Source of the DNA: Candidatus Thorarchaeota archaeon
Lineage (GTDB): Archaea; Asgardarchaeota; Thorarchaeia; Thorarchaeales; Thorarchaeaceae
DNA length: 64,000 nt
Reading direction: 5' to 3'
Assembly (NCBI GenBank): GCA_963726195.1
Contig: CAVSBO010000018.1
Coordinates: forward strand, 1-64,000
Position numbers and translations under genes: made by a program
The notes under the pieces: generated by a model
What the model was told of the DNA's origin: nothing
Database searches by the model: none
What the model saw: only the letters and a program-made list of their open reading frames with translations
Shown here: piece by piece, positions 1 to 64,000 of the stretch
Position numbering within the stretch: position 1 is the stretch's first letter
Layout of the letters: each line of letters opens with the position of its first letter

Positions 1-71
1 TGGCTGTCGTTGGAGAATGAGGACCGGTTCACATCGGGTCCGAAGGCAGCCTTCCTGCTCTAGGACCCGGT

Positions 72-281
72 TCATACCTTGCGCTTGAACTCGGTATACC
101 CGCAGCGGCCGCATGCAAAGCGGTTGAAGTGCTCAGCCATGTAGGTGCCCTTTTCACATCTGGGGCAGGGTCTCCTAGTCGATGTGACCGTGCCGGATTT
201 CTCAACTTTGTAAAGCCCGCGAACGCTCTTCTTCTTCTTGGCCTTCTCCTTGGGTTTCTTCTCGGGAGCCTTCTCGGACAT
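72..281 (-). CDS. rps27ae: 30S ribosomal protein S27ae (eS31)
   Basis: CPRC...MAEHFNRFACGRCGYTEF zinc ribbon; follows S24e as in the conserved archaeal cluster. Confidence 0.95.
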   Translation of the reverse strand: MSEKAPEKKPKEKAKKKKSVRGLYKVEKSGTVTSTRRPCPRCEKGTYMAEHFNRFACGRCGYTEFKRKV

Positions 282-284
282 CTA

Positions 285-938
285 TTAACTCTCCTCCTTC
301 TCGCCCTTGCTCTTCTTCTTTCCAGCAGCGGCCTCTTTCTTGTCTGCGCCCTCTTTCTTCTTCTCGGGAGTCTTCTCCTTGGGCTTCTCTTCCGCTTCAG
401 GAGCCTTCTTGCCCTTCGCACCCTTCTTCTCAGCGGGTGCAGCTTCTTTCACCTTCGGAGCTTTCTCTGCGACTTCTTCCTCAGCCTCAAGCTCTCCCTC
501 GGCCTCCATCTCTAGAGGTGCGGCTTCCTCGACCTCTGGGGTCTCTTCCGCAATCTCCTCCACAGGTGCGGCCTCTTTCTTCTCTGGTTTCTTCTTCTCA
601 GGCTTAGCAGGTGCCTCCTCAGGCTTCTCCGCCTCGCCCTCGCCTTCCTTCTTCTTAGGCTCATGTCGCTTCAGAATGTAATCAACTTCAACACGCTTCG
701 CCTGAGCAACATCATTGTAGATTCTGGCTCGGCCTTCGGTCACCCCGATACCAAATCTGGTTGCTAGCGATCTTATGACGACGGTTGATGGGTCAGAGTC
801 GAGCTGCGCAGCAATCGTCGCACGAATGTCCGCCCTGCTGGGAGTGGTGCCGCCAACATGCTCGATTCTGAAGTCCACTTCCTTTCTCTTGAGAACCTTG
901 TTCTCTTTCTGGCGAATAATGTCAACCTTCACTGGCAT
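285..938 (-). CDS. rps24e: 30S ribosomal protein S24e with ~120 aa Glu/Lys/Ala/Pro-rich C-terminal extension
   Basis: KENKVLKRKEV..H.GGTTPSR...FG.G...G.ARIY motif in the first ~95 aa; low-complexity tail. Confidence 0.95.
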   Translation of the reverse strand: MPVKVDIIRQKENKVLKRKEVDFRIEHVGGTTPSRADIRATIAAQLDSDPSTVVIRSLATRFGIGVTEGRARIYNDVAQAKRVEVDYILKRHEPKKKEGEGEAEKPEEAPAKPEKKKPEKKEAAPVEEIAEETPEVEEAAPLEMEAEGELEAEEEVAEKAPKVKEAAPAEKKGAKGKKAPEAEEKPKEKTPEKKKEGADKKEAAAGKKKSKGEKEES

Positions 939-1033
939 CACACTCCAGTATTACGCCGTCTAGAGGGCGGGTCAGGCATCCGACTTGAGGTCCTCTAATA
1001 AAGCTTTCACCATAGACGATGACAGGAGTCTAT

Positions 1034-1246
1034 CTATCGAACCTTTAGGGCGTACTTACCGGGTTTATCGATGTTCAAGCGTTCAGCAATGTAAGACGTT
1101 TTTCTGGGGTCGTCGTGTGGATTGCGGCCCGGCAAAACCACGACTATGCCCGTATACGAACTTGAGAGGTTGGTGCTCTTGCAGTTGGGGCACTGATTCT
1201 CGATCGTGAGGTAGTGGCACTGTCGACATGCCTTCAACTTAGTCAA
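1034..1246 (-). CDS. spt4: Transcription elongation factor Spt4 (RpoE2)
   Basis: ACRQCHYL...CPNC...S.IAERLNIDKPGKYALKVR. Confidence 0.95.
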   Translation of the reverse strand: MTKLKACRQCHYLTIENQCPNCKSTNLSSSYTGIVVVLPGRNPHDDPRKTSYIAERLNIDKPGKYALKVR

Positions 1247-1252
1247 TCACAA

Positions 1253-1867
1253 TCACCTTGTCTGCTTTTCCGCTTGCTTCTTCTTCTCTTTCTTTGGCCC
1301 TTCGCCTCGGGCTGCCTTCACATCTTGGTCGACCCATGACTGGTCAGGTCCAATCTTGCCAAGGAAAGGTTGTCGCATGGTCAGTCCAAGCTTACCTGAC
1401 CTGTTACCTGACTCAAAGCTGATGGAGGTGATTCGAGCCCGGACTTGGTCTCCCTCAGTGAGAATCCTTCCCGACTCCTTGCCCAGAAGGGCGTTTCCCT
1501 TTGAGTCCTGGGTTATGAAATCATCACATATTTGGCTCACGTGGCAGAGCCCATCAAGAGGACCCATGCGGATGAAGGCTCCAAAGTCCATGAGCTCTAC
1601 AACATTACCTTCCACAAGTTCTCCACGAACCGGCTTGAAGACAAGCACCTTGTAGGTGACTGAGTGGTAAGTTGCGCCGTCTCCCGGAATCAAGCGGCCC
1701 TGCCCGATATCATCAATCTCTATGACTGCGACTATTAGACCTATATCCCGATCCAATACGTTCTCGTGGCTCTTGCGGAGGTGCTCCAAGGCCGTCTCTT
1801 CAATAGGCTGCCCGAACTGATTTGGAGGGATTCTTACTATGTCCTTTACAGTTACAATACTATACAC
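1253..1867 (-). CDS. rpoE1: DNA-directed RNA polymerase subunit Rpo7 (E')
   Basis: VRIPP..FG, GDGATYH, FGAFIRMGPLDGLCHVSQI, LTMRQPFLGK motifs. Confidence 0.96.
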   Translation of the reverse strand: MYSIVTVKDIVRIPPNQFGQPIEETALEHLRKSHENVLDRDIGLIVAVIEIDDIGQGRLIPGDGATYHSVTYKVLVFKPVRGELVEGNVVELMDFGAFIRMGPLDGLCHVSQICDDFITQDSKGNALLGKESGRILTEGDQVRARITSISFESGNRSGKLGLTMRQPFLGKIGPDQSWVDQDVKAARGEGPKKEKKKQAEKQTR

Positions 1868-1995
1868 GTACGGACGCTCCTCGCCTGACAGGGCAACATT
1901 CAGAACAATCAGTCATCGGCAAGTCACCGATGGTCTAACTCCGACGGCTCAGCGGTGCCACTTCTTGGTTACAATAAAAACGTTTTGAACAGGTC

Positions 1996-2400
1996 TCAAA
2001 CAACGCTGCCCTCAAGAGCAAGCCGCTTCTTGCCACGCATGAGGAGAACAGGGAGTCCTCGTTCGCGTGCACGCTCTCTCAGTCTTCTGTCATTTGTCGC
2101 TAGGATTCCCTTGATAGACATCGTGTATTCCAGCAGCTGATCGTCCACAGGAAGGCCCGCAATGCTTGGATCAATGGTAACGGTTCTGCACCGTTTCGCC
2201 AGATCGTTTGCTATCAGGAACTTCCGATCTCTTGGACTGTCGCCCGACTTGGTTCTCGTTCCGATTTCTTGAAGCACAGATGTCAGTAGAATGAATTCTA
2301 TGCTTCTTTCAAGTACTCGTTTTGACTCTGCAAACACATCTATGCCGAACTCTGCAGGAATCAGCAGGAAACTTGTATCAACAACCACAGCGACGACCAT
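1996..2400 (-). CDS. PIN-domain protein (Fcf1/Utp24-like)
   Basis: VVDTSFLL, VDDQLL, LATNDRRL PIN motifs; conserved position between aIF2g and rpoE1. Confidence 0.88.
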   Translation of the reverse strand: MVVAVVVDTSFLLIPAEFGIDVFAESKRVLERSIEFILLTSVLQEIGTRTKSGDSPRDRKFLIANDLAKRCRTVTIDPSIAGLPVDDQLLEYTMSIKGILATNDRRLRERARERGLPVLLMRGKKRLALEGSVV

Positions 2401-2424
2401 TGGCTCACATAACCGGATAGTTGT

Positions 2425-3666
2425 CTACACAACAGCATGGCCTATCAGTCGCCACTTGTTGTCAACTCTGCGACCAATGGCTATGCGTTGACCCTTCTCT
2501 GCACAGACCGGTCTTTTCAGTTCAACTTCTATCTGCTCCCCGTGGAGTCTCGTAATGACCCCGACCGTGGCCGCAGTTCCTATGACGAGCATCAGTGGCT
2601 CATTCAATTTCAGGTTTTCAATCTCCTGTTTTGCCTCGGTCCCAACAAGCCTCTGCATCAAGACCGGCTGCATCATCATCTTTGACAGAGTCTTAGGCAT
2701 CTTGCCAGAAGTACCCACTATACTGCCTACAAGTCGGTCTGCACGCGTGAATGCAGGGTCCAGAGATGTTCCCACGCCTATCAGCCCTCCTGGCCGAGCC
2801 ACTTCTAGTTGGTTTCCACTGCCAGAGAGGAGGCTTACAATCTGTGTCTTGATCGGAGTGAATCCCTTGTCTGTCTTGTACCCCGGAGCAATCTCTACGT
2901 CGTCACCTAACTTGAGCTCTCCTTCAACAATGGATCCTCCAACCACTCCGCCCTTCAGGTCGTTTGGCAGTGTTCCCGGCGGATTCACCTCGAAGGATCT
3001 GGCAACAAGCATCTTGGGTGGCACTGAGTTATCTCTGTCGGGGGTTGGAATGACTTCTTCGATTGTCTGGACAAGTAGGTCCATGTTCGCAGCAAACACA
3101 GCAGAGACTGGAATAATGGGCGCATTCTCCACTGAGGTACCCTTGATGAAATCCTTGATCTGCTTGTAGTGCTTTCTGGCCTGTTCGGGTGTGATTAGTT
3201 CTATCTTATTCTGCACAATGATGATGTTCTTCACACCCACGATTTCAAGAGCGTGAAGATGTTCTGCTGTCTGCGGCATGGGACATGGTTCGTTGGCTGC
3301 AATCACGAGAATTGCCCCGTCCATTAAGCTGGCCCCGCTGAGGCACGTTGCCATCAGTGATTCATGACCCGGGCTGTCAACAAACGATATCTCTCTGAGA
3401 ACCTCAAGTTCTCCTCCGCACTTGGGACATTTTCCATCCTTTGCCAAATGTGCCGTAGTGTAAGCGTCAGGCGCAGGGCAGCTCGTACACTTCATGGTTA
3501 TTGTCGCCGCATAACCGAGCTTGATCGATATTCCTCTCTTTATCTCGTCAGAGTGGCGGTCTGTCCATTCTCCTGTTAGACACTGTACTAGTGTTGTCTT
3601 ACCATGGTCAACGTGGCCGAGTGTACCGATATTGACTTCACTCTGGCCTTCGTATTTTCTGGGCAC
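2425..3666 (-). CDS. eif2g: Translation initiation factor aIF2 gamma subunit
   Basis: GHVDHGKTT, RGISIKLGYA, DSPGHE, QNKIE, WRLIG. Confidence 0.97.
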   Translation of the reverse strand: MPRKYEGQSEVNIGTLGHVDHGKTTLVQCLTGEWTDRHSDEIKRGISIKLGYAATITMKCTSCPAPDAYTTAHLAKDGKCPKCGGELEVLREISFVDSPGHESLMATCLSGASLMDGAILVIAANEPCPMPQTAEHLHALEIVGVKNIIIVQNKIELITPEQARKHYKQIKDFIKGTSVENAPIIPVSAVFAANMDLLVQTIEEVIPTPDRDNSVPPKMLVARSFEVNPPGTLPNDLKGGVVGGSIVEGELKLGDDVEIAPGYKTDKGFTPIKTQIVSLLSGSGNQLEVARPGGLIGVGTSLDPAFTRADRLVGSIVGTSGKMPKTLSKMMMQPVLMQRLVGTEAKQEIENLKLNEPLMLVIGTAATVGVITRLHGEQIEVELKRPVCAEKGQRIAIGRRVDNKWRLIGHAVV

Positions 3667-3803
3667 CTAGTGTTCACATCCGGCTATGCCTTACTCTTAC
3701 GCAGAGGAGCTTCTTTTACTCCTCATATGAACTCTATGGTATTACATACTAACTGTATCGAAAAGCAAGAAGAAGACAGAGAGTTGATAACGGATAGACA
3801 AGA

Positions 3804-4187
3804 TTACGCTGTCTTCATCACGAGTTCTTCTAGAGGCTTGGTGCCCTTCTCCTCAACCCGGACGTTGACCTGAGAAATCAAAGAGCTCAATTCCTTGCCA
3901 CGGACGGTCTTGCGTCGGCCCTCGCCAGCCCTCTTCGACCTGAATCCGGGTGGTCCATGTATCAACACTCTCTTCCTCCCGCTGCCGTGTACGTCCGGAC
4001 GGATAGGGAATCCAGCGGTATCACTTCCGCCAGTGATTTTGAGCTTGTAACCGGGCAGGCCTAGAGCATCTCCCTCAACGATTTCGCCGACTTTCTTGCC
4101 AATTAGATAATTGGTCTTCGTGTCGTCAAGTTCGTATTGGATGGCTTTGCCTGTATCAGGGGTTGAGATGACAAGTTTGAACGGCAA
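3804..4187 (-). CDS. rps6e: 30S ribosomal protein S6e
   Basis: GYKLKITGGSD.AGFP, GE.RRKTVRG. Confidence 0.96.
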   Translation of the reverse strand: MPFKLVISTPDTGKAIQYELDDTKTNYLIGKKVGEIVEGDALGLPGYKLKITGGSDTAGFPIRPDVHGSGRKRVLIHGPPGFRSKRAGEGRRKTVRGKELSSLISQVNVRVEEKGTKPLEELVMKTA

Positions 4188-4290
4188 CTGCTATTTCGCC
4201 TGCTGGAAGTTGTGCTAGCGTGCCCTTTGGCTTGGGCACCAGCGCATCCCAACTGGTCACACTTTATGAGGGTTTCGGCAGGTGCCATGA

Positions 4291-4447
4291 AGTTGGACAA
4301 ACTTGGGCATCGATGCAAAGGAGCACATAAGCGTCTGTGACGAATCCAATCAGAGAGGTCGAAACGACGCGACTCAGACCTCAGGGAGTTGCAACCCAGT
4401 GCCGTTTCTGGGCGGACAGAGACTCCTGTGTCCAACTTTGTCCAACT
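4291..4447. repeat. Imperfect 19-bp inverted repeat, each arm a 10-bp tandem repeat, enclosing a hairpin-rich spacer
   Basis: AGTTGGACAAACTTGGGCA (4291-4309) vs the reverse complement of 4429-4447, AGTTGGACAAAGTTGGACA: 17/19 identical. Confidence 0.6.
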
Positions 4448-4584
4448 CACAATGAACGGTTTTGGTCGGGCTGAGCGTCAAACCGGCCCGCCCCCTTATC
4501 AATCGGACAGACCTGCTACGCAACTGTTATAATAGGCTCGACTTCCCGGCGCTTTCAGAATCCAATGGCATGCCGTGATAGATC

Positions 4585-5754
4585 ATGGATCCTATTACAG
4601 TCCTTGAGATACTGGCCGTTATCTACATCGCAATCTATGCTGTTGTGCAAGCCATTGGAGTTGAGAAGTTCAGTTCGAGAGGCATCGAGGCCGGTGCCCC
4701 ATTTTTCATAATGATAAAGACGAAGAGGCTGAACGCGTTTCTTACAAGGGCGGGTAAGAAGTTCCCTCGGGCCTTTTTCAACCTAGGCGTCGTTGTAGCA
4801 TTCGGAGGCATGGCATTCGGATTCTGGATGTTCGGCGAGAATCTACTGCGGTTCTTCATACAGCCCGAGACGGCAGGCGGTGTGGTTCCCGTCATACCGG
4901 GCATAACGGTAACGGGTCTTCCTCTGGTCTACATGTTAATCGGGCTCGCGGTGGCATTGATTACACACGAGTTCGCACATGGTCTTGCGTCTGCTAGGGA
5001 GAGCATACCAATCAAGAGTTCAGGTCTGATGTTCCTGTTTGTCCTCTTTGGAGCTTTCGTAGAACCCGACGAGGAGGTCATGGAGAAGCAGTCCAGTCCG
5101 CAATCACGGATGCGACTCCTTGCCGCCGGTGCATATTCAAACCTGATTTTCGCTCTCATTGTCTTCCTATTGATGGCGAACTTCAATTCGCTAATGTCCA
5201 TAGGGTTCAATCCACCAAGCGGAGCATACATCTACGACACTGTGCCAGGAACTCCGGGCGGTCAGTCTTTGCAGGTTGGCGATGTCATAATCGGTCTGAA
5301 TCAGAGCACGATTAAGCAGTGGTCAGATGTTTCTGTTTTCCTGTATAACGCCTCGGCTGGATCACTAGTCACGATACACATGCTCCGGGGAAATGTCAGC
5401 ATCCATCTGGCCAATAATCCTAGTAATGCATCGAAAGGGTACATAGGGATCTATGGAGCCGATTACTGGGAACCCAGACCGGGCTGGACTTGGATACCAT
5501 TCGGCACGATGTTTGTATTCCACTCCCAACAGATTCTTGTCTGGTCATTTGTCATCCTATTCTCCGTGGCTCTGTTCAACCTGCTTCCCATTCCTGCACT
5601 TGACGGAGACAAGCTCCTTTCAAACGCACTCAGTCTGAAGATAAAGAACAAGAGGACGCTGATGGGCATTATGTGGCCCATGAGGATTGCAGCAGTATCA
5701 ATGATTGTCTTGAGTATGGTTCTCTCTCTATGGTTTGGCAAAGGTCTGTTCTAG
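4585..5754 (+). CDS. Site-2 protease (M50) with PDZ domain
   Basis: HEFAH, GAFVEP, AAGAYSN, NLLPIPALDG motifs; PDZ-like LQVGDVIIGLN. Confidence 0.93.
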   Translation: MDPITVLEILAVIYIAIYAVVQAIGVEKFSSRGIEAGAPFFIMIKTKRLNAFLTRAGKKFPRAFFNLGVVVAFGGMAFGFWMFGENLLRFFIQPETAGGVVPVIPGITVTGLPLVYMLIGLAVALITHEFAHGLASARESIPIKSSGLMFLFVLFGAFVEPDEEVMEKQSSPQSRMRLLAAGAYSNLIFALIVFLLMANFNSLMSIGFNPPSGAYIYDTVPGTPGGQSLQVGDVIIGLNQSTIKQWSDVSVFLYNASAGSLVTIHMLRGNVSIHLANNPSNASKGYIGIYGADYWEPRPGWTWIPFGTMFVFHSQQILVWSFVILFSVALFNLLPIPALDGDKLLSNALSLKIKNKRTLMGIMWPMRIAAVSMIVLSMVLSLWFGKGLF

Positions 5755-5876
5755 TTGGGACCGGTTCAATCACAATACAACACGATTGACAGGCAATAGG
5801 TGTAGTTAGAGAGAAACCGTCCGATGACTAATCTTAACTGGTGATGCTATCTAACTCCCTCTGCCAAGTGGTTCAG

Positions 5877-6806
5877 ATGCAATCTAAGTGTTCGAAGTGC
5901 AATCAGCCCGCTGTTTACCTGCGCCGATACACGTCAGAATCCCTCTGCAAATCCTGCTTGGTGAAGACCACTGTGGAACGAGTCCGGCGAACCATAACCA
6001 GGAACCAGATGCTAAAAGAAGATGATAGAATCGTTGTTGGCGTGTCCGGGGGCAAGGACAGCGCCACACTTCTAGACACGCTTGTCAGAATTGAAAGGGA
6101 CTTCCCACAGGCTGAACTAATTCCAGTGCTAATCGATGAGGGCATAGAGGGGTACAGGGACAAGGGACTTGACGCAGCCCTCAAACTGACGTCATCATTT
6201 GGTCTAAAGCTCGAGATTCGCACGTTCAAGGATCTTTACGGTCACACGCTGGACGACATTGTCCGCCTGCGACCGGCCAACTCCTACGGGGCATGCGCAT
6301 ACTGTGGCGTTCTCAGGAGGCGTGCTCTGAACACAGCGGCACTGGAACTCGAAGCTGACGTTGTTGCCACAGGCCATAACATGGATGATGAGGCTCAGAC
6401 AGTACTGATGAACATCGTGCGAGGAGACAGTCATAGAATCGTCAGAACGAACAGACTCCGAGATCAATCCATCGAGGGATTCGTTCCAAGGGTCAAGCCT
6501 CTCAATGAGGTATCTACCAGAGACACGGTTGTCTATGCATATCATGTTGGATTGCCATACCACGACATTCCGTGTCCATACGCGAGCGAGGCGCTTCGCA
6601 ACGACTTGAGGCTATTTCTGAACGAGATGGAGCACAAGCGGCCAGGGACTCTGCTTGCCGTTCTCCACTCAGGTGAGCTCATAGCAGAGGCAATGGAGAC
6701 ACAAAAGGGCGCATCGGATGTCACAGTTTGTGAGAGCTGTGGCGAGCCTGCTTCTTCCCGACTGTGCAAAGCCTGTGAGATACTTCAGGAAATCGAAAGG
6801 TGGTAG
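5877..6806 (+). CDS. tRNA 2-thiolation protein NcsA/Ncs6/TtuA (PP-loop ATPase)
   Basis: SGGKDS PP-loop, CAYCGVLRR, ATGHNMDD, terminal Zn fingers. Confidence 0.92.
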   Translation: MQSKCSKCNQPAVYLRRYTSESLCKSCLVKTTVERVRRTITRNQMLKEDDRIVVGVSGGKDSATLLDTLVRIERDFPQAELIPVLIDEGIEGYRDKGLDAALKLTSSFGLKLEIRTFKDLYGHTLDDIVRLRPANSYGACAYCGVLRRRALNTAALELEADVVATGHNMDDEAQTVLMNIVRGDSHRIVRTNRLRDQSIEGFVPRVKPLNEVSTRDTVVYAYHVGLPYHDIPCPYASEALRNDLRLFLNEMEHKRPGTLLAVLHSGELIAEAMETQKGASDVTVCESCGEPASSRLCKACEILQEIERW

Positions 6807-6816
6807 GGCGCAGCCA

Positions 6817-7932
6817 ATGACACGTGCTACTAAGCAGATTGTTGGAGATTCGCTTCTTATTGGAAAGCTTCCAACGGGCTGCAGGCTGTGTGCCACGGGG
6901 TCAAAGATGGTCCTTTTCGTGACTGGCTTGTGTGACAGTTCGTGTTATTACTGTCCGCTATCTATAGAGAAGGCCGGCAAAGACGTCACATTCGCAGATG
7001 AGGTGCCTGTTATCTCGGACGCCGGCGTCATCTCTGAAGCAGATGCTATTGGCGCTAAAGGATCTGGGTTCAGTGGCGGTGATCCACTCTGCAAGATCGA
7101 ACGCACTCTGCATTACCTCGAATTGCTCAAGTCTGCTTACGGCGACGACTTCCACATCCATCTGTACACCAGCAAGTGCGACATTGACCGAGATACATTG
7201 AAGAAACTCAATGATGCGGGCCTTGACGAAATCAGGTTTCATCCGCAGACCTCTGACTGGACCGGCGTCGAATTTGCGGTTAGCGTCGGGATGAACGTGG
7301 GCTTGGAAGTGCCCGCCATCCCCGGTACTGCTGATCGGTTGCAGGCTCTGGCAATCAGGGCTGAAGAAGTTGGCGTATCATTTGTCAATATCAACGAGCT
7401 CGAGGCAAGCGAATCCAACTTTCATCATTTGGCATCTCTTGGAATGAAGCTCGCGAGCTTGGACGCGTCCAGCGTAGCAGGAAGTAGAGAGACTGCAAGA
7501 GAGGTCATGGATTGGGGATCCAAGAACTTGACCAACCTCTCACTCCACTACTGCTCTGCTCGATTCAAGGATGCGGTACAACTGCGCAATCGGTTGGAGA
7601 GACGACTGAAAAGGACGCATCGGCCTTTCGAAGAACGCGATGACACGGATCCTCTGTTGATCCTAGGTATCATAAGGGCGCCGCACGGCCAGCGTCTTGG
7701 CTCGCCAGCACTGGCCTCAATACAGGATGTGCTGAAGACACGTTTTGACGTTCCATCCAATCTAATGAACGTCGACACGACCAGAATGCGAATTGAGATG
7801 GCACCATGGATTCTAGCAAAGATAGCTGGCGAACTCAAGAAGAATCTGGACAAAGGTCATGAACTCGAAATGGGCATTGCCTTTGAATACCCCTCATGGG
7901 ACCGGCTTCAGACTCTGTTCAACCCTCTCTAA
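6817..7932 (+). CDS. Radical SAM protein, uncharacterised archaeal family
   Basis: CDSSCYYCP (CxxxCxxC), SGGDPL, GLDEIRFHP. Confidence 0.9.
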   Translation: MTRATKQIVGDSLLIGKLPTGCRLCATGSKMVLFVTGLCDSSCYYCPLSIEKAGKDVTFADEVPVISDAGVISEADAIGAKGSGFSGGDPLCKIERTLHYLELLKSAYGDDFHIHLYTSKCDIDRDTLKKLNDAGLDEIRFHPQTSDWTGVEFAVSVGMNVGLEVPAIPGTADRLQALAIRAEEVGVSFVNINELEASESNFHHLASLGMKLASLDASSVAGSRETAREVMDWGSKNLTNLSLHYCSARFKDAVQLRNRLERRLKRTHRPFEERDDTDPLLILGIIRAPHGQRLGSPALASIQDVLKTRFDVPSNLMNVDTTRMRIEMAPWILAKIAGELKKNLDKGHELEMGIAFEYPSWDRLQTLFNPL

Positions 7933-9021
7933 TCATTCGCCCAGTCTGAATCTCAGAATAGCTGCGATTCCTCCGAGATGCTGTAGCTGGTCACCTGCTG
8001 GATGGTCTGTCGACACCACATTGAAGGCGGCACGAGTTTTTTCACTCTCACGAATCAGCTGGTCCAGCCATCTGCGTTGTTCATCTGTTCCCTCTCTCAG
8101 CTTCTTGTCCGTTATGAGCAAGTTCTGAATTGCTCCATACTGGGCTGCCTTCTCTACTTCCTTCTCACCATAGGTTGCAAGCCCGTCTCCCTTCGCCACA
8201 TGTGCAATGAAATCCTCAACCAGTTTTGTTTCGGTTTCAATCTTCAGCTCAGACAACGCATTCGAGATGACTCCTTTGTAGAGTATCTCCTTGGCACCGG
8301 GAATCCCTATGGAATTAGTACCTTCAACTACGATTGGCGGCATCCCTTTGACGCCTGTGGAAGACAGGTACTCCTTGAAATGCTCTTTCACAAAACCCGG
8401 TCCTGCTATAACTAGCAGACCGATTCTATTCTGTTCGAGCTGGGATTGAAGGGCAGTTGCAACTTCCGAAAAGAATTCCAACATTGTGGCGTCGTATGCC
8501 TTTTGGTCTCCATGTTTGCGCGATATGCTTGTATGTATGCTTACAGCCTCTCGTATTCCATAATCAGCGACGAGTATTATGTCTGAAGCACCATCTTCTA
8601 TCGTAACAACAGCACAGATTGGATGGGCCTGAGCACGTTCCGCTTCCTCGATTCGCTTGAGCAGAAAGTCTGGCCAGTGCGCTTTCACAATGGTCAGTAT
8701 GTCTCCCATCTCAATATTGAAAGTATGATAGGAGCCAACGCTTACGAGGTCAGCAGGCCCCTCACGGATTTTACCCTTTATCCTGACCCTGTTGGAGAAT
8801 GTATGAAATGCGACATCCTCGACGGACAGCACGAGGGTCATTGGCCTACGAACGCTATCCTGTTTCCTGTCGTCTTCGTCGCCGACCTTGATTCGCCGAA
8901 CAGTCCGGGCGATTACAACATCCCCTGCGGCCACGATATTGTATAGATGCCATAGGTCGTCCAGAGTTTCGATCTTGAGCTCAATCTTGCCCTCCTTCAA
9001 GATCCTCTTGATTACCTTCAA
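7933..9021 (-). CDS. pelA: mRNA surveillance protein Pelota
   Basis: DDLWHLYNI, GSYHTFNI, AGPGFVK, GDQLQHLGGIAAILRF. Confidence 0.96.
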   Translation of the reverse strand: MKVIKRILKEGKIELKIETLDDLWHLYNIVAAGDVVIARTVRRIKVGDEDDRKQDSVRRPMTLVLSVEDVAFHTFSNRVRIKGKIREGPADLVSVGSYHTFNIEMGDILTIVKAHWPDFLLKRIEEAERAQAHPICAVVTIEDGASDIILVADYGIREAVSIHTSISRKHGDQKAYDATMLEFFSEVATALQSQLEQNRIGLLVIAGPGFVKEHFKEYLSSTGVKGMPPIVVEGTNSIGIPGAKEILYKGVISNALSELKIETETKLVEDFIAHVAKGDGLATYGEKEVEKAAQYGAIQNLLITDKKLREGTDEQRRWLDQLIRESEKTRAAFNVVSTDHPAGDQLQHLGGIAAILRFRLGE

Positions 9022-9048
9022 TTTGATATCTAGCGCCTACCGTCTATA

Positions 9049-10542
9049 TCACAAGAAATAGCTTCCGTACTCGCCGACATACTTGGCACTGTCTGGACGG
9101 ACCGCCTGAGCACCAAGACCGCCAACCCCATTGAAAACAGCCTCCGCCTGCGTAACATGCTGAGGCAAGACAAGATTCTCCTGATCCTGCACCGCGAGAT
9201 CTCCTGCGATTCTTACTACTCCCCCCAAGTCCCTAAGCCTGAGTGTGAGTGCTTTCTTCTGCCCATCCAACTTGTATGCGAAATCCTCTGAAATCCTTAG
9301 GATTGACTCGACCGAGTCCGCCGTCAGGTGAGGTATTCTACCATCTTGTTCGACAGTCTGTGCAATGAATTGTACCGTCTTCTCGACATTCTGCGGTGTT
9401 TTGGGCATGGAAGAAGAGAGCATTATCTCATACCCGTAACCTCTGATTCGTGACCGCAACGGCGGAAGTATGCTGGGCAAGTCTTCAGGGTTACAGGATG
9501 CAAACAGGAGAAAGTCACAAGGAACATCGTCTACTCGTACGGCCGCACCAGAGCTCTGCGGATTGTGCCCGGTTATGGAGTACTTGCGGTCTTGCATCGC
9601 GGTCAGCAAATGCTTCTGATAAGGCCCTAGTGTTCCAATTTCGTCTATGTACAATAGGCCTTCGTGTGCTTCATGAATTGCCCCCGGAACCACTCTTCTG
9701 TAAGCGGGCATACCTAGAGCCTCAGCGCTTCCATATGGATCGTGTTTCACGTCTCCAAGCAGCTCGACCTCATTTGCCCCTGTGACTCTGACGAATCGCG
9801 GGCTCGTAAGCGAGACGAGCACGTGCTCATCGTCCTCACTAATGGATGTGCCTGCCGGGTTCTCATGCTCAAGGCCTCTGACCACCTGAATCAAATCATG
9901 TCCGGTTCTTCTGTACTCAACCTGATGCATAATGCCGTTCACGTTCTCGCGGCACGTCACACACATCAAGGCTCGTTCACCTACAACATCGAGAGCACGG
10001 AACAGCCCATGATATGAACCGTCACCAAGCCAGTCGCATCGTTTGGGACTGCTGCATTCTACACATGTACTTTGGTTCGGCGAAGAGAAGCTCCCACATC
10101 TTGGACACCTGTACCCCATCTTTGATGCGACCTCGAAAGGCATCTCCTCCGGCCGGATGTAGGAACAGTCAGATGCACTGTTCGTAGGTTTCTTTTGCTC
10201 GCGGTCATCGCCAACTCTGATAACCACGACATGAGGCCTGTCCGGATGCAGGGAATCATGCCGAAGTCTTATCTCCTCTCTAGGCTTGGGAAGAAGAGAA
10301 TAGGCCGCTTCTGCAAGGAGGGACTTGCCAACTCCCGGTGCTCCACACAGCAGGACATGTCTTCGCTGTGTCACGGCAGAACGAACAAGGGCAACCGCAT
10401 GATCTTGACCGACTATCCGTTCGAAGGGGTCTTTCGGAACCGTCACTTCTGCAGTGGTTTCCATCACGCCCAGGACAGATGTCAAGCTCGACGGCCTCGC
10501 ACCTTTCGGTGCATCACTTTCCTTGGACGAGTGTGATAACAC
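9049..10542 (-). CDS. LonB-like AAA+ ATPase lacking the protease domain, with a Zn-ribbon insert
   Basis: VGQDHAV, GAPGVGKS, LLGDVKHDPYG, GAIHEAHEGLLYIDE, LRSRIRGYGYE, LTLRLRDLGG; ends where the Ser-Lys protease domain would begin; start codon uncertain. Confidence 0.85.
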   Translation of the reverse strand: MLSHSSKESDAPKGARPSSLTSVLGVMETTAEVTVPKDPFERIVGQDHAVALVRSAVTQRRHVLLCGAPGVGKSLLAEAAYSLLPKPREEIRLRHDSLHPDRPHVVVIRVGDDREQKKPTNSASDCSYIRPEEMPFEVASKMGYRCPRCGSFSSPNQSTCVECSSPKRCDWLGDGSYHGLFRALDVVGERALMCVTCRENVNGIMHQVEYRRTGHDLIQVVRGLEHENPAGTSISEDDEHVLVSLTSPRFVRVTGANEVELLGDVKHDPYGSAEALGMPAYRRVVPGAIHEAHEGLLYIDEIGTLGPYQKHLLTAMQDRKYSITGHNPQSSGAAVRVDDVPCDFLLFASCNPEDLPSILPPLRSRIRGYGYEIMLSSSMPKTPQNVEKTVQFIAQTVEQDGRIPHLTADSVESILRISEDFAYKLDGQKKALTLRLRDLGGVVRIAGDLAVQDQENLVLPQHVTQAEAVFNGVGGLGAQAVRPDSAKYVGEYGSYFL

Positions 10543-10667
10543 TGTGTAATACGGGACAGCAAATTATGGAGAAAACTGGTCTCAGTTGTCTCTCAGGCAA
10601 AAATGATTGTAGTTCATGAAGCCCTCAATGGCACATTTGATGGAATCGGTCAATGAGAAAGATTACG

Positions 10668-10726
10668 CCGGAGAGAGAACATCCCTGCAGAGTTTGTGAG
10701 GGAACGAGGGTCAGTCTTCTCTCCGG
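10668..10726 (-). terminator. Stem-loop directly downstream of dnaG
   Basis: CCGGAGAGAGAAC / GTCTTCTCTCCGG outer stem plus TCCCT/AGGGA inner stem, 10 nt after the stop codon. Confidence 0.45.
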
Positions 10727-10735
10727 GTCTGACAA

Positions 10736-12037
10736 CTACTGTCCGAGATCAGCGAATGTAGTGATTTGAAGGCTTGCTGGTTTACTCTCGATATCTGCGA
10801 CAGCTGCGCCGATTATGAGCCGTGTCTGTTTCTTAGTGGCCGTATCGACCAATCGTTGTGTTACGACACCATCAAACACGATCGTATCGACAGATTTCTG
10901 CGACTCTAGTGTTTTCGCGAGGTCCGCAACTCCACATTCAACCAGAACATCCTTGTTCTTGTTGAACAGCACAGCCTTGAAAGATTCCTTGATTTCAGGT
11001 ATCCTTGCTATGAAGGCTTGGTCGACTTGAGGTACAGCCCGCTGATGTCCCCTAGGTGCCCTAGTGGGCGCTTTCACCGGTTCGGTCGTCTTCTCTTCCG
11101 TCCGACGCCCTTCCTCTTTTCTGCCCTCCTCCTTCCGAGGTGGCCGAGGAGACCTCCTGAAGAACGATCTTTTCTTCGGGGGAACGGCTGTCTTCGGTTC
11201 ACTGACAAGAGCCAATGCCTGTTCAGCAGGTATCTTGGCCTGTAATGCTTTGAGGATGTCCGGGCGAGCGAGTTCCTCCACTTCTTTGCCTTCTGGAGCT
11301 CGTGCGATGTAGTCCACCTTGGCAACTTGCATGAGCTCTCTGAGGATTAGGTCTCCGCCCCTGTCTCCATCGAGGAATGCGATAATCGTCTTTCCGGACT
11401 TTCTGGTGAGCTCTGATACCGACTTGGGAACGTGAGTTCCCTCGACAGCTACAGTGTTCTCAATACCGCTCTTCATCAGATTAATGACATCGGCTCTGCC
11501 TTCAACAATGATTATCTCGCCACTATTCGTCATTTCAGGTCCTGCAGGAAGGTTCTCGGGACCGAACTTGGCAACGGTCTTCTTTTTGCCCGCAGTGACC
11601 GCGCTCGTGATTTCTACTGTGCCTGGGGCGGTCTCTTCTTCCCAATCCTTCAGAATGCTTATCGCCCTACTGACGACTCTCCGGCGCTTTGCGCCTCGGA
11701 TGTCCTCAAGCTTCTCAAGTGTGACCTTCGCAGTGCATGGACCAACTCTGTCTACGGTCTCCAATGAGGCGGCTAGCATTGCAGTAGCTGTCTTGTTCAG
11801 TGAGACTGGTATGACTATCTCTCCCTTGCTAATTCCTCCCTCGGATTTCACAGCTATCTGGATTCTCCCTATGCGTCCGGTGCGCTGAAGTTCACGCAGG
11901 TCGAGGTCCTCCCCCAGAAGCCCCTCTGTCTGACCGAATACCGCTCCCACCACATCCGGCTTGTCGACGACTCCGTCGATTTCTATCTTTGCCCTGATTA
12001 CGTACTTTGCAGTACTCTGGTCAAAGTCTGTCCCTAT
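10736..12037 (-). CDS. dnaG: Archaeal DnaG (TOPRIM, exosome-associated)
   Basis: GAVFGQTEGLLG, VEGRADV, DGDRGG; conserved N-terminus TAKYVIRAKIEIDGVVDKPDVV lies upstream of the ORF-track start; plausible start is ATA at 12037. Confidence 0.95.
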   Translation of the reverse strand: MGTDFDQSTAKYVIRAKIEIDGVVDKPDVVGAVFGQTEGLLGEDLDLRELQRTGRIGRIQIAVKSEGGISKGEIVIPVSLNKTATAMLAASLETVDRVGPCTAKVTLEKLEDIRGAKRRRVVSRAISILKDWEEETAPGTVEITSAVTAGKKKTVAKFGPENLPAGPEMTNSGEIIIVEGRADVINLMKSGIENTVAVEGTHVPKSVSELTRKSGKTIIAFLDGDRGGDLILRELMQVAKVDYIARAPEGKEVEELARPDILKALQAKIPAEQALALVSEPKTAVPPKKRSFFRRSPRPPRKEEGRKEEGRRTEEKTTEPVKAPTRAPRGHQRAVPQVDQAFIARIPEIKESFKAVLFNKNKDVLVECGVADLAKTLESQKSVDTIVFDGVVTQRLVDTATKKQTRLIIGAAVADIESKPASLQITTFADLGQ

Positions 12038-12378
12038 TTCTACACACTTCTCCTATACTCTACTGCCTAGTCCCCTCCTCCGATGAGTCTGGCAGTTGTG
12101 GCTTGCCAATGCCTCATTGACCTGAGATTCTCATTCAAGGTCTGCAGCGTATTGATACTCCAGCAGAGACTCTCGTTCCTGCCTTTACTTCCGTAAAGAT
12201 GATTGAGACACAGATTGTGATTGGATGAGTGATAACGGTCGTGAGGCCCGTTTGGCGAATCGTCACCGGCTCAGGCTCATTTCGGAGCCAAGGGGGCCCA
12301 CGGCGCATGTGATGTAATGATTTGATGATATGGAAAGCTGAAGCTTGTTCAGCACTATTTGCGCGATTTCTCCATTGC

Positions 12379-12507
12379 ATCATATATGAACGTGTCGCTG
12401 GCGGACAAGAGATTCGCGCGTTTGCCGTCAGTAGCCGGCAACAGGCCTTCGCAACGATTCTTTTAGAGATGGGCGTATATAGTCGCGTATCGACATCTAA
12501 CTCGTAG
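12379..12507 (+). pseudogene. Possible remnant of an IS607-type serine-recombinase TnpA
   Basis: Frame reads ...IYERVAGGQEIRAF...GVYSRVST, resembling the YARVS catalytic motif, immediately upstream of tnpB. Confidence 0.3.
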
Positions 12508-12543
12508 AGTAAGAGCATCATTGCCAACGAGGAATAATGCTCA

Positions 12544-13830
12544 GTGATTAAGACGTACACGCTCGGGCACGGCCTCTGTTTGGACGCTTTCTTCTTGGCC
12601 TACCGTGACACGCTCAACGGGATGATTTCCGAGATTTGGAATAACATCCGCTGGGCTGAGAAGTCGAAGAAGAGCAGCAAACAAGTGCGGGTCTTCCCGT
12701 TAATCCCAAATTACGCATTCAAGAAGTGGATGCGGGACGAGTTCCTCGACGGGTGGGAGTATTCCGCGCACTGGATCGACTCTGCGCTGAAGACCGCGTT
12801 CTCCGTCATCGACTCGTGGAAGAAGAACTACAACAAGGGATGGCGGAAGCGAAACAAGCCTGTCGTGAAGCGGTTCTTCGTCCGGGTGAAACAGACTCTG
12901 ATGAAGGTCGAGGGTGAACGGATGCGGATTCCAATCAAGCCGAACCAGTTCGTCTACATTGACCTCTCCAAGCAGCACTTCGCGCTGGACGGCAAAATCG
13001 GGGAGCCAATCCTCACAGACACCAAACTGCACATCCCAATCACGCTTCCGGATGGTGAAGCTGACGTGAAGGACGCGGTCGGGTGGGACTCGAACGTGTT
13101 CTCCATCGACGGCTAATCGGAAAGGCGTGGTTGGCTCAAGGTCGACATCAAGCCGCTGCATACCATCCACATCACCTATGACAACAAGCTCAGGAACATC
13201 AACCGTGTCTATGCCCGGAATAAGAAGGCGGGCATCAGTCTCTATGCCAAATACCGGGCGCGATGCAAGAATAGAATGAAGGAATACCTGTGCGACGTTG
13301 TCAACCAGATGACTGAGGTTCCCGCAATACACGGGTTCGAGAATCTGGAGAAGAAACACCTGTTCAAGAGTCATCACCGCCGCTGGAACCGCGAACTTGA
13401 CCACGCGGACTGGCGGCAGCTCTACCAGCTCGTGAAGAATAGAGCCGAGACCATCGAGGTGAACCTGGCATGGGCATCGAAGCGCTGCAGCAGGTGCGGG
13501 GCAACAAACAAATCCCTGAGAGCTGAGAAGGTCTTCGAGTGTCCGTCATGCGGATTGAGAATCGACCGACAGTTCAACGCGAGCGTCAACATCTACCTAA
13601 AGATGAGAGGAGTTTCACCGGAAGCGCCGTGGTTCGATGCCGTGGTGTTCCCGGCTGGGTTGCCCTTGATGGGAGCAGAGACGAGAGATACCGATGAACT
13701 CGCGAGGCATCTCGATGAACTGATGAAGCCCCGGGTCTACATGTCTGTCAATGAGCATGCAGGCCACAACCCTAATAGCCTTCCAGATTATCATCCGGAT
13801 GTTCAGCAGAACCGATGCCGTGGATTCTGA
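12544..13830 (+). pseudogene. tnpB: TnpB RNA-guided endonuclease (IS200/IS605/IS607 superfamily) with one in-frame nonsense codon
   Basis: The two ORF-track ORFs share a frame and are separated only by TAA at 13114-13116; RuvC-I VGWDSN, RuvC-II HGFENL, CSRCG/CPSCG Zn finger, DRQFNASVNI. Confidence 0.88.
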
Positions 13831-14154
13831 ACAGAAGACATGGCTAGCGACTGTTTGAACAGTGACCTGCCAAGCACCGTTTGGACGAGCCACAACGGAC
13901 CCGCATGATGTGGATGCTTATCCCAAGATGAATCCGGGTCACCTTGGTATCGTACATTGGCAGGCGGGCCGATGCCATTCATCCTTACACGAGGCAGCTC
14001 AGCTGAGCCGGACATACGGTCCGATGCTGTGAGGCTGGGGGTTTGTGTAATCAGGGTACAGGCATCGGCCACACCTTCTTCGGGTTTTCAAATGCAATTT
14101 CTTGAGCCACAGAACGGTTTAAGACAGAAGTCTCCGCCGCTACTTCTCGAGTTC

Positions 14155-15072
14155 ATGATGAGTGTTGATCCGCATCCAGACTTTGTTAAGGCTGGCCATA
14201 TTGCAGCACGGGTGCTCTCCGAGGTAGTTGAGAAGGTCAAGCCCGGAGAAAAGATTCTGACTATCTGTACTCTTGCTGAGAAGAAGATACTTGATTACGG
14301 CGGGAAGTCTGCAGGTATTGCCTTTCCCTGCAATGTTTCCTTGAATCAACAAGCTGCACACTATACTAGTCCCTATGGAGACGCATCTGTGCTGCCACAG
14401 AGGGGCCTCGTGAAAGTGGACTTGGGTGTGCACGTCAACGGTCATATCTCAGACACGGCAGTCACTATCGACCTTGACGGTTCTCTCCGGCGGTTCGTCA
14501 TTGCGACAGAAGAAGCACTGGACGCAGCTATCGCAGCTATAAGACCCGGAATCAGTCTGGGCGATGTGGGTGCAATCATAGAGCGAACGATAAGGAGGCA
14601 CGGCCTGAGACCAGTGCATCAGTTGTCAGGTCATCAGCTGAAACCGTGGATCCTACATGCTGGTAAGAGCGTGCCGAATGTCGGTGTAAGACGAAGCGAA
14701 AGAATCGAGGTCGGTGAGACATACGCTGTCGAACCATTCGCGACGGACGGTGACGGAACAGTAAGGAACACCGAGGAGGCTTTCATCTATTCCAATGTCA
14801 TTACCGAGAACGTGAATGTAGATGGGAAAGCTCGTGAAGTCCTCAATAAGGCTCGTCAAAGGTTCAGAACTCTTCCTTGGGCGTCTCGGTGGCTACATGA
14901 AGACGCCTTTGATGTTGTTCCGGTAATTCACGCACTTGTCAACATTGGAGCCGTTAGGCAGTACCCTGTGCTTGTCGAGGGCAAGGGTGGGATGGTCGCG
15001 CAATCTGAACACAGCCTGTTCGTAAGCAAGCGTGGCGCCATTGTGACGACCGCACGCAGCAAACAGGAATGA
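14155..15072 (+). CDS. map: Type II methionine aminopeptidase (copy 1)
   Basis: AFPCN, AAHYT, KVDLGVHVNG.ISDTA, SGH, AVEPF, AQSEH. Confidence 0.93.
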   Translation: MMSVDPHPDFVKAGHIAARVLSEVVEKVKPGEKILTICTLAEKKILDYGGKSAGIAFPCNVSLNQQAAHYTSPYGDASVLPQRGLVKVDLGVHVNGHISDTAVTIDLDGSLRRFVIATEEALDAAIAAIRPGISLGDVGAIIERTIRRHGLRPVHQLSGHQLKPWILHAGKSVPNVGVRRSERIEVGETYAVEPFATDGDGTVRNTEEAFIYSNVITENVNVDGKAREVLNKARQRFRTLPWASRWLHEDAFDVVPVIHALVNIGAVRQYPVLVEGKGGMVAQSEHSLFVSKRGAIVTTARSKQE

Positions 15073-15177
15073 TAGGGCTTCATTTTCTGAATACAGTTGG
15101 AAGCACTCGGGTCCGCTGGAGTTCGCTAATGAAACATCTTAAGAACCGGGCCCAGAGACGAATACGATGGTGCCTCA

Positions 15178-16075
15178 ATGGGTTCAGTTCCTCCACCGGC
15201 TCAGCTTCAAGCGGGCAAGATTGCATCCCGCGTATTGAAAGAGACTGCCGAACAAGTCAAGCCGAAAGCGGGAATACTCGATCTCTGCAGGCTCGCTGAA
15301 AAGAGAATAATAGAGTATGGTGCCAGACCTGCTTTCCCATGCAATATCTGCATCGACAGCATCGCGGCACACTATACGTCACCGAGGGACGACCACTCCA
15401 CGATACCGGATTGTGGGCTTGTGAAGGTTGACATTGGCGTTCATATTGACGGGTACATCATTGATACTGCAAGAACTGTCGACATAGATGGTACTCTGGA
15501 AGGCTTTGTGTCCGCCACGGATGACGCCCTTGGAGAGGCGATTAGCATGATTGCGCCCGGAACGCGCCTGAGTGAAGTGGGTGCAAGCATTGAGAAGATT
15601 ATCAAGGCCTATGGCCTAAGACCTGTCAAGGAACTCACAGGTCACAGCATAGCAAGATACACACTGCATTCAGGCAAGAGCGTGCCCAACTACGGGACTC
15701 ATGGGAGTGCGCAAGCACAGGCTGGCGAGTGTTATGCAATCGAACCTTTTGCAACAAGTGGCTCGGGCATATCAGAAACAAAGAGTGCGTACATCTTCAG
15801 CAATACCGGGCTTGACAAGACCCTTGAAGGCATGGCCGAGAAGCTCAGACTGCATTTGAAACAGAAGTATGGTCTTCTTCCTTTCGCTTCCAGATGGGTA
15901 CAGGCGGCAACAGAACAGATAGATGTTCCCGAACTACTTAGGGAGCTGACTGAGAAACAGGGTCATCAAGGCCTATCCTGTCCTAGCAGAGAAGAAGGGA
16001 CGACCCGTGGCTCAGAGCGAGCATACAATCTTTGTATCAGAGAATGGGGCGATAGTACTCAGTCAATCAAACTAG
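15178..16075 (+). CDS. map: Type II methionine aminopeptidase (copy 2); apparent +1 frameshift near 15948
   Basis: Same metal-ligand motifs; the C-terminal YPVLAEKKGRPVAQSEHT lies in another frame ending TAG at 16075. Confidence 0.9.
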
Positions 16076-16479
16076 AAATCGGACTTGCCTTTCCGCTCTT
16101 CTTCTCTGACCACATAGACACCATCTATGGTCACCGGAGAGCTGCACTTTGGGCATTTCGTTTCCAGAGACTTCAACATGAAATCGCCTTTCTGGAAGTC
16201 CCTGATTTCTTTGAAGTCGCAGCTCGCGTTGCTACATCTAATCTCCGTTATCGTAGGCGGGGCTGGCTTGTGCCCGCTTTGCCGTTTTCCTGCTGTCAGA
16301 AGATTGAGTCCGATTGAGATAATGAGGAGACCGATGAACATCCAGATGTAGGACTGAGTCGGATCGTTCACTGTTACGAGTACAACCAGTGTTCCTATTA
16401 CAGATATGACCAGCCCGATTATCCTAGAGACTGCTCCCACTATTGACACCTCACAGACCAATACCCATCGTATTTCCAA
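16072..16479 (-). CDS. Small membrane protein with C-terminal Zn ribbon
   Basis: Two hydrophobic segments, CSNASC...RDFQKGDF...CPKC; downstream of the DUF1512 gene; start may be ~30 nt later. Confidence 0.75.
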   Translation of the reverse strand: MEIRWVLVCEVSIVGAVSRIIGLVISVIGTLVVLVTVNDPTQSYIWMFIGLLIISIGLNLLTAGKRQSGHKPAPPTITEIRCSNASCDFKEIRDFQKGDFMLKSLETKCPKCSSPVTIDGVYVVREEERKGKSDF

Positions 16480-17569
16480 TTCCCGCGAGTACGATTTTGT
16501 CCCCTGGCCGAGTGCGCTTGAGTATAGCTTCCTTGATGCGGTCGATAACTTCAGGAACAGATTCGAGGACTTTCTTCTGCATTACTCCAATAGCCCCAGC
16601 CTCATCTTCCTTAATGACAAAGGCTTCCAAGGCAATGCCATTTTGAGTCGCCGTCTCTTCTATCGCGTGCTTCTCTGGGCCCGGGTCGCCTATGGCTGCC
16701 CCAGCGCCTTCCGAAATTCGTCCGAGTTCTTCGCCCTCAAGTTTCAGAGCCGCATCTACTGTGATTATGCGCTTGATTTCGCCGTTGTTCTGTTCGACGA
16801 GCGTCTTCACGGCAAAACCTGGCTTGCCCACTGTACCTCCAGGGCCTGTAGCACGCAGCACGTACACTGTTCTTCCTTCTGCTTGTACGGGGTAATAGCC
16901 AACCTCACGACCAATCTCATTCACATAGGCATCAGGGCCCACTCCATATTTCCTGGCGAATCTGGTCACTACAACTACTCCGACACCGTCACCGATGGGT
17001 TTTCCGTCGGAGAATGCTTCCACTGAGTCAAAGTATGCCTTGGCCATTCTCAGTAGATCTGGCATCTGCATCTGTATCTGCATAATCATGATTTGGCTCC
17101 CTGTCTTCTTTCCCAGAAGATAGAAGTGCCTAACAACCCTGAATGCCAGTGAGAGAAACTGAGTTACCTCCATGGTGTTCTCAAGGTTCTGATACACGCT
17201 TGTGGTGGCGTTAGGGGCTAGTTCCCTAACGAATTCCTGAAACCTCTCTCTCCTATCGTCCAGAAGATGGTCAAGACGCTTGAGGACTCCTGCCGGGTCC
17301 AAATCAACCGGCATGATTGTAAAGAAGTCGAGCCAGCGGTCAATACCTTTGGCGATTTCTGCTTCGGTCTTGCCGTACTGCTTGAACGTCGATATGGCGG
17401 ATTCTCTCGAATCGATGGACATCTGCTTAAGTTCGTAGAGACCTGACTCAATCTGCTTCAGCCATTGCCAGACCTGTATCTTTGCACCGTAGAGGCTGAA
17501 TATCAAAATGAAGGCATAGAATCCTATGTTGAGTAGCCAGTCTGAATTGACTGAGATCCACGCCGCCAA
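16451..17569 (-). CDS. DUF1512 family protein
   Basis: PVDLDPAG, PIGDGVG, GPGGTVGKPG, VDAALKLEGE, GIGNTMGIG. Confidence 0.85.
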   Translation of the reverse strand: MAAWISVNSDWLLNIGFYAFILIFSLYGAKIQVWQWLKQIESGLYELKQMSIDSRESAISTFKQYGKTEAEIAKGIDRWLDFFTIMPVDLDPAGVLKRLDHLLDDRRERFQEFVRELAPNATTSVYQNLENTMEVTQFLSLAFRVVRHFYLLGKKTGSQIMIMQIQMQMPDLLRMAKAYFDSVEAFSDGKPIGDGVGVVVVTRFARKYGVGPDAYVNEIGREVGYYPVQAEGRTVYVLRATGPGGTVGKPGFAVKTLVEQNNGEIKRIITVDAALKLEGEELGRISEGAGAAIGDPGPEKHAIEETATQNGIALEAFVIKEDEAGAIGVMQKKVLESVPEVIDRIKEAILKRTRPGDKIVLAGIGNTMGIGL

Positions 17570-17684
17570 TCTGCATATGTATCACCGGCAAGACTTGTAG
17601 TAGCTCTTTAATGGTTTCTATATGTGAAAGGATGAAAAGATCACTTAGGCAAGAAGATGGACTAAAGAATCTAAGGAGGAAGAA

Positions 17685-17802
17685 TGTGGCAGCTGTCAGG
17701 CCTGTCACGGGCTCGCGCACCGCACATGTCCTGACACGGCAACCTGCTTAACTTCGGAGATCGGAACGGGATCCGGTGAACCAGGCTGCCTGTGGCCGCC
17801 AT
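17685..17802 (-). rRNA. rrf: 5S rRNA, solitary (not in an rrn operon)
   Basis: Minus strand TGGCGGCC...GGATCCCGTTCCGATCTCCGAAGTTAAGC...GCGAGC...GCTGCCA; helix I TGGCGGC/GCTGCCA; helix II GGCAGCCTG/CAGGTTGCC; ~118 nt. Confidence 0.92.
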
Positions 17803-17827
17803 CGAGCAGTTCCTTCGTCAGGTTTTG

Positions 17828-17838
17828 TTTTAAACGTT
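17828..17838 (-). promoter_or_regulatory. BRE/TATA promoter of the 5S rRNA
   Basis: AACGTTTAAAA ~26 nt upstream of the 5S 5' end; AACGTTTA also precedes tRNA-Thr and tRNA-Ile. Confidence 0.6.
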
Positions 17839-17907
17839 GCCCTCCGACTCAGCATAGGCCTGTAAGGCAGTACTGCAAGGGGGGTCCCTTTGTGGCCGAC
17901 TGCATGA

Positions 17908-18801
17908 TTACTGGCTGCGCGCTTCGCGTGTTTTTGGATTCGGTCTGTGCATCAGTGTTCTGACTCTTCCAAAGGGGAGTCTAATCCGTCCGGTCCGATG
18001 TAGAACTATCAACACTATCAGTAGAAATGCCGTACCCATCAGTGAGAACGAGATGATGTAGTCCAAAACTACAATGAGCGGGATGATTGGATTACCAGAG
18101 GCGAAGACCGTTAGCATCCTCGAATCGGCAGTGGAAGTAAGGTTGTCTGTTGCATGCAGAGACGCCGCCTGAGGACCAAAGTCGTTGTAGTACTTTTCAA
18201 GTACAATCTCTGCTTTCCCCTGGACTAGCGGTATCTGTTGACCATCGCCGAGGATGAATACTAGTCTGTCGATCACCAATGTGCCACCGAAATCAATCAC
18301 ATACATTGAGAAGGCCTCGGAATCCATAAGCAGAGTACCACCGGCCTCCTGGCCATCAGCGATTGAACCATTGAACGCAAAAAGCGGGTTGATCATGTAC
18401 ATGTCGTGTAGATGGCCAGAGCTGTCATGCCACTTCGGATAGTATGCGACACTCTCAATCGAGATGTTCTGTATCACTGCCCGACCCAGAATCGTCTTGC
18501 CATAAATGAACGCCATTTCCACGGACATGTACAGTTGGCTGAGTATCGGAGGTTGGCTCTGATAGAGATAAGTGACGGCGAATGAGCTGCGTATGAGAAG
18601 GCCCTCTAATCCGCCCGGCAATCTAAATGATGCACGATAGACAAAGCCATCGACATCATAGCTCTGGATTTCAGGAGATAGTGGCCGGGCCGTAGTCGTG
18701 TTGGTCGATGCGGCAACTGGGACGATGGCCACAGTAATCACAGCAAGCATCAAGAAGACAGCGTAGAGTCCAACTATTGGCCGGTTCACTTCTTGTATCA
18801 C
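17908..18801 (-). CDS. Hypothetical surface protein (N-terminal signal peptide, C-terminal TM anchor)
   Basis: 297 aa ORF; hydrophobic N-terminus ending VAA; C-terminal TM followed by a basic tail. Confidence 0.7.
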   Translation of the reverse strand: MIQEVNRPIVGLYAVFLMLAVITVAIVPVAASTNTTTARPLSPEIQSYDVDGFVYRASFRLPGGLEGLLIRSSFAVTYLYQSQPPILSQLYMSVEMAFIYGKTILGRAVIQNISIESVAYYPKWHDSSGHLHDMYMINPLFAFNGSIADGQEAGGTLLMDSEAFSMYVIDFGGTLVIDRLVFILGDGQQIPLVQGKAEIVLEKYYNDFGPQAASLHATDNLTSTADSRMLTVFASGNPIIPLIVVLDYIISFSLMGTAFLLIVLIVLHRTGRIRLPFGRVRTLMHRPNPKTREARSQ

Positions 18802-18901
18802 CTGAAAGAATTCAGCTTCTCTTGCTTAAGATTACGAAAAGGCTGTTCCTATGTAAGCAATCGCATTCGTGCTTGCAAAGAAGAACCGGCTGAGGTGGAA
18901 C

Positions 18902-19040
18902 TGGTGGGGACGCAGGGAGTTTCACGAGGTCGTGCAATGCGACCAACGATTTGAACCCTGGATTGACGAGTTTTTTTTCGGATGACCCCATGTTCATCAG
19001 ATTTGGAGCCCGTTGCCTTACCGGCCTAGGCCACGTCCCC
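18902..19040 (-). tRNA. tRNA-Trp(CCA) with two introns (37/38: 18972-19002; 59/60: 18919-18949), CCA encoded
   Basis: GGGGACG/CGTCCCC acceptor, GCCT/AGGC D-stem, ACGGG/CTCGT anticodon stem, CAGGG/CCCTG T-stem; T-loop intron forms a perfect BHB (TTCA/TGAA, bulges AAT and ACT). Confidence 0.92.
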
Positions 19041-19173
19041 AAGTTTGTTCCATCGTAGGACTCGGGGATTCGTTGTTGATTTAATTCTTGTGCTAGACTC
19101 CTTGTTTTCCTTCGCATCTCTTGGAATAATGATAGCATGATAGTAATAAGTGCTGCAAACGTAGGATACAGGC

Positions 19174-19866
19174 ATGAGAAATGCGGGACCAGGTCTTCAG
19201 GGCATCACAGGCATTGACGAGGCCGGCCGGGGACCAATAATAGGTCCGCTTGTCGTCTGCGGTGTACTGATACAGCCTGGGGCCGCGCCGGAACTGCAGC
19301 GTATTGGCGTTCGAGACTCGAAGACCCTTACTCCTAAGCGTCGTACCGAGCTTGCAGAGCAGATTCGATGTATTGTGGATAAAATCAGGTTGGAGCGAAT
19401 CTCTGCTGCTGAGATAGATGATTTCAGAGCAAAGGGCATTACGATGAATGAGATTGAGATCCGAGCATTCGCCTCAATCCTTCGTTCTCTTCGACCAAGC
19501 GAAGCATTCATTGATGCAGCCGATATCAACGCTGAGAGGTTTGGTATTATGGTTGGCGAGAAGAGCGGTCTGGTCTCCTCTGGCTGTAGGATTGTATCGG
19601 AGCACTTCGCAGATTCCACCTACCCAGTTGTTTCCGCAGCATCGATAATCGCCAAGGTTGATCGTGACAGTTGCGTCAGGGAGTTGCAGAAGGAATTCGG
19701 GGCGTTTGGTTCTGGTTATCCGTCGGACCCACAAACGGTTCAGTTTGTTCGCTCATTGATTGCCAGCAAAAGGCCACTACCAGCAATAGTACGAAAGAGC
19801 TGGAAGTCGGTTGAAAGAATCCGGCTGGAGAGCGAAGGCGAGCAGTTGCGGCTGGGGTCAGGCTAG
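19174..19866 (+). CDS. rnhB: Ribonuclease HII
   Basis: GIDEAGRGP, VRDSK.L, VSAASIIAKV, GSGYPSDP. Confidence 0.96.
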   Translation: MRNAGPGLQGITGIDEAGRGPIIGPLVVCGVLIQPGAAPELQRIGVRDSKTLTPKRRTELAEQIRCIVDKIRLERISAAEIDDFRAKGITMNEIEIRAFASILRSLRPSEAFIDAADINAERFGIMVGEKSGLVSSGCRIVSEHFADSTYPVVSAASIIAKVDRDSCVRELQKEFGAFGSGYPSDPQTVQFVRSLIASKRPLPAIVRKSWKSVERIRLESEGEQLRLGSG

Positions 19867-19867
19867 C

Positions 19868-20830
19868 CTATGTTCCCGACCTTTCCTCGATAATCCTTCT
19901 CAGTTCGCTTGGCCTGTCGATTTCGTCGAGTTCCAGCTGTCTGATGACCGGGAGTTCTGAAACCTGCTCATCCGCTTTTCCTTCCTCGACTACTATCATT
20001 GCACTTGATTCCGCGACCTTGGAAACGCTCTTCAGTATCTCAACACGTTTGTGCAGGGTCAAGCTCTTGAGCGAGCCAATTCCTGTCAGAAACGGCGGTC
20101 CTTCTTCCTTTGCGGCAACGTGGAAGGGCGCCCTGTCGGTCCAGAGCACTTTCATACCCAACCTCTCGAAGAACTCGTTCACACGTTTCTCAATATCCGG
20201 AATATCCTTCGGGAGTCTCGGCCGATCCAAGTGTTTACGCCCGATTGGCTTTCTGAGTATGTCTATCGGAATGACGAGATCGGTTTCAAGCACTTTCTCA
20301 AGTCTATCAGCGACATCCGAGCTGACATCCATCTCATCCTTTTCATAGGCAAGGATGGCTCTTGTAGAGACCTCTACACACCCTGCAAGCTGCTCCTTCG
20401 TCATCTTGCGAGAGGTGCGCGCTTCCCTTAGCCTGACTCCATCGATGGCCACAAACCTTCCCCCTCTTTGAACGAACTCTCGAGGAGCTTGTCCATCAGC
20501 CGTCACGCTGTGGAAGCTTGGAGGAGTTACAGTGTACACGCCATATCTCTTGTAGACAGTCCCTTCTTCCAGAACACCCCTGCGAGCTCTTTCGCCGACC
20601 ACTAGCGCGGTAGCATTGAAGAACAGCGCGACCTGCTGCAGAGCAACAGCATCCTCCTTAGTCAACGCATCGATGTTTGAAAGGACCTTTACGAGAATGA
20701 GTCGCCCTCCTCTGCGCGCCACCAAATCGAAGCAGCTAGGTCTTACGTCACACTGCGATGAGAGCTCAAACCCAGCCTCTTCTAGGTTCGTCATAACCTC
20801 ATGCATCAGCTGGTTTCGGGTGACAGTCAT
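19868..20830 (-). CDS. Archaeal HTH transcriptional regulator (COG1395-like)
   Basis: SCFDLVAR...VKVLSNID; Cro/C1 HTH LREAR...LAG..EVS...I.AYE. Confidence 0.85.
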   Translation of the reverse strand: MTVTRNQLMHEVMTNLEEAGFELSSQCDVRPSCFDLVARRGGRLILVKVLSNIDALTKEDAVALQQVALFFNATALVVGERARRGVLEEGTVYKRYGVYTVTPPSFHSVTADGQAPREFVQRGGRFVAIDGVRLREARTSRKMTKEQLAGCVEVSTRAILAYEKDEMDVSSDVADRLEKVLETDLVIPIDILRKPIGRKHLDRPRLPKDIPDIEKRVNEFFERLGMKVLWTDRAPFHVAAKEEGPPFLTGIGSLKSLTLHKRVEILKSVSKVAESSAMIVVEEGKADEQVSELPVIRQLELDEIDRPSELRRIIEERSGT

Positions 20831-20923
20831 CGTCAGTGCCTTAATTGAACTCGTTACGAACATATTTCAGGATTGCTAAACATGAAAGTTCTTGCAGCGA
20901 TTGACAGTGAATCCATCGTCGAA

Positions 20924-21370
20924 TCACTCGTTCTCTGCGGCCAATGTAAACCCGATGCATGTCGTTGATGGCATCTTCTTTCTAAGCAACTGTACTTCCG
21001 GCCGGGCCAAGGTATCGATAGGCTTCCACGTCCTGATACCACTCCATGGTAGGTCTACCTGTCCTACGACCATTCTTCGTACTAGGAACAACTCGGCTTT
21101 TCCGCCTGCTATCGTGAACATACCTGGTCCCAAGTCGAGCCTTCGAAGGATCACTATTGGGAGCCTCAGTTCGCTTTGATATTCGAATGGGACCTCCTTT
21201 GAAAGCATTTCAATCTCCTCCTTTCGGAGGGAAGAGCTTTCTCCATTTCGTGTAACATAACACGGTGTTTCGCTTGCAATGAGTTCAGACAGTATCACAG
21301 TTGCGCTAGGCAGATGGTTGTTCACCTCATCTATTTCCCGCTTGATTGTTCTCTCAAGCAGACCGGTCAC
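20924..21370 (-). CDS. DUF61 family protein
   Basis: EIDEVNNHLP...LSEL, LRLPIVI; downstream of fibrillarin. Confidence 0.75.
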   Translation of the reverse strand: MTGLLERTIKREIDEVNNHLPSATVILSELIASETPCYVTRNGESSSLRKEEIEMLSKEVPFEYQSELRLPIVILRRLDLGPGMFTIAGGKAELFLVRRMVVGQVDLPWSGIRTWKPIDTLARPEVQLLRKKMPSTTCIGFTLAAENE

Positions 21371-22062
21371 TTCATGTCCTCCCTAACGCGGCAAACTGCG
21401 AAAACATGGTCTCTATCAAAGGGCTCAAGATCGATTCTCTCGATGACCTCAAGTCCGAGTTGGTCGAGTTTGGAGATTTCTCTGCTGTAGATTTGACGCA
21501 CGTCTAGAGTCGAATCTATGCTACGTGCCTTAATCGCAATCATGGCCCAGGCTCCGTACGAACAGAAAGCGGCGACGTTGTCATGGAGAATTCTCGCCTG
21601 ATCTGGTTGTGCAACGTCTTGGTATACGATGTCGACCTGACCTGAGACAATCGAAGCATATCGGGCAGGATGCCTAGCATCATTAACGATTGGCATAATG
21701 TTACTACGTGAGGCGGCGAGCCGTATCAAGGCCCTTGCGATTGTAGGAGAGAACTCGACTGCGTAGACAACTCCTTTCCGTCCTACTATGTCTGAGACAT
21801 GGCTCACTGTCGTCCCTGATGACGCTCCTAGATACAGAACCGTTGATCCGGGCTGGATTGGCATTTCATTGAGACCATTCTGAATAGCAGCACAGAGTTT
21901 CGATCTCTTCGCAGACCATACCCTGAACTCCCCCTGCTCATCTCTAATGATTCTCTCCCCGTACACACTTTGATTTGGGACAAGACTGCGCGTGGCAAGG
22001 GCTGTCCTCCCATTCTCTATGACATTAAAGACCCCGGAGAATCTGTGCGGTTCTACACTCAC
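21367..22062 (-). CDS. flpA: Fibrillarin (box C/D 2'-O-methyltransferase)
   Basis: VYGER, RSKL.AAI, VLYLGASSGTTVSHVSD, YQDVAQPDQ, IKARSID. Confidence 0.97.
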   Translation of the reverse strand: MSVEPHRFSGVFNVIENGRTALATRSLVPNQSVYGERIIRDEQGEFRVWSAKRSKLCAAIQNGLNEMPIQPGSTVLYLGASSGTTVSHVSDIVGRKGVVYAVEFSPTIARALIRLAASRSNIMPIVNDARHPARYASIVSGQVDIVYQDVAQPDQARILHDNVAAFCSYGAWAMIAIKARSIDSTLDVRQIYSREISKLDQLGLEVIERIDLEPFDRDHVFAVCRVREDMK

Positions 22063-23319
22063 TACCTGCGTCCTCCACGCCTTCTCTCCGTCTTGCGCTG
22101 GCTCGGTCCGGAAGGTCGTGCCCTAGGCGGCCTGCTGCTTTTCTTTTCGGGAGGTGCCTTCTCGGGTGCGACAGGGTTCTGTTTCCGTATTTCTTCAACT
22201 CTCTTTTCGAATGCGTTTCTCAAATCCTCTCCCGCATCCCTACCTGAGTAAGCGTCAATCTTGGCCGCAATAGCCAGCTTTCCAGCTAATGCCCTCGCGA
22301 TCTTTCCTCTCTGCCAATATGGCGCAGAGTAGATCTCGGGAACTTGATATATGACTCCGTGCTTTGGTGGGTCGGTTCCAGTTTTTAGACTTCGGAACAG
22401 GGCTCTTTCTGCACCGTAGACTTGGACTGTACTCGAAGGTCTGGAAGCCAAGTCTTTGAGAGAGCCCGCCAAGTCTGATTAAGCGAGCTCCCACTATTGG
22501 ACCTACGAGGGTCGTTATGTTCGGAGCCACAGTGTGCATCACGGATGCGACATAATCCTCAAGTTCCTTCCTAAGCTTGTAGAGACCCTCAACGGTCTCA
22601 GCAAGGCGGCCAACTATCATCAAGTCCGCTTCTTGGAAGTCTGCCCCGACATCTTCGTCGAGACCATCAATAACCGACTGAATCAAGGAATCCGGCAAGC
22701 CCGCTGACCTGAGTCGGTCTTCATCAACCTGGCTTTTTCCTTTGCAGGCAATCACCACACGAACGAACTGCTCTTGGTCTTCCACTAATTTGCTAAGCGA
22801 GCTGTGGTGTAGCGAATACCATTCTCTCAATCGCATTACAGCCACATTGATTGATTTGTCGATTTCTCCAATGGCATCGATTGCATGCTTGACCAGAAGG
22901 TCTCTTGCTTCGCTCGCTGTACTTACGTTGGACTTGGCGAGAATCAGCGCTACTGCACGTTTGAATGATGTTGCTCTCTCTTCCGATTCGACAAGTCTCG
23001 TGTCTAGAAGATGCTTCTCCAAACCCGTTCTAAACCACTTAACAACAGGCGACGACTGCTCAACTTGGACCGGTATCTTGGTCAGTGTTGAGATTGCTCG
23101 TGCTGTTGCTGAGCTTTCAACAACCACAGTATCGGTGTCAGATTCTTGGATTTCCTTCATTGCTTGCCTGAGACTGGGGGTTGCCTTGCCCTCGTTTGCA
23201 GTGGATATTTCGGAAGCAGAGACATCGACGTCTGGATAGGTAAGGTACTCTGCAATCACCGTTCCATTTGTGTCAAGCACAAAGGCGCCAAAGGCTGTGA
23301 GGGCGAGATAGACCGGCAT
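22062..23319 (-). CDS. nop5: Nop5/Nop56-58; apparent frameshift near 22474
   Basis: [23 protein letters not shown] then (next frame) [43 protein letters not shown]. Confidence 0.93.
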
Positions 23320-23448
23320 ATCACATCATCTGCTTGGCTTGGCGCATCGCATCATCATAAGGTTGACTGTCCAAATCCAATCCTTGCCATGTCATGTGCC
23401 ATTTAGTCTATTACTGCTCCCCAGCTAGTCCCACTTGACGGGATTCGA

Positions 23449-24319
23449 TTGAAGCTTGAAGGGTATTGGCTGGCGTCAGGAATCCTTGGAGTCACGGGTT
23501 CCATCATGCGTCGAGTGATTAATGCTGGGGCGGATGCAGTCGTAACCAAGTCGATTGGCCCGCATCCAAGGAAAGGGAATCCCGGACCAGTCCTAACCGC
23601 GTCACATGGAGGTCTGTTGAACGCCGTTGGTCTGACTAATCCGGGGATTGACCATTTTAGCGAAGAGATGGAATCAATGAAGAGGTCGGGTGTCCCTGTT
23701 GTCCTCAGCATTTTCGGAACCACCATTGAAGAGCTCGTGGATGTGGCCCGGAAGGGCCTGAGCATGGGCCCTGATGCTATCGAGCTGAATCTATCCTGCC
23801 CACATGCAGAAATCGGTCAGATATCACTCGACCCTCGTCTGACATACGATTTTGTCCACGCAGCACGGGAGGTGGTGGATTGCCCGTTGCTGGCCAAGAT
23901 CACACCAAACGCATCAGATGTAGTTTCCATAGGACAAGCTGCAGAACGCGCCGGGGCTGACGCCGTTGTTGCCATCAACACGGTCAAAGCAATGAGAATC
24001 GACATCTATCAAAGACGGCCAGTTCTTTCCAACAAGGTAGGCGGCCTGTCGGGTCCCCCGATATTCCCGATAGCTGTCCGATGTGTCTACGACCTGTACA
24101 GCAAGTCTGTCAATCCCTATCATAGGTGCGGGGGGCGTGGCCACGTGGGAAGATGCAATTGAGATGCACTTGGCCGGGGCAAGAGCGATTGAGATAGGAA
24201 CTGCTGTTCTTCAGGGCATTGACACCTTCAGGCAAATCAAAGAAGGGGTTCAAGCCTATCTCAGAGAGCAGGGGTTCACTGACGTATCTGAAATCATAGG
24301 TATTGCAGGGAGGACCTGA
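23449..24319 (+). CDS. pyrD: Dihydroorotate dehydrogenase catalytic subunit; apparent frameshift near 24106
   Basis: LASG, VTKS, NAVGLTNPG, ELNLSCPH, INT, GGLSG; IPIIGAGGV in the second frame. Confidence 0.93.
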
Positions 24320-24321
24320 GG

Positions 24322-25146
24322 ATGAATATAGAGCAGCTCATGGGAAGTCCGCAATCTGTGCGCGTGAGCAGAATTGTCCGTGACAATGAACGAGTCAGAA
24401 CGCTAATCTTCCCTCTGCGACAGCAAGACGAGAATATTCAACCTGGTCAGTTCCTTATGGTTTGGGTCCCCGGAGTGGATGAAATCCCCATGAGCGTATC
24501 TATATGGAATCCTCCGAACATTGGAATAACAGTCCTTCCAGTGGGAGAAGCAACTCAAGCGCTTGTCTCAGTGACAGAGGGTCAATGGTTGGGAATCAGA
24601 GGACCGTTTGGAAGCCACTTTGATTTCCAGCCCGGGAGAGCGCTTGTAGTTGGAGGAGGAATAGGAATGGCACCGCTCAGGTTCCTTGTTTATCGACTTC
24701 GCGAGGTCGGTGCAGATGTGACTTTGCTAGTGGCTGCGCGAACTGCGAAGGATTTGGTCTTTGTCAATGAATTCAACAAACTAGCAGGTAAGAAGTTTCG
24801 TGTGAAAACAGCGACAGATGACGGGTCTTCTGGCTTCAAGGGCTTGGCAACAGATGCAACAGAGGATTTCCTTAGGGGCGCCAGCTTCGATCTCATGTAC
24901 ACGTGTGGCCCGGAGAAAATGATGGCTGGACTTTACAGAATAGCTAATCAACGCGGGATACGATTCCAAGCCTCTCTTGAGCGATTCATGAAGTGCGGGT
25001 GTGGGATTTGTGGGTCATGTGCATTGGACCCAACTGGTGAGCTTGTGTGTCTGGATGGCCCGGTGTTTACTGGAGAGAGATTGTCGCAGCTCAGCGAGTT
25101 TGGCAAGTATTGCAGGGATTCCACTGGAGCAAAGACGGACCTGTAA
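24322..25146 (+). CDS. pyrK: Dihydroorotate dehydrogenase electron transfer subunit
   Basis: PGQFLMVW, RGPFG, GGGIG.AP, CGPE.MM, MKCGCGICGSC...VCLDGPVF. Confidence 0.95.
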   Translation: MNIEQLMGSPQSVRVSRIVRDNERVRTLIFPLRQQDENIQPGQFLMVWVPGVDEIPMSVSIWNPPNIGITVLPVGEATQALVSVTEGQWLGIRGPFGSHFDFQPGRALVVGGGIGMAPLRFLVYRLREVGADVTLLVAARTAKDLVFVNEFNKLAGKKFRVKTATDDGSSGFKGLATDATEDFLRGASFDLMYTCGPEKMMAGLYRIANQRGIRFQASLERFMKCGCGICGSCALDPTGELVCLDGPVFTGERLSQLSEFGKYCRDSTGAKTDL

Positions 25147-25175
25147 TCAGAAAGCCAGTCAGCTACACAAAGCCT

Positions 25176-25355
25176 CTATCTACGTTCCATACTCTGCGCT
25201 CTGACACCCACAGGTCGGCCGCGAATGAATCGCTTGACGTAGTTATTCTTGTTTCTCATTCGCGGGATTGGGGTATGCCGCTCTCGAGCCTGGACCTTTG
25301 GAGTCGCCTCTCGGACTTTTCCTGCCTTTGTTAGTGAACCGTGTGAACCAGGCAT
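25176..25355 (-). CDS. rps30e: 30S ribosomal protein S30e (59 aa, below the ORF-track cutoff)
   Basis: Manual translation MPGSHGSLTKAGKVREATPKVQARERHTPIPRMRNKNNYVKRF... Confidence 0.93.
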   Translation of the reverse strand: MPGSHGSLTKAGKVREATPKVQARERHTPIPRMRNKNNYVKRFIRGRPVGVRAQSMERR

Positions 25356-25505
25356 TCGCAGCTTCCTCTCTTCGAGTTTGAATCATAATCGTCGGGCTGC
25401 TCATAAAAAGCTATCCAATCGGCACCACTCGTTTCATTGCGCTCGAGGTGATGGAAGGAGCGCATCGCTTAGTATTAATGCCCACTGGAGGTCAGCTATG
25501 GGACA

Positions 25506-27111
25506 ATGTCTGACACAGACGAAGACCTCGGTCTCCGAAGAGAGATCATAGAAGCATTGCTTAGCTCAGAAGACTTTCTCGACAAACAGGCTATCAATCG
25601 CATCAAGAACCACGTTTGTGCAAAGTACCGGCGACCTGATATTCCGTCTAATGCTGACATACTTGAGGCCGCTCTGCCCGAAGAACTTGAACTGCTCACG
25701 CGACTGCTGCAAAAGCGTCCTGTGCGGACAGTCTCAGGTGTCGCTGTCGTTGCCGTGATGACCAGTCCTCGCCCCTGTCCTCACGGAAAATGCGCATATT
25801 GTCCCGGAGGACCAGAGAGTGGCGTCCCCCAAAGCTATACCGGCTTTGAACCAGCCACAATGAGGGGCCTACAGAATGATTTTGACCCGTACAGGCAAGT
25901 GGAGAGTAGACTGAGACAACTGAGAGCGACCGGGCATTCTGTCAACAAGACAGAGCTAATTGTCATGGGTGGAGACTGGTGCTCGAAGGATCAGAGCTAT
26001 CGAGAGTGTTTCGTCAAGGGGTGTCTTGATGCAATGAATGGCGGGATTAGTGAAAACATCGAAGCCGCCAAGACTCTCAATGAGGTCTCTCAAGTCAGAA
26101 ATGTGGGCATGACATTTGAGACACGGCCAGACATGATTACTACTGAATCTGTAGATGACATGTTGAGGATGGGTGCAACCCGGGTTGAAATCGGGGTTCA
26201 GAGTCTTTCTGATTCAATCCTCAAGCTTGTCGAAAGAGGCCATGATGTTGCTGCTACGGCTCGCGCGACAAAACTGCTCAGAGACTCTGGGCTGAAGGTG
26301 TGCTATCATATCATGCCCGGCCTGCCCGACACCACACCTGAAGATGACTTGGCCGGATTTGAACAGCTGTTCTCTGACTCTCGATTTCGTCCCGACATGC
26401 TGAAAATCTATCCGACATTGGTCATCAAAGGAACGAAGCTCCATGACTGGTGGGTGAAAGGTCAGCTACATTCCCTACGAAACAGAATCGACAGTGGACT
26501 TGCTGGCCCAAGCCATCAGCAAGATGCCTGAGTACGTTCGGATTCAGCGCATGCAGAGGGACATACCCCTTCACAAGATTGAAGCAGGACTGACGAAGGG
26601 AAACCTACGGGAACTTGTACATCAGAAGATGGAGGTTCTGGGTCTCAGGGACCGAACAATAAGATTCAGGGAAATCGGTCACTATGAGATGAGAACTGGG
26701 CAGAAAGTCAGCGCTGATCAATTGCAGACAGTCCGCCGGGACTATGAAGCATCAGATGGAACTGAAACTTTCCTGTCATTCGAAGAACCTGCTGCCGACG
26801 TGATTTGCGGCTTCCTCAGGCTTCGCAAGCCTAGCCGAGAGGCGCAACGACCTGAGTTAGCCCGGGGTCGAACTGCGATCATCCGTGAGCTACGTGTCTA
26901 TGGTCCCGTTGTTGATGTTGGAAAGAGGAAACCCGGGGCTTGGCAGCATTTAGGCTTGGGAGAGAAGCTCGTCTCTGCAGCTGAGAGAGTGGCCAGAAAG
27001 GATTACCATGCAGACCGACTGCTGGTCAATAGTGGGCTTGGCGTCAAGCAATACTATAGAAACCTTGGTTTCACGGATACTGGTCCATACTTGGTCAAGG
27101 TTCTGCGTTGA
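25506..27111 (+). CDS. elp3: Elp3 tRNA wobble-uridine acetyltransferase (radical SAM + KAT); apparent frameshift near 26463
   Basis: RTVSGVAVVAVM, CPHGKCAYCPGG, PQSYTG.EP, ETRPD, LKIYP; RIQR.QRDIP, RELRVYG, QHLGLG in the second frame. Confidence 0.95.
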
Positions 27112-27161
27112 GATCGTCTTCAGTAATTCATCTGCGTACATGGATTCACAAGAAAGGAGTA

Positions 27162-27304
27162 TGGCGCCGAGGAGGAGATTGATTCGGTCATGACGAAATG
27201 TCAGGACCTTTGAACTCCTGAGAGCAGAGCTCACCGGTTCTCAGGACCGGCGCCTGGAGACTAGCGTGTTTCAAGCGCATTTATCCGGGCTTGGCTACCT
27301 CGGC
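27162..27304 (-). tRNA. tRNA-Ser(TGA) with two non-canonical introns (21/22: 27256-27280; 58/59: 27180-27209), CCA encoded
   Basis: GCCGAGG/CCTCGGC acceptor, G73, CCGGT/ACCGG anticodon stem, GAGC/GCTC variable arm, AGGAG/CTCCT T-stem; both introns fold into BHB motifs. Confidence 0.9.
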
Positions 27305-27395
27305 CCACCTGCAGGTTTTCTCCTGTAAGACGACCCCCCGTTGGAAACTGCTTTTAAGCTTCTTGGACTGCCCGATAGGGAAGGAGCGATTCTGG

Positions 27396-27827
27396 TTGAA
27401 GCATGGCTTCAGATACCATGGGCACACGTCCGATATCACTATTGAATGCTGGGCCCCCACTCTTGAGAAGGCATTCGAAGAGGCCGCCTTGGCAACCTTT
27501 GAGGTGATGGTCGACACGGCTCTTGTGAGACCTACTGAGTCGGTGGAAGTGAGCGTCGGAGGAATCGATATGAAAGAGCTACTTCTTTCATGGATTGGAC
27601 GGCTTATAGCTCTTGTGGACATCAATCAGCAGTTCTACTCGAAGTTTGAAGTCAAAGAAATCTCGGGAGTGCCTGAAGGATTCTCGCTGAATGGCAACGT
27701 GTGGGGCGAAACGATAGATTTCGAAAGACACAAGCCGCGAACCGGAGTGAAAGCTATGACGTATGCTGACATGAAGATCGAGCAGTCAATCACAAAGTCA
27801 ACACTATGGTTCACGCTAGATTTGTAG
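27396..27827 (+). CDS. Archease (RtcB tRNA-ligase cofactor)
   Basis: FRYHGHTSDI.IE..A.TLE.AFEEAA, VKAMTY, TLDL; TTG start after AAGGAG. Confidence 0.92.
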   Translation: MKHGFRYHGHTSDITIECWAPTLEKAFEEAALATFEVMVDTALVRPTESVEVSVGGIDMKELLLSWIGRLIALVDINQQFYSKFEVKEISGVPEGFSLNGNVWGETIDFERHKPRTGVKAMTYADMKIEQSITKSTLWFTLDL

Positions 27828-27844
27828 GATAGGAGGTTCCAAGG

Positions 27845-28768
27845 ATGGGGCTTGTTGTCGCGATTCCGGACACATCACTTGCAGGTTGCTCCGACTTGCG
27901 TGAGAAGACGTTGAAGGCGGGCATTCTCGCGCGTGCTTTCGCAGTTTTCAGAGTTGACAAGGTGGTCATCTTCAGTTCTCCACTGGTTCATGACAATCAG
28001 AAAACAGATGCTGACCTGCTCTTTAGATTGCTCAAGTACATGGACACACCCCAGTATTTACGCAAGAAGCTCTTCCCGCAAACTCCTTGGCTGAGGTATG
28101 CTGGGCTTCTGCCTCCTCTCAGAACACGCAGCCACCCGCTCAATGCGAAGGTTTCTGGCCTCGTTAAGGGAGAGTTCAGATGGGGTGTTCCTGTTGCCAC
28201 AGGCAAGGTGGACATGGGTCTTGAGAGACCTTTGGATTATCCTGCTCCTTTGAACGAAAGAGAACCGACTCTCTTTAGAATCGCAGAGCTGCACCCGCGC
28301 ATACTGCTTGAGGTTATTCAGCGAGGCGATGCAGACGTGTACTGGGGTTTTGATGTACAATCCATTGAGAATCTCGTTCAATATCTAAGAGGCTCCGAAC
28401 ATACAACACGCATTGCTTTTTCGCGGATGGGTGAGCCGTTTGAGACTCTTCAAGCTGAAATCCAGTCCAGTGTCACAAGGACCGGAAGTGTGATTGCGCT
28501 ATTTGGAGGCCCATATCAAGGACTGCATGAAATCTTTGCTGATAGGCTCAAGTCGCTTGAGTCCTATACTGAGTTCTGGGTCAACACGATACCTGACCAA
28601 GGAACAGAGACGGTGCGTTTGGAAGAAGCACTATTCGCTAGCTTGGCTTTGGTGAATACTTCTGTGGGTTCACTGATATCGAAACCGGGTTTTCATAGAG
28701 AAACGCGGCGAGGAGACCCCCGACTTCAGTCGGGGGAGGAGACGCCGCCGCGGGATATACGAGTTTAA
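27845..28768 (+). CDS. SPOUT-family RNA methyltransferase (DUF171/SPOUT1-like); last 24 codons supplied by an inserted mini-IS
   Basis: LARAFAVFRVD, TPQYLRK.LF, YAGLLPPLRT..H, NTIPDQGTETVRLEEA; conserved position upstream of rpl3. Confidence 0.9.
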   Translation: MGLVVAIPDTSLAGCSDLREKTLKAGILARAFAVFRVDKVVIFSSPLVHDNQKTDADLLFRLLKYMDTPQYLRKKLFPQTPWLRYAGLLPPLRTRSHPLNAKVSGLVKGEFRWGVPVATGKVDMGLERPLDYPAPLNEREPTLFRIAELHPRILLEVIQRGDADVYWGFDVQSIENLVQYLRGSEHTTRIAFSRMGEPFETLQAEIQSSVTRTGSVIALFGGPYQGLHEIFADRLKSLESYTEFWVNTIPDQGTETVRLEEALFASLALVNTSVGSLISKPGFHRETRRGDPRLQSGEETPPRDIRV

Positions 28769-28925
28769 ATGTGAGCTTGAAAAGTGAAGGATCGTGTCCG
28801 ACCATGGCAATGCTGTGGTCGGGAGGGCGAAAGTCAACCGCCCGAATGTCGCGCGAAATGACGAAGTGGAGTTCCTACCTCGGATCGCAGTGGCAAGCCC
28901 ACGACCTTAGTCGCGGGTAGTTGAC
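28697..28925 (+). mobile_element. 229-bp non-autonomous IS200/IS605 miniature element (PATE-like)
   Basis: LE hairpin CCCCCGAC-TTCA-GTCGGGGG (28717-28736), RE hairpin CCCACGAC-CTTA-GTCGCGGG (28898-28917) followed by TAGTTGAC; guides GAGA and CAAG predict cleavage sites TCAT and TGAC, both present; removal gives CAT GTC TGA. Confidence 0.88.
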
Positions 28926-28945
28926 GTCTGAATCATTGATACGAG
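28795..28945 (+). ncRNA. Putative stand-alone TnpB omega-RNA (scaffold plus flank-derived guide)
   Basis: TATA-like TTTAAAT at 28764; hairpin 28798-28822; GGGCG/CGCCC stem whose loop GTCAAC (28833-28838) can pair with terminal GTTGAC (28920-28925); RE hairpin. Confidence 0.6.
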
Positions 28946-29073
28946 AGTAATGCGCCACGCAACTATGAGCCGTCACAAGGGAAGATTAAAAAGCGAAACT
29001 CAGGAAGGCGCCCGCCTGTAGTACGAATAGCCCAGTCAAAAGGCCGTTCGATAAGGGACAAGTGGTGTTCTAG

Positions 29074-30081
29074 ATGGCTCACAGAAAGAAGCATCAGCCT
29101 AAGCGTGGCAGTCTCGCATACTTGCCACGAGGTCGGGCTTCCAAGTTCGTCCCTAGGATTATGAACTGGCCTGAGTGGAAGGGCTCGGCTGCAAAACTAC
29201 TTGGTTTCGCCGGCTACAAGGCTGGCATGACTCATGCAGTGGTTACAAATGACAACGTGAACAGCCCACTGAAAGGACAAGAAACAGTGGTGCCGGTGAC
29301 AGTCATTGATACGCCACCTGTGCGCCCGTTTTCAATTCGAGGCTACGAAGCCTTACCAACGGGTCTTAGACTAGTCACAGAAGTGCTTGCAGGGAATCTT
29401 TCCGAGGATCTTCGAAAAGTGATGCCTATCCCCAAAGAGTACGACCAAGCTGCAAAGATGCAGGAGTTCGAGTCAAAGATTGACTCCCTCGCCGAGATCC
29501 GGATGTTAATTCACACTCAGCCAAGGCTCGCAGGAGTGCCTAAGAAGAAGCCCGATGTGATGGAATACAAGGTGGGTGCCCCGAGTGTCAGTGAGGCGTT
29601 CAAGTATGCCCAGACTATCTTGGGAGCCGACTTGCGTATCGCAGATATCATAACCGACGGTGTGATGGTGGATACAATCGCCGTAACAAAGGGGCACGGA
29701 AATCAAGGCCCAGTACGTCGATGGGGCGTTGGAATACTCCAGCACAAATCAAGGAAGACGAAGCGCGGAGTAGGAACTCTTGGTCCTTGGAACCCTAGCA
29801 GCATCCGATACACAGTTCCCCGAGCTGGGCAGACAGGCTTTCATTCGCGTACCAGCTTCAATAATCCTGTAATCAAAGTTGGTGAGCGTGGTGAGGAAAT
29901 CACGCCCTCAGGCGGATTCGTGCACTATGGGGTCATTCGCGGCGATTATGTCATGCTAATGGGACATGTGCCTGGGACAATCAAGAGACCCATTCGACTG
30001 AGGTTCGCTATCCGTCCTCGAAGGAACTACACTGGAGCTCCGATACGGCCCAGCTACATCAGCACTTCATCGAAGCAATAG
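29074..30081 (+). CDS. rpl3: 50S ribosomal protein L3
   Basis: PKRGSLAYLPR, FAGYKAGMTH, VTKGHG.QGPV.RWG. Confidence 0.97.
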   Translation: MAHRKKHQPKRGSLAYLPRGRASKFVPRIMNWPEWKGSAAKLLGFAGYKAGMTHAVVTNDNVNSPLKGQETVVPVTVIDTPPVRPFSIRGYEALPTGLRLVTEVLAGNLSEDLRKVMPIPKEYDQAAKMQEFESKIDSLAEIRMLIHTQPRLAGVPKKKPDVMEYKVGAPSVSEAFKYAQTILGADLRIADIITDGVMVDTIAVTKGHGNQGPVRRWGVGILQHKSRKTKRGVGTLGPWNPSSIRYTVPRAGQTGFHSRTSFNNPVIKVGERGEEITPSGGFVHYGVIRGDYVMLMGHVPGTIKRPIRLRFAIRPRRNYTGAPIRPSYISTSSKQ

Positions 30082-30097
30082 AAGGAGGGCGTAGACT

Positions 30098-30886
30098 GTG
30101 ACAAGTGTCAAGACTTATTCATTGAAGGGAAAAGCAGGAACTCCAATCGAATTGCCAGTTCAATTCGCGACTCCTTATCGCCCTGATATAATCAAGAGAG
30201 CAGTGCTAGCCTTACAGTCACTCAGATACCAGCCACACGGAGTGGATGAACTCGCTGGTAAACGAACTAGTGCTCAAAGCTGGCAGACCGGCCGCGCGAA
30301 GGCACGAGTGCCGAGGGTGAAGGGTGCCGGTAGCCGGGCATCCAGCCAAGGCGCGTTTGTTCCCGGAACAGTTGGTGGTCGTCAAGCTCACCCGCCAGAG
30401 ACTCGAAAGGTTATCGTAGAGAGAATCAACATTAAAGAGCGCAGGCTAGCGATTCGTTCAGCAATTGCAGCAACCGCGAACAGCGAGCTGGTAAAAGCTC
30501 GAGGGCATAGAATCGAATCGGTACCACAGATTCCTCTCGTGGTCAGTGATGATCTTGAGTCACTCGATACCACAAAGGCAGTAGAGGCGGCAGTGTCGGC
30601 CCTAGGTCTCTCAGACGACCTGAAACGTGCATCAGATGGTCGTTCCATCAGGGCTGGCAAGGGAAAGATGCGAGGTCGTAAGATGAAGACACCAAAGTCT
30701 TTCCTTATTGTTGTCAGTTCTGACAAGGGTATACGAAAGGCTGCACGCAACCTCCCGGGCGTTGATACAATCGAGGTTCATGGCTTGAATGCAGAGCAAC
30801 TAACTCCCGGGACTCATCCTGGTCGCCTTGTGGTTTGGACTGAAGCGGCAATCTCCGAGTTAGAAAAGGGGAACCTGTTCATGTGA
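30098..30886 (+). CDS. rpl4: 50S ribosomal protein L4
   Basis: YRPDII.RAV, AG.RTSA.SW.TGR, GGRQAHPP, RAGKGKMRGR. Confidence 0.97.
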   Translation: MTSVKTYSLKGKAGTPIELPVQFATPYRPDIIKRAVLALQSLRYQPHGVDELAGKRTSAQSWQTGRAKARVPRVKGAGSRASSQGAFVPGTVGGRQAHPPETRKVIVERINIKERRLAIRSAIAATANSELVKARGHRIESVPQIPLVVSDDLESLDTTKAVEAAVSALGLSDDLKRASDGRSIRAGKGKMRGRKMKTPKSFLIVVSSDKGIRKAARNLPGVDTIEVHGLNAEQLTPGTHPGRLVVWTEAAISELEKGNLFM

Positions 30887-30898
30887 GGTGGCTGAACG

Positions 30899-31162
30899 AT
30901 GATAGATCCGAATGAAATCATTATCCGGCCCGTTGTGACAGAAGCAAGCCTAGGCGCAGTTGATAGGCAGAACAAGTTGGTATTCTATGTCGCTCGCTCT
31001 GCCAACAAGAACACGATCAAGTGGGCAGTAGAGACCCTCTATGATGTTGTTGTGGAAAAGGTGAACACACTCATAATGCCCGATGGCAGGAAGAAGGCAA
31101 TACTACGCCTGTCGCCTGAGTACAGTGCCGCCGACGTTGCGACGAAGCTCGGGATATTCTAA
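30899..31162 (+). CDS. rpl23: 50S ribosomal protein L23
   Basis: PVVTEAS, NKLVF.V...ANK..IK, KVNTLI...G.KKA. Confidence 0.96.
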   Translation: MIDPNEIIIRPVVTEASLGAVDRQNKLVFYVARSANKNTIKWAVETLYDVVVEKVNTLIMPDGRKKAILRLSPEYSAADVATKLGIF

Positions 31163-31174
31163 GGAGGTGTCTGA

Positions 31175-31894
31175 GTGGGAAAACGCATTCTAGTTCAACG
31201 GAAAGGAAGAGGCGCACAACAGTTCACCTCACCTAGGCAGAAGAAGATAGCTCCTGCGAGACACCCGAAGTGGGCCCCCGGCAAGACGTACGTCGGTGTC
31301 ATAACTGATCTTCACCACGAATCAGGTCGAGGCGCTCCTCTCGCGAAGGTGCGATTCCGGGGCGAGTCTCAGCCTTTCTTCATGGTTGCTCCCGAAGGAG
31401 CCCGCGTAGGCCAAGAGGTTGAGTGCGGCGATGACGCGGCTCTAGCGAATGGTAATACGTTGATGCTCCAGCACATACCGGAAGGCATGCCCATCTACAA
31501 TATCGAGGCAAGCCCCGGTGATGGAGGCAAGTTCGTAAGAGCATCCGGGCTTACAGCGAGCATCATCTCTTCCGACAAGACACGGACCATAATCAAGCTG
31601 CCGAGCGGGGCACAGAAGACTTTCAGTCCTCGCTGCAGAGCCACGATTGGGATAGTAGGCGGAGGCGGGCGGCTCGAGAAACCCCTCCTAAAGGCAGGTG
31701 CTGCCTGGCATCTCGCGAGCGGCAAGGCACGCAAGTGGCCGACTGTCCGAGGAGATACAATGAACCCAGTTGCTCACCCTCACGGTGGCGGGTCACACCA
31801 GTCACCAAGTCATCCTACGACCGTAAGCAGAAATGCGCCGCCGGGCGCGAAGGTTGGCCACATTGCTGCTCGCAGGACTGGTCGCAAGAGGTAG
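31175..31894 (+). CDS. rpl2: 50S ribosomal protein L2
   Basis: MGKRILVQRKG, GRGAPLA, MNPVAHPHGGG, PPGAKVGHIAARRTG. Confidence 0.97.
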   Translation: MGKRILVQRKGRGAQQFTSPRQKKIAPARHPKWAPGKTYVGVITDLHHESGRGAPLAKVRFRGESQPFFMVAPEGARVGQEVECGDDAALANGNTLMLQHIPEGMPIYNIEASPGDGGKFVRASGLTASIISSDKTRTIIKLPSGAQKTFSPRCRATIGIVGGGGRLEKPLLKAGAAWHLASGKARKWPTVRGDTMNPVAHPHGGGSHQSPSHPTTVSRNAPPGAKVGHIAARRTGRKR

Positions 31895-32022
31895 GAACTC
31901 ATCATAACCATGAAGAGACTAGCTCTCTTCATCCGCTTCTTTTACCAAATCGCTGCAAAACCAGAGTTCAGTATTACACGAGTACATATCTTTCTGGTAG
32001 GTTCCGCGTTCGAGGACTACGA

Positions 32023-32209
32023 ATGCGTTCTCATCGCAGTGCACTTGCCGGAAAAACTGGTGGACGACATACAACGTCTGGTTGACAATGGTCTCTACCC
32101 GAACCGTTCAGAAACGATTCGAATCGCCATCCGAGACCTTCTGAAGAGAGAACTCTGGGTGCACGGCAATGAAGTACGCGAACTGCCGGGCGAGGCTTCC
32201 AAACAATGA
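32023..32209 (+). CDS. cdrS: CdrS-like ribbon-helix-helix regulator; apparent 1-nt insertion in codon 2-3
   Basis: IAVHLPEKLVDDIQRLVDNGLYPNRSETIRIAIRDLL; overlaps the ftsZ start (ATGA); SD GAGG plus ATG at 32023 is one base out of frame. Confidence 0.8.
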
Positions 32210-33477
32210 AGTCACTGGTCGATGATGCAAGGGAACATATCCGCGGAGAGCGGAGCGTGTCAACGGGTCGCGACATGGGACAGGCCAGGATTGTCGTTAT
32301 TGGATGTGGTGGAGCAGGAAACAACACCATCAAGCGGCTCATGACCATCGGAGTCCAAGGTGCCGAGTGCATTGCCATTAACACTGACCGGCAGCACTTG
32401 GCAGTCACAACTGCTCATCGCAAGTTGTTGATTGGCGAAAGGATTACGCGAGGACTTGGTGCTGGCGGTAATCCACATGTGGGTCAAGCCGCAGCCGAAG
32501 ACTCTATTCCGCAGATTACAGAGTTGCTTCGAGACGCGGACCTGGTTTTTATCACAGCGGGCATGGGCGGAGGCACGGGCACCGGGAGTGCGCCAGTCGT
32601 CGCCGAGATTGCAAAGAAGAATGATGCAATAGTTGTGGGCGTAGTGACAATGCCCTTTGAGTTGGAGAGAACACGCATAGACAAGGCAAAGGTTGGACTG
32701 GCTCGCCTGCAGGAAAACGCCGACACTGTGGTTGTGATTGACAATCAGAAGCTCATGGAACTCGTCCCAGATCTTCCTCTTGAAGAGGCCTTTGGGGTTG
32801 CAGACGAGGTGCTTGCAGGTATGGTGAAAGGCATCACGGAAACCATAACCATGCCTAGCCTGATCAATCTGGATTATGCAGACGTCCGGTCGATAATATG
32901 CAATGGCGGGGTTGCTCTTGTCGGACTAGGTGAAGCGACTGGTCAGAATCGTTCCGAGACCGCCATCCAGAACGCGTTGAATAGCCCGCTGCTAGAAGTT
33001 GACTGGAATGGAGCAACCGGTGCATTGATTCATATCACGGGCGGCCCCGACATGTCCCTAGCAGAGGCTAACAATGTGGGGGAGATGATATCTCGGAAGA
33101 TGAGTGTCGACGCCAATGTGATTTGGGGTGCTCGTGTTGATCCTCGCCTGACTGGGATGTTGCGCGTGATGCTGATACTCACGGGTGTCAAGAGCCCACA
33201 GTTGCTTCCTCGATCCAAAGAGGAAAGACCGGTTGCCCCCGGCCGGAGGAATCTCGGAGACCTAGGCGTTCTTCCGTCTCAAGCTGGCTCCATAGATCCT
33301 CGGAAGATTAAGGAAGAATTCAGAGCCCTTGGCAAGATTCCTGCATACCCACGTCAGGGGTCGTGGGAGGACCGGCTCAAGCCGATTGACAAGCGGCAGC
33401 ACGAGCACGGATCGGAACGAGACTCTGCCGAGAAGAAGAAGAACTTGGACGAGCTTGGCCTGCGAAGGCTCCTATGA
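32206..33477 (+). CDS. ftsZ: Cell division protein FtsZ (FtsZ2-like by synteny) with long C-terminal tail
   Basis: GCGGAGNN, INTD, GLGAGGNP, AGMGGGTGTG, INLDYADV. Confidence 0.96.
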   Translation: MKSLVDDAREHIRGERSVSTGRDMGQARIVVIGCGGAGNNTIKRLMTIGVQGAECIAINTDRQHLAVTTAHRKLLIGERITRGLGAGGNPHVGQAAAEDSIPQITELLRDADLVFITAGMGGGTGTGSAPVVAEIAKKNDAIVVGVVTMPFELERTRIDKAKVGLARLQENADTVVVIDNQKLMELVPDLPLEEAFGVADEVLAGMVKGITETITMPSLINLDYADVRSIICNGGVALVGLGEATGQNRSETAIQNALNSPLLEVDWNGATGALIHITGGPDMSLAEANNVGEMISRKMSVDANVIWGARVDPRLTGMLRVMLILTGVKSPQLLPRSKEERPVAPGRRNLGDLGVLPSQAGSIDPRKIKEEFRALGKIPAYPRQGSWEDRLKPIDKRQHEHGSERDSAEKKKNLDELGLRRLL

Positions 33478-33592
33478 ATGATGCCACGAGCGTAGCTCAA
33501 ATTTGTCCTAAGAAGTCAGACGCCACACTATCTGATTTGATTACATCTATATCTCACTAGAGCTGAGGGAAATCTCTGTCTCGGACTTAGTG

Positions 33593-34048
33593 TCACTCCG
33601 TCTTGCCTGTTTTGCTCTCAAGACCGTGCTCTGTCATCCAGTCTTTGGCTATCGCAGCAACACGTTCGTAAAGTGGACCTGAACCGTCTACGCCTTCAGG
33701 TGTAATGCGTATCTTGTTCATGACGACGATTACCTGTGTATCTGGGAAGTAGCGAACTCCTCCCGGTGGGAAATTCGTCTCAATCTTCTTGGCAAGTCCT
33801 TCTAGACTGATTTCCTTCTCCGCGACGGAAAACGACACAATGCTGCCGCCGTATATGAAAATCTTGGGTATATTCTGTTCCTCACCCTGTATGGTCACGT
33901 CCGACAGCACTATGCTCAAAGTCGCCTGATCGAATCCTTTCAAAGTACCCGTGTATGTCTTCCCTGTAGTCGTGGTCACGTTGATGGTCGACCCGACCAC
34001 AGAAGCAACCTCACGGTTGAAGGCTCTCATTGCTGTGGCATCTGACAT
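33593..34048 (-). CDS. Sm-like protein with C-terminal domain (SmAP3-like)
   Basis: Sm fold (G.TY.G.L.GFD..TLSIVL.DV) plus ~70 aa extension FPPGGVRYF...GSGPLYERV. Confidence 0.85.
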   Translation of the reverse strand: MSDATAMRAFNREVASVVGSTINVTTTTGKTYTGTLKGFDQATLSIVLSDVTIQGEEQNIPKIFIYGGSIVSFSVAEKEISLEGLAKKIETNFPPGGVRYFPDTQVIVVMNKIRITPEGVDGSGPLYERVAAIAKDWMTEHGLESKTGKTE

Positions 34049-34254
34049 CTCTAATCACCTTCAAGAGGTAATACTAGAACGAGCCATCCCTATGCCGTTG
34101 TCTTAAAAGTGATGCTCCCTGTCAGCGATTGTCCCGCGTAGCTCATGGATGAGCTCCCGCGGTGCATACGGACCGTCCAATCGTGTTGCCGCGTAACAAT
34201 AGGTTATTAGCCCTACACTGAGTCAATCCCTACGGCCGAGGTGACTGATACAGC

Positions 34255-35094
34255 TTGACCACTTCTGCAAGGCACTTTGCTCTTCAGTACATCCGTGAAG
34301 AAGCACTTCCCACACCCTTTTGCCCAGGATGCGGCAATGGAACAATCATGAACGTCTTTCTCAAAGCAGTGAAGGACTTGGGGCATGAAGATCTCAGGGG
34401 GTTCGCATTCGTCTCAGGAATCGGATGTGCCTCGTGGACCATTTCTCCTCACTTTCTTGCAGATACGCTGCACACGACACATGGCCGTGCGCTTGCCTTT
34501 GCTACTGGATTGAAGCTTGCTCGCCCCGAGCTCAAAGTGGTTGTAATAAGCGGCGATGGCGACTTGGCTGCAATAGGAGGCAATCATCTCATCCATGCCG
34601 CACGCCGCAATATCGACATGACCGTGATATGCAGCAACAACTACAACTACGGAATGACAGGCGGCCAAGTTGGCCCGACCACTTTCACAGGCGATAGAAC
34701 AACGACGAGCCCCTATGGTAACCCTGAGCGGCCTTTCGATTTGGCACGGCTCGTGGCCGCGGCTGGTGCGAACTATGTTGCCCGGTGGACAACTGCTCAC
34801 CCAATTCAAGCCTCACGATCCATCAAGAAGGCGCTTGAACGCAAAGGATTCTCTTTCATTGAAATGCTCAGTCAATGCCCGACTTCGTATGGTCGTCGGG
34901 TCAAGATGCCAGCTCCTACGGACATGCTCCAATGGTTCAAGACTCTGCCTGTGAAGAAACCCGATACTCCAATCGAGTACATGGTTCCCACGAAGGAAGG
35001 ACAGGATCTGGGAGAGTTCGTTGATAGGGAAGAGATGGACTATGCCGAAGCCCTGAAGCAAATGGCTGCACGCATAGGAGGCAAGTCAGAGTGA
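34255..35094 (+). CDS. korB: 2-oxoacid:ferredoxin oxidoreductase beta subunit
   Basis: FCPGCG, VSGIGC, HTTHGRA, GDGD..AIGGNH, NYGMTGGQ. Confidence 0.93.
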   Translation: MTTSARHFALQYIREEALPTPFCPGCGNGTIMNVFLKAVKDLGHEDLRGFAFVSGIGCASWTISPHFLADTLHTTHGRALAFATGLKLARPELKVVVISGDGDLAAIGGNHLIHAARRNIDMTVICSNNYNYGMTGGQVGPTTFTGDRTTTSPYGNPERPFDLARLVAAAGANYVARWTTAHPIQASRSIKKALERKGFSFIEMLSQCPTSYGRRVKMPAPTDMLQWFKTLPVKKPDTPIEYMVPTKEGQDLGEFVDREEMDYAEALKQMAARIGGKSE

Positions 35095-35618
35095 GGGTGG
35101 AAATACGCATCGCAGGCACTGGTGGGATGGGAGTCGTTCTTGCCGGTGTGCTTGTTGGTCATGCGGCAGTGGTCCACGCGGGTCTTGATGCCATTCAGAC
35201 ACAGAGTTATGGTTCTGAGGCGCGAGGAACTGATGCCAAGAGCGAGGTAATCGTAAGCGACCGGCCCATACATTATCCCAAGGTCCTGAAGGCAGACTAT
35301 AGCGTATTGATGTCACAGAAGGCTTTCGACACGAATATTGACGGAGCCAAGCGGGGGAGCACGGTCATCATTGATCCAGACTTGGTGAACGCTGAGGACT
35401 CCACCGCGGAGTACAGCATTGTGCCCGTGAAAGCAATGAGCATCGCTGACGGTCTTGGTCAGCGGGTGGTCTCAAATATGGTGATGCTGGGTGCTCTAGT
35501 GAAGATGTCTGGAGTCTTTCCGATTGAAGCACTTGAGAAGGCCATGGCCGACATGTTGCCCGCCAAGGCACAGGCACTTAACCTGCAAGCCGTGCATGCC
35601 GGTTGCGATCAGGTCTAA
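35091..35618 (+). CDS. korC: 2-oxoacid:ferredoxin oxidoreductase gamma subunit
   Basis: IRIAGTGGMGVVLAG, QSYGSEARG, NMVMLGAL. Confidence 0.92.
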   Translation: MRVEIRIAGTGGMGVVLAGVLVGHAAVVHAGLDAIQTQSYGSEARGTDAKSEVIVSDRPIHYPKVLKADYSVLMSQKAFDTNIDGAKRGSTVIIDPDLVNAEDSTAEYSIVPVKAMSIADGLGQRVVSNMVMLGALVKMSGVFPIEALEKAMADMLPAKAQALNLQAVHAGCDQV

Positions 35619-35893
35619 CCACCGTGCACTAGAGGAAGTATGACTACGCTATCTCCGTTGCTAAGAGGAGTCTGAAGGCCGCCGGTCAGTTCCACATCTA
35701 CCCCATTCCGAAGCAATAGGGTGTTCTGGTTGACTTGTTCAGGGCTAGACCATACCCCTCTGACTTCCTCTCTAGCGTCAATGAGCCTCTGCAGCAATTC
35801 ACGCAAACTGACGTTGCCCTCGAAATCCAAGCTAGTCTCAGTCATGCCCATTCTTCCGGCAATTGGCCCCCTGAACCTAACGCTGATTCTCAT
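35615..35893 (-). CDS. MoaD/ThiS/SAMP ubiquitin-like protein
   Basis: 92 aa beta-grasp pattern, LRNG...GLQTPL..GD.V.ILPLVHGG C-terminal di-Gly. Confidence 0.9.
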   Translation of the reverse strand: MRISVRFRGPIAGRMGMTETSLDFEGNVSLRELLQRLIDAREEVRGVWSSPEQVNQNTLLLRNGVDVELTGGLQTPLSNGDSVVILPLVHGG

Positions 35894-35960
35894 GGCAATC
35901 GCCCTCACATATGGCATCTTGAAGATAAAAGAATCAAGTTACCTTGCAAACGGGCAATCT

Positions 35961-36920
35961 CTAGCCAATCGCCAAGGACTGCTTCAGAACATCAGGGTTC
36001 ACTCGTCCAGCTTTGAGTGTTCTGCCGCTGGTTACGTCATTGACAGTGATTTCAGCAGGGCCCAACAGAGCGGGATCTAGTTTGTCAAGATCAAATGCGA
36101 CTGACTTGAGGATGTTGTAGAGGGGCCGCCCGTATGCTGACGATGCGGATGATGAAGCTCTTTCCACCAAGGCGTCTAGATTATCGCTCTCATCTGCCTT
36201 TACGAAGAAGAAGACTTTTCCACCATAAAGAATGCAATCATTGGCCATGCCCGTCGCTTTGTTGCTGTCCTTGTTGACCGGAGCGACCGGAGCGATACCA
36301 TGACCCGTCCTAATCCCTGCTGGTTCGAATCCAAGGGTCATGAGTCTGTATACACCGGTATCGACCACTCTTGCAGACATCACCAAACAACCAGCAATAC
36401 TCGTAGTAGGCGCAAGAATGCAGTAGAGATCAGTTGCGGAGATGCCGCACGAATCCGCAATTGATTGTGTGACGCTATCGGAAGGAGGTTCCCTTGTTTC
36501 TAGGCAGATTACTCCAACTCTGGAATCATCCCTGTAATCCAGCCTATCAAACAGCTCTCTCTCGGCACTTGCCAATGCCCTTGCGGGACCGGAGCATCTT
36601 GCGACGTGTTCACCAATCCTAATCTCCCAACCAGCATGCTGCGAGCCCAGCGTAGCAAGCTTGGGCTGGTCCGTCCCGACGACCACCGAGGGCAGAGTCA
36701 TGTCTCCTATGTGCATACTAGTGACTCTCACTGCTCCGAGTCCTCCTAGACAAGCTTCGGCACAAAGTCGGCCTGCTTCGATTCCGCCAGGCACCTTTAT
36801 TCCCGCATCAATCAAAGTTGTCCCGTTGGCCTGTACAGTCACTGCACATTGGAGTTTGTCTTTTCTGTCTATGATTTCCTGGACGATTTCCATGGCTTGC
36901 TCGTTGATGCTCGTCCTCAA
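35961..36920 (-). CDS. mch: Methenyl-H4MPT cyclohydrolase, divergent
   Basis: IDAGI..PGG.EAG, CLGGLG, LGSQHAGW, SGPARAL, APTTSIAG, NDCILYGG. Confidence 0.88.
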   Translation of the reverse strand: MRTSINEQAMEIVQEIIDRKDKLQCAVTVQANGTTLIDAGIKVPGGIEAGRLCAEACLGGLGAVRVTSMHIGDMTLPSVVVGTDQPKLATLGSQHAGWEIRIGEHVARCSGPARALASAERELFDRLDYRDDSRVGVICLETREPPSDSVTQSIADSCGISATDLYCILAPTTSIAGCLVMSARVVDTGVYRLMTLGFEPAGIRTGHGIAPVAPVNKDSNKATGMANDCILYGGKVFFFVKADESDNLDALVERASSSASSAYGRPLYNILKSVAFDLDKLDPALLGPAEITVNDVTSGRTLKAGRVNPDVLKQSLAIG

Positions 36921-36924
36921 TTAG

Positions 36925-37653
36925 TCAGTCCCCTACTACGGTCATTCTGCGGCTGAGCTTCTTCAGAACTCTTCGAGCTTTTGTGGCCACCGAGCTTATC
37001 TCACTGAGAGTGTAGGGCTTCACGAACTCCACAGCAGCGGACACAGTCTCTCTTCTTCCTTTGAAAACCTCCATTGCATCGATGATGAAACCAACCCTGT
37101 TGCCGGGGAACTTGTCCTTGGACGCAATGAGAGTCTTCTGTATCCTTCCTGCTTCATCCGGGAATGCTGCCGCGATTTTCGAAAGAGCCCTAACCGAGTG
37201 CCCTTGTAGAACTATGCTCTTATCGCTGAGAAAAGCGCTCATTGAGCCGATTGCGGATTTGACTTTGCGGTCTTTGTCAGCCTTAGCCATGTTACCAACG
37301 GTGCAGACCGCTTCCCAGCGGAGAACTGGTTCCTTTGCAGCAAGGTTAGCCAAGAACAGATCGAGATATGGAAGCAAGAGATCCGGGCTCACCTCCGATA
37401 CTAATGATGCAATCTCCGCACAACCACTCTGAACTCTAGTGATGTCTGACTGCAGGCCGGCAACAATCGCATCAACATATGCAGAAGGATCCTTCGATAT
37501 GTACAGGGTGAAGATATCCTTCGGCCGAGTGCCATCTTCCCATTTTCCAGCAAGAATCCTGTGGATATCCTTGACAGCCACCGCGTTCGCACTTCCGTTT
37601 GCATCGAGGACGTAGTCATGCATGCACTCCTGTATAGAGGTTTGTCCCAGCAC
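36925..37653 (-). CDS. Hypothetical HEAT/ARM-like helical repeat protein
   Basis: P.LL.PYL, LRWEAV..VGNMA, L.DKSIV.Q..S.RAL..IA repeats; start uncertain. Confidence 0.7.
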   Translation of the reverse strand: MLGQTSIQECMHDYVLDANGSANAVAVKDIHRILAGKWEDGTRPKDIFTLYISKDPSAYVDAIVAGLQSDITRVQSGCAEIASLVSEVSPDLLLPYLDLFLANLAAKEPVLRWEAVCTVGNMAKADKDRKVKSAIGSMSAFLSDKSIVLQGHSVRALSKIAAAFPDEAGRIQKTLIASKDKFPGNRVGFIIDAMEVFKGRRETVSAAVEFVKPYTLSEISSVATKARRVLKKLSRRMTVVGD

Positions 37654-37662
37654 AAATGACGA

Positions 37663-37670
37663 AACGTTTA
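37663..37670 (+). promoter_or_regulatory. BRE/TATA promoter of tRNA-Thr
   Basis: AACGTTTA, shared with the 5S and tRNA-Ile upstream regions. Confidence 0.5.
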
Positions 37671-37734
37671 TCTCTCGTCATAAGGCCAACAGCGCGGAAA
37701 ATGCGTCTGCCGGGCGATAGACGCATTCATGAAC

Positions 37735-37809
37735 GCCCGAGTAGCTCAGTGGAAGATCGCCTGCTTGGTAAGCAGGAAGTCGCGGGTCCGATCCCCGCCT
37801 CGGGCTCCA
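37735..37809 (+). tRNA. tRNA-Thr(GGT), intron-less, CCA encoded
   Basis: GCCCGAG/CTCGGGC, CCTGC/GCAGG with loop TT-GGT-AA, GCGGG/CCCGC; atypical T-loop TCCGATC and one D-stem mismatch. Confidence 0.9.
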
Positions 37810-37867
37810 TATTCTCATTCTAGACTTCTGGGTGTTGCAGCGGCATTAGGGATTCCGTCGATTAGAA

Positions 37868-38110
37868 CTAGTCCTCTCGCAATCGGTCTTCTTGTATTGG
37901 TCGTCTCCTAGTTGTCCGACGTTTGGAAACCAAGCGCTTTGCTTCCTCTGGGCCTAGAATCTCTGTCAGGCGTTCCATGGCAGCGGGGTCATCTATTCTC
38001 TCCAACCAGCCGTCAATCTCTTTCTGAAGTGCGGGAGACAAATCCTTCGAGAGTTTCTTGGCTCTGTTCTTCCGGTCCAGCCCGAAGTCGTCAGGTCCTA
38101 GTAGGCTCAT
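37868..38110 (-). CDS. Small hypothetical protein
   Basis: 80 aa ORF with amphipathic-helix-like composition filling the gap after tRNA-Thr. Confidence 0.45.
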   Translation of the reverse strand: MSLLGPDDFGLDRKNRAKKLSKDLSPALQKEIDGWLERIDDPAAMERLTEILGPEEAKRLVSKRRTTRRRPIQEDRLRED

Positions 38111-38310
38111 CTGTTACCGTCGAATGCTGTCGCAGCGAACAGTTATGGCTTTTCGCCCGAGGGGAGTTGACATTCGTCTCGATGTCGAACGATGCCGACA
38201 CAAGCATGTCTGGTATTCCAATCAGATAGTCTCTTCTGATAGCCTCCAAAAAGGTCCCCTCGTAATCGACAAAAGGAGCTTTGCATTGACCATGTCTGGA
38301 GTGTCCGAAG

Positions 38311-40697
38311 TTGCATGAAGCCCTTGGCCGAGTCATCCACTCAGGCCGTCGTGACAACGCTTTCGAGTTCTTCTGTGAGAACGGTAAAGCAAGAATAACG
38401 ATAGTAGGACCCAAGGTCATAAGAGTTCAGGCTGCTAGAGACGGCGAGTACAGGCATCACGATTCATTCGCCAGAGTGCCTTATGAAGAGCAGGTCTCAG
38501 TCAGACAAGAGGGGTCTGCGCAACAGATCAATCTCGTTGCTGAACATTTCAGCGCGAAAGTGTTGCTCAACCCGTTTGGTTTAGAGATTCTAGATTCGTG
38601 GGGGAACATGCTTCAAGATGATGCATCTGACGGCGGACTGGTCTGGGATGGCACTCGCTTCGAATGCAGAAAACACGTGCTCGGTGAGGAGCATTTCTAC
38701 GGCCTCGGTGAGAAGGCTCACGGGTTGGATAAGAAAGGACTGCACTTGGAAATGTGGAACACTGACAACGGAGACTATGATTCCGCATCCGACCCACTGT
38801 ATCAGAGCATTCCTTTCTTCATCGTGTTGAACAGAGACATAGCATTTGGCGTCTTCCTAGACAATACGTACCATACAGAGTTCGATTTCGGTCATCAGGA
38901 CCCTGACATCTACTCGTTCGGCGCGCCGGACGGCCCGCTGGATTATTACATATTGATTGGCCCCAAGATTGCTGACATAATTGATGAATACACTTCGCTT
39001 ACCGGGAGGCCTTGTTTCATACCACGATGGGGACTTGGCCATCAGCAGTCGCGTTTCATGACCTACGAGAGTGAAGACGACATTCTCAGCATAGGGCGCG
39101 AGCTTCGTAACCGAAGGATTCCGTGTGACACACTCGTGCTTGACATCGAGCATATGGACGGATATCGCGTATTCACTTGGAATCAGAAAGTGTTCCCCAA
39201 CCCGAAGGCATTCACTGCCAAGCTAGCAAGAATGGGTTTCAAAACCATGACCATCATCGATCCCGGAGTGAAGCTAGAGAACGGGTTCTCTATGTACGAC
39301 GAAGGAATGGAGGCAGGGCACTTCTTAGAGAAGAAGGACGGGTCGACCTACGTTGGGCTAGTTTGGCCCGGTGAAACTGTGTTTCCAGATTTCTCTCGTT
39401 CCGAGGTGAGAGAGTGGTTCAGTTCGAAATACGGTGCGCTCGCGGAATGTGGCACGAGTAATAGCAGTTGGATTGATATGAATGAACCTAGCAACTGCAT
39501 CTATGATGGCCTGAAGGCCGACTACTCCATGACTGATGTAGTAGATGGCGAAGGCAACCTCTGGGAGCCACGCCTGCGCAATGTCTATGCTCTCGGAATG
39601 GCAGTTGCAGTCTTCGACGGTTTGAGAGAAGCTTTCCCTAAGAAGAGACCGTTCATACTGACCCGGTCCGGTTTTGCGGGATACCAGCGCTATGCCGCAT
39701 CATGGACAGGCGACAACCACTCAACCTGGCCAATGCTTTGGCTTTCGATTCCCATGCTCCTTGGTCTTGGCTTGTCAGGAGTACCATTCTGCGGCGCTGA
39801 CATCGGAGGTTTCGGCGGAGATACTTCGCCCGACTCTTGGCCCGCTGGTATCAGCTCGGGGCCTTCTATCCGTTCTCTCGCAATCACTCCGATTTCAGAT
39901 CGATAAGACAAGAACCTTGGGTGTTTGGTGAGAACACGGAGCGTGTTGCACGAGAGTCCATTTCGCTCCGCTACCAATTGTTAAGGTACCTGTATTCCCT
40001 CGCAAAGATTGCGAGCACGGTTGGTCTCCCTATCATGCGCCCATTGATACTTGAATTCCAAGATGATCCTGCTACCTTCGAACTTGATACGCAATTCATG
40101 ATAGGGCCATTCATGATGATAGCCCCTGTTCTTGAGGAAGGTGCAAATTCACGTGAAGTCTACTTCCCTCGTGGGATTTGGTACGACTTTTGGGCAGATG
40201 CTACTGTCAAGGGGCCACAGAGTCTGAAAGTGAACGCACCGCTCGACAGAATTCCCATATACATGAGAGAAGGGTCTATCATACCAGTGGGTCGTATTGT
40301 CCAGAATAGCGATGAAGACCAAGGCGATCTCGTTCTGTGGGTGTACCCCGGTACCGCTAGCAGCATCAGGCTCTACGAGGATGATGGAATATCCGACGCA
40401 GGACCTTCTGCTGAGACCATGATTCTACAGGAATCTACTAGTAACAGCGTAGTCATAACTGTCAACAAGAGGGTTGGCACCTGGAAACCAACAAAGCGTT
40501 CGGTGGTGATTGAGTTGCGCGGACTCGCAACACTGCCCAAATCCATCAACATCGATGGCAGGCGCAGTGCGCAAGTCGAATCATCGGCGGAATTTGAAAC
40601 GCTGAAGTACGGGTCGTACTACGATTCCATACAACACCGCTGCTATGCGAAATTCCCCGATGATGGTTCAGCTCACAACGTCAGGATTGGCGTTTGA
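38311..40697 (+). CDS. GH31 alpha-glucosidase; apparent 1-nt deletion near 39833
   Basis: FYGLGEK, PLYQSIPF, P.WGLGHQQSR, WIDMNEPS nucleophile motif, WTGDN, GADIGGF; RWYQLGAFYPF.RNH in the second frame. Confidence 0.93.
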
Positions 40698-40742
40698 TAT
40701 CCCGTCATTCTTATAACTTGAACAAGCCAACAGCGACGCCGC

Positions 40743-40852
40743 GGGTCGGTAGTCTAGCTTGGCTATAGTGGCTTTGCCTCACACAGGCCAGCGGCTAAGA
40801 TTCTTGGTTTGGGTCCAAGAGATCGCCGGTTCAAATCCGGCCCGGCCCACCA
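40743..40852 (+). tRNA. tRNA-Pro(TGG) with a 32-nt D-arm intron (~40767-40798, position ~22/23), CCA encoded
   Basis: GGGTCGG/CCGGCCC, CTTGG/CCAAG with loop TT-TGG-GT, GCCGG/CCGGC with TTCAAAT; relaxed BHB GGCT/GGCT with bulges ATA and AAG. Confidence 0.92.
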
Positions 40853-41157
40853 AATACCATAACTCCTTCTTTGCCACACGGGGTCGTATGAATGCTTTTC
40901 GGTTCGTTTCAAGATGTACTTGGTGCCGTACGGCGGTGACCGCCTTTGGAATCGGTCCGTCCTGCAGGTCTGAAAAACCAAGTTCTCCGTAATCGTCGAC
41001 CATCACAAGGGCTGTTTTCATCCAGAATCGGTGAAGTGGAGTCAAGAACTGCTTTTTGCGTATTCAGAATGCGTTCAGTCGCCAAGTTCTTGAATGCCTT
41101 CGGGCGATGCGCTCATATGAGCAGATTTCCTCGATGTATCTCGAGGGTGTGCACTCG

Positions 41158-42057
41158 GTGGCTCAGGCCGCTCCGGAGGTTGCGTTTGCTGTCAGCGTAT
41201 TGGGTTTGGATGTGCTTGTATTTGGCACTGCGATACTCCTGTCGGCATTTGGCACCTCAGAGTTTGTGTATGCAGTTAGCGCATGGAGCGTACTAATCAT
41301 AGGGTTAGGCGTCGTAGTAGTATTGTTAGGACTTGCTACGAAAGAAAGAGAAGACATTGCCAAGAGAAGATTGTTGACCAAAGCGGGTCTCGTCCTTTCC
41401 GGGCTCATGATTATCGTAACTCCGTCTTCATTGCTCATGTATTGGAGAGGGATGTGGCTTTCCCCCCTGGACTGGCGCTTCTGGTCTTTCGGGATTGCAG
41501 TGGGTTGGCTTCACCTGTTGCTGTTGGCCCTATTTGCTGCAATCGGAGGTTCGATCATTGAGCGAGCGCGATTATCAACATACCTCGAAGGTGTGCATTC
41601 GAAGATGCACAGTACTTCGGAACTTGTGCTTACTGCTGCCCTAATGAGCCTGCTAGTGCTCGTCTTCGGCACTGCAATAATGTTGTCGGCTGATAGTCTG
41701 AATTTCATGCGTGCTGTCAGCGTATTCACCGTGCTAGTGGTGGGATTCTGTGCCGGAGTGCTCTTGTTGGTACTTGGTTACAGGAAGAGAGGAGACATCG
41801 TTATGAGTAGACTGCTGACCAAAGCAGGTCTTGTCCTTTGTGGGCTCATGATTACTGTAACTCCACTTTCATTATACGAGTACTTGGCATTTCGGATTTA
41901 CCCCTTCTCGGGGTGGGGAGACTGGAGGGTTGAGGGTGCTCCAATGACATTGTTCAGTTGGCTGATAGTGGCCCTATTTGCCGTACTTGGAGGGACCATT
42001 ATTCAGCGAGCTCAGTCTGCACAGGAAAAGGCCAAGCCAGATAAGCCTGCTGAGTAG
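41158..42057 (+). CDS. Hypothetical 8-TM protein made of two ~150 aa repeats (paralog 1)
   Basis: GAGGGTG SD plus GTG start; DI..RRLL.KAGL.L.GLMI.VTP.SL motif occurs twice. Confidence 0.75.
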   Translation: MAQAAPEVAFAVSVLGLDVLVFGTAILLSAFGTSEFVYAVSAWSVLIIGLGVVVVLLGLATKEREDIAKRRLLTKAGLVLSGLMIIVTPSSLLMYWRGMWLSPLDWRFWSFGIAVGWLHLLLLALFAAIGGSIIERARLSTYLEGVHSKMHSTSELVLTAALMSLLVLVFGTAIMLSADSLNFMRAVSVFTVLVVGFCAGVLLLVLGYRKRGDIVMSRLLTKAGLVLCGLMITVTPLSLYEYLAFRIYPFSGWGDWRVEGAPMTLFSWLIVALFAVLGGTIIQRAQSAQEKAKPDKPAE

Positions 42058-42333
42058 CGCTATTCATTCCCTGTCTTGCGGGATTCGTCTGCGGAGCAGA
42101 ATGGTGCAGTTGAAACGGTATCCACTTGGGAACCCAGAGAGAGCGTCTTGATGGTTGCCCCTCACGAGCTCGCACCCGAAAGACGGACCTGTTTAGTTCA
42201 TGGCTAGCTCAACCCTCGAACAGTGTCCATCATGCGAGGTTTCTCCCCAAAAGCCGGCATATCACCCGGATGCTTTCGGACGATATGCTTATGTGAGCAA
42301 ATTCCATCAATACACCTTGAGGGTGTACGCTCG

Positions 42334-43236
42334 GTGGCTCAGAGCACTTCGGAGGTCGTGATCACCTTTAGCCTATTGGGCATGCTAATAATGGTATACG
42401 GCACTGCAATAATGCTGTCTGCTCTAATGCCTGAATACTCCCAATCCGCTGTCAGCCTATTGAGCGTGCTAATCGCAGGATTTGGCATCGCAGTGATGAT
42501 GTTGAAACTGGGTTACAGAGAAAAGGCAGATATCGTTAGAAGAAGACTGCTAATCAAAGCGGGTCTTGATCTTTGTGGCCTCATGATTATTGTGACTCCA
42601 CTTTCATTGTACGGGTACTGGGCACTCCCGGTCCCCGCTCCACCATCCTGGGAGCAGTGGCTAGAATCTTGGACAGCATCTTGGTCCTATATGAGGTGGG
42701 ACGAACTTCTGATACTGGCGCTATCACCCGCACTTGGAGGGCTCGTTATTGAGCGAGCACGGTCATCAGCATATCTTCAGGGTAAGCGTTCGATGACCCA
42801 GAGTACTTTGGAAGTTGTGCTCACTCTTAGCCTCATGAGCGTGCTAGTGGTTGGATTCGGCGCCGCAATACTGCAGTCGGCAGACACTCCGAATTTCATG
42901 GGCGCCGTGAGCGTCGTGGGCCTGCTGTTGGTGGGACTAGCCATTGCAGTACTCCTGTTGGCACTGAGTCGCAGAGATGGACCAGACATCGCCAAGAGAA
43001 GACTGTTAATCAAAGCGGGTCTTGTTCTTTGTGGCCTCATGATTATTGTGACTCCACTTTCATTGTTCGAGTATTGGGCATTGAGGATTTACCCCGTATA
43101 CTCTGGGTGGACAGACTTTGGGCTTGTGGGGGCTCGGATGACATGGTTCAACTGTTTAGTACTGGCAGCGTTTGCCACACTTGGAGGGGTCATTATTCAG
43201 CGCGCGATGTCTAGGCAGTACGAGGCCGGGTCGTGA
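42334..43236 (+). CDS. Hypothetical 8-TM protein made of two ~150 aa repeats (paralog 2)
   Basis: Same upstream region, start context and repeated motif as paralog 1. Confidence 0.75.
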   Translation: MAQSTSEVVITFSLLGMLIMVYGTAIMLSALMPEYSQSAVSLLSVLIAGFGIAVMMLKLGYREKADIVRRRLLIKAGLDLCGLMIIVTPLSLYGYWALPVPAPPSWEQWLESWTASWSYMRWDELLILALSPALGGLVIERARSSAYLQGKRSMTQSTLEVVLTLSLMSVLVVGFGAAILQSADTPNFMGAVSVVGLLLVGLAIAVLLLALSRRDGPDIAKRRLLIKAGLVLCGLMIIVTPLSLFEYWALRIYPVYSGWTDFGLVGARMTWFNCLVLAAFATLGGVIIQRAMSRQYEAGS

Positions 43237-43666
43237 ATCGTTACTGAATGCCAATTCCCCTTTGTGACCCTGCTAGATTCGTCGGCTAGACCTTAGTCAC
43301 ATGTGCCTCTTCTTATCTCACACCCAAGATCTCGCTAGTTCCAGAATGTGAGCAGTCCAGCTGCACACGCGCGAAACAGCGAACATCTAATTCTGCTGCT
43401 GATAACTGCTACCTTGCCGACAGTATGGCGGGACATCACACAATGAAAAGCAAGTTGCTATAGACACATGCTAGGTAATGCATAATGAGTTGTGTGAGTG
43501 GCACGAAAGACCAGAAGGTAACAAGTCGGCTCTGATATGGCCGGCTCTAGCCAGACGGCAGGAACAACGGAGGGAGTCGGTGGTGTATTCCGCTATGTCA
43601 ATGTGGCTTTCCAGACACAGACTGAGGCTCCCTCCGTCAGTTTCTGACAGCAAATCACGAGGTGCT

Positions 43667-46081
43667 TTACCCTCCTCGCCATCTGTGCTGTGACCAATGG
43701 TGCTGGCAGTAATAGGGGTACTGCCACAGAAACGTATATTGCATGGCGCAGTACGAGTTGATGCATGGCGCCTCCGTCCATACGTATGCATACACCCACC
43801 AGTCTACGATTCCAAGGTGATGACCGAACTCGTGCATCAGAAGCGACCTTCGCCATCCGGCACCACCAGGACTTGGGATGCGGTCATCTAGCACGAATAT
43901 GCCATAGCACGTATTGATGGGCCAAGGTCGCCCGTCCTGGAGTTTTGAATAATAGCCCGAGGGCCAGTGGATAGCTTAGTACCCTCCTGAATATTCGGCC
44001 CCAAGAACAAGTGGCCATAGAGCACCCATTCCCATTTCGGATCATTACTGTGTCCACGATAGGTGTTATAGTAGGTCCAGTAGTCTGTGTCAGGCACGAC
44101 TAACCCGTTTTCAACCTTGGCCAATAGGAATTGCTGTTTGTAAGTTACCTGTTGGTCCAGATAGAACTCGACTCTGTCATACCCCAGGTTTATGTAATAG
44201 GATGTGAGATAGTTCAAGTCGTCCTGATTAGGAACTGATTTGAGTTCTGCCATGTAGTCGATCTCAACTCCAGCGCGAAAGTAGCTGGCTCTGTTTATGG
44301 TGAGGATTTTTCCCCATTCCTTCCACCCACCGTATTCAAGCTCCAACTTGACTTCATGAGTAGAACCGTCTGAGTAATTCCCTAGTTCCCATTGCCACGC
44401 CCCGTCTCCACCGGGGCCGTTGTCTGCCTTGAGTTGACCGTCAACGTAGACCCTAAGAAACCTTGGGTATGTGTCTTGATCGGATTCCATCTTCAGATTG
44501 ATGTGAGAATCTGTTCCTAGGATTGCTCGATAGGTCAGCCACGACTTCTGTCCTTGTTGGGGGAAGTACTCGCCTAGGATCTGAAGCGGTTCACCAAACC
44601 ACCGCTCTGGATAGAAATACACCAGTTTCCAGCCCTTTTCTACGTTCGCGCCCCAGTTAATCTGAAGTATCACTTTCCTAGTATTGAGCAGTGGATAGTT
44701 GACTCTTATTCCCCCATCGAAGCCCGCTGCTACTGTGATTACGTTCTGATAAACCATGGTGTCATCAACGTAAACTGTGAGGAATCGATCGATAGTGTCC
44801 TGATCGGCAACAATATGTATCTTAAGAGTCCAGTATTGGTCTGGGTTCGGATTGCTAACCTTGAAGTACAGACGGGAGTAATCCATTCTCGGGAACCAGT
44901 GTCCCTCCATTGCTGGAGTGAGGTAGTGAGCCATGAACCCAGTGTAAGACGACGACCTGTCCGTGAGTTTGATGTAGTCAATGAACTTGGAATCGTATCG
45001 AAGATCCTGATAGTTATCGAAATAGACGGCCACGTAGCGGGCAACACGGTCAAGTTCGTATTCCGGCGGATTCGTGGCCAGTGTCCAAGACCGACCGGGC
45101 ACGGTGGCCTTTATTGCGTCCGCATCCTTGTCGTACCACATTCGAAGCGTCCCGCTCCAACTGCCCGTCTTCTGTTCCGATTGATAAACTGCGGCAGCCC
45201 CAAGAGGGTAGTAGGCTACATAGGCATAGCTCGTCGATGAGTACCAAGCGTCCAGTATCCATACTTGGTACATGAGGCTCTTGTTCGCGTCGTATACTAC
45301 CACTCCAGCGTCCCCCGTCTTCTGGTCGACCCAGTCTTGCATGAGTACCGCTTGAAGGTCAAGCCCTTCTCCAATCTGGCCGGAGGACAAGTAGCCTTCC
45401 AAGTTTCTTGTCCACATTGCCCCGTGCGTATATCCTGAGTGGGGCGGTATGTCCCCGCTTTCAAAGCATGTGCCCCCTGACACAGTGAGGGATATGCCTG
45501 GTTGGAGTTCACTGAAAGGAAGCTGACCCGTCGGCCATGAAGTTACGGGAGCCCAAGGTTGCGTGGAGGTGCAATGGTCCTCCAATAGCGTCGTCACAAA
45601 ATCGTTTCCATAGTCGCCGTACCCGGTTGTGGCTGGCGTTGCCGTTGAGGAGCTGTTTCCATCTATTGGAGGAACGACCGAGGCAGTGACCAAACTAGGA
45701 AAACTCGGAGGGTCAACTGCGGGCCAGTCAATGGTCTTGTTATCCCTGACGAGTCTGGCTTGCTGTTCATCCTGAGTATTCCAATTCGTGTTGGCAAAGT
45801 CATAAATCGTTGCAGCAGTCGGTGGGAGTTCGGTTTTGTTTCCCGCACCAAGTTCGGTTGTCAGCAGCTCCGAAATGGAGTCTGCGTTTTCAGAGTCCTG
45901 CATTGCTGTGCTGCACTGATACGTCGATGTCAGAGTATTTGCAGATGCGGTTTTGTATGCTGACGTGACTTGGTTCTCTCCTGAGTCACTACCAACAGGT
46001 AGACCCGCAACAGGAAGAGGATCTCAGGAAGCAGAATACAATCAAGACACTGACTAAAGCATATACAAGTCGCCTGTACAT
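43667..46081 (-). CDS. Secreted ~800 aa protein with C-terminal zincin metallopeptidase motif; two apparent frameshifts (~46025, ~43975)
   Basis: ATG at 46081 after AGGGG gives signal peptide MYRRLVYALVSVLIVFCFL; frame open into ORF 43888-45903; third frame carries HEFGHHLG...CINSYCAM...YCQHHW. Confidence 0.75.
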
Positions 46082-46308
46082 TATCACTGACCCCTCTCGA
46101 GCATGAACGACTCCGCGCCGCCTTAGAATACAAGGCAGGCGTTATTTATGAGTTCCGACAAATTGATGGTCATCCTCCTTGAGGGCGAAAACAGCACCTT
46201 GACCTTTCATGAACATCCACCATTCATTTCTTCATTGTCTTGTTCTTGCCCGAAGTTCGGCAATAGTCGAAATACTTATCTCGCAAGCGTCGTAGTCAGT
46301 TGGGCGAA

Positions 46309-47034
46309 ATGTCGGCTCAAGCGTCTGTCCGGGAGCAGCTCGCACGTCGGATGGCTGGCGAGATTGCCCTATCTGATCACCCCGGACAGGCAATGAGAGT
46401 CTGGCGAGAGCGTTTCAGGCTCCCTCAGATTGTGCTGGCTGAGTTCATCGGAATAAGCCCCAGCGTGATCAGTGACTATGAGTCTGGTCGACGCAAGTCT
46501 CCCGGCACCTCCACCATAAGACGGTTCGTGATGGCTCTCCTTACTCTCGACGAACGGAATGGTGGTCAGGTCGTTTCAGGTTTCGCACGCTTGATGGATG
46601 TCAGCCTTGTCGATCTCAATATCGTTCTTGCAATGAGCGAGTTCTCTTCTCCCATGACCTGCAGTGAATTCTGCAAGAAACTGAAGTGTGATGTTCTAGC
46701 AGGAAAAGACCTGATGGGCAGGCAAATCTACGGTTACACACTCGTTGACATAGAGCGGGCAGTAAGAGAGTTAAGCACTGAAGCATTCCTCAAGTTGTTC
46801 GGGGCTACAACCGAACGTTGTCTCATATTCACGAAAGTATCGACTGGCCGTGCGCCCATGATAGCGATAAAGTCTCAAGAATTCAAGCCAACACTCGTGA
46901 TATTTCACGGGGTTCCCGATGCTGACCGCTTGGCGGTTGAACTCTCAGAACAGATGAAAATACCTCTAGCTGTAACAAGAATCAGTTTGCTGGACAATCT
47001 CATCAAAGAGCTACATGACATCAAACCCAGTTAG
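46309..47034 (+). CDS. Archaeal HTH regulator (COG1709-like)
   Basis: AGEIALSD.PG..MR.WRE.F, SPSVISDYESGRRKSPG, VSTGRAPMIAIK. Confidence 0.9.
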   Translation: MSAQASVREQLARRMAGEIALSDHPGQAMRVWRERFRLPQIVLAEFIGISPSVISDYESGRRKSPGTSTIRRFVMALLTLDERNGGQVVSGFARLMDVSLVDLNIVLAMSEFSSPMTCSEFCKKLKCDVLAGKDLMGRQIYGYTLVDIERAVRELSTEAFLKLFGATTERCLIFTKVSTGRAPMIAIKSQEFKPTLVIFHGVPDADRLAVELSEQMKIPLAVTRISLLDNLIKELHDIKPS

Positions 47035-47945
47035 CCGAGTATCAGTCTCAGAAGCGCCATTCTTGTGATAACGCCATTGTAGACTTGGTCAAAGTATTTG
47101 GCCTGAGGCGTCTTGTCCACTTCCTGTTCTATCTCATCAACTCTCGGCAATGGGTGCAGAATGATTGCGTCCTGACGCATTAGGCTCACATCTTGAAGTC
47201 TAAGTTTGAACTTGCCCTTCACAGCATCGTAATCACGAGAGTCTGGAAACCTCTCCTTCTGGATGCGTGTCATGTACACGACATCGACATCCTTCACGCC
47301 CTCTTCAAGTGTGTCAACTTCAGTAACATGAAGTCCAGCTTTCTTCATCTCGTCGATTATCGCAGGTTTCATCCTCAACTCTGGGGGTGCTGCTAGCTTA
47401 ACGGTCACATCATAATGCGAGAGGGCCATACCCAGTGAGTGGACTGTGCGGCCATATTTGAGATCGCCACATAGAGAGATAGAGATTCCATCGATTTTTC
47501 CCTTGAGCTTCCTGATTGAATACAGGTCGAGCAAGGCCTGTGTCGGGTGCTCTTCTGAGCCACTGCCAGCATTGATAACGGGGATGCGTGAGAATTCTGC
47601 TGCTACTCTTGCAGACCCGTCGAGGTTGTGTCGTATGACTATGACGTCAGCGTAACGTTCCACCGTGCGAATCGTGTCGGTAAGGGTCTCTCCCTTTCCA
47701 CCCGCACTGGAGGTCGCTACGTCAGCAAACCCGAGAACACTGCCCCCAAGTCTAATCATTGCGCTCTCAAAGGAGAGTCTTGTACGGGTTGAGGGCTCAA
47801 AGAACAAGCAGGCCATTATCTTTCCTTCGAGTTCCTTGCTCCGCTTGACTGCGACTGACTCCATCTTGGCGGACGTATCGAGTATTAGGTCAATATCCTC
47901 TCTTGTCAGGTCCTGAATGCTGATTAAATTGCGGAGACGGCCCAT
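47031..47945 (-). CDS. pyrB: Aspartate carbamoyltransferase catalytic subunit
   Basis: FFEPSTRTRLSF, HPTQALLD, GDLKYGRTVHS, RIQKERF, HPLPR. Confidence 0.97.
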   Translation of the reverse strand: MGRLRNLISIQDLTREDIDLILDTSAKMESVAVKRSKELEGKIMACLFFEPSTRTRLSFESAMIRLGGSVLGFADVATSSAGGKGETLTDTIRTVERYADVIVIRHNLDGSARVAAEFSRIPVINAGSGSEEHPTQALLDLYSIRKLKGKIDGISISLCGDLKYGRTVHSLGMALSHYDVTVKLAAPPELRMKPAIIDEMKKAGLHVTEVDTLEEGVKDVDVVYMTRIQKERFPDSRDYDAVKGKFKLRLQDVSLMRQDAIILHPLPRVDEIEQEVDKTPQAKYFDQVYNGVITRMALLRLILG

Positions 47946-48028
47946 CTCATGTCACTTCTCAAGTATCTGGGCCAAAACATGAGTGGCCCACATTTTAAGG
48001 TTTCCAGCGATACTCGACCAAGTCCGAC

Positions 48029-48508
48029 CTATGCCTTTGCAGCATTCCGACCATAGTTTCTTTTGATGTGTAGTTGTCGCACTACGATGCCGGCTTCCTC
48101 CGCGAGCTGGGCTGCCAGTTCGTCTTCATACTCTTCGATATACACTATCTCGACAATGCCGGCATTGATGAGCATCTTTATGCATATGCTACAGGGTCTG
48201 GTCGTACAGTACATGCTGGCACCTCTGACGCTGATTCCATGGTATGCTGCTTGGATTATCGCGTTTTGTTCTGCATGTAGTCCCCGACACAGTTCATGAC
48301 GTTCTCCAGGTTTGACCTTCAGTTTTTCTCTGATACACCCTATGTCTTCGCAGTGCGTCAGACCTTTTGGTGCTCCATTGTAACCTGTTGACAGAATCTG
48401 TGATTCCTTTACGACTACCGCGCCAACCTGATTTCTCAGGCACGTGCTTCGTGATGATACAAGATCAGCAATTTCTGCAAAGTATTCATCTTTGCTCTTT
48501 CTGGGCAA
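48029..48508 (-). CDS. dCMP deaminase / ComEB family
   Basis: RSTC.R.QVGA, TGYNG, HAEQNAI, PCSICIK. Confidence 0.92.
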
Positions 48509-48611
48509 TGTTGGTCGGTCTCCAAGTCATGAGCTGCCCAATCGGCCATCTCGAAACTTATGAAGCTCGTGATTATGAGTCGTCGGGACATGGGCTCCTG
48601 CGTCTCAAACA

Positions 48612-49043
48612 ATGGCAAAGGTAAAAAAGACCACCCGCCTCTTGTCGGGGGACCTTGTCCGCCTACGACCAAATGGGAGTGACACAGCTGTGAGAAAACG
48701 CAAGGGTGCAATAAGGGTCTGGCCAGCATACCTCGACTCGAATCTGTCTAGAGGACAGGGTCGTAGGATTTCCATCAACCTAGCTGCACCGGATGTCACA
48801 ATTGATGTATTGGCGGAAGCTGCAGCAGCTGCAGGCCTTGAGTCTGAACTTGAAAACGACAAGCAGTACCCTCGGAACTGGTCGGGAATTGGTGGTTGTG
48901 TTGTCTTAAGTAACCCTGAAGGACACAAGAAGAAGCGGGTTCTTCTGATGCTCGCAAAGGGCGTCCGCAGAATCGTGGCCCAGCGGGAATCTGAAAGACA
49001 GGCTGCCGAAGCAAAGAAGGCAGGAAAGAAGCGGCGGAAGTAG
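48612..49043 (+). CDS. srp19: Signal recognition particle protein SRP19
   Basis: VWPAYLDS.LSR.QGRRI, DKQYPR.W...GCV. Confidence 0.92.
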   Translation: MAKVKKTTRLLSGDLVRLRPNGSDTAVRKRKGAIRVWPAYLDSNLSRGQGRRISINLAAPDVTIDVLAEAAAAAGLESELENDKQYPRNWSGIGGCVVLSNPEGHKKKRVLLMLAKGVRRIVAQRESERQAAEAKKAGKKRRK

Positions 49044-49070
49044 GCGCTAGTTACTGGAGCTGGTAATCAA

Positions 49071-49301
49071 TTGAGACGGCTTGGCAAGGTTCTGCATATT
49101 TCAAGACGTGGTGCCATTATTCTCCGGACAGAAAAGACTCCTCCAATAGGGGCTGAAGTGGTCAACAAGAGCGTTGAAGTAATCGGCACCATAGCAGACA
49201 TCTTTGGCCCAGTGAAGGAGCCTTACGTTGCGATTCGCGCTAAACAGGGTGTGGACACCACCAAGCTTGTCGGGCAACCTGTATACCTCTATAAGACGTA
49301 A
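49071..49301 (+). CDS. gar1: H/ACA RNP protein Gar1
   Basis: RLGKVLHI, IGTIADIFGPVKEPYVAI. Confidence 0.92.
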   Translation: MRRLGKVLHISRRGAIILRTEKTPPIGAEVVNKSVEVIGTIADIFGPVKEPYVAIRAKQGVDTTKLVGQPVYLYKT

Positions 49302-49433
49302 TGTACACATTAGTACATCGATGTCATTTGCCTTACATCATTCATGGGCAAATGAGTGCAACATCCGAACACTTAATTTGGCATGGTGCAGTTACTTTGA
49401 TGTTATCTTGTGCCAACCCCAAAGGTCGTTTCA

Positions 49434-49781
49434 ATGAGCAATGTATTTGACCTCGTCCGCAGTGCTCTCCAAGCAGCAGCTGGTTCGGGTGTCTTCCCTG
49501 AAGAATTGGCGCATAGGTTAGGCATCGAGTATCAAGTAGTAATAGAAGCCATTCAACACATGATATCTGAAGGAATAGCGATGGAAGAACAGCATGCAGA
49601 AAAGCCGCGATACTTCATCAAGGCAACAGAAGAAGAGGTCAGCCAACATCAATTGTCAGACCTAAATGGGTGCCCCTGTTTTCACTGCCTTAAGATAGAC
49701 AGATGCGGCGTCAGACAGCCAGATTCTCCAGTCATATGTAGGAGTTTAGAGGAGTGGGTCACGAGCTCCGAGTCCTCTTAG
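49434..49781 (+). CDS. TFE-beta / Rpc34-like protein (winged helix plus 4Fe-4S cluster)
   Basis: N-terminal wHTH (GV..EELA..LGI), C-terminal PCFHC.....C......SP..C..L..W. Confidence 0.75.
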   Translation: MSNVFDLVRSALQAAAGSGVFPEELAHRLGIEYQVVIEAIQHMISEGIAMEEQHAEKPRYFIKATEEEVSQHQLSDLNGCPCFHCLKIDRCGVRQPDSPVICRSLEEWVTSSESS

Positions 49782-49786
49782 GACAT

Positions 49787-50398
49787 CTATTTGTTACTTC
49801 CCGTTCGCACAGGGGCTTCAGCTAGAACATAAATCTCAGCGCTTGCTCTTCTCGACGCTTCAGGCTTTACGAGCCTGACGAAGCGGAATCTCGCGCGCAG
49901 AGACTCCATGATCTCTTGGAAACCTCTTCCTTGGAAGACCTTGGCTAAGACCTTGCCCTTTGTGGTCAGGAGATCCGAAGCGATTTCGAATGTCTTTTCG
50001 ACAAGGAATAGTTGTCGAGCCACATCCATGTCCCAAGCTCCACTGACTTTGGGCGAACAATCTGATAGCACTAGGTCCACTCTTCCTCCTGTCAGACTCC
50101 TGATTGTCTCGAACGTTTTTGGCTCTGTAATATCTCCATGCAGAAACGTAACCCCGTCTATGGGAATCATTGATTCGATGTCGACTGCTACGATTGCTAG
50201 ACTACTATCGATTTCACGCAAAACCTGTGTCCACCCACCGGGGCAGCAGCATAGTTCCAGAACGACATTGACTCCTCTCAAGAGCTTGTACTTCGCTATG
50301 ACCTGTTTGAGCTTGTACGCTGACCTGCTACGATATCCGTGCTTCTTAGCGGCCCTGTAGTACTGCTCTCTCTTCCGTTCTTCCTGAGTTCTAACCAT
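49787..50398 (-). CDS. rlmE: 23S rRNA 2'-O-methyltransferase RlmE/FtsJ
   Basis: GYRSRSAYKL, PGGWTQV, VLSD..P.VSG, KP.ASR..S.EIY. Confidence 0.93.
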   Translation of the reverse strand: MVRTQEERKREQYYRAAKKHGYRSRSAYKLKQVIAKYKLLRGVNVVLELCCCPGGWTQVLREIDSSLAIVAVDIESMIPIDGVTFLHGDITEPKTFETIRSLTGGRVDLVLSDCSPKVSGAWDMDVARQLFLVEKTFEIASDLLTTKGKVLAKVFQGRGFQEIMESLRARFRFVRLVKPEASRRASAEIYVLAEAPVRTGSNK

Positions 50399-50413
50399 TC
50401 GCCTTGCACACAC

Positions 50414-51607
50414 CTAGTGTCGTCGAATCATTTCCACCAGTTCTCTAATGGGGGCCGTTGTTCGTATTGCTGTGGGCCTGAAGTGCGTTCTACTCACTTC
50501 GTAACCCGAATCTTTCAGGGTACTCATGACATCGGCAATGGATGGCGACTCAAGACCGTGCAGATCACAAAGTGCGTGAAGGTCCGTATAGATGTAATCA
50601 GTCAGGCTGCATTCCTCTATCATGGTTTCGAGCAGCTTGGGAACGCGCGAATGATACATGCTCGGGCTCTGCCCTAGAGCACGCTTTGCAGTTTCGAGTA
50701 TTGATAAATCATAGAGCTCGCCTATCCAGAGCGGACCGGCGAAGGAAATCCGGCCAGTGCAATCCGCTTTCTGGTGCTCGACCCCCTCTTTGATTGGGAG
50801 AAGTCCCAAGGGCAGGAATCGAGTGGCCATGCAACCCTGACAGTAGATGACATAGCCAATCTTCTTGGTCTGAGAATTGGAGTCCGTGCAGCTGGTCTTG
50901 GTCTCAAGCCAGACTCGTATGTAATGATCTGTACTCAACGAGGCCAATGGTTTGATTCCTGAGTCGTTCATGGCCGCAATGTTGAACGCACGCCCGATGA
51001 GCAGCCTAATGGCCATTTCATGGGAGAAGGGTGCTCTAATTGATAGCCCTCCATATTTCCTCAAGGCGATTCTTGGTTGAGCCCCACACAGGACCGGCAT
51101 GTCAGTTGCGGTCAGACCCAGAAGGGCTCCCCGAGGGTCAAGTGATTGTATGGCCGCAGTCATGTAGGGCGCGGGAGTGCCAAAGGGATCCACGTCAATG
51201 AAATCGAATCTCTTCCCGCGAGATTCTGTCAACAGCAAGACCTTTGCATCTCCCTTCTTTACTGCGACTCTCTCTTGAAATCCGAGCCGCCCAACATTCT
51301 TCTCTATCATTTCAACAGCGTATGGGTTTGCATCTGAAATGACGGCATGGAAGTCTCCTGAGCACTCATTGAGGTACCTCAAGGTTCTGACACCACACCC
51401 TGCGAGGGGTTCACAGATTTCCTGTAGAGGATTCCTCTCCATGTATGCCGACAGAAAGAGAACCGAGAGATCTCTGTTGATGCGCATACGCGGATTGTAG
51501 AAGACGGGCAAGTCTGTTTTCAACTGGCGCTGATTACCTGCATAGTGCTCCAAGTCAGCACTCAGGAATGTTGTTCTTCCTTCCGTGTATTCTCTCTCAA
51601 TAATCAT
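50414..51607 (-). CDS. trm1: tRNA (guanine-26-N2)-dimethyltransferase
   Basis: VFYNPRM..NRDLS, GVRTLRY, IDVDPFGTP, TATD, GPLWIG.L, RTHF. Confidence 0.95.
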   Translation of the reverse strand: MIIEREYTEGRTTFLSADLEHYAGNQRQLKTDLPVFYNPRMRINRDLSVLFLSAYMERNPLQEICEPLAGCGVRTLRYLNECSGDFHAVISDANPYAVEMIEKNVGRLGFQERVAVKKGDAKVLLLTESRGKRFDFIDVDPFGTPAPYMTAAIQSLDPRGALLGLTATDMPVLCGAQPRIALRKYGGLSIRAPFSHEMAIRLLIGRAFNIAAMNDSGIKPLASLSTDHYIRVWLETKTSCTDSNSQTKKIGYVIYCQGCMATRFLPLGLLPIKEGVEHQKADCTGRISFAGPLWIGELYDLSILETAKRALGQSPSMYHSRVPKLLETMIEECSLTDYIYTDLHALCDLHGLESPSIADVMSTLKDSGYEVSRTHFRPTAIRTTAPIRELVEMIRRH

Positions 51608-51626
51608 GGGCAGGCAACCACAGCCT

Positions 51627-51729
51627 TTGGTCTGCTAATAAGCCGATAGGGTTGCCCGATACAGGGATACTCCGCCGTGGATGCGACCCCATGCCTATCC
51701 GGTTTGTTCGTCCCCTGTGTTCAGACCAA
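51627..51729 (+). ncRNA. Candidate pseudoknotted structured RNA
   Basis: TTGGTCTG/CAGACCAA, AATAAGCCG/CGGTTTGTT, ATAGG/CCTAT, GGTTGC/GCGACC and crossing GATACAGGG/CCCTGTGTT; G-U pairs favour the + strand. Confidence 0.35.
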
Positions 51730-51806
51730 TCGTTCTTGGCAGTATCCAGAACAGATATGTGTGCTTCAGAGGTTAAGGATTAGCCATTGCACGTGGAGAG
51801 AACCTC

Positions 51807-52698
51807 ATGAGATTCGGACTACAGCCACTTGATTTTCAGCCCATTGTTGGACAGATACTCGTGAACGGTGTACCGGACTTTTCGAGATTCACAATCGACA
51901 ATCTCGTCCGTCTGGCGCTTAAGATGGGTCACATGAGGGCGGTCGAGGTGACAATGGATATTGAACGTTTGGTACCGGGCTCACTCACTCCGGAGTCTGT
52001 CGCGAAGTTAGCAAATCTCAAGGAGGAACTTGGGAATGCGTTCACGGTTCATCTTCCTTTCTACTCGCTCGAACTGGCGAGTTTCAATGAGCACATACGG
52101 CAGGCTAGCGTCGAGACCGTAGTGAGAGCAATAGAGCTGGCTGCGCCCCTTGAGCCGGAGGCATACGTGCTGCATACTACCGGTTCATTGGCTGCAGAGT
52201 TCTCGCGGCTCACTCTCGCAGAAGACATGGTGACTCTGATCTGTCAGCTACATGAGCATATTCGCCGCACGCAGTTTGGAGGAGATTCTTACAAGAAGCG
52301 AAATCGACCCGAGGAAGATTGCAGTCGAGAATGTGGAATTTCCGTTCGAGATTACGCATGAGCTTGTTGAACAGTACAACACGAGCATATGCTTTGACAC
52401 GGGTCATCTGCTGACCCACTACTCAGGAACCGAGTCTGTCATAGAGTTCTACAGACAGCATCGAGACAGAATAGTGGAAATTCATCTTCACGATGGCAGT
52501 TATGAGAAACGGGATGATGTCGTGGTTCACAGAGACCATATTCCACTTGGGCGCGGCGTGATGCCAGTTAGGGATTTTCTAAGAGAGCTGCTCAAGAGTA
52601 AGTTCAACGGTCCGATTATCTTCGAGCTGAGCAATGACGAAATCAAGGAATCGTTGGACTACATGCGTAAAGTTGTCCCTGAGGTATTGGCTCGATAG
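51807..52698 (+). CDS. Xylose isomerase-like / AP-endonuclease-2 TIM-barrel protein (CbiR-like); apparent frameshift near 52245
   Basis: TVHLP, YVLH, AVEN, CFDTGH, IHLHD, DH..LG.G, IFEL metal-binding motifs split over two frames. Confidence 0.82.
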
Positions 52699-52713
52699 AA
52701 GCCCTGTGGTCAT

Positions 52714-52723
52714 AACGTTTAAA
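52714..52723 (+). promoter_or_regulatory. BRE/TATA promoter of tRNA-Ile
   Basis: AACGTTTAAA ~50 nt upstream of the tRNA. Confidence 0.55.
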
Positions 52724-52771
52724 TCACAGTCAAAGGTGTAGCCGTTTGAGAGCCTCAGTTCTCAAAAAGCT

Positions 52772-52880
52772 GGGCCCGTAGCATAGGCATTCAACATGAA
52801 TTCCATGTACCAACTAGAGTGGTTAATGCGACGCTCTGATAAGGCGTAGATCGCGCGTTCAAATCGCGTCGGGCCCACCA
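52772..52880 (+). tRNA. tRNA-Ile(GAT) with a ~31-nt D-loop intron (~52787-52817), CCA encoded
   Basis: GGGCCCG/CGGGCCC, GCAT/ATGC, ACGCT/GGCGT with loop CT-GAT-AA, GCGCG/CGCGT with TTCAAAT; exact intron junctions unresolved. Confidence 0.9.
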
Positions 52881-52963
52881 TCCCTTCCTGTTCTGGAATG
52901 TACTGATAAGATGGTGTCCGCGAGGAGCTGTCTGAATTACCTTCACTTCAGTGTTCACTCGGA

Positions 52964-54850
52964 TTACAGTTTCAGAGTGAAAATATACTCGTCGTCCTGA
53001 ATGCTGAGCTTGCTTTCGACGACCTTACCCGTTCTGTGAATGAAGGAAATCATCTTTCTGTTCGAGGGGTGCACATAAGCAATGAACGCATCAACGCCTT
53101 TGCTCTTTGCAATGCGCATTAGATGATTCAGCATGAACGTGCCTATCCCTCTGTTCTGATACTCATCCTGAATGAGCAGTGCGAACTCTGCTTGGTTTGT
53201 ACTCCTATTCAGCACGTAACGGCCAGCGCCAATTATCTTCTCCGTTTCTTCATCTTCTGCGCCCCTGACCACCGCTACAATCGATATGTCTCTGTCTTGA
53301 TCAACAGCATAGAACTCCTGCAATGTCTGGCGGCGTAGACTCTTGAGTGGTGTCAAGAAGCGGAAATAAATCGACTCCTCGCTGAGGTCGTAGAAGAGCT
53401 CCTTGACTCGGTCAGCATCATCAGGGCGAATCAATCTGAAGTACACGGTGATTGGTCCTTCAGGGCCCTTGAATGATTCTTGGACCTCGTATTCGGTCGC
53501 GAAGTATGTTCCTTTAGCAAGGAATGGCACCTGATCCTCGAACACATAGCGCATCTTCTTCGCAGCTTCGAGGAGCTCGTTTCTGAAGTCGGGGTGGGCA
53601 ATTGCAATCAGTGAGAGTACTCTTTCTCGTATCGTCTTGCCGTGCAAGGCAGCCAAGCCATACTCCGTGATTACTATGTCCACGTCACCTCGGGTTGTGA
53701 CCACTCCTGCGCCTTCGCTTAGCCTTGGTACTATCCGGGAAACCTTTCCTTCCATGGCTGTCGACTGCATGCATATGATAGCCTTACCGTCCTCTGACCT
53801 CGATGCGCCACGGATGAAGTCGACTTGCCCGCCAATCCCGCTGTAGAACCTGTGACCTATCGAATCTGCACAGACTTGACCTGTCAAATCAATTTCCAGT
53901 GCCGAATTGATGGCGACCATCTTACGATTCTGACCAATCACGTAGGGGTCGTTCACGTACTCGCTCGGATGGAACTCGAAGAAGGGATTGTTATTGACAT
54001 AGTTGTACAGCTTCTCGGAGCCCATTGCGAAACTTGCTACAACCTTGCCTCTGTGCAAGGTCTTCTTCTTGCAGGTAATTACCCCGTTGTCTATGAGTGG
54101 GAGCAGGCTATCGCTGAACATCTCAGTGTGTACGCCCAGATCTTTGATGCCTGTCTCGAGTAGGTTGTTACAGACAGCCTGCGGTAAAGCACCAATGCCA
54201 AGTTCGAGCGTAGATTCGTTCTCTATCAACCTGGCTACATAAGAGCCTATGAGATCGATTGTCTTGTCGACTTCAGCGGACTCGAACTCACGAAGTGGTT
54301 CGTCATATGGAACGAGATACTCAATATCCTTCACATTGATGAAAGAGTCTCCAAGAGTAACTGGCATCCTCTCATTGACCTGTGCAATTACAAGGTCTGC
54401 GTTCTCCGCGGCAGACTTGGTTATGTCAACTGAAATACCCAAGGAACTGTAGCCGTGCTCATCTGGAGGACTCACCTGTATGAGAGCTACGTCCAGCGGC
54501 ATTATCTTCAATCTGAACAGCCGGGGTATGTCTGAGAGCATTATGGGCGTGTAGTCTGCTCGACCATCAGAGACAGCATCCCTCATGTTATCGGAGATGA
54601 AAAACGAGTTGTGCCTGAACTGTGCCTGGAACTGCGGGTCTGCAGAAGGGGTGTCTCCTAGGGTTAGCAGATGTACAATCTCATTGTCGGCCATCCGGCT
54701 TGCGCTATTAGCAAGTTCCTGTACGAGATGATACGGGACGCCACAACCGGTCCCGAGAAAGATGCGGCTTCCTCTCTTTATCTTCCTGATTGCATCAGGC
54801 GCATTCAAGACCTGTTTCTTGTATCTTTCAGTCCATCCTGTGGTAACCAT
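52964..54850 (-). CDS. Acetyl-CoA hydrolase/transferase fused to a C-terminal GNAT domain
   Basis: VSPPD.HG..SLG.SVD, LGIG.LP, LGVHTEM, SGIGGQVDF.RGA; SEESIYFRF, AEFA..I.D.YQ.RGIG. Confidence 0.92.
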   Translation of the reverse strand: MVTTGWTERYKKQVLNAPDAIRKIKRGSRIFLGTGCGVPYHLVQELANSASRMADNEIVHLLTLGDTPSADPQFQAQFRHNSFFISDNMRDAVSDGRADYTPIMLSDIPRLFRLKIMPLDVALIQVSPPDEHGYSSLGISVDITKSAAENADLVIAQVNERMPVTLGDSFINVKDIEYLVPYDEPLREFESAEVDKTIDLIGSYVARLIENESTLELGIGALPQAVCNNLLETGIKDLGVHTEMFSDSLLPLIDNGVITCKKKTLHRGKVVASFAMGSEKLYNYVNNNPFFEFHPSEYVNDPYVIGQNRKMVAINSALEIDLTGQVCADSIGHRFYSGIGGQVDFIRGASRSEDGKAIICMQSTAMEGKVSRIVPRLSEGAGVVTTRGDVDIVITEYGLAALHGKTIRERVLSLIAIAHPDFRNELLEAAKKMRYVFEDQVPFLAKGTYFATEYEVQESFKGPEGPITVYFRLIRPDDADRVKELFYDLSEESIYFRFLTPLKSLRRQTLQEFYAVDQDRDISIVAVVRGAEDEETEKIIGAGRYVLNRSTNQAEFALLIQDEYQNRGIGTFMLNHLMRIAKSKGVDAFIAYVHPSNRKMISFIHRTGKVVESKLSIQDDEYIFTLKL

Positions 54851-55015
54851 GGTCTTGCCCCTCAGGCCTCCTGAGCTAGCGGTCGTGCACGACATATAGA
54901 GCTTTCCAAGTGGAACGAGTCAAAGTCACTGAGTCGGGAGATACATTGTTGGCGGAAGCCTTTTAGTCACGGATACTGCCGGCCCCTTAGTGCTCGACAC
55001 ACAATTGGTGAGTGC

Positions 55016-56305
55016 TTGATGTCAGAAACAAAAGTAGGCAATCGCTATGTCGTCGTACTTGGCGGTCTGCTGGTTCAAGTCTGCCTCGGCAGCATCTATG
55101 CTTGGTCGTTCTTCCAGACTGCACTGGGAAAGGTGTCTGGTGCGTACCACTGGCCAACGCTGTACACACAGTTGCCCTTCGCGACAGGTCTTGCTTCGTT
55201 CGCTTTCTTCATGGTCATTGCTGGGAGATGGCAGGATCGTGCGGGTCCTCGCAAGGTGGCTACTTTCGGAGGCATTCTACTGGGAGCCGGTTACATACTG
55301 GCATGGCTGGTTGATGTAGTCGCGGCCGGTGATGCCACGATGGGCGTCGTGTACCTCGTCATTACGTACGGAATCATAGGCGGAGCTGGCATCGGATTTG
55401 GGTACGTTTGCCCGATAGCATCTCTTGTGAAGTGGTTCCCTGACAAGAAAGGCACAATCACAGGAATCGCTGTTGCCGGATTCGGTGCAGGCGCGCTGAT
55501 AATCGGATATGCAGAAGACTATCTCCTCAACGTGTTCCAAGCCCCGGTCCATCTTACAATTGGAAATCCTTTCCTGATATTGGGTATTGTATATCTCATC
55601 GGAGTCACTATCGGTGCTCAGGTTCTCAAGAACCCACCACCGGGATGGGTTTGTCCGGGCTATACTCCTCCAACAACCACTGCTGATGGTAAGGGCCTGA
55701 ACATCATGCCTGGGCAAATGGTCAGAACTGGTGGTTTCTGGCTTCTCTGGCTGATGTTCGTTCTTGCAGCGACAGCAGGACTGATGGTCATCGGAAACAT
55801 CAAGAGCGCCGCTATCGCGATTGACGCCTCTGCCGCCGCTTGGGCGACTCTGATTGTCGGAGTTTATTCACTCTGCAATGCAGCAGGGAGAATCGTCTGG
55901 GGCGCAGCTTCAGACCGCCTTGGGCGCGAGAACACAATGTATGCGATGTTCTCGGTACTTGCATCAGCAATGTTCGTCTTTTCAATCATTTCAAGTCCGT
56001 TGATTGAGGTGACTTGGCCCATAGTGTTGGCTGTTGGCTCTGTGGTTGGATTCTGCTTCGGCGGCAATTTCGCATTGTTTCCGGCATCGACTGCCGACCT
56101 CTACGGTTCAAAGAACGTGGGCAAGAACTACGGTGTGGTGTTCACAGCCTATGGAATTGCTGGAATTCTAGGTGGACTCGTAGCTGGCTTGTTTGTTCAG
56201 TGGACCGGTGGCTACAGGACGGCATTCCTCATAACAGGACTTCTAGCTGTTATGGCATCGCTCCTGACTTTCAAATTGAAGTCGGTAAGGAAGAGAAGAC
56301 AGTAG
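55016..56305 (+). CDS. MFS transporter, oxalate/formate antiporter (OFA) family
   Basis: GSIYAWS.F, GRWQDR.GPR, KWFPDKKG..TG.AVAGFG.G, GRI.WG..SDRLGR, GGNFALFP, G.NYG. Confidence 0.92.
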   Translation: MMSETKVGNRYVVVLGGLLVQVCLGSIYAWSFFQTALGKVSGAYHWPTLYTQLPFATGLASFAFFMVIAGRWQDRAGPRKVATFGGILLGAGYILAWLVDVVAAGDATMGVVYLVITYGIIGGAGIGFGYVCPIASLVKWFPDKKGTITGIAVAGFGAGALIIGYAEDYLLNVFQAPVHLTIGNPFLILGIVYLIGVTIGAQVLKNPPPGWVCPGYTPPTTTADGKGLNIMPGQMVRTGGFWLLWLMFVLAATAGLMVIGNIKSAAIAIDASAAAWATLIVGVYSLCNAAGRIVWGAASDRLGRENTMYAMFSVLASAMFVFSIISSPLIEVTWPIVLAVGSVVGFCFGGNFALFPASTADLYGSKNVGKNYGVVFTAYGIAGILGGLVAGLFVQWTGGYRTAFLITGLLAVMASLLTFKLKSVRKRRQ

Positions 56306-56318
56306 TATATCGTAGCTT

Positions 56319-56360
56319 GAGGTCAGAGGGAATCAGTGCCTTCTGGCCTCTTCCTCTTTT
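56319..56360 (+). terminator. Hairpin plus T-rich tract after the MFS gene
   Basis: GAGGTCAGAGGG/CCTTCTGGCCTC followed by TTCCTCTTTT. Confidence 0.55.
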
Positions 56361-56455
56361 CGATTTCATTAATTCTTATAGGACGCCAAAGGTACTCAGG
56401 CGAGTGCTAGACAAGCTTTATAATCAGTCAAAAGGGGTCGGCCGTCAAACTATCG

Positions 56456-58464
56456 ATGGTACCGGTGACCACCTTGTCTGTTGAAAAGAAAATCACAGTT
56501 TACAGCCATGAGGCCAGGCAGTTCCCACCTCCTAAGGGCTTTCCAGAGAAGGCGTACATCAAGTCCGCCGAGGAACGAAAGAAGCTCTGGGAGGAATCAA
56601 TCAAGAACCCTGACAAGTTCTGGCTTGATATCGCAAAGAAGCTTTGTTACTGGAAGAAAGTCCCGACCAAGGGATTCGACTGGAAAGATCCCAAAGGCGC
56701 TCGTTTCACTTGGTTTGAGGACGGCATCACTAACATGGCCTACAACTGCCTCGACAAGCATATCGAGGCTGGCAAGGGCAAGCAAGTTGCTCTGATCTGG
56801 CAGGGCGAGCCGGAGAAGGACTCATTGACCTTCACATACGAACAGCTACGGGATGAGGTCAACAAGCTTGCTAATGTCCTCAAATCCTTCGGTGTCAAGA
56901 AGGGCGACAGGGTCTCAATCTATCTGCCCATGATTCCTGAGCTTGCCATTTCCATGCTGGCTTGCACTCGAATTGGCGCTGTTCACAGCGTGGTATTCGG
57001 CGGTTTCAGCTCAGATGCACTGAGAGAGCGGATTGATGACTGCAAGTCCAAGCTCCTCATCACTTCTGACGGCAGCTACCGGAGCGGAAAGGTAGTGCCA
57101 CTCAAGGACAATGCTGACATCTCTCTTAAGGACACACCATCCATAGAGAAGGTCATAGTCGTCAAGAGGACTGGCTCAGAGATCAAGATGACCAAGGGCC
57201 GTGATGAGTGGTATCACGAATTGATGAAGAAAGCCTCTCCAAAGTGCGAAACCGAGTGGGTAAATGCCGAGGACCCGCTCTACATTCTCTATACATCAGG
57301 TTCGACCGGCAAGCCAAAGGGCGTGCTCCACACGCTAGGCGGTTACATGGTCTATTGTGCCAAGAGCTTTTGGACATATTTGATTGGCATCAAGGTGATA
57401 TTTACTGGTGCACCGCCGACATCGGCTGGGTCACAGGACATAGCTATATCGTGTACGGTCCACTTTGCGCAGGCGCAACTACTCTCATGTTCGAAGGAAT
57501 TCCGACCTATCCTGACAACGATCGTTTCTGGCAGGTTTGCGAGAAGTTCAAGGTGAACGAGTTCTACACTGCACCAACTGCCCTCCGTTCCCTGATGAAG
57601 TTCGGCGACGACCCGGTCAAGAAGCACAAGCTCACGAGCATAAGGCTCTTGGGCACAGTGGGAGAACCGATTAATCCTGAGGCCTGGATCTGGTATCACA
57701 AAGTCGTGGGTGGCGAGAGATGCCCTATAGTTGACACGTACTGGCAGACCGAGACAGGCGGAGTAGTGATTACTCCTCTTCCGGGAGCGACAATACTGAA
57801 GCCCGGTAGCGCGACTCTGCCCTACTTTGGAGTCGATCCCATAATCGTTGCAGAGGATGGCAAGCCAACAGGTGTCAACGAAGGCGGATACCTCTGTATC
57901 AAGAAGCCGTGGCCCGGTCTCATGAGGACTGTATACGGCAACCATGAACGGTTCATCAACACCTACTGGGTCCAGTACAAGGATCCCAAGACAGGACTGC
58001 CCATGTACATGACGGGCGATGGCTCGCGACAGGACGAGGATGGCTACTTCTGGGTAATGGGTCGAGTTGACGACGTTCTGAAGGTATCCGGTCACAGGCT
58101 CGGAACTGCCGAGATAGAGTCCGCATTTGTGAGTCATCCTGCAGTGGCAGAGTCTGCAGTTGTCGGATTCCCACATGATATCAAGGGCGAAGCAATCTAT
58201 GCTTTCGTTACGCTCAAGTCCGGTGTCGCAAAGAGTGACAAGCTGAAGGAGGAACTCCGACAGCACATCCGCAAGGAGATAGGTCCCATTGCCACTCCCG
58301 ACAAGATTCAATTCGCCGACGCTCTGCCCAAGACTCGTTCAGGCAAGATCATGAGGCGGATTCTGAAGAAGATTGCTGCGGGAGAAATCAAGGATATAGG
58401 TGACACATCGACTCTTGCAGACCCTTCTGTCGTGGACACGCTCGTTAAGGACCGAGTTCCATAG
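56456..58464 (+). CDS. acs: AMP-forming acetyl-CoA synthetase; apparent 1-nt deletion near 57369
   Basis: [11 protein letters not shown]; [47 protein letters not shown] in the second frame. Confidence 0.95.
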
Positions 58465-58475
58465 GCTTAGTACGT

Positions 58476-58516
58476 GGAGAGAAGCCCGCGAGGACTCTCT
58501 CCTTTCTGTTTCTTTT
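58476..58516 (+). terminator. Hairpin plus T-tract after acs
   Basis: GGAGAGA/TCTCTCC stem followed by TTTCTGTTTCTTTT. Confidence 0.6.
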
Positions 58517-58837
58517 GTCGGCACCTTGATCGAATTATCAGCTGGCTCTGTGAGTGGTTAAGGCACGGGGTCTGTCGGACCAAGCTCCATCGAGCCCATC
58601 TCCGCAAGCTTGAAAGCATTTCAAAGCTATGATATCCTCTGAGATTCGGGACCATAGAAGCCAATCGTGCTGCGAATGCTGAGACTGGCTGGTGGTGCGC
58701 TTCATGTTTCTGTCCGGATTGAGGCTCGCGTGGTAATAGGGATGAATGCTCGGCGAATCATTGGTCACCATCTTGTCTCTGTTGTTTGCATCACGGCTAT
58801 TGGCAATGGCACTGATGCAAGGGGTTGATCTTATAGC

Positions 58838-59655
58838 TTGAGCGCAGATGATTACTATGACAGGGTGGTGGCAGCCCTCAAGATTGAAGACGAAGGTGAG
58901 CGTGTAACGAAAGCAAACGAACTGGGCTTCGAAGTGACAAGGGAGAAGATCAAGCTGAATGATGAGCAGGGCAGCGCTCTATGGAAGACTGCGGTTGAGA
59001 GCATCGGTTCGGGTGACCCATTCGTCTTTGGATTCCTCACGCACATTATCAGCATTAGTTGGCAGAACAAACCCACTCTTGAGGTGTCGATGACTCAGGA
59101 CTCTGGCAGTCTAAGCAGGAAATTCAACATTCCCGGTGCTGAGGCAAAGCTACTCCAGGAGGCTGGGATATTTCAACAAGATGAGTCTGTGTCTTATTGG
59201 GACAGGGCACACTTGTACGTCGGTAACAGAGATATCGATCGCGTTGGAAGCCTATTTCTGACCGACGAGAGAGTAGTGGTGGTTGGGGAGCTTCTCTCGA
59301 CTGCGGGGCAAGGAGGGACCTGCTACAAACTCTGTTATGACAACTGGAATCAGCAACCATTCCTTGACGCGGTTGACTACGTATACATGAGCCAGGTTCG
59401 ATTGATTAGCACCGAAGGAGATTGGCGTTCACACGGTATCGAGCTGACGGTCGTAACGAAGCATTACGAGGACAAGAGAGAGAAGTCTGTCAGACCCGAA
59501 CTTCTTCAGGACGGGCTCTCCCTCCAAGCTCAAAGCCACTGAGGGACCCATCAAGATTGTACTTGAGGCAAGAAAGTCTGTCAGGCGCGGAAGATCCGAA
59601 GGTTCGTCATGAAGCGCTCTTGCGCAAATTGAAGCAACATACTAGTCTCAAGTAG
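58838..59655 (+). CDS. Hypothetical protein (PH/GRAM-like GSLFLTDERVV segment); two probable +1 frameshifts (59486, 59577)
   Basis: Removing the T from both AAGTCTGTCA sites gives one open frame ending TAG at 59655; otherwise it ends at 59542. Confidence 0.55.
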
Positions 59656-59827
59656 ATGTCACTCGTCAATCAGTCATGGGCATTGCTATTGTGAGCTACC
59701 TGCAGACGCGAGTCTATTGAGTACTTGAATCTAGGTGTGCGAAGGAGTCTGCGCTCCTGTGGGTCGAGATGTGCTTGTGACAGTCCCGGTTCTCCGGCGA
59801 GCCCACCATGACTGCACTTGGTCGACT

Positions 59828-60697
59828 TTAGTCGACGAAGCTGAGCTTGATGAGAACCACTAGAGTCACCAGAAGGAAAATGAATGTGATACCCATGAGG
59901 GTGGGGCCTGTAAATGTGAAATCCGGGCCTTGAGTACTTAATGCAGGACCGAGCTTCAAGTCCTCATTGAGGAAATTGACCAGAGTGTGAATCGTAATCG
60001 GGCCGGCCAACGTAGCTCTTGAGCTGAATTTCTCATAATATGTACCGAAGAACAGCCCTAGGATCGCCGTAAAGACGAGCATTGAAACTGCTTGTGAAAG
60101 TGAGCCGTTGCCGGAAAGTGCATCTACGGCCGGCCAGCAAAGATGCCATATCCCAAAGGCCAATGCGGAAATCATGATTGCTCTGTTAGGTGTGAATCGA
60201 GGCCTAAGGCCATTCTGAATCAGACCACGGAATAGAGTCTCTTCGAGGAGGGCATTTGTGAAGAAGAAGATGAACTGGTACCAAAGGATGTCGGCATAAA
60301 GGACAGTGAGGTTGAGAGGGTATGATTGATTGAAGAAGGTCTCAAAAACCAAGGGCGGGACAATCTCAATCAGAACATACATGGAGCAACCAATTATGAA
60401 GCCAATCAACACTTGGATTCTGAGTTGTCTGCGATTCAATCCAAGTACTGTTCCAACCTCTGCTCTCCGGTACTTCAGAAACAACCCTAAGATGATGAGA
60501 AAGGGAAAAAGCTTCGAGGGCATTATGTTAATCCAAGTCGCTCCAAGTCCAAGTACGAAGACATCAACTACTCTCCATATGACCGCCATAACAAGTATAA
60601 GTCCTGCTAGCGGCAACAGCCCGATGCGAGACCAGAACGGCTGCTGTCTAACAGCAGGGTGCGAAGATGGTCTCTCGACAGACTGAGTCGTGGTCAT
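59828..60697 (-). CDS. CPBP (CAAX/Abi) family intramembrane metalloprotease; may extend to 59731
   Basis: EE.LFRG, SA..FG.WH, H...N motifs; ATGA overlap with the upstream gene. Confidence 0.88.
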   Translation of the reverse strand: MTTTQSVERPSSHPAVRQQPFWSRIGLLPLAGLILVMAVIWRVVDVFVLGLGATWINIMPSKLFPFLIILGLFLKYRRAEVGTVLGLNRRQLRIQVLIGFIIGCSMYVLIEIVPPLVFETFFNQSYPLNLTVLYADILWYQFIFFFTNALLEETLFRGLIQNGLRPRFTPNRAIMISALAFGIWHLCWPAVDALSGNGSLSQAVSMLVFTAILGLFFGTYYEKFSSRATLAGPITIHTLVNFLNEDLKLGPALSTQGPDFTFTGPTLMGITFIFLLVTLVVLIKLSFVD

Positions 60698-61371
60698 GGC
60701 GAAACCCTCGTGCGTGTGGATGGCTCTACGAGCTTCGGGGCTGCAGGGCGTCCTCGTCTGAACCATGGGTTGATGAGAGCCAGAGTCGTTATTCCACTAC
60801 TGAGAGCGACAAGGATGTTGTCGACGATCACTGAGCTAGCGACCAGCTGACTTATGAAAGCGAGGACGAAGGCAAGAACCATTAGTCCGCTCCTGACCTC
60901 TCTCAAACGTCCTGTTCGCCAAGTTATTGAGAAAGTTACAATTAAGGCTATCATGAAAACAAGCAGTATCGGAATGCAAAGCAGCATGACCAAATTGTCT
61001 GACGGTGCAAACAAAGTCACGATAGCCCAGTACAAAGCGAGCACGCCGAGAATCCTCGAGTACCTGCGATGCAACCTAGGCAACCAGACGTTCAACACAA
61101 TCACTGCCAAAGGAAGGACAGTTCCGAATATGATAAGCGCTCGAACTCGGAACAGGGCAGATGAGGCTTCGACAATCCCTAGGTTTGGAAGAAGTTTGAT
61201 GATACTGTTCACAGCTTGCGCTACGAACATTATTCCAAACATCAGGGGCAAGTCGGTGTAGAGGTGGTTCTTCTGTCTAAGCCACAGTGAAATTAGAAAC
61301 AGTGCTAATACAATGGAGAACACTGAAGAAGACAGAGTCGCGAACGATGCTAGGTCGATGGTGAGCTGCAT
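60694..61371 (-). CDS. Hypothetical ~7-TM membrane protein
   Basis: Seven hydrophobic segments; ATG after AAAGGAAG. Confidence 0.7.
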   Translation of the reverse strand: MQLTIDLASFATLSSSVFSIVLALFLISLWLRQKNHLYTDLPLMFGIMFVAQAVNSIIKLLPNLGIVEASSALFRVRALIIFGTVLPLAVIVLNVWLPRLHRRYSRILGVLALYWAIVTLFAPSDNLVMLLCIPILLVFMIALIVTFSITWRTGRLREVRSGLMVLAFVLAFISQLVASSVIVDNILVALSSGITTLALINPWFRRGRPAAPKLVEPSTRTRVSP

Positions 61372-61643
61372 GCAATCTCTTCCTTTCTTTGATTTGACGC
61401 ACTGTCCGGTACTATACAATAAAAGCACCAACAATTTCCGTGCACACTCGCAGGCGTCGGCTTGACTTGTTCTTGTTGAGTTCTGGTAGTCAAGGACGCA
61501 GCGCCGCCCGTCGTATGCGGTCTGTACTGCCTTTGCGTAGTTATCCAAGAAATCGGGCTTTCGTCGAAAAATATCGCGCCGTACTCGCGACCCTTAAATA
61601 ACCCATCAGGATGCTCTGCTGATTCACAGACAATCAAGAAACG

Positions 61644-62523
61644 GTGATCCCCTTGTGTGACTGGTGCATGAAGCATGGCGCGGGCGGCAAGTGGTACATG
61701 AATGCCCGCAATTACTCCTACGAGCTGGCAGACGAGTACAATATGAAAGAGTACTTGGAAGAGCAATGGAAGAACATGGAGACTCTGTTCATCCGAAAGA
61801 TTACGGGCTTCAGTTCCATTGGTCTAGGGTACAAAATGCAGATGCCGCTTATTGGACGTTATCTAAGGTCAAGTGCTGAGAAGATGATACACAGTGAGAA
61901 GCCAGGGCGAAATCCGGTTAGAGCTGATGGTCACTTCGGACAAGTCATTCCGCTTGAGGATGCTCAGCACATTCTTGGCAACTTGGCGGCTGAGCCTATC
62001 ATAAAGAACTATTGTGTGTGCAGGTGGATGCAGAGGGGTGTGAAAGATGCCGTATGCATTAACTTCGGGTGCTTGAGCCAAATCATCCCAAAGCTCACAA
62101 GATACATCCCGCTGGATGAGAAATGGCAGCTGAGATTGAGAGGAAGCAATCGCAGCCCTTGAGACACAGAACAAGAAAGGATACGTAGCGTCTGTCTGGT
62201 TCCAGCCAGTCCCTTACATCAATGCGATTTGCTCGTGCGAGAGTCCGGAGTGTGGAGGTCTGCGCCTGAGGAATGATTTTGGTCTGAGGACAGTCCTGAA
62301 AGGAGAGTATCTCATGACAGTCAACCGAGATAACTGCCAAGGCTGCAAGGCGTGTGTAAGGATGTGTCAGTTCGGGGCTCTCAGATATCTCCCATCGATC
62401 AACAAGGTGATAATCAATCACGACAAATGCTTCGGCTGTGGGGTTTGTCGTCACGCATGCAAGAATGATGCCCTTCAATTGGTACCGAGGGAGTCCGTGC
62501 CAGGACAGGCCAAGAATTTCTAG
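61644..62523 (+). CDS. 4Fe-4S dicluster protein; apparent frameshift near 62132-62139
   Basis: CDWCMKHGAGGKWY, HFGQVIPLED, CVCR, AICSC...C, CQGCKACVRMC, CFGCGVCRHAC. Confidence 0.82.
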
Positions 62524-62537
62524 GAGAGGTGGGTCGA

Positions 62538-62822
62538 ATGGGCAAGACGAAGATTAAGATTGACTACAAGAAGTGCGGACCTAAAGGCACGATGGATCCC
62601 AGAGAGTGCAGGAAGTGTTTGAACGTCTGTGATCCTGCAGTATTCCTGATGCATCCAACCCTAGAGAAGCATCCTGATCCCTACAATCCGGAGAAGTGGG
62701 TTGTTACTCCTGTCTGGCCAGACGTTTGCACTTCCTGCGGGAAATGCGTCTCATCGTGTCCGGTGGAGGCTATCAAGGTCTCGCCTGGGGACTCACTATA
62801 CAAGATGCGCATGCATGGTTGA
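62538..62822 (+). CDS. Ferredoxin-like 4Fe-4S protein
   Basis: CRKCLNVC and CTSCGKCVSSCP. Confidence 0.85.
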   Translation: MGKTKIKIDYKKCGPKGTMDPRECRKCLNVCDPAVFLMHPTLEKHPDPYNPEKWVVTPVWPDVCTSCGKCVSSCPVEAIKVSPGDSLYKMRMHG

Positions 62823-62872
62823 TAGAGCAGAAGGGCACGCTGGATGTCTCCCTTCTCGCCCTTGTCTCAATG

Positions 62873-63889
62873 TTAGCATTGCTTCATTGTCGTCACTGGT
62901 CTTGCTTGAAGCACAATCAGATGTGAGTCTTTCATACACCACTCTATGTCCTGTGGGCCGCCCAGTATATTCTCCACCTTCGTACCCATCTTGGCTAGGT
63001 TTAGCAGATCGGCATCGTCCAATGTGAAGGCAGTTCGCTTACTTGGAGGCGTATCCTGAAGCACGATTCCATGTTGTTGCTCGGATGCGCTCACAGCCGC
63101 GAATGTAACCTTTGACCCAAGCACACGCTGCACGACTCTCAAAGGGTCTCTCTGGATAAAGAACGTATCCGGGACTACCTTCCCTGAGACCAACGGTTCT
63201 CCCAAACCCCATGTGGATTCGATGATGATTTGTGACGGATCATTCGTTACAGTGTTGACGGTGAACATGACACCGGAGACATCCGCACCAACCATCTCTT
63301 GCACGATTACGCCCATCCTCACCTTGCTTAGGGGAACACCCATTTCGTGCAGATAAAGAGCCGCGCGGAAGGAAACCGCCGACTGCCAAGTTCTTCTCAC
63401 AGAATCAATGATATTCTCAATTCCATTGACACACAAGAAGCTCTCTGCCTGACCTGCAAACGAGATTTGGTTACCGTCCTCGACATTTGCTGATGACCGA
63501 ATCGCATATCCTGCACCATGTTCGTGCGCCATCGATCTCAGCCGCGTAAACGCATCCATAATCTGTTTCTTGGTTTCACCGGGCATTCTCCAAGACGAAC
63601 CAAGTCTTTCAAGATCTGCGGCGTAGTTCATGGTTTCTTCTATATCCGTAGGCGATTCTAGCCGCTGTAGTATTCTGTCCGACCCCTCCAGACCCGCAAG
63701 GAATTCAGAGAAACAATCTGATGATATGGAGAAGCCGATTGGGACTTTCAGCCCTGCCCTGTGCAGCCGAGCAAGATTCACTGCCTTACCGCCGAACCTT
63801 TCCAAGTCGTCCTCGCCTATTGCCTCAAAGAAAGAAACGCATGACTGTGTTGGTGCTGATGACTTGGTTGGTGAGTGATGACGAGCCAA
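62873..63889 (-). CDS. PEP-synthase/PPDK N-terminal ATP-grasp domain protein (stand-alone)
   Basis: GGKAVNL, AIRSSA..ED....SFAGQ, VQEMV...SGVMFT, GLGE.LVSG.V.PD, PQDIEW, LQARPVT; ends there. Confidence 0.88.
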   Translation of the reverse strand: MARHHSPTKSSAPTQSCVSFFEAIGEDDLERFGGKAVNLARLHRAGLKVPIGFSISSDCFSEFLAGLEGSDRILQRLESPTDIEETMNYAADLERLGSSWRMPGETKKQIMDAFTRLRSMAHEHGAGYAIRSSANVEDGNQISFAGQAESFLCVNGIENIIDSVRRTWQSAVSFRAALYLHEMGVPLSKVRMGVIVQEMVGADVSGVMFTVNTVTNDPSQIIIESTWGLGEPLVSGKVVPDTFFIQRDPLRVVQRVLGSKVTFAAVSASEQQHGIVLQDTPPSKRTAFTLDDADLLNLAKMGTKVENILGGPQDIEWCMKDSHLIVLQARPVTTMKQC

Positions 63890-64000
63890 TTCATCTTGCT
63901 CCGGACGCGATTGTTAGGTGATCTCTCAGTCAGTCAGATACCAGAAGGACACCACCAATACCTTCTTCGGGCTTGATTACGACTCTGCGTCTGTCCAAGC

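Follow-up and report, generated by a model that had tools for sequence, protein, structure and literature searches.

The window, a stretch of 64,000 nucleotides from the MAG of an uncultured Thorarchaeota archaeon (Asgard; 88.9% complete, 3.9% estimated contamination), carries five tRNA genes (Table 1). Four of them, for Trp(CCA), Ser(UGA), Pro(UGG) and Ile(GAU), are interrupted by a total of six short introns (31 and 31, 25 and 30, 32, and 31 nt, respectively), five of which occupy non-canonical positions. All exons are collinear within 109-143 nt, with no split or permuted arrangement, and promoter-like A/T-rich boxes lie upstream of all five genes. The anticodon loop of tRNA-Ser(UGA) has C33. 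The original prediction had named the five genes and placed the six insertions, had given the exact list of intron lengths and had seen no similarity among the six, a remark with which our sequence comparison agrees. One of its positions has moved: the Ile intron, put at ~15/16, belongs at 17/17a, where its removal leaves a D-loop equal to that of an intron-less orthologue in the same-genus genome G029.

Table 1. tRNA genes, their introns and the archease gene in the window
Feature	Position	Strand	Basis
tRNA-Trp(CCA) gene, encoded CCA, two introns	18902..19040	-	acceptor pair and CCA scan; ARAGORN Trp(cca) once introns removed
Trp intron 1, 31 nt, canonical 37/38, relaxed BHB	18972..19002	-	BHB analysis, orthologue comparison
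Trp intron 2, 31 nt, T-loop 59/60, strict hBHBh'	18919..18949	-	H 4/4, outer helix 5 bp
tRNA-Ser(UGA) gene, class II, encoded CCA, two introns	27162..27304	-	acceptor/CCA scan, orthologues, ARAGORN once introns removed
Ser intron 1, 25 nt, D-loop 3' end (after last D-loop nucleotide, ~21/22)	27256..27280	-	BHB H 4/4
Ser intron 2, 30 nt, T-loop 58/59, strict hBHBh'	27180..27209	-	H 4/4; borders from intron-less G006 gene
Archease gene (RtcB cofactor), start approximate	27396..27827	+	Pfam PF01951, E 1.4e-34
tRNA-Thr(GGU), uninterrupted	37735..37809	+	ARAGORN default, Rfam tRNA model
tRNA-Pro(UGG) gene, one intron	40743..40852	+	acceptor/CCA scan; ARAGORN once intron removed
Pro intron, 32 nt, 22/23, D-stem 3' strand	40767..40798	+	BHB H 4/4, two pairs G-U
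tRNA-Ile(GAU) gene, one intron	52772..52880	+	acceptor/CCA scan; ARAGORN once intron removed
Ile intron, 31 nt, D-loop 17/17a (after fourth D-loop nucleotide), relaxed BHB	52789..52819	+	H 3/4, 1-bp outer helix

A search for strict bulge-helix-bulge (BHB) geometry alone returns dozens of chance motifs per gene, and we therefore fixed the intron borders from orthologues first. At five sites (Trp 59/60, Ser 58/59, Ser D-loop, Pro 22/23 and Ile 17/17a), orthologues without the intron match the predicted spliced sequence exactly: an intron-less tRNA-Ser gene in G006 sets the borders at 58/59, and the D-arm left by removing the Pro intron is identical to that of relatives' intron-less Pro(UGG) genes. 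The sixth site, Trp 37/38, is occupied in all 19 sampled orthologues. Within these borders, the introns belong to the BHB class, with two 3-nt bulges around a 4-bp helix or the relaxed hBH / HBh' forms. The motif is strict, with all four pairs of the central helix H, at Trp 59/60, at both Ser sites and at Pro 22/23; at Ser 58/59, all 15 genes that carry the intron have H 4/4, and the inner helix shows compensatory changes. It is relaxed at Trp 37/38, where only one of four central pairs forms and the partner strand is an A-run, flanked by a strong outer helix and an inner 8-bp hairpin, and in the Ile intron, which has three of four central pairs, a weak 1-bp outer helix and an inner hairpin with a compensatory change in the closest relative, G017. 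Since neither of these two introns has a good central helix, their cleavage would depend on an assumed relaxed specificity of the enzyme. We also considered a 19-nt Trp intron with a strict BHB (CUCC/GGGG, ending after GGGGUC); it was rejected because the 12-13 nt that it would leave behind in relatives cannot build an anticodon stem. A pseudoknot between GGGG and CUCC beside the inner hairpin of the Trp intron has no linker and appears sterically unlikely.

Standard tRNA searches miss or miscall the interrupted genes, as had been predicted. ARAGORN with default settings calls only tRNA-Thr in the window, and ARAGORN -i misses Trp and Ser, reports Val(cac) in place of Pro and reads Ile as Gly(tcc). 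With the Rfam tRNA model, Thr alone reaches the threshold: Pro and Ile fall below it, and the Trp and Ser genes give no match even at E<=10. Once the six stretches are removed in silico, ARAGORN calls all four genes, none of which it had called before, each with the expected anticodon. In a structure-based search, these genes score 41-44, against a maximum of 20.4 among reversed-genome decoys. A default annotation would thus list the genome as being without tRNA-Trp, Ser(UGA), Pro(UGG) and Ile(GAU).

A census of the whole genome gave at least 46 tRNA genes, of which ~30 are interrupted; they hold 38 introns in all, 15 canonical and 23 non-canonical, or ~0.83 introns per tRNA gene. The lineage is rich in introns. 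The introns are very uniform in size: 25-32 nt within the window and, for most, 28-33 nt across the genome. Only two families of intron sequence were seen to be shared between genes. Because its first pass asked for an encoded CCA, the census initially lacked Val(CAC), Gln(UUG) and Ser(CGA); a second pass without that requirement added these three and no others. Cys, Gly(UCC), Ser(GGA), one Met and a second His escaped the filters because of odd T-loops or acceptor mismatches, and were added manually from ARAGORN and Infernal matches. For the gene at C16:29649, Arg(UCU) is the probable identity, with an ambiguous intron register, and no Leu(CAG) gene was found in the census. The second tRNA-His is a diverged copy located 1.3 kb from the first.

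Interrupted genes could be decaying relics whose work is done by intron-less copies elsewhere. In the census, Trp, Ser(UGA) and Pro(UGG) have one gene per anticodon, with no intron-less copy; a DNA search of the genome likewise gave a single match each for the Trp and Ser sequences, and only partial matches for Pro and Ile. At 88.9% completeness an unseen second copy is possible, and a single tRNA-like gene without interruption, at C3:484255-484338, has a GAU anticodon. This gene, however, is atypical in its C33, 13-nt extra arm and irregular acceptor stem; it lacks CCA, adjoins a gene for an OLD-type nuclease and was found in none of 60 sampled relatives. The exons of the four genes, moreover, are 96% identical to those of the closest relative and fold as perfect cloverleaves, and the same interrupted genes are kept across genera. 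We consider it extremely unlikely that these genes are relics.

An origin of the insertions in assembly or binning is barely conceivable. The source is a MAG with some estimated contamination, but the independent assembly G017 shows these introns at matching positions, in sequences that have diverged; homologous introns with compensatory changes occur in further genomes, and the flanking synteny is Thorarchaeotal. Identity between the two assemblies is 96% (307/321) in exons and 73% (131/180) in introns.

The spread of the six introns ranges from one that is class-wide and one nearly so, through three restricted to its own genus or to a handful of genera, to one found in this genome alone. The Trp 59/60 intron is present in five of 19 orthologues, the rest having an intact TTCAAAT loop. 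Judging from these orthologue comparisons, the introns are evolutionarily short-lived insertions with fast turnover among relatives. Very recent gain is clearly indicated, since the Ser D-loop intron was found in this genome only (it is absent from all 15 sampled orthologues, same-genus ones included), and the Ile and Pro introns were found in close relatives only. Such insertions may be neutral and tolerated by the broad-specificity enzyme, or they may be kept for a benefit to the cell, for instance by breaking the sites in tRNA genes that integrating elements target. The diverged tRNA-His copy close to the first would fit a benefit of this kind; against it, presence and absence are patchy even inside one genus, the intron sequences evolve fast, a published census found no general route or role, and no link between introns and integration sites appears within the window. 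Retention for a benefit thus seems unlikely.

The original prediction held that such genes need a broad-specificity splicing endonuclease, and the corresponding gene set is present. The genome encodes two EndA paralogues: a catalytic alpha, with the Y, H and K of the catalytic triad in a conserved block, and a beta with no His at that place. The alpha protein, 188 aa long, matches the catalytic subunit of A. pernix from end to end (residues 11-188, E 2.6e-45), and its K43 corresponds to the loop lysine K44 of A. pernix (GIKKPKS vs VEKPRG of 3P1Z_B). The predicted EndA is thus of the two-subunit (alpha-beta) type with the lysine of the broad-specificity, Crenarchaea-specific loop (L1/CSL). It resembles the (alpha-beta)2 enzyme of A. 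pernix (PDB 3P1Z, 3AJV) in keeping the catalytic Y/H/K and the loop lysine; its beta subunit, unlike crenarchaeal beta, is closest to proteins of M. kandleri and M. jannaschii. A gene for the RtcB ligase is present as well, and the archease gene (relatives' archease aligns from ORF residue ~36) lies in the window, divergent from tRNA-Ser with ~90 bp between them. This head-to-head layout, which had been remarked on beforehand, is kept in 14 relatives, but it has no specific tie to the two-intron state, because one of these relatives has the same layout beside an intron-less tRNA-Ser.

Taken together, these are very probably functional single-copy tRNA genes of a Thorarchaeota archaeon, interrupted by protein-spliced BHB introns. 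Gene structures, borders, motifs, enzyme genes, conservation and turnover can be read directly in the genomes, and from them we infer cleavage and ligation as follows. Each gene would be transcribed together with its introns, and the exon-intron borders of the precursor would fold into two 3-nt bulges around a 4-bp helix, or a relaxed version of it. An (alpha-beta)2 heterotetrameric EndA, whose catalytic subunit carries the broad-specificity loop lysine, would cut after the second base of each bulge; RtcB, with the help of archease, would then join the exons, and the introns would probably be circularized.

Intron-rich tRNA genes have already been published for Asgard archaea (2024, PMC11291895; Kaneta et al., 2018, PMC5829648; preprint 10.64898/2026.10.13.758758), and this case is one more example of them. 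The published introns, like those described here, are short BHB introns, often several per gene and many at D-arm or T-arm sites; they likewise go with an (alpha-beta)2 EndA with the L1/CSL loop, are missed by standard annotators (those in the D-arm especially) and reflect repeated, recent gains. The load of ~0.83 per gene is close to the median of 0.86 for non-focal Asgard families in the 2026 preprint (10.64898/2026.10.13.758758), whereas the focal lineages, Atabeyarchaeia and Freyarchaeia/Jordiarchaeia, are far more loaded, with 92-98% of genes interrupted and >2 introns per gene. The main text of that preprint does not contain the string 'Thorarchae', and Kaneta et al. (2018) include one Thorarchaeota genome, SMTZ1-83, in a summary figure only. 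The original prediction had read the window as intron proliferation of the kind best described in Thermoproteales: an intron-rich lineage it is, but the host belongs to Thorarchaeota, and such richness was already on record for Asgard archaea. As far as the Thermoproteales work cited in PMC11291895 goes (Sugahara, 2008; Fujishima, 2010), those non-canonical and multiple introns are of the same kind and follow the same splice logic, with the same endonuclease architecture and specific loop and with shared T-loop 58/59, 59/60 and D-arm sites; they differ in belonging to another phylum, and the introns here are very uniform in size, with only the two gene-shared sequence families seen. What we add is a well-documented Thorarchaeota case, with borders fixed from relatives, a genome-wide count and a matching enzyme set; it leaves the knowledge of how such introns work or arise unchanged.

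Within the Trp 37/38 intron, a 12-13-nt block, ACAUGGGGUCAU(C), is common to the 37/38 introns of tRNA-Trp, tRNA-Leu(UAA) and one tRNA-Met(CAU) in this genome, and of the 76 Thorarchaeota-family genomes sampled, 53 retain its core, GGGGUCA, in the tRNA-Trp intron. One reading takes the Trp intron for a miniature box C/D methylation guide of the kind found in tRNA-Trp introns of Euryarchaeota: in this copy UGAUGA and CCGA resemble boxes C and D, and nucleotides 30-35 of the tRNA itself are a possible pairing partner for GGGGUC. In relatives, however, UGAUGA is replaced by UUAUGA, CGGUGA or CUAUGA and CCGA by AAGA or AGGA, with only GGGGUCA kept; an intron of 31 nt is too short for a full C/D RNA, and an Rfam search of it returned nothing even at E<=10. 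A guide with C, D', C' and D boxes flanking guides to C34 and U39 was not found, the boxes being unconserved in relatives, and we regard this reading as very unlikely. That the GGGGUCA block is a functional intron-borne element, beyond shared ancestry, is a tentative possibility that we would not favor. The block is able to base-pair with nucleotides 30-34/35 of the tRNA in which it lies. One role could be to present the 5' splice site in places where the normal central helix has degenerated; alternatively, the block could mark these precursors for modification of position 32 or 34 before splicing.

By default, ARAGORN calls a single tRNA gene in the window, Thr(GGU) at 37735-37809, which is also the only one to pass the threshold of the Rfam tRNA model. 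At E<=10 the model gives two further sub-threshold matches (40785-40849 and 52813-52869), with none at the Trp and Ser loci, and ARAGORN -i wrongly reads the Pro gene as Val(cac) and the Ile gene as Gly(tcc) and detects neither Trp nor Ser; standard scans thus behave as the original prediction had warned. A scan of the window in which a 7-bp acceptor pair had to precede N-CCA, with identities read by hand, yielded four further candidates, each carrying extra sequence.

Interrupted tRNA genes, their introns and the archease gene in the window. The four tRNA genes come from the acceptor-pair/CCA scan and reading by hand; the last column gives intron presence among sampled orthologues.
Feature	Coordinates	Strand	Intron position, length	Presence
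tRNA-Trp(CCA)	18902-19040	-		
Trp intron	18972-19002	-	37/38, 31 nt	19/19
Trp intron	18919-18949	-	59/60, 31 nt	5/19
tRNA-Ser(UGA)	27162-27304	-		
Ser intron	27256-27280	-	end of D-loop, about 21/22, 25 nt	0/15
Ser intron	27180-27209	-	58/59, 30 nt	14/15
archease	about 27396-27827			
tRNA-Pro(UGG)	40743-40852	+		
Pro intron	40767-40798	+	22/23, 32 nt	G017 only
tRNA-Ile(GAU)	52772-52880	+		
Ile intron	52789-52819	+	17/17a, 31 nt	2/19 (G017, G019; not G029)

We set intron borders from orthologous genes, read individually, in a sample of 60 genomes within the same class. The spliced sequence is seen in the intact Trp T-loop of 14/19 orthologues, the Ser T-loop of the intron-less orthologue in G006, the Ser D-loop of 15/15 orthologues, and the D-arm of four uninterrupted Pro(UGG) genes and two more with an intact D-arm; for the Ile D-loop, 15 of 19 orthologues are intron-less, that of the same-genus G029 among them. 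Once the six stretches are removed in silico, ARAGORN calls Trp, Ser, Pro and Ile, all with the expected anticodons. The predicted intron lengths are exact and the positions hold for all but Ile, whose intron the orthologues place at 17/17a rather than about 15/16.

Splice motifs were read as a bulge-helix-bulge (BHB) with a 4-bp central helix, two 3-nt bulges in which the cut follows the second base, and outer and inner helices. Because strict-geometry motifs are by themselves frequent by chance, the argument rests on their coincidence with the orthologue-set borders. The central helix is fully paired at Trp 59/60 (outer helix 5 bp), the Ser D-loop (outer 2, inner 2), Ser 58/59 (outer 3, inner 4) and Pro 22/23. 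Across 15 genomes the Ser 58/59 central helix stays 4/4 with an intron strand of GAAU, GAAC, GGAC or GAGC, and the inner helix covaries. In the Ile intron the central helix pairs 3/4, the outer helix has 1 bp and there is an inner hairpin; in the stem of this hairpin G017, the closest relative, has G-C in place of A-U, a compensatory change. At Trp 37/38 the spacing is exact, but CUCC faces AAAA (1/4 pairs); its outer helix, the anticodon stem, has 5 bp and its inner hairpin 8 bp.

That the interrupted genes are relics does not fit their single-copy status, the conservation of their exons or their conservation across genera. An uninterrupted tRNA-like GAU gene does lie on contig C3 (484255-484338; L200 1001-1082), and is atypical (Infernal 47 bits): it has C33, lacks CCA, and shows an irregular acceptor stem and an extra arm of 13 nt; found in 0/60 sampled relatives, it appears to be strain-specific. 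Immediately upstream of it lie AAA_15 and OLD-like TOPRIM ORFs, a pair typical of a defence-type nuclease. An assembly artefact is excluded by independent assemblies.

The same genes in relatives bear other introns at other sites, and identity to G017 is 96% in exons and 73% in introns. The same-genus G029 and G019 have a third, 31-nt tRNA-Trp intron at about 31/32-32/33 (L090, L092), making three within one 77-nt tRNA. Within the 58-63-nt tRNA-Trp introns of genus g9 (L093-L096), the 3' anticodon stem and variable loop recur as a sense-like copy (CCGTCGTC...), which suggests a partial duplication of the anticodon arm.

Genome-wide, we ran a structure-based search that takes an acceptor pair, then the T-arm, anticodon arm and D-arm, allowing one intron per arm, each penalised and then credited for its BHB pairs. 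Scores of accepted genes lie between 38 and 48, with a gap below them, and reversed-sequence decoys reach at most 20.4. Completed by hand from ARAGORN and Infernal matches, the census counts at least 46 tRNA genes and covers all expected anticodons but one, Leu(CAG), for which no gene was found. Introns interrupt thirty genes (one intron in 23, two in 6, three in 1). Of the 38 introns in total, 15 sit at 37/38; the other 23 lie in the D-arm (12), the T-arm (9) or the 3' anticodon stem (2). The load is about 0.83 introns per tRNA gene. Published work on Asgard archaea already describes such interruption: it affects 92-95% of the tRNA genes of Atabeyarchaeia and Freyarchaeia (Valentin-Alvarado et al., 2024; PMC11291895), and a preprint of October 2026 that censused 90 Asgard genomes reports that annotators miss D-arm introns, infers many recent gains and, for families other than its focal ones, gives a median of 0.86 insertions per gene (10.64898/2026.10.13.758758). 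The window's genes are therefore a well-supported, correct further example of a published phenomenon.

A diverged second tRNA-His(GUG) (C11:5280-5400; L201 1780-1900, - strand) would raise the census to 47; 1.3 kb from the first and with a similar D-loop intron, it has G19 -> A and C56 -> U, both partners of the G19:C56 tertiary pair having changed together. CCA is encoded in most tRNA genes of the genome, exceptions being Val(CAC), Gln(UUG) and Ser(CGA) (C8:22978-23052, C16:41111-41215 and C10:68282-68381). In tRNA-Ser(UGA), C33 replaces the near-universal U33 (window 27244, -; loop CCUGAGA), as in G019, with U33 in G017 and other relatives; C33 also occurs in the same Gln(UUG) gene and a probable Arg(UCU) (C16:29649-29758).

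The host genome, a 2.92-Mb MAG in 19 contigs (88.9% complete), encodes RtcB on contig C7 and two paralogues of the splicing endonuclease EndA, each with both Pfam domains; the closest relatives of the endonuclease are all from Thorarchaeota MAGs, the top match being isolate OWC5 (89% identical). EndA alpha (188 aa) matches the Aeropyrum pernix catalytic subunit 3P1Z_B (E 2.6e-45) and retains Tyr, His and Lys. Its GIKKPKS aligns to VEKPRG, so K43 is the counterpart of loop lysine K44, which confers relaxed specificity. EndA beta (210 aa) lacks the catalytic His. The EndA architecture, which the original prediction proposed to identify, would pair a catalytic, loop-lysine-bearing alpha with a His-less beta. 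An (alpha-beta)2 EndA with an L1 loop was described in Asgard archaea, with one Thorarchaeota genome analysed (Kaneta et al., 2018; PMC5829648). A TnpB-like zinc-ribbon C-terminal fragment (L002 216-728) lies just upstream of the beta gene.

The genes for tRNA-Trp, Leu(UAA) and one Met(CAU) share a block, ACATGGGGTCAT(C) (window 18981-18993, -), in their 37/38 introns; the other copies are at C16:252127 and C16:246928. Genome-wide the word ATGGGGTCAT has five occurrences, in line with chance expectation, and 3/5 fall in these introns. The pattern GGGCTCCARA-N(8-38)-GGGGTCA is found in 53/76 sampled family genomes against 3/224 other Asgard genomes, with almost no matches to a reversed control; the core GGGGTCA is kept in the Trp intron of those 53. 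The block lies outside the BHB in the Leu and Met introns, and GGGGUC, complementary to nucleotides 30-34/35 of all three tRNAs, could pair there. The sharing may reflect common descent or a function. A box C/D element in the Trp intron was rejected, its boxes not being conserved.

The predicted head-to-head arrangement of archease and the two-intron tRNA-Ser is real but old, and not tied to intron content: relatives belonging to several genera retain the order Elp3, tRNA-Ser(UGA), archease, SPOUT methyltransferase, and one of them, G006, has an intron-less tRNA-Ser. This conserved tRNA-processing neighbourhood spans 25506-28768 (SPOUT, PF02598), with one TTTTAA-type box in the ~90 bp that separate the divergent tRNA-Ser and archease genes. 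Elp3, a radical SAM and GNAT protein of tRNA wobble-uridine modification, is broken at window 26455-26531, giving overlapping ORFs at 25506-26531 and 26494-27111. The cause is one extra nucleotide that the intact gene of G017 lacks, which is a sequencing error or else a genuine frameshift.

What the first reader, a model, noticed from the sequence alone, without database searches (positions are those of the whole stretch)
28697..28945. Protein-free IS200/IS605 mini-element that appears to be a self-promoted TnpB omega-RNA cassette, with exactly reconstructable ends
Seen: two subterminal hairpins typical of IS200/IS605 ends only ~160 bp apart, with no tnpA or tnpB. Known: in IS608/ISDra2 the 4-nt guide 5' of each hairpin pairs with the cleavage site (guide positions 1, 2, 4 with site positions -3, -4, -1). 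Here GAGA (28713-16) predicts TCnT and TCAT lies at 28693-96; CAAG (28894-97) predicts TGnC and TGAC lies at 28922-25. Excising 28697-28925 gives ...GGT TTT CAT|GTC TGA, a clean stop for the host gene, with no target duplication, as this family requires. The interior has a TATA box (TTTAAAT, 28764), an 11-bp hairpin (28798-28822) and a stem whose loop GTCAAC can pseudoknot with the terminal GTTGAC. Inference: the element was reduced to ends, promoter and omega-RNA, and borrows TnpA and TnpB in trans; its guide (GTCTGAATCATTGATA...) would target the empty allele next to a TTCAT TAM. Such PATE-like elements are known in bacteria; I am not aware of a description in this lineage.
Basis: partly seen in the sequence, partly recalled or inferred. 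Interest (0 to 1): 0.82.

Follow-up and report, generated by a model that had tools for sequence, protein, structure and literature searches.

The report
Mini IS605 element carrying guide RNA
A 229-bp protein-free jumping element in a Thorarchaeota (Asgard archaeon) genome is a cut-down copy of a TnpB transposon that keeps its two ends, a promoter-like box and the whole guide-RNA scaffold. It is real and well supported, but it belongs to a kind already described.

Summary
Window 28697-28925 is one of seven ~229-bp protein-free copies (90-94% identical to this one) in this genome. There are also four ~1.28-kb elements with the same ends and an intact tnpB.

- **Insertion site:** nine of the 11 copies lie just 3' of TTCAT; the other two flanks differ by one base. 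All end in GTAGTTGAC or a one-base variant.
- **RNA structure:** the retained 129 nt are the 3' end of tnpB plus the right end. They form four helices and a pseudoknot that covary across 29 sequences.
- **Constraint:** among the protein-free copies, 18 of 19 scaffold substitutions keep base pairing.

Two parts of the reading are unproven. No Y1 TnpA was found in this 89%-complete genome, although close metagenomic relatives carry one. Transcription could not be tested.

The kind is known. Palindrome-associated transposable elements (PATEs) were first described in archaea, and standalone omega-RNAs acting in trans are published. This is therefore a new member of a known kind. First readers of this scan had already flagged the other copies of this family on other pieces of the same genome.

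The parts
28692..28696 (+). TTCAT, the target/cleavage motif left of the element. It is the predicted transposon-adjacent motif (TAM) for TnpB.
   Evidence: The left flank is TTCAT in 9 of 11 copies; the variants are CTCAT, TTGAT and TTCAC. It is present at the empty site in relatives. A 56%-identical relative (L032) also follows TTCAT.
28697..28925 (+). The 229-bp protein-free mini-element: a PATE-like internal-deletion derivative of a tnpB-only IS200/IS605 element.
   Evidence: There are six further copies, 90-94% identical to it, with unrelated flanks. It is absent from 40 related genomes. The site is precisely empty in G002, L067-L070 and L073.
28697..28762 (+). Left end. It contains the interrupted palindrome 28705-48, the inner hairpin 28717-36, and the DNA guide GAGA at 28713-16, just 5' of the hairpin foot.
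   Evidence: Inverted repeat I1. Shared with the left ends of the four full-length elements at 79-85% identity over the stretches that align. GAGA fits TCnT by the IS608 rule. One mini copy restores an A-T pair in the stem.
28763..28769 (+). TTTAAAT, a TATA-box-like motif. In the full elements it lies upstream of the tnpB start codon.
   Evidence: Invariant in all 7 mini copies. The full elements have ATTTAAG about 37 nt before the tnpB ATG. About half of this genome's tRNA genes have similar T/A-rich boxes about 28-35 nt before the mature 5' end (read by eye). Its function here is inferred, not shown.
28770..28796 (+). Linker across the internal deletion joint. The predicted transcription start is near 28789-95.
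   Evidence: This is the least conserved part, 85.9% mean pairwise identity for 28764-96. Similarity to the full elements resumes at 28797.
28797..28925 (+). Omega-RNA scaffold, 129 nt. Helix 1 pairs 28797-808 with 28812-23. Helix 2 pairs 28825-29 with 28839-43. The long helix pairs 28848-69 with 28875-94. The right-end hairpin pairs 28897-905 with 28910-18. The pseudoknot pairs 28833-38 with 28920-25.
   Evidence: It equals the 3' end of tnpB plus the right end in the full copies. Model R1 hits 18 relatives and 8 metagenome loci. In alignment A3, 97.3% of cells pair, 36 of 46 pairs show compensatory change, and 4 of 6 pseudoknot pairs covary.
28894..28897 (+). CAAG, the right-end DNA guide, 5' of the right-end hairpin.
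   Evidence: It predicts TGnC, and TGAC is at 28922-25. In L048 and L060 the guide is AAAG and the end is TTAC, a joint change that obeys the rule.
28926..28945 (+). Flank that would be read as the guide (GTCTGAATCATTGATA...). It also holds the host SPOUT gene's original last codon and stop (GTC TGA).
   Evidence: The conspecific empty allele L070 reads TTCAT followed by the same 16 nt. TCAT plus this guide matches nowhere else in the genome at up to 3 mismatches.
27845..28768 (+). Host SPOUT (Methyltrn_RNA_3) gene. The insertion replaced its final V-stop with a 24-residue tail read from the element.
   Evidence: Pfam PF02598 covers residues 4-269. In G002 the protein ends in GFHV*, and orthologues are 284-287 aa.

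Best explanation
Window 28697-28925 is a non-autonomous IS200/IS605-family mini-element (a PATE). It arose from a ~1.28-kb tnpB-only (IS1341-type) element by internal deletion of almost the whole tnpB gene.

It keeps four things:
- the left end, with its subterminal hairpin and DNA guide;
- the tnpB promoter-like TATA box;
- the complete 129-nt omega-RNA scaffold, which in full copies overlaps the last ~38 tnpB codons;
- the right-end hairpin and cleavage site.

It inserted as this family does: 3' of TTCAT, without target duplication, between the last sense codon region of a SPOUT methyltransferase gene and its stop.

The likely mechanism has the following steps, all inferred:
- The left-end promoter starts transcription a few nucleotides before the scaffold.
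- The transcript runs over the right end, giving scaffold plus a flank-derived guide.
- TnpB from one of the four intact full copies binds this RNA in trans.
- The complex cuts any TTCAT-plus-guide sequence, that is, the empty allele.
- Repair from an occupied copy then restores or spreads the element.

Mobilisation needs a Y1 TnpA, which this assembly lacks. Present-day transposition is therefore doubtful.

Shown: identity, boundaries, copy family, parent elements, empty site, conserved RNA structure, and constraint on that structure in the protein-free copies. Inferred: transcription, TnpB loading in trans, and cleavage.
For: **Copy family**
- There are 7 mini and 4 full copies, and exactly 11 hits to scaffold model R1 in the genome.
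- All four full copies encode an uninterrupted 384-aa TnpB with GxDRG, LEDL, HADLNAA and CxxC..CxxC motifs. The protein scores 157 bits against NF040570 guided_TnpB (cut-off 100) and matches PF07282 at 7.8e-23.

**Insertion**
- The left flank is TTCAT in 9 of 11 copies.
- The site is empty, with no duplication, in sister species G002 and in five public contigs. One of these, L070, is 96-99% identical to the window's flanks.

**Y1-type ends**
- The two subterminal hairpins resemble each other.
- GAGA/TCAT and CAAG/TGAC obey the IS608 guide rule at ends fixed independently. By my arithmetic, the chance of both fitting is about 1 in 4096.
- AAAG/TTAC in L048 and L060 is a covarying case.
- Y1 tnpA sits beside related tnpB genes: L078 (80% TnpB identity, PF01797 at 52.5 bits) and L061 (44% identity, NF033573 at 129 bits).

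**RNA**
- 97.3% of cells pair, against 27-47% when partners are slid.
- 36 of 46 pairs show changes on both sides.
- The pseudoknot was not part of the search model. It pairs in 99.4% of cells with four compensatory variants: GTCAAT/ATTGAC, GTCAGC/GCTGAC, GTAAAC/GTTTAC and GTCGAC/GTCGAC.
- The architecture matches the ISDra2 omega-RNA: four stems plus a pseudoknot next to the guide, with a 116-nt scaffold there (PMC10097598).

**Constraint in the protein-free copies**
- The scaffold is 93.9% identical between copies, against 88.0% for the left end and 85.9% for the linker.
- Only 1 of 19 substitution events breaks a pair, against a null mean of 7.2 (P about 1e-4).
- Similarity to the full copies resumes at 28797, the first base of helix 1.
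Against: - No Y1 transposase was found in the 2.9-Mb, 88.9%-complete assembly with Pfam PF01797 or with a relative's TnpA. The best hits were E = 0.28 and 0.13 at a single spot.
- The copies differ by 6-12%, so the burst is not recent.
- There is no expression evidence.
- The promoter reading rests on one TATA-like box.
- This copy has one broken pair in the long helix (G to A at 28865).
- The substitution null model assumes uniform mutation and treats the consensus as the ancestor.
- Gene conversion from the full copies could also keep scaffolds alike.
Confidence: 0.8

Rival explanations
1. It is an inert relic. The mini-element is a real deletion derivative that once transposed, but it is now dead DNA. 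It is not transcribed into a working omega-RNA, TnpB does not use it, and it cannot move because the genome has no TnpA.
For: No Y1 TnpA was found in the genome. Mean pairwise divergence between copies is 6-14% by region. No expression data exist. Neither the element nor this TnpB clade was found in sister genomes, which would fit an old, isolated invasion.
Against: The scaffold is the best-conserved part of the protein-free copies, and 18 of 19 substitutions there keep pairing (P about 1e-4). The TATA-like box is invariant in all seven copies. The deletion spared the scaffold to the base. Four intact tnpB genes with near-identical scaffolds remain.
Confidence: 0.17
2. It is a host-recruited regulatory RNA. 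The copy next to the rpl3 operon has been taken over by the host, for example as a leader or antisense regulator, and its transposon origin is incidental.
For: It lies on the same strand between the SPOUT gene and the ribosomal-protein operon, and carries a promoter-like box reading towards rpl3.
Against: A conspecific contig and all relatives lack it at this site and keep the same 142-nt spacer and conserved rpl3 leader. The other six copies sit in unrelated contexts.
Confidence: 0.02
3. The element is mobilised by a different transposase, such as the serine-recombinase TnpA of IS607-type elements reported in this genome, rather than by a Y1 TnpA.
For: An earlier first-reader note reports IS607-like elements in this genome (not checked here). 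No Y1 TnpA is present.
Against: The ends have the IS200/IS605 signature: similar subterminal hairpins, a guide/cleavage-site match at both ends, insertion 3' of a pentanucleotide, and no duplication. Relatives of this tnpB clade sit beside Y1 tnpA genes.
Confidence: 0.01

Closest known systems
PATEs (palindrome-associated transposable elements) of Haloquadratum walsbyi and Geobacillus stearothermophilus
   Same: They are protein-free, have no terminal inverted repeats, carry near-terminal palindromes like those of IS605-type elements, and make no target duplication. They arise from tnpB (IS1341-type) elements by core deletion and expand as homogeneous families above 90% identity (PMC3119063). 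Meers et al. state that PATEs often encode omega-RNAs that TnpB must act on in trans (PMC10055086).
   Different: The host is a Thorarchaeota (Asgard) genome, and the sequence family is new. Here the deletion leaves the whole scaffold and places the tnpB TATA-like box about 28 nt before it. Constraint on the RNA structure in the protein-free copies is measured. Many Haloquadratum PATEs are ends only (52 bp).
Standalone omega-RNAs of OMEGA systems (Altae-Tran et al. 2021, as summarised in PMC10691335)
   Same: They are mobilised omega-RNA loci that lack effector and transposase, sit in the same genome as effector-bearing loci, and are reported to work in trans with compatible effectors.
   Different: As summarised there, activity in trans was shown experimentally; the details rest on my memory of the 2021 paper. 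Nothing functional has been tested for this archaeal TnpB family.
ISDra2 TnpB and its omega-RNA (Deinococcus radiodurans)
   Same: The RNA is derived from the 3' end of tnpB plus the right end, with the guide taken from the flank. The TAM equals the transposon target pentanucleotide (TTGAT there, TTCAT here). There are four stems plus a pseudoknot between the guide-adjacent nucleotides and a 5'-proximal segment, and the scaffold is 116 nt against 129 nt here (PMC10097598).
   Different: There is no detectable sequence similarity of the RNA, and no Rfam match. P0001 scores only 57.5 bits against NCBIfam IS200_TnpB, whose cut-off is 425. ISDra2 carries its own tnpA.
IS608 (Helicobacter pylori) TnpA end recognition
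   Same: A tetranucleotide 5' of each subterminal hairpin pairs with the cleavage site, guide positions 1, 2 and 4 with site positions -3, -4 and -1. The left site lies about 20 nt before the hairpin and the right site a few nt after it. The IS608 rule is cited from established knowledge. L048 and L060 even use IS608's own pair AAAG/TTAC.
   Different: No TnpA is present in this genome. The pairing is inferred from sequence only.

Membership tests
IS200/IS605 family, non-autonomous derivative (PATE) | Subterminal imperfect palindromes at both ends and no terminal inverted repeats | tested here: met
   The left hairpin is at 28717-36 and the right hairpin at 28898-917, with similar stems (CCCCCGAC / CCCACGAC).
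IS200/IS605 family, non-autonomous derivative (PATE) | Insertion 3' of a conserved tetra/pentanucleotide, without target-site duplication | tested here: met
   The left flank is TTCAT in 9 of 11 copies. The empty sites read TTTCAT|GTCTGA.
IS200/IS605 family, non-autonomous derivative (PATE) | DNA guide 5' of each hairpin complementary to the cleavage site (IS608 rule) | tested here: met
   GAGA/TCAT and CAAG/TGAC both fit at ends fixed independently. AAAG/TTAC covaries in L048 and L060. GAAA with a TTCAT flank is seen in L032.
IS200/IS605 family, non-autonomous derivative (PATE) | A Y1 HUH transposase (TnpA) that mobilises the family | tested here: inconclusive
   None was found in the element's own genome, which is 88.9% complete. 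One is present beside related tnpB genes in L078 (80% TnpB identity) and L061 (44%).
IS200/IS605 family, non-autonomous derivative (PATE) | Too short to encode a protein, and related to a protein-coding parent element | tested here: met
   The element is 229 bp and contains only short chance ORFs of 49-55 aa. Both ends align to four ~1.28-kb tnpB elements.
TnpB omega-RNA (OMEGA guide RNA) | Encoded at the 3' end of tnpB and the right end, with the guide lying just outside the element | tested here: met
   The scaffold overlaps the last ~38 codons of tnpB in the four full copies and ends at the element boundary.
TnpB omega-RNA (OMEGA guide RNA) | Conserved multi-stem structure with a pseudoknot next to the guide | tested here: met
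   36 of 46 pairs show compensatory change, and 4 of 6 pseudoknot pairs do. Compare PMC10097598.
TnpB omega-RNA (OMEGA guide RNA) | A cognate TnpB with an intact RuvC site in the same genome | tested here: met
   There are four uninterrupted genes with D-E-D and zinc-finger motifs. NF040570 scores 157 bits.
TnpB omega-RNA (OMEGA guide RNA) | The RNA is expressed and bound by TnpB, and directs TAM-dependent DNA cleavage | not testable with these tools
Any Rfam RNA family | A match at or above the family's gathering score | tested here: not met
   Only two chance-level matches were found, at E = 3.3 and 5.9.

The most novel reading that the evidence does not exclude
The protein-free cassettes may be more than decaying leftovers. 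They could be selected, RNA-only 'homing' units. Each would supply a guide that makes trans-encoded TnpB cut the empty allele (TTCAT plus flank) on other chromosome copies or on DNA from conspecific cells. The insertion would then spread by recombination even in a genome that has lost TnpA. If so, this would be a minimal gene drive in an Asgard archaeon, made of about 130 nt of RNA and a borrowed promoter.
Probability: 0.25. Interest if true: 0.6.

Novelty: new member of a known kind. Interest (0 to 1): 0.4.

Why it matters
It provides a cleanly delimited archaeal TnpB system from an Asgard lineage. The system has a defined TAM (TTCAT) and a 129-nt scaffold with a covariation-supported structure. 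It has four candidate effector genes and 11 natural guides.

The protein-free copies show measurable constraint on RNA structure. This supports the published idea that omega-RNAs are modular and can persist apart from their nuclease.

The element also matters for annotation. Such copies can be mistaken for host non-coding RNAs, and they alter gene ends. Here a SPOUT methyltransferase gains a 24-residue tail.

It does not open a new category.

Tried and rejected
- **Rfam:** a permissive scan of 27500-30000 gave only chance-level hits. I considered a known host RNA (RNase P, SRP, C/D box) and dropped the idea.
- **Conserved host ncRNA:** rejected. The element is absent from 40 relatives and the orthologous site is empty.
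- **Y1 TnpA in the genome:** Pfam and a relative's TnpA both give only a faint spot at C16:15488-15571, which overlaps the N-terminus of another tnpB ORF. I treat it as chance or a relic.
- **Exact-pattern scan of metagenome contigs** with a 33-nt scaffold motif found nothing.
- **Protein scan of genome contigs** found only one partial relative, titled Promethearchaeota archaeon.
- **ESM Atlas look-up of L3** did not resolve the lineage beyond Archaea. The lineage came from a named L4 cluster member.
- **Left ends in distant relatives:** an automatic search by hairpin similarity gave clear results only for L032. The hits in L040, L057 and L058 could not be delimited, so left-end guide/TAM covariation across the clade remains untested.
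- **Complex prediction and structure prediction** were not used. The TnpB assignment was clear from sequence.

Full report
**Observation**

- TTCAT at 28692-96.
- A left-end hairpin at 28717-36, inside a longer interrupted palindrome at 28705-48.
- A 12-bp hairpin at 28797-823.
- A GGGCG/CGCCC stem with the loop GTCAAC at 28833-38.
- A right-end hairpin at 28898-917, and the terminal GTTGAC at 28920-25.

The region folds better than all 200 shuffles on the + strand (z = -4.05). Rfam has no match.

**A repeat family with parents**

A search of the window's own genome (2.9 Mb, 19 contigs, 88.9% complete) found six more ~229-bp copies, 90-94% identical to this one. It also found four places where the last ~135 nt and the first ~70 nt lie about 1.2 kb apart.

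In an alignment of the seven short copies with 60 nt of flank, similarity starts right after (T)TCAT and stops right after GTAGTTGAC. The flanks are unrelated.

The four long copies are ~1.28-kb elements with one gene. Its 384-aa product matches the TnpB families:
- PF07282 at 7.8e-23.
- NF040570 guided_TnpB at 157 bits, against a cut-off of 100.
- Cas12f and TnpB structures in the PDB.

All four genes are uninterrupted and keep the GxDRG, LEDL and HADLNAA motifs and the zinc finger. A covariance model of the retained right part finds exactly 11 places in the genome: the 7 short and 4 long copies.

**Empty site**

The closest species in the collection, G002 (SPOUT 83% identical), reads ...CCGGGTTTTCAT|GTCTGAGTCATCG..., and its SPOUT protein ends in GFHV*.

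Five public contigs carrying a 90%-or-more identical L4 protein also have a 284-287-aa SPOUT gene and the same 142-nt spacer before rpl3. One of them, L070, is 96-99% identical to the window's flanks. It reads TTTCAT|GTCTGAATCATTGATAT, which is the TAM plus the first 16 nt of the predicted guide.

So the insertion is younger than the species-level divergence. It made no target duplication, and it replaced the SPOUT gene's last codon and stop with a 24-residue tail.

Neither the element nor this TnpB clade was found in same-family genomes. The element DNA was sought in the 24 same-family genomes among the 40 relatives, and the TnpB in 76. The nearest TnpB relatives (51-57% identity) are in another family of the same phylum. 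That pattern suggests horizontal arrival.

**Host**

An L4 cluster member is named Candidatus Thorarchaeota archaeon. The single genome contigs relative is a Promethearchaeota (Asgard) MAG. An earlier agent reached the same lineage.

**Which transposon family**

The ends carry the IS200/IS605 signature: similar subterminal hairpins, insertion 3' of a pentanucleotide, and no duplication.

With the ends fixed by the empty site, the tetranucleotides 5' of the hairpin feet fit the cleavage sites. GAGA fits TCAT and CAAG fits TGAC under the IS608 rule, which pairs guide positions 1, 2 and 4 with site positions -3, -4 and -1. The rule is cited from established knowledge of IS608/ISDra2. By my arithmetic, the chance that both ends fit is about 1 in 4096.

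In two distant relatives, the right-end guide and the element end change together to AAAG/TTAC.

No Y1 transposase was found in this genome, although it holds about 35 TnpB-domain hits. Y1 tnpA genes do sit beside relatives of this tnpB:
- A complete divergent tnpA in G056, where the TnpB is 44% identical. NF033573 scores 129 bits.
- A tnpA N-terminus cut by the contig end, next to an 80%-identical tnpB, in metagenome contig L078 (PF01797 at 52.5 bits).

The family is therefore Y1-mobilised, but 'borrows TnpA in trans' cannot be shown for this genome.

**The RNA**

The short copies keep 129 nt (28797-28925). In the long copies these are the last ~38 codons of tnpB plus the right end.

Model R1, built from the 11 copies, hits the 3' ends of 18 related tnpB genes from other Asgard genomes and all 8 metagenome relatives.

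On the 29-row alignment A3:
- 97.3% of cells form standard pairs, against 27-47% when partners are slid by 1-3 columns.
- 36 of 46 pairs show changes on both sides.

The nested helices were fitted to the model, which favours them. The pseudoknot was not in the model, so it is an independent test. It pairs in 99.4% of cells and has four compensatory variants: GTCAAT/ATTGAC, GTCAGC/GCTGAC, GTAAAC/GTTTAC, and GTCGAC/GTCGAC in one of this genome's own full copies.

Four stems plus a pseudoknot between the guide-adjacent nucleotides and a 5'-proximal loop is the architecture solved for the ISDra2 omega-RNA (PMC10097598).

**Is the RNA still constrained without the gene?**

Among the seven protein-free copies, mean pairwise identity by region is:

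| Region | Mean pairwise identity |
|---|---|
| Scaffold (28797-28925) | 93.9% |
| Left end (28697-28763) | 88.0% |
| TATA box plus linker (28764-28796) | 85.9% |

Of 19 substitution events in the scaffold, nine fall in paired columns and only one breaks a pair. The null mean is 7.2 breaks (P about 1e-4). The breaking change is G to A at 28865, in the window's own copy.

Similarity between short and long copies resumes at 28797, the first base of helix 1.

These points argue that the short copies are kept for the RNA. Gene conversion from the long copies and the simple null model are caveats.

**Promoter**

TTTAAAT is invariant in the seven copies. It corresponds to the box about 37 nt before the tnpB ATG in the long copies.

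By eye, about half of this genome's tRNA genes have similar T/A-rich boxes about 28-35 nt before the mature 5' end. By that spacing, transcription would start near 28789-95, just before the scaffold. This is inference only.

**Comparison with what is known**

- PATEs were defined in the archaeon Haloquadratum walsbyi as transposase-free derivatives of IS605/IS1341-type elements, made by core deletion (PMC3119063).
- Meers et al. note that PATEs often encode omega-RNAs that need TnpB in trans (PMC10055086).
- Altae-Tran et al. summarise that standalone, mobilised omega-RNAs work in trans with compatible effectors (PMC10691335).
- IS200/IS605 elements occur in more than 65% of Asgard genomes (PMC13343696).
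- I found no description of such a cassette in Thorarchaeota in the library searched.

**Verdict**

It is a new, well-characterised member of a known kind.

First readers of this scan had already flagged the other copies of this family on other pieces of the same genome.

Noticed in passing
window 28985-29070: The non-coding leader upstream of rpl3 has a TTAAAAAG box followed by GTAGTACGAATAGCCCAGTC.A.AGGCCGTTCG. It is nearly invariant across the genus and even in another genus (L029), while the neighbouring SPOUT protein is only 48-83% identical. It has no Rfam match. It could be a ribosomal-protein operon leader.
   Followed up: partly
window 25506-27111: Elp3 is split into two overlapping ORFs in different frames (25506-26531 and 26494-27111). 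Relatives have a single 534-536-aa gene. This is either a frameshift or an assembly error.
   Followed up: no
whole genome G000; faint spot at C16:15488-15571: The genome has about 35 TnpB TNB-domain hits from several families but no detectable Y1 TnpA. The only faint TnpA-like stretch overlaps the start of another tnpB ORF.
   Followed up: partly
window 28833-38, 28894-97, 28920-25; L048 and L060: The terminal hexamer has two roles. It is the TnpA cleavage site that pairs with the DNA guide, and it is the 3' strand of the omega-RNA pseudoknot. In L048 and L060 the loop, the DNA guide and the end all change together (GTAAAC / AAAG / GTTTAC).
   Followed up: partly
window 13423-13593: Another TnpB-type TNB domain, from a different family, lies in this window on the + strand within a 237-aa open frame.
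   Followed up: no
G000 against 300 genomes of the phylum: This TnpB clade was not found in 76 genomes of the host's own family. It occurs in other Asgard families at 33-57% identity, and at 78-89% in JGI metagenome contigs Ga03152xx. That suggests horizontal acquisition.
   Followed up: partly
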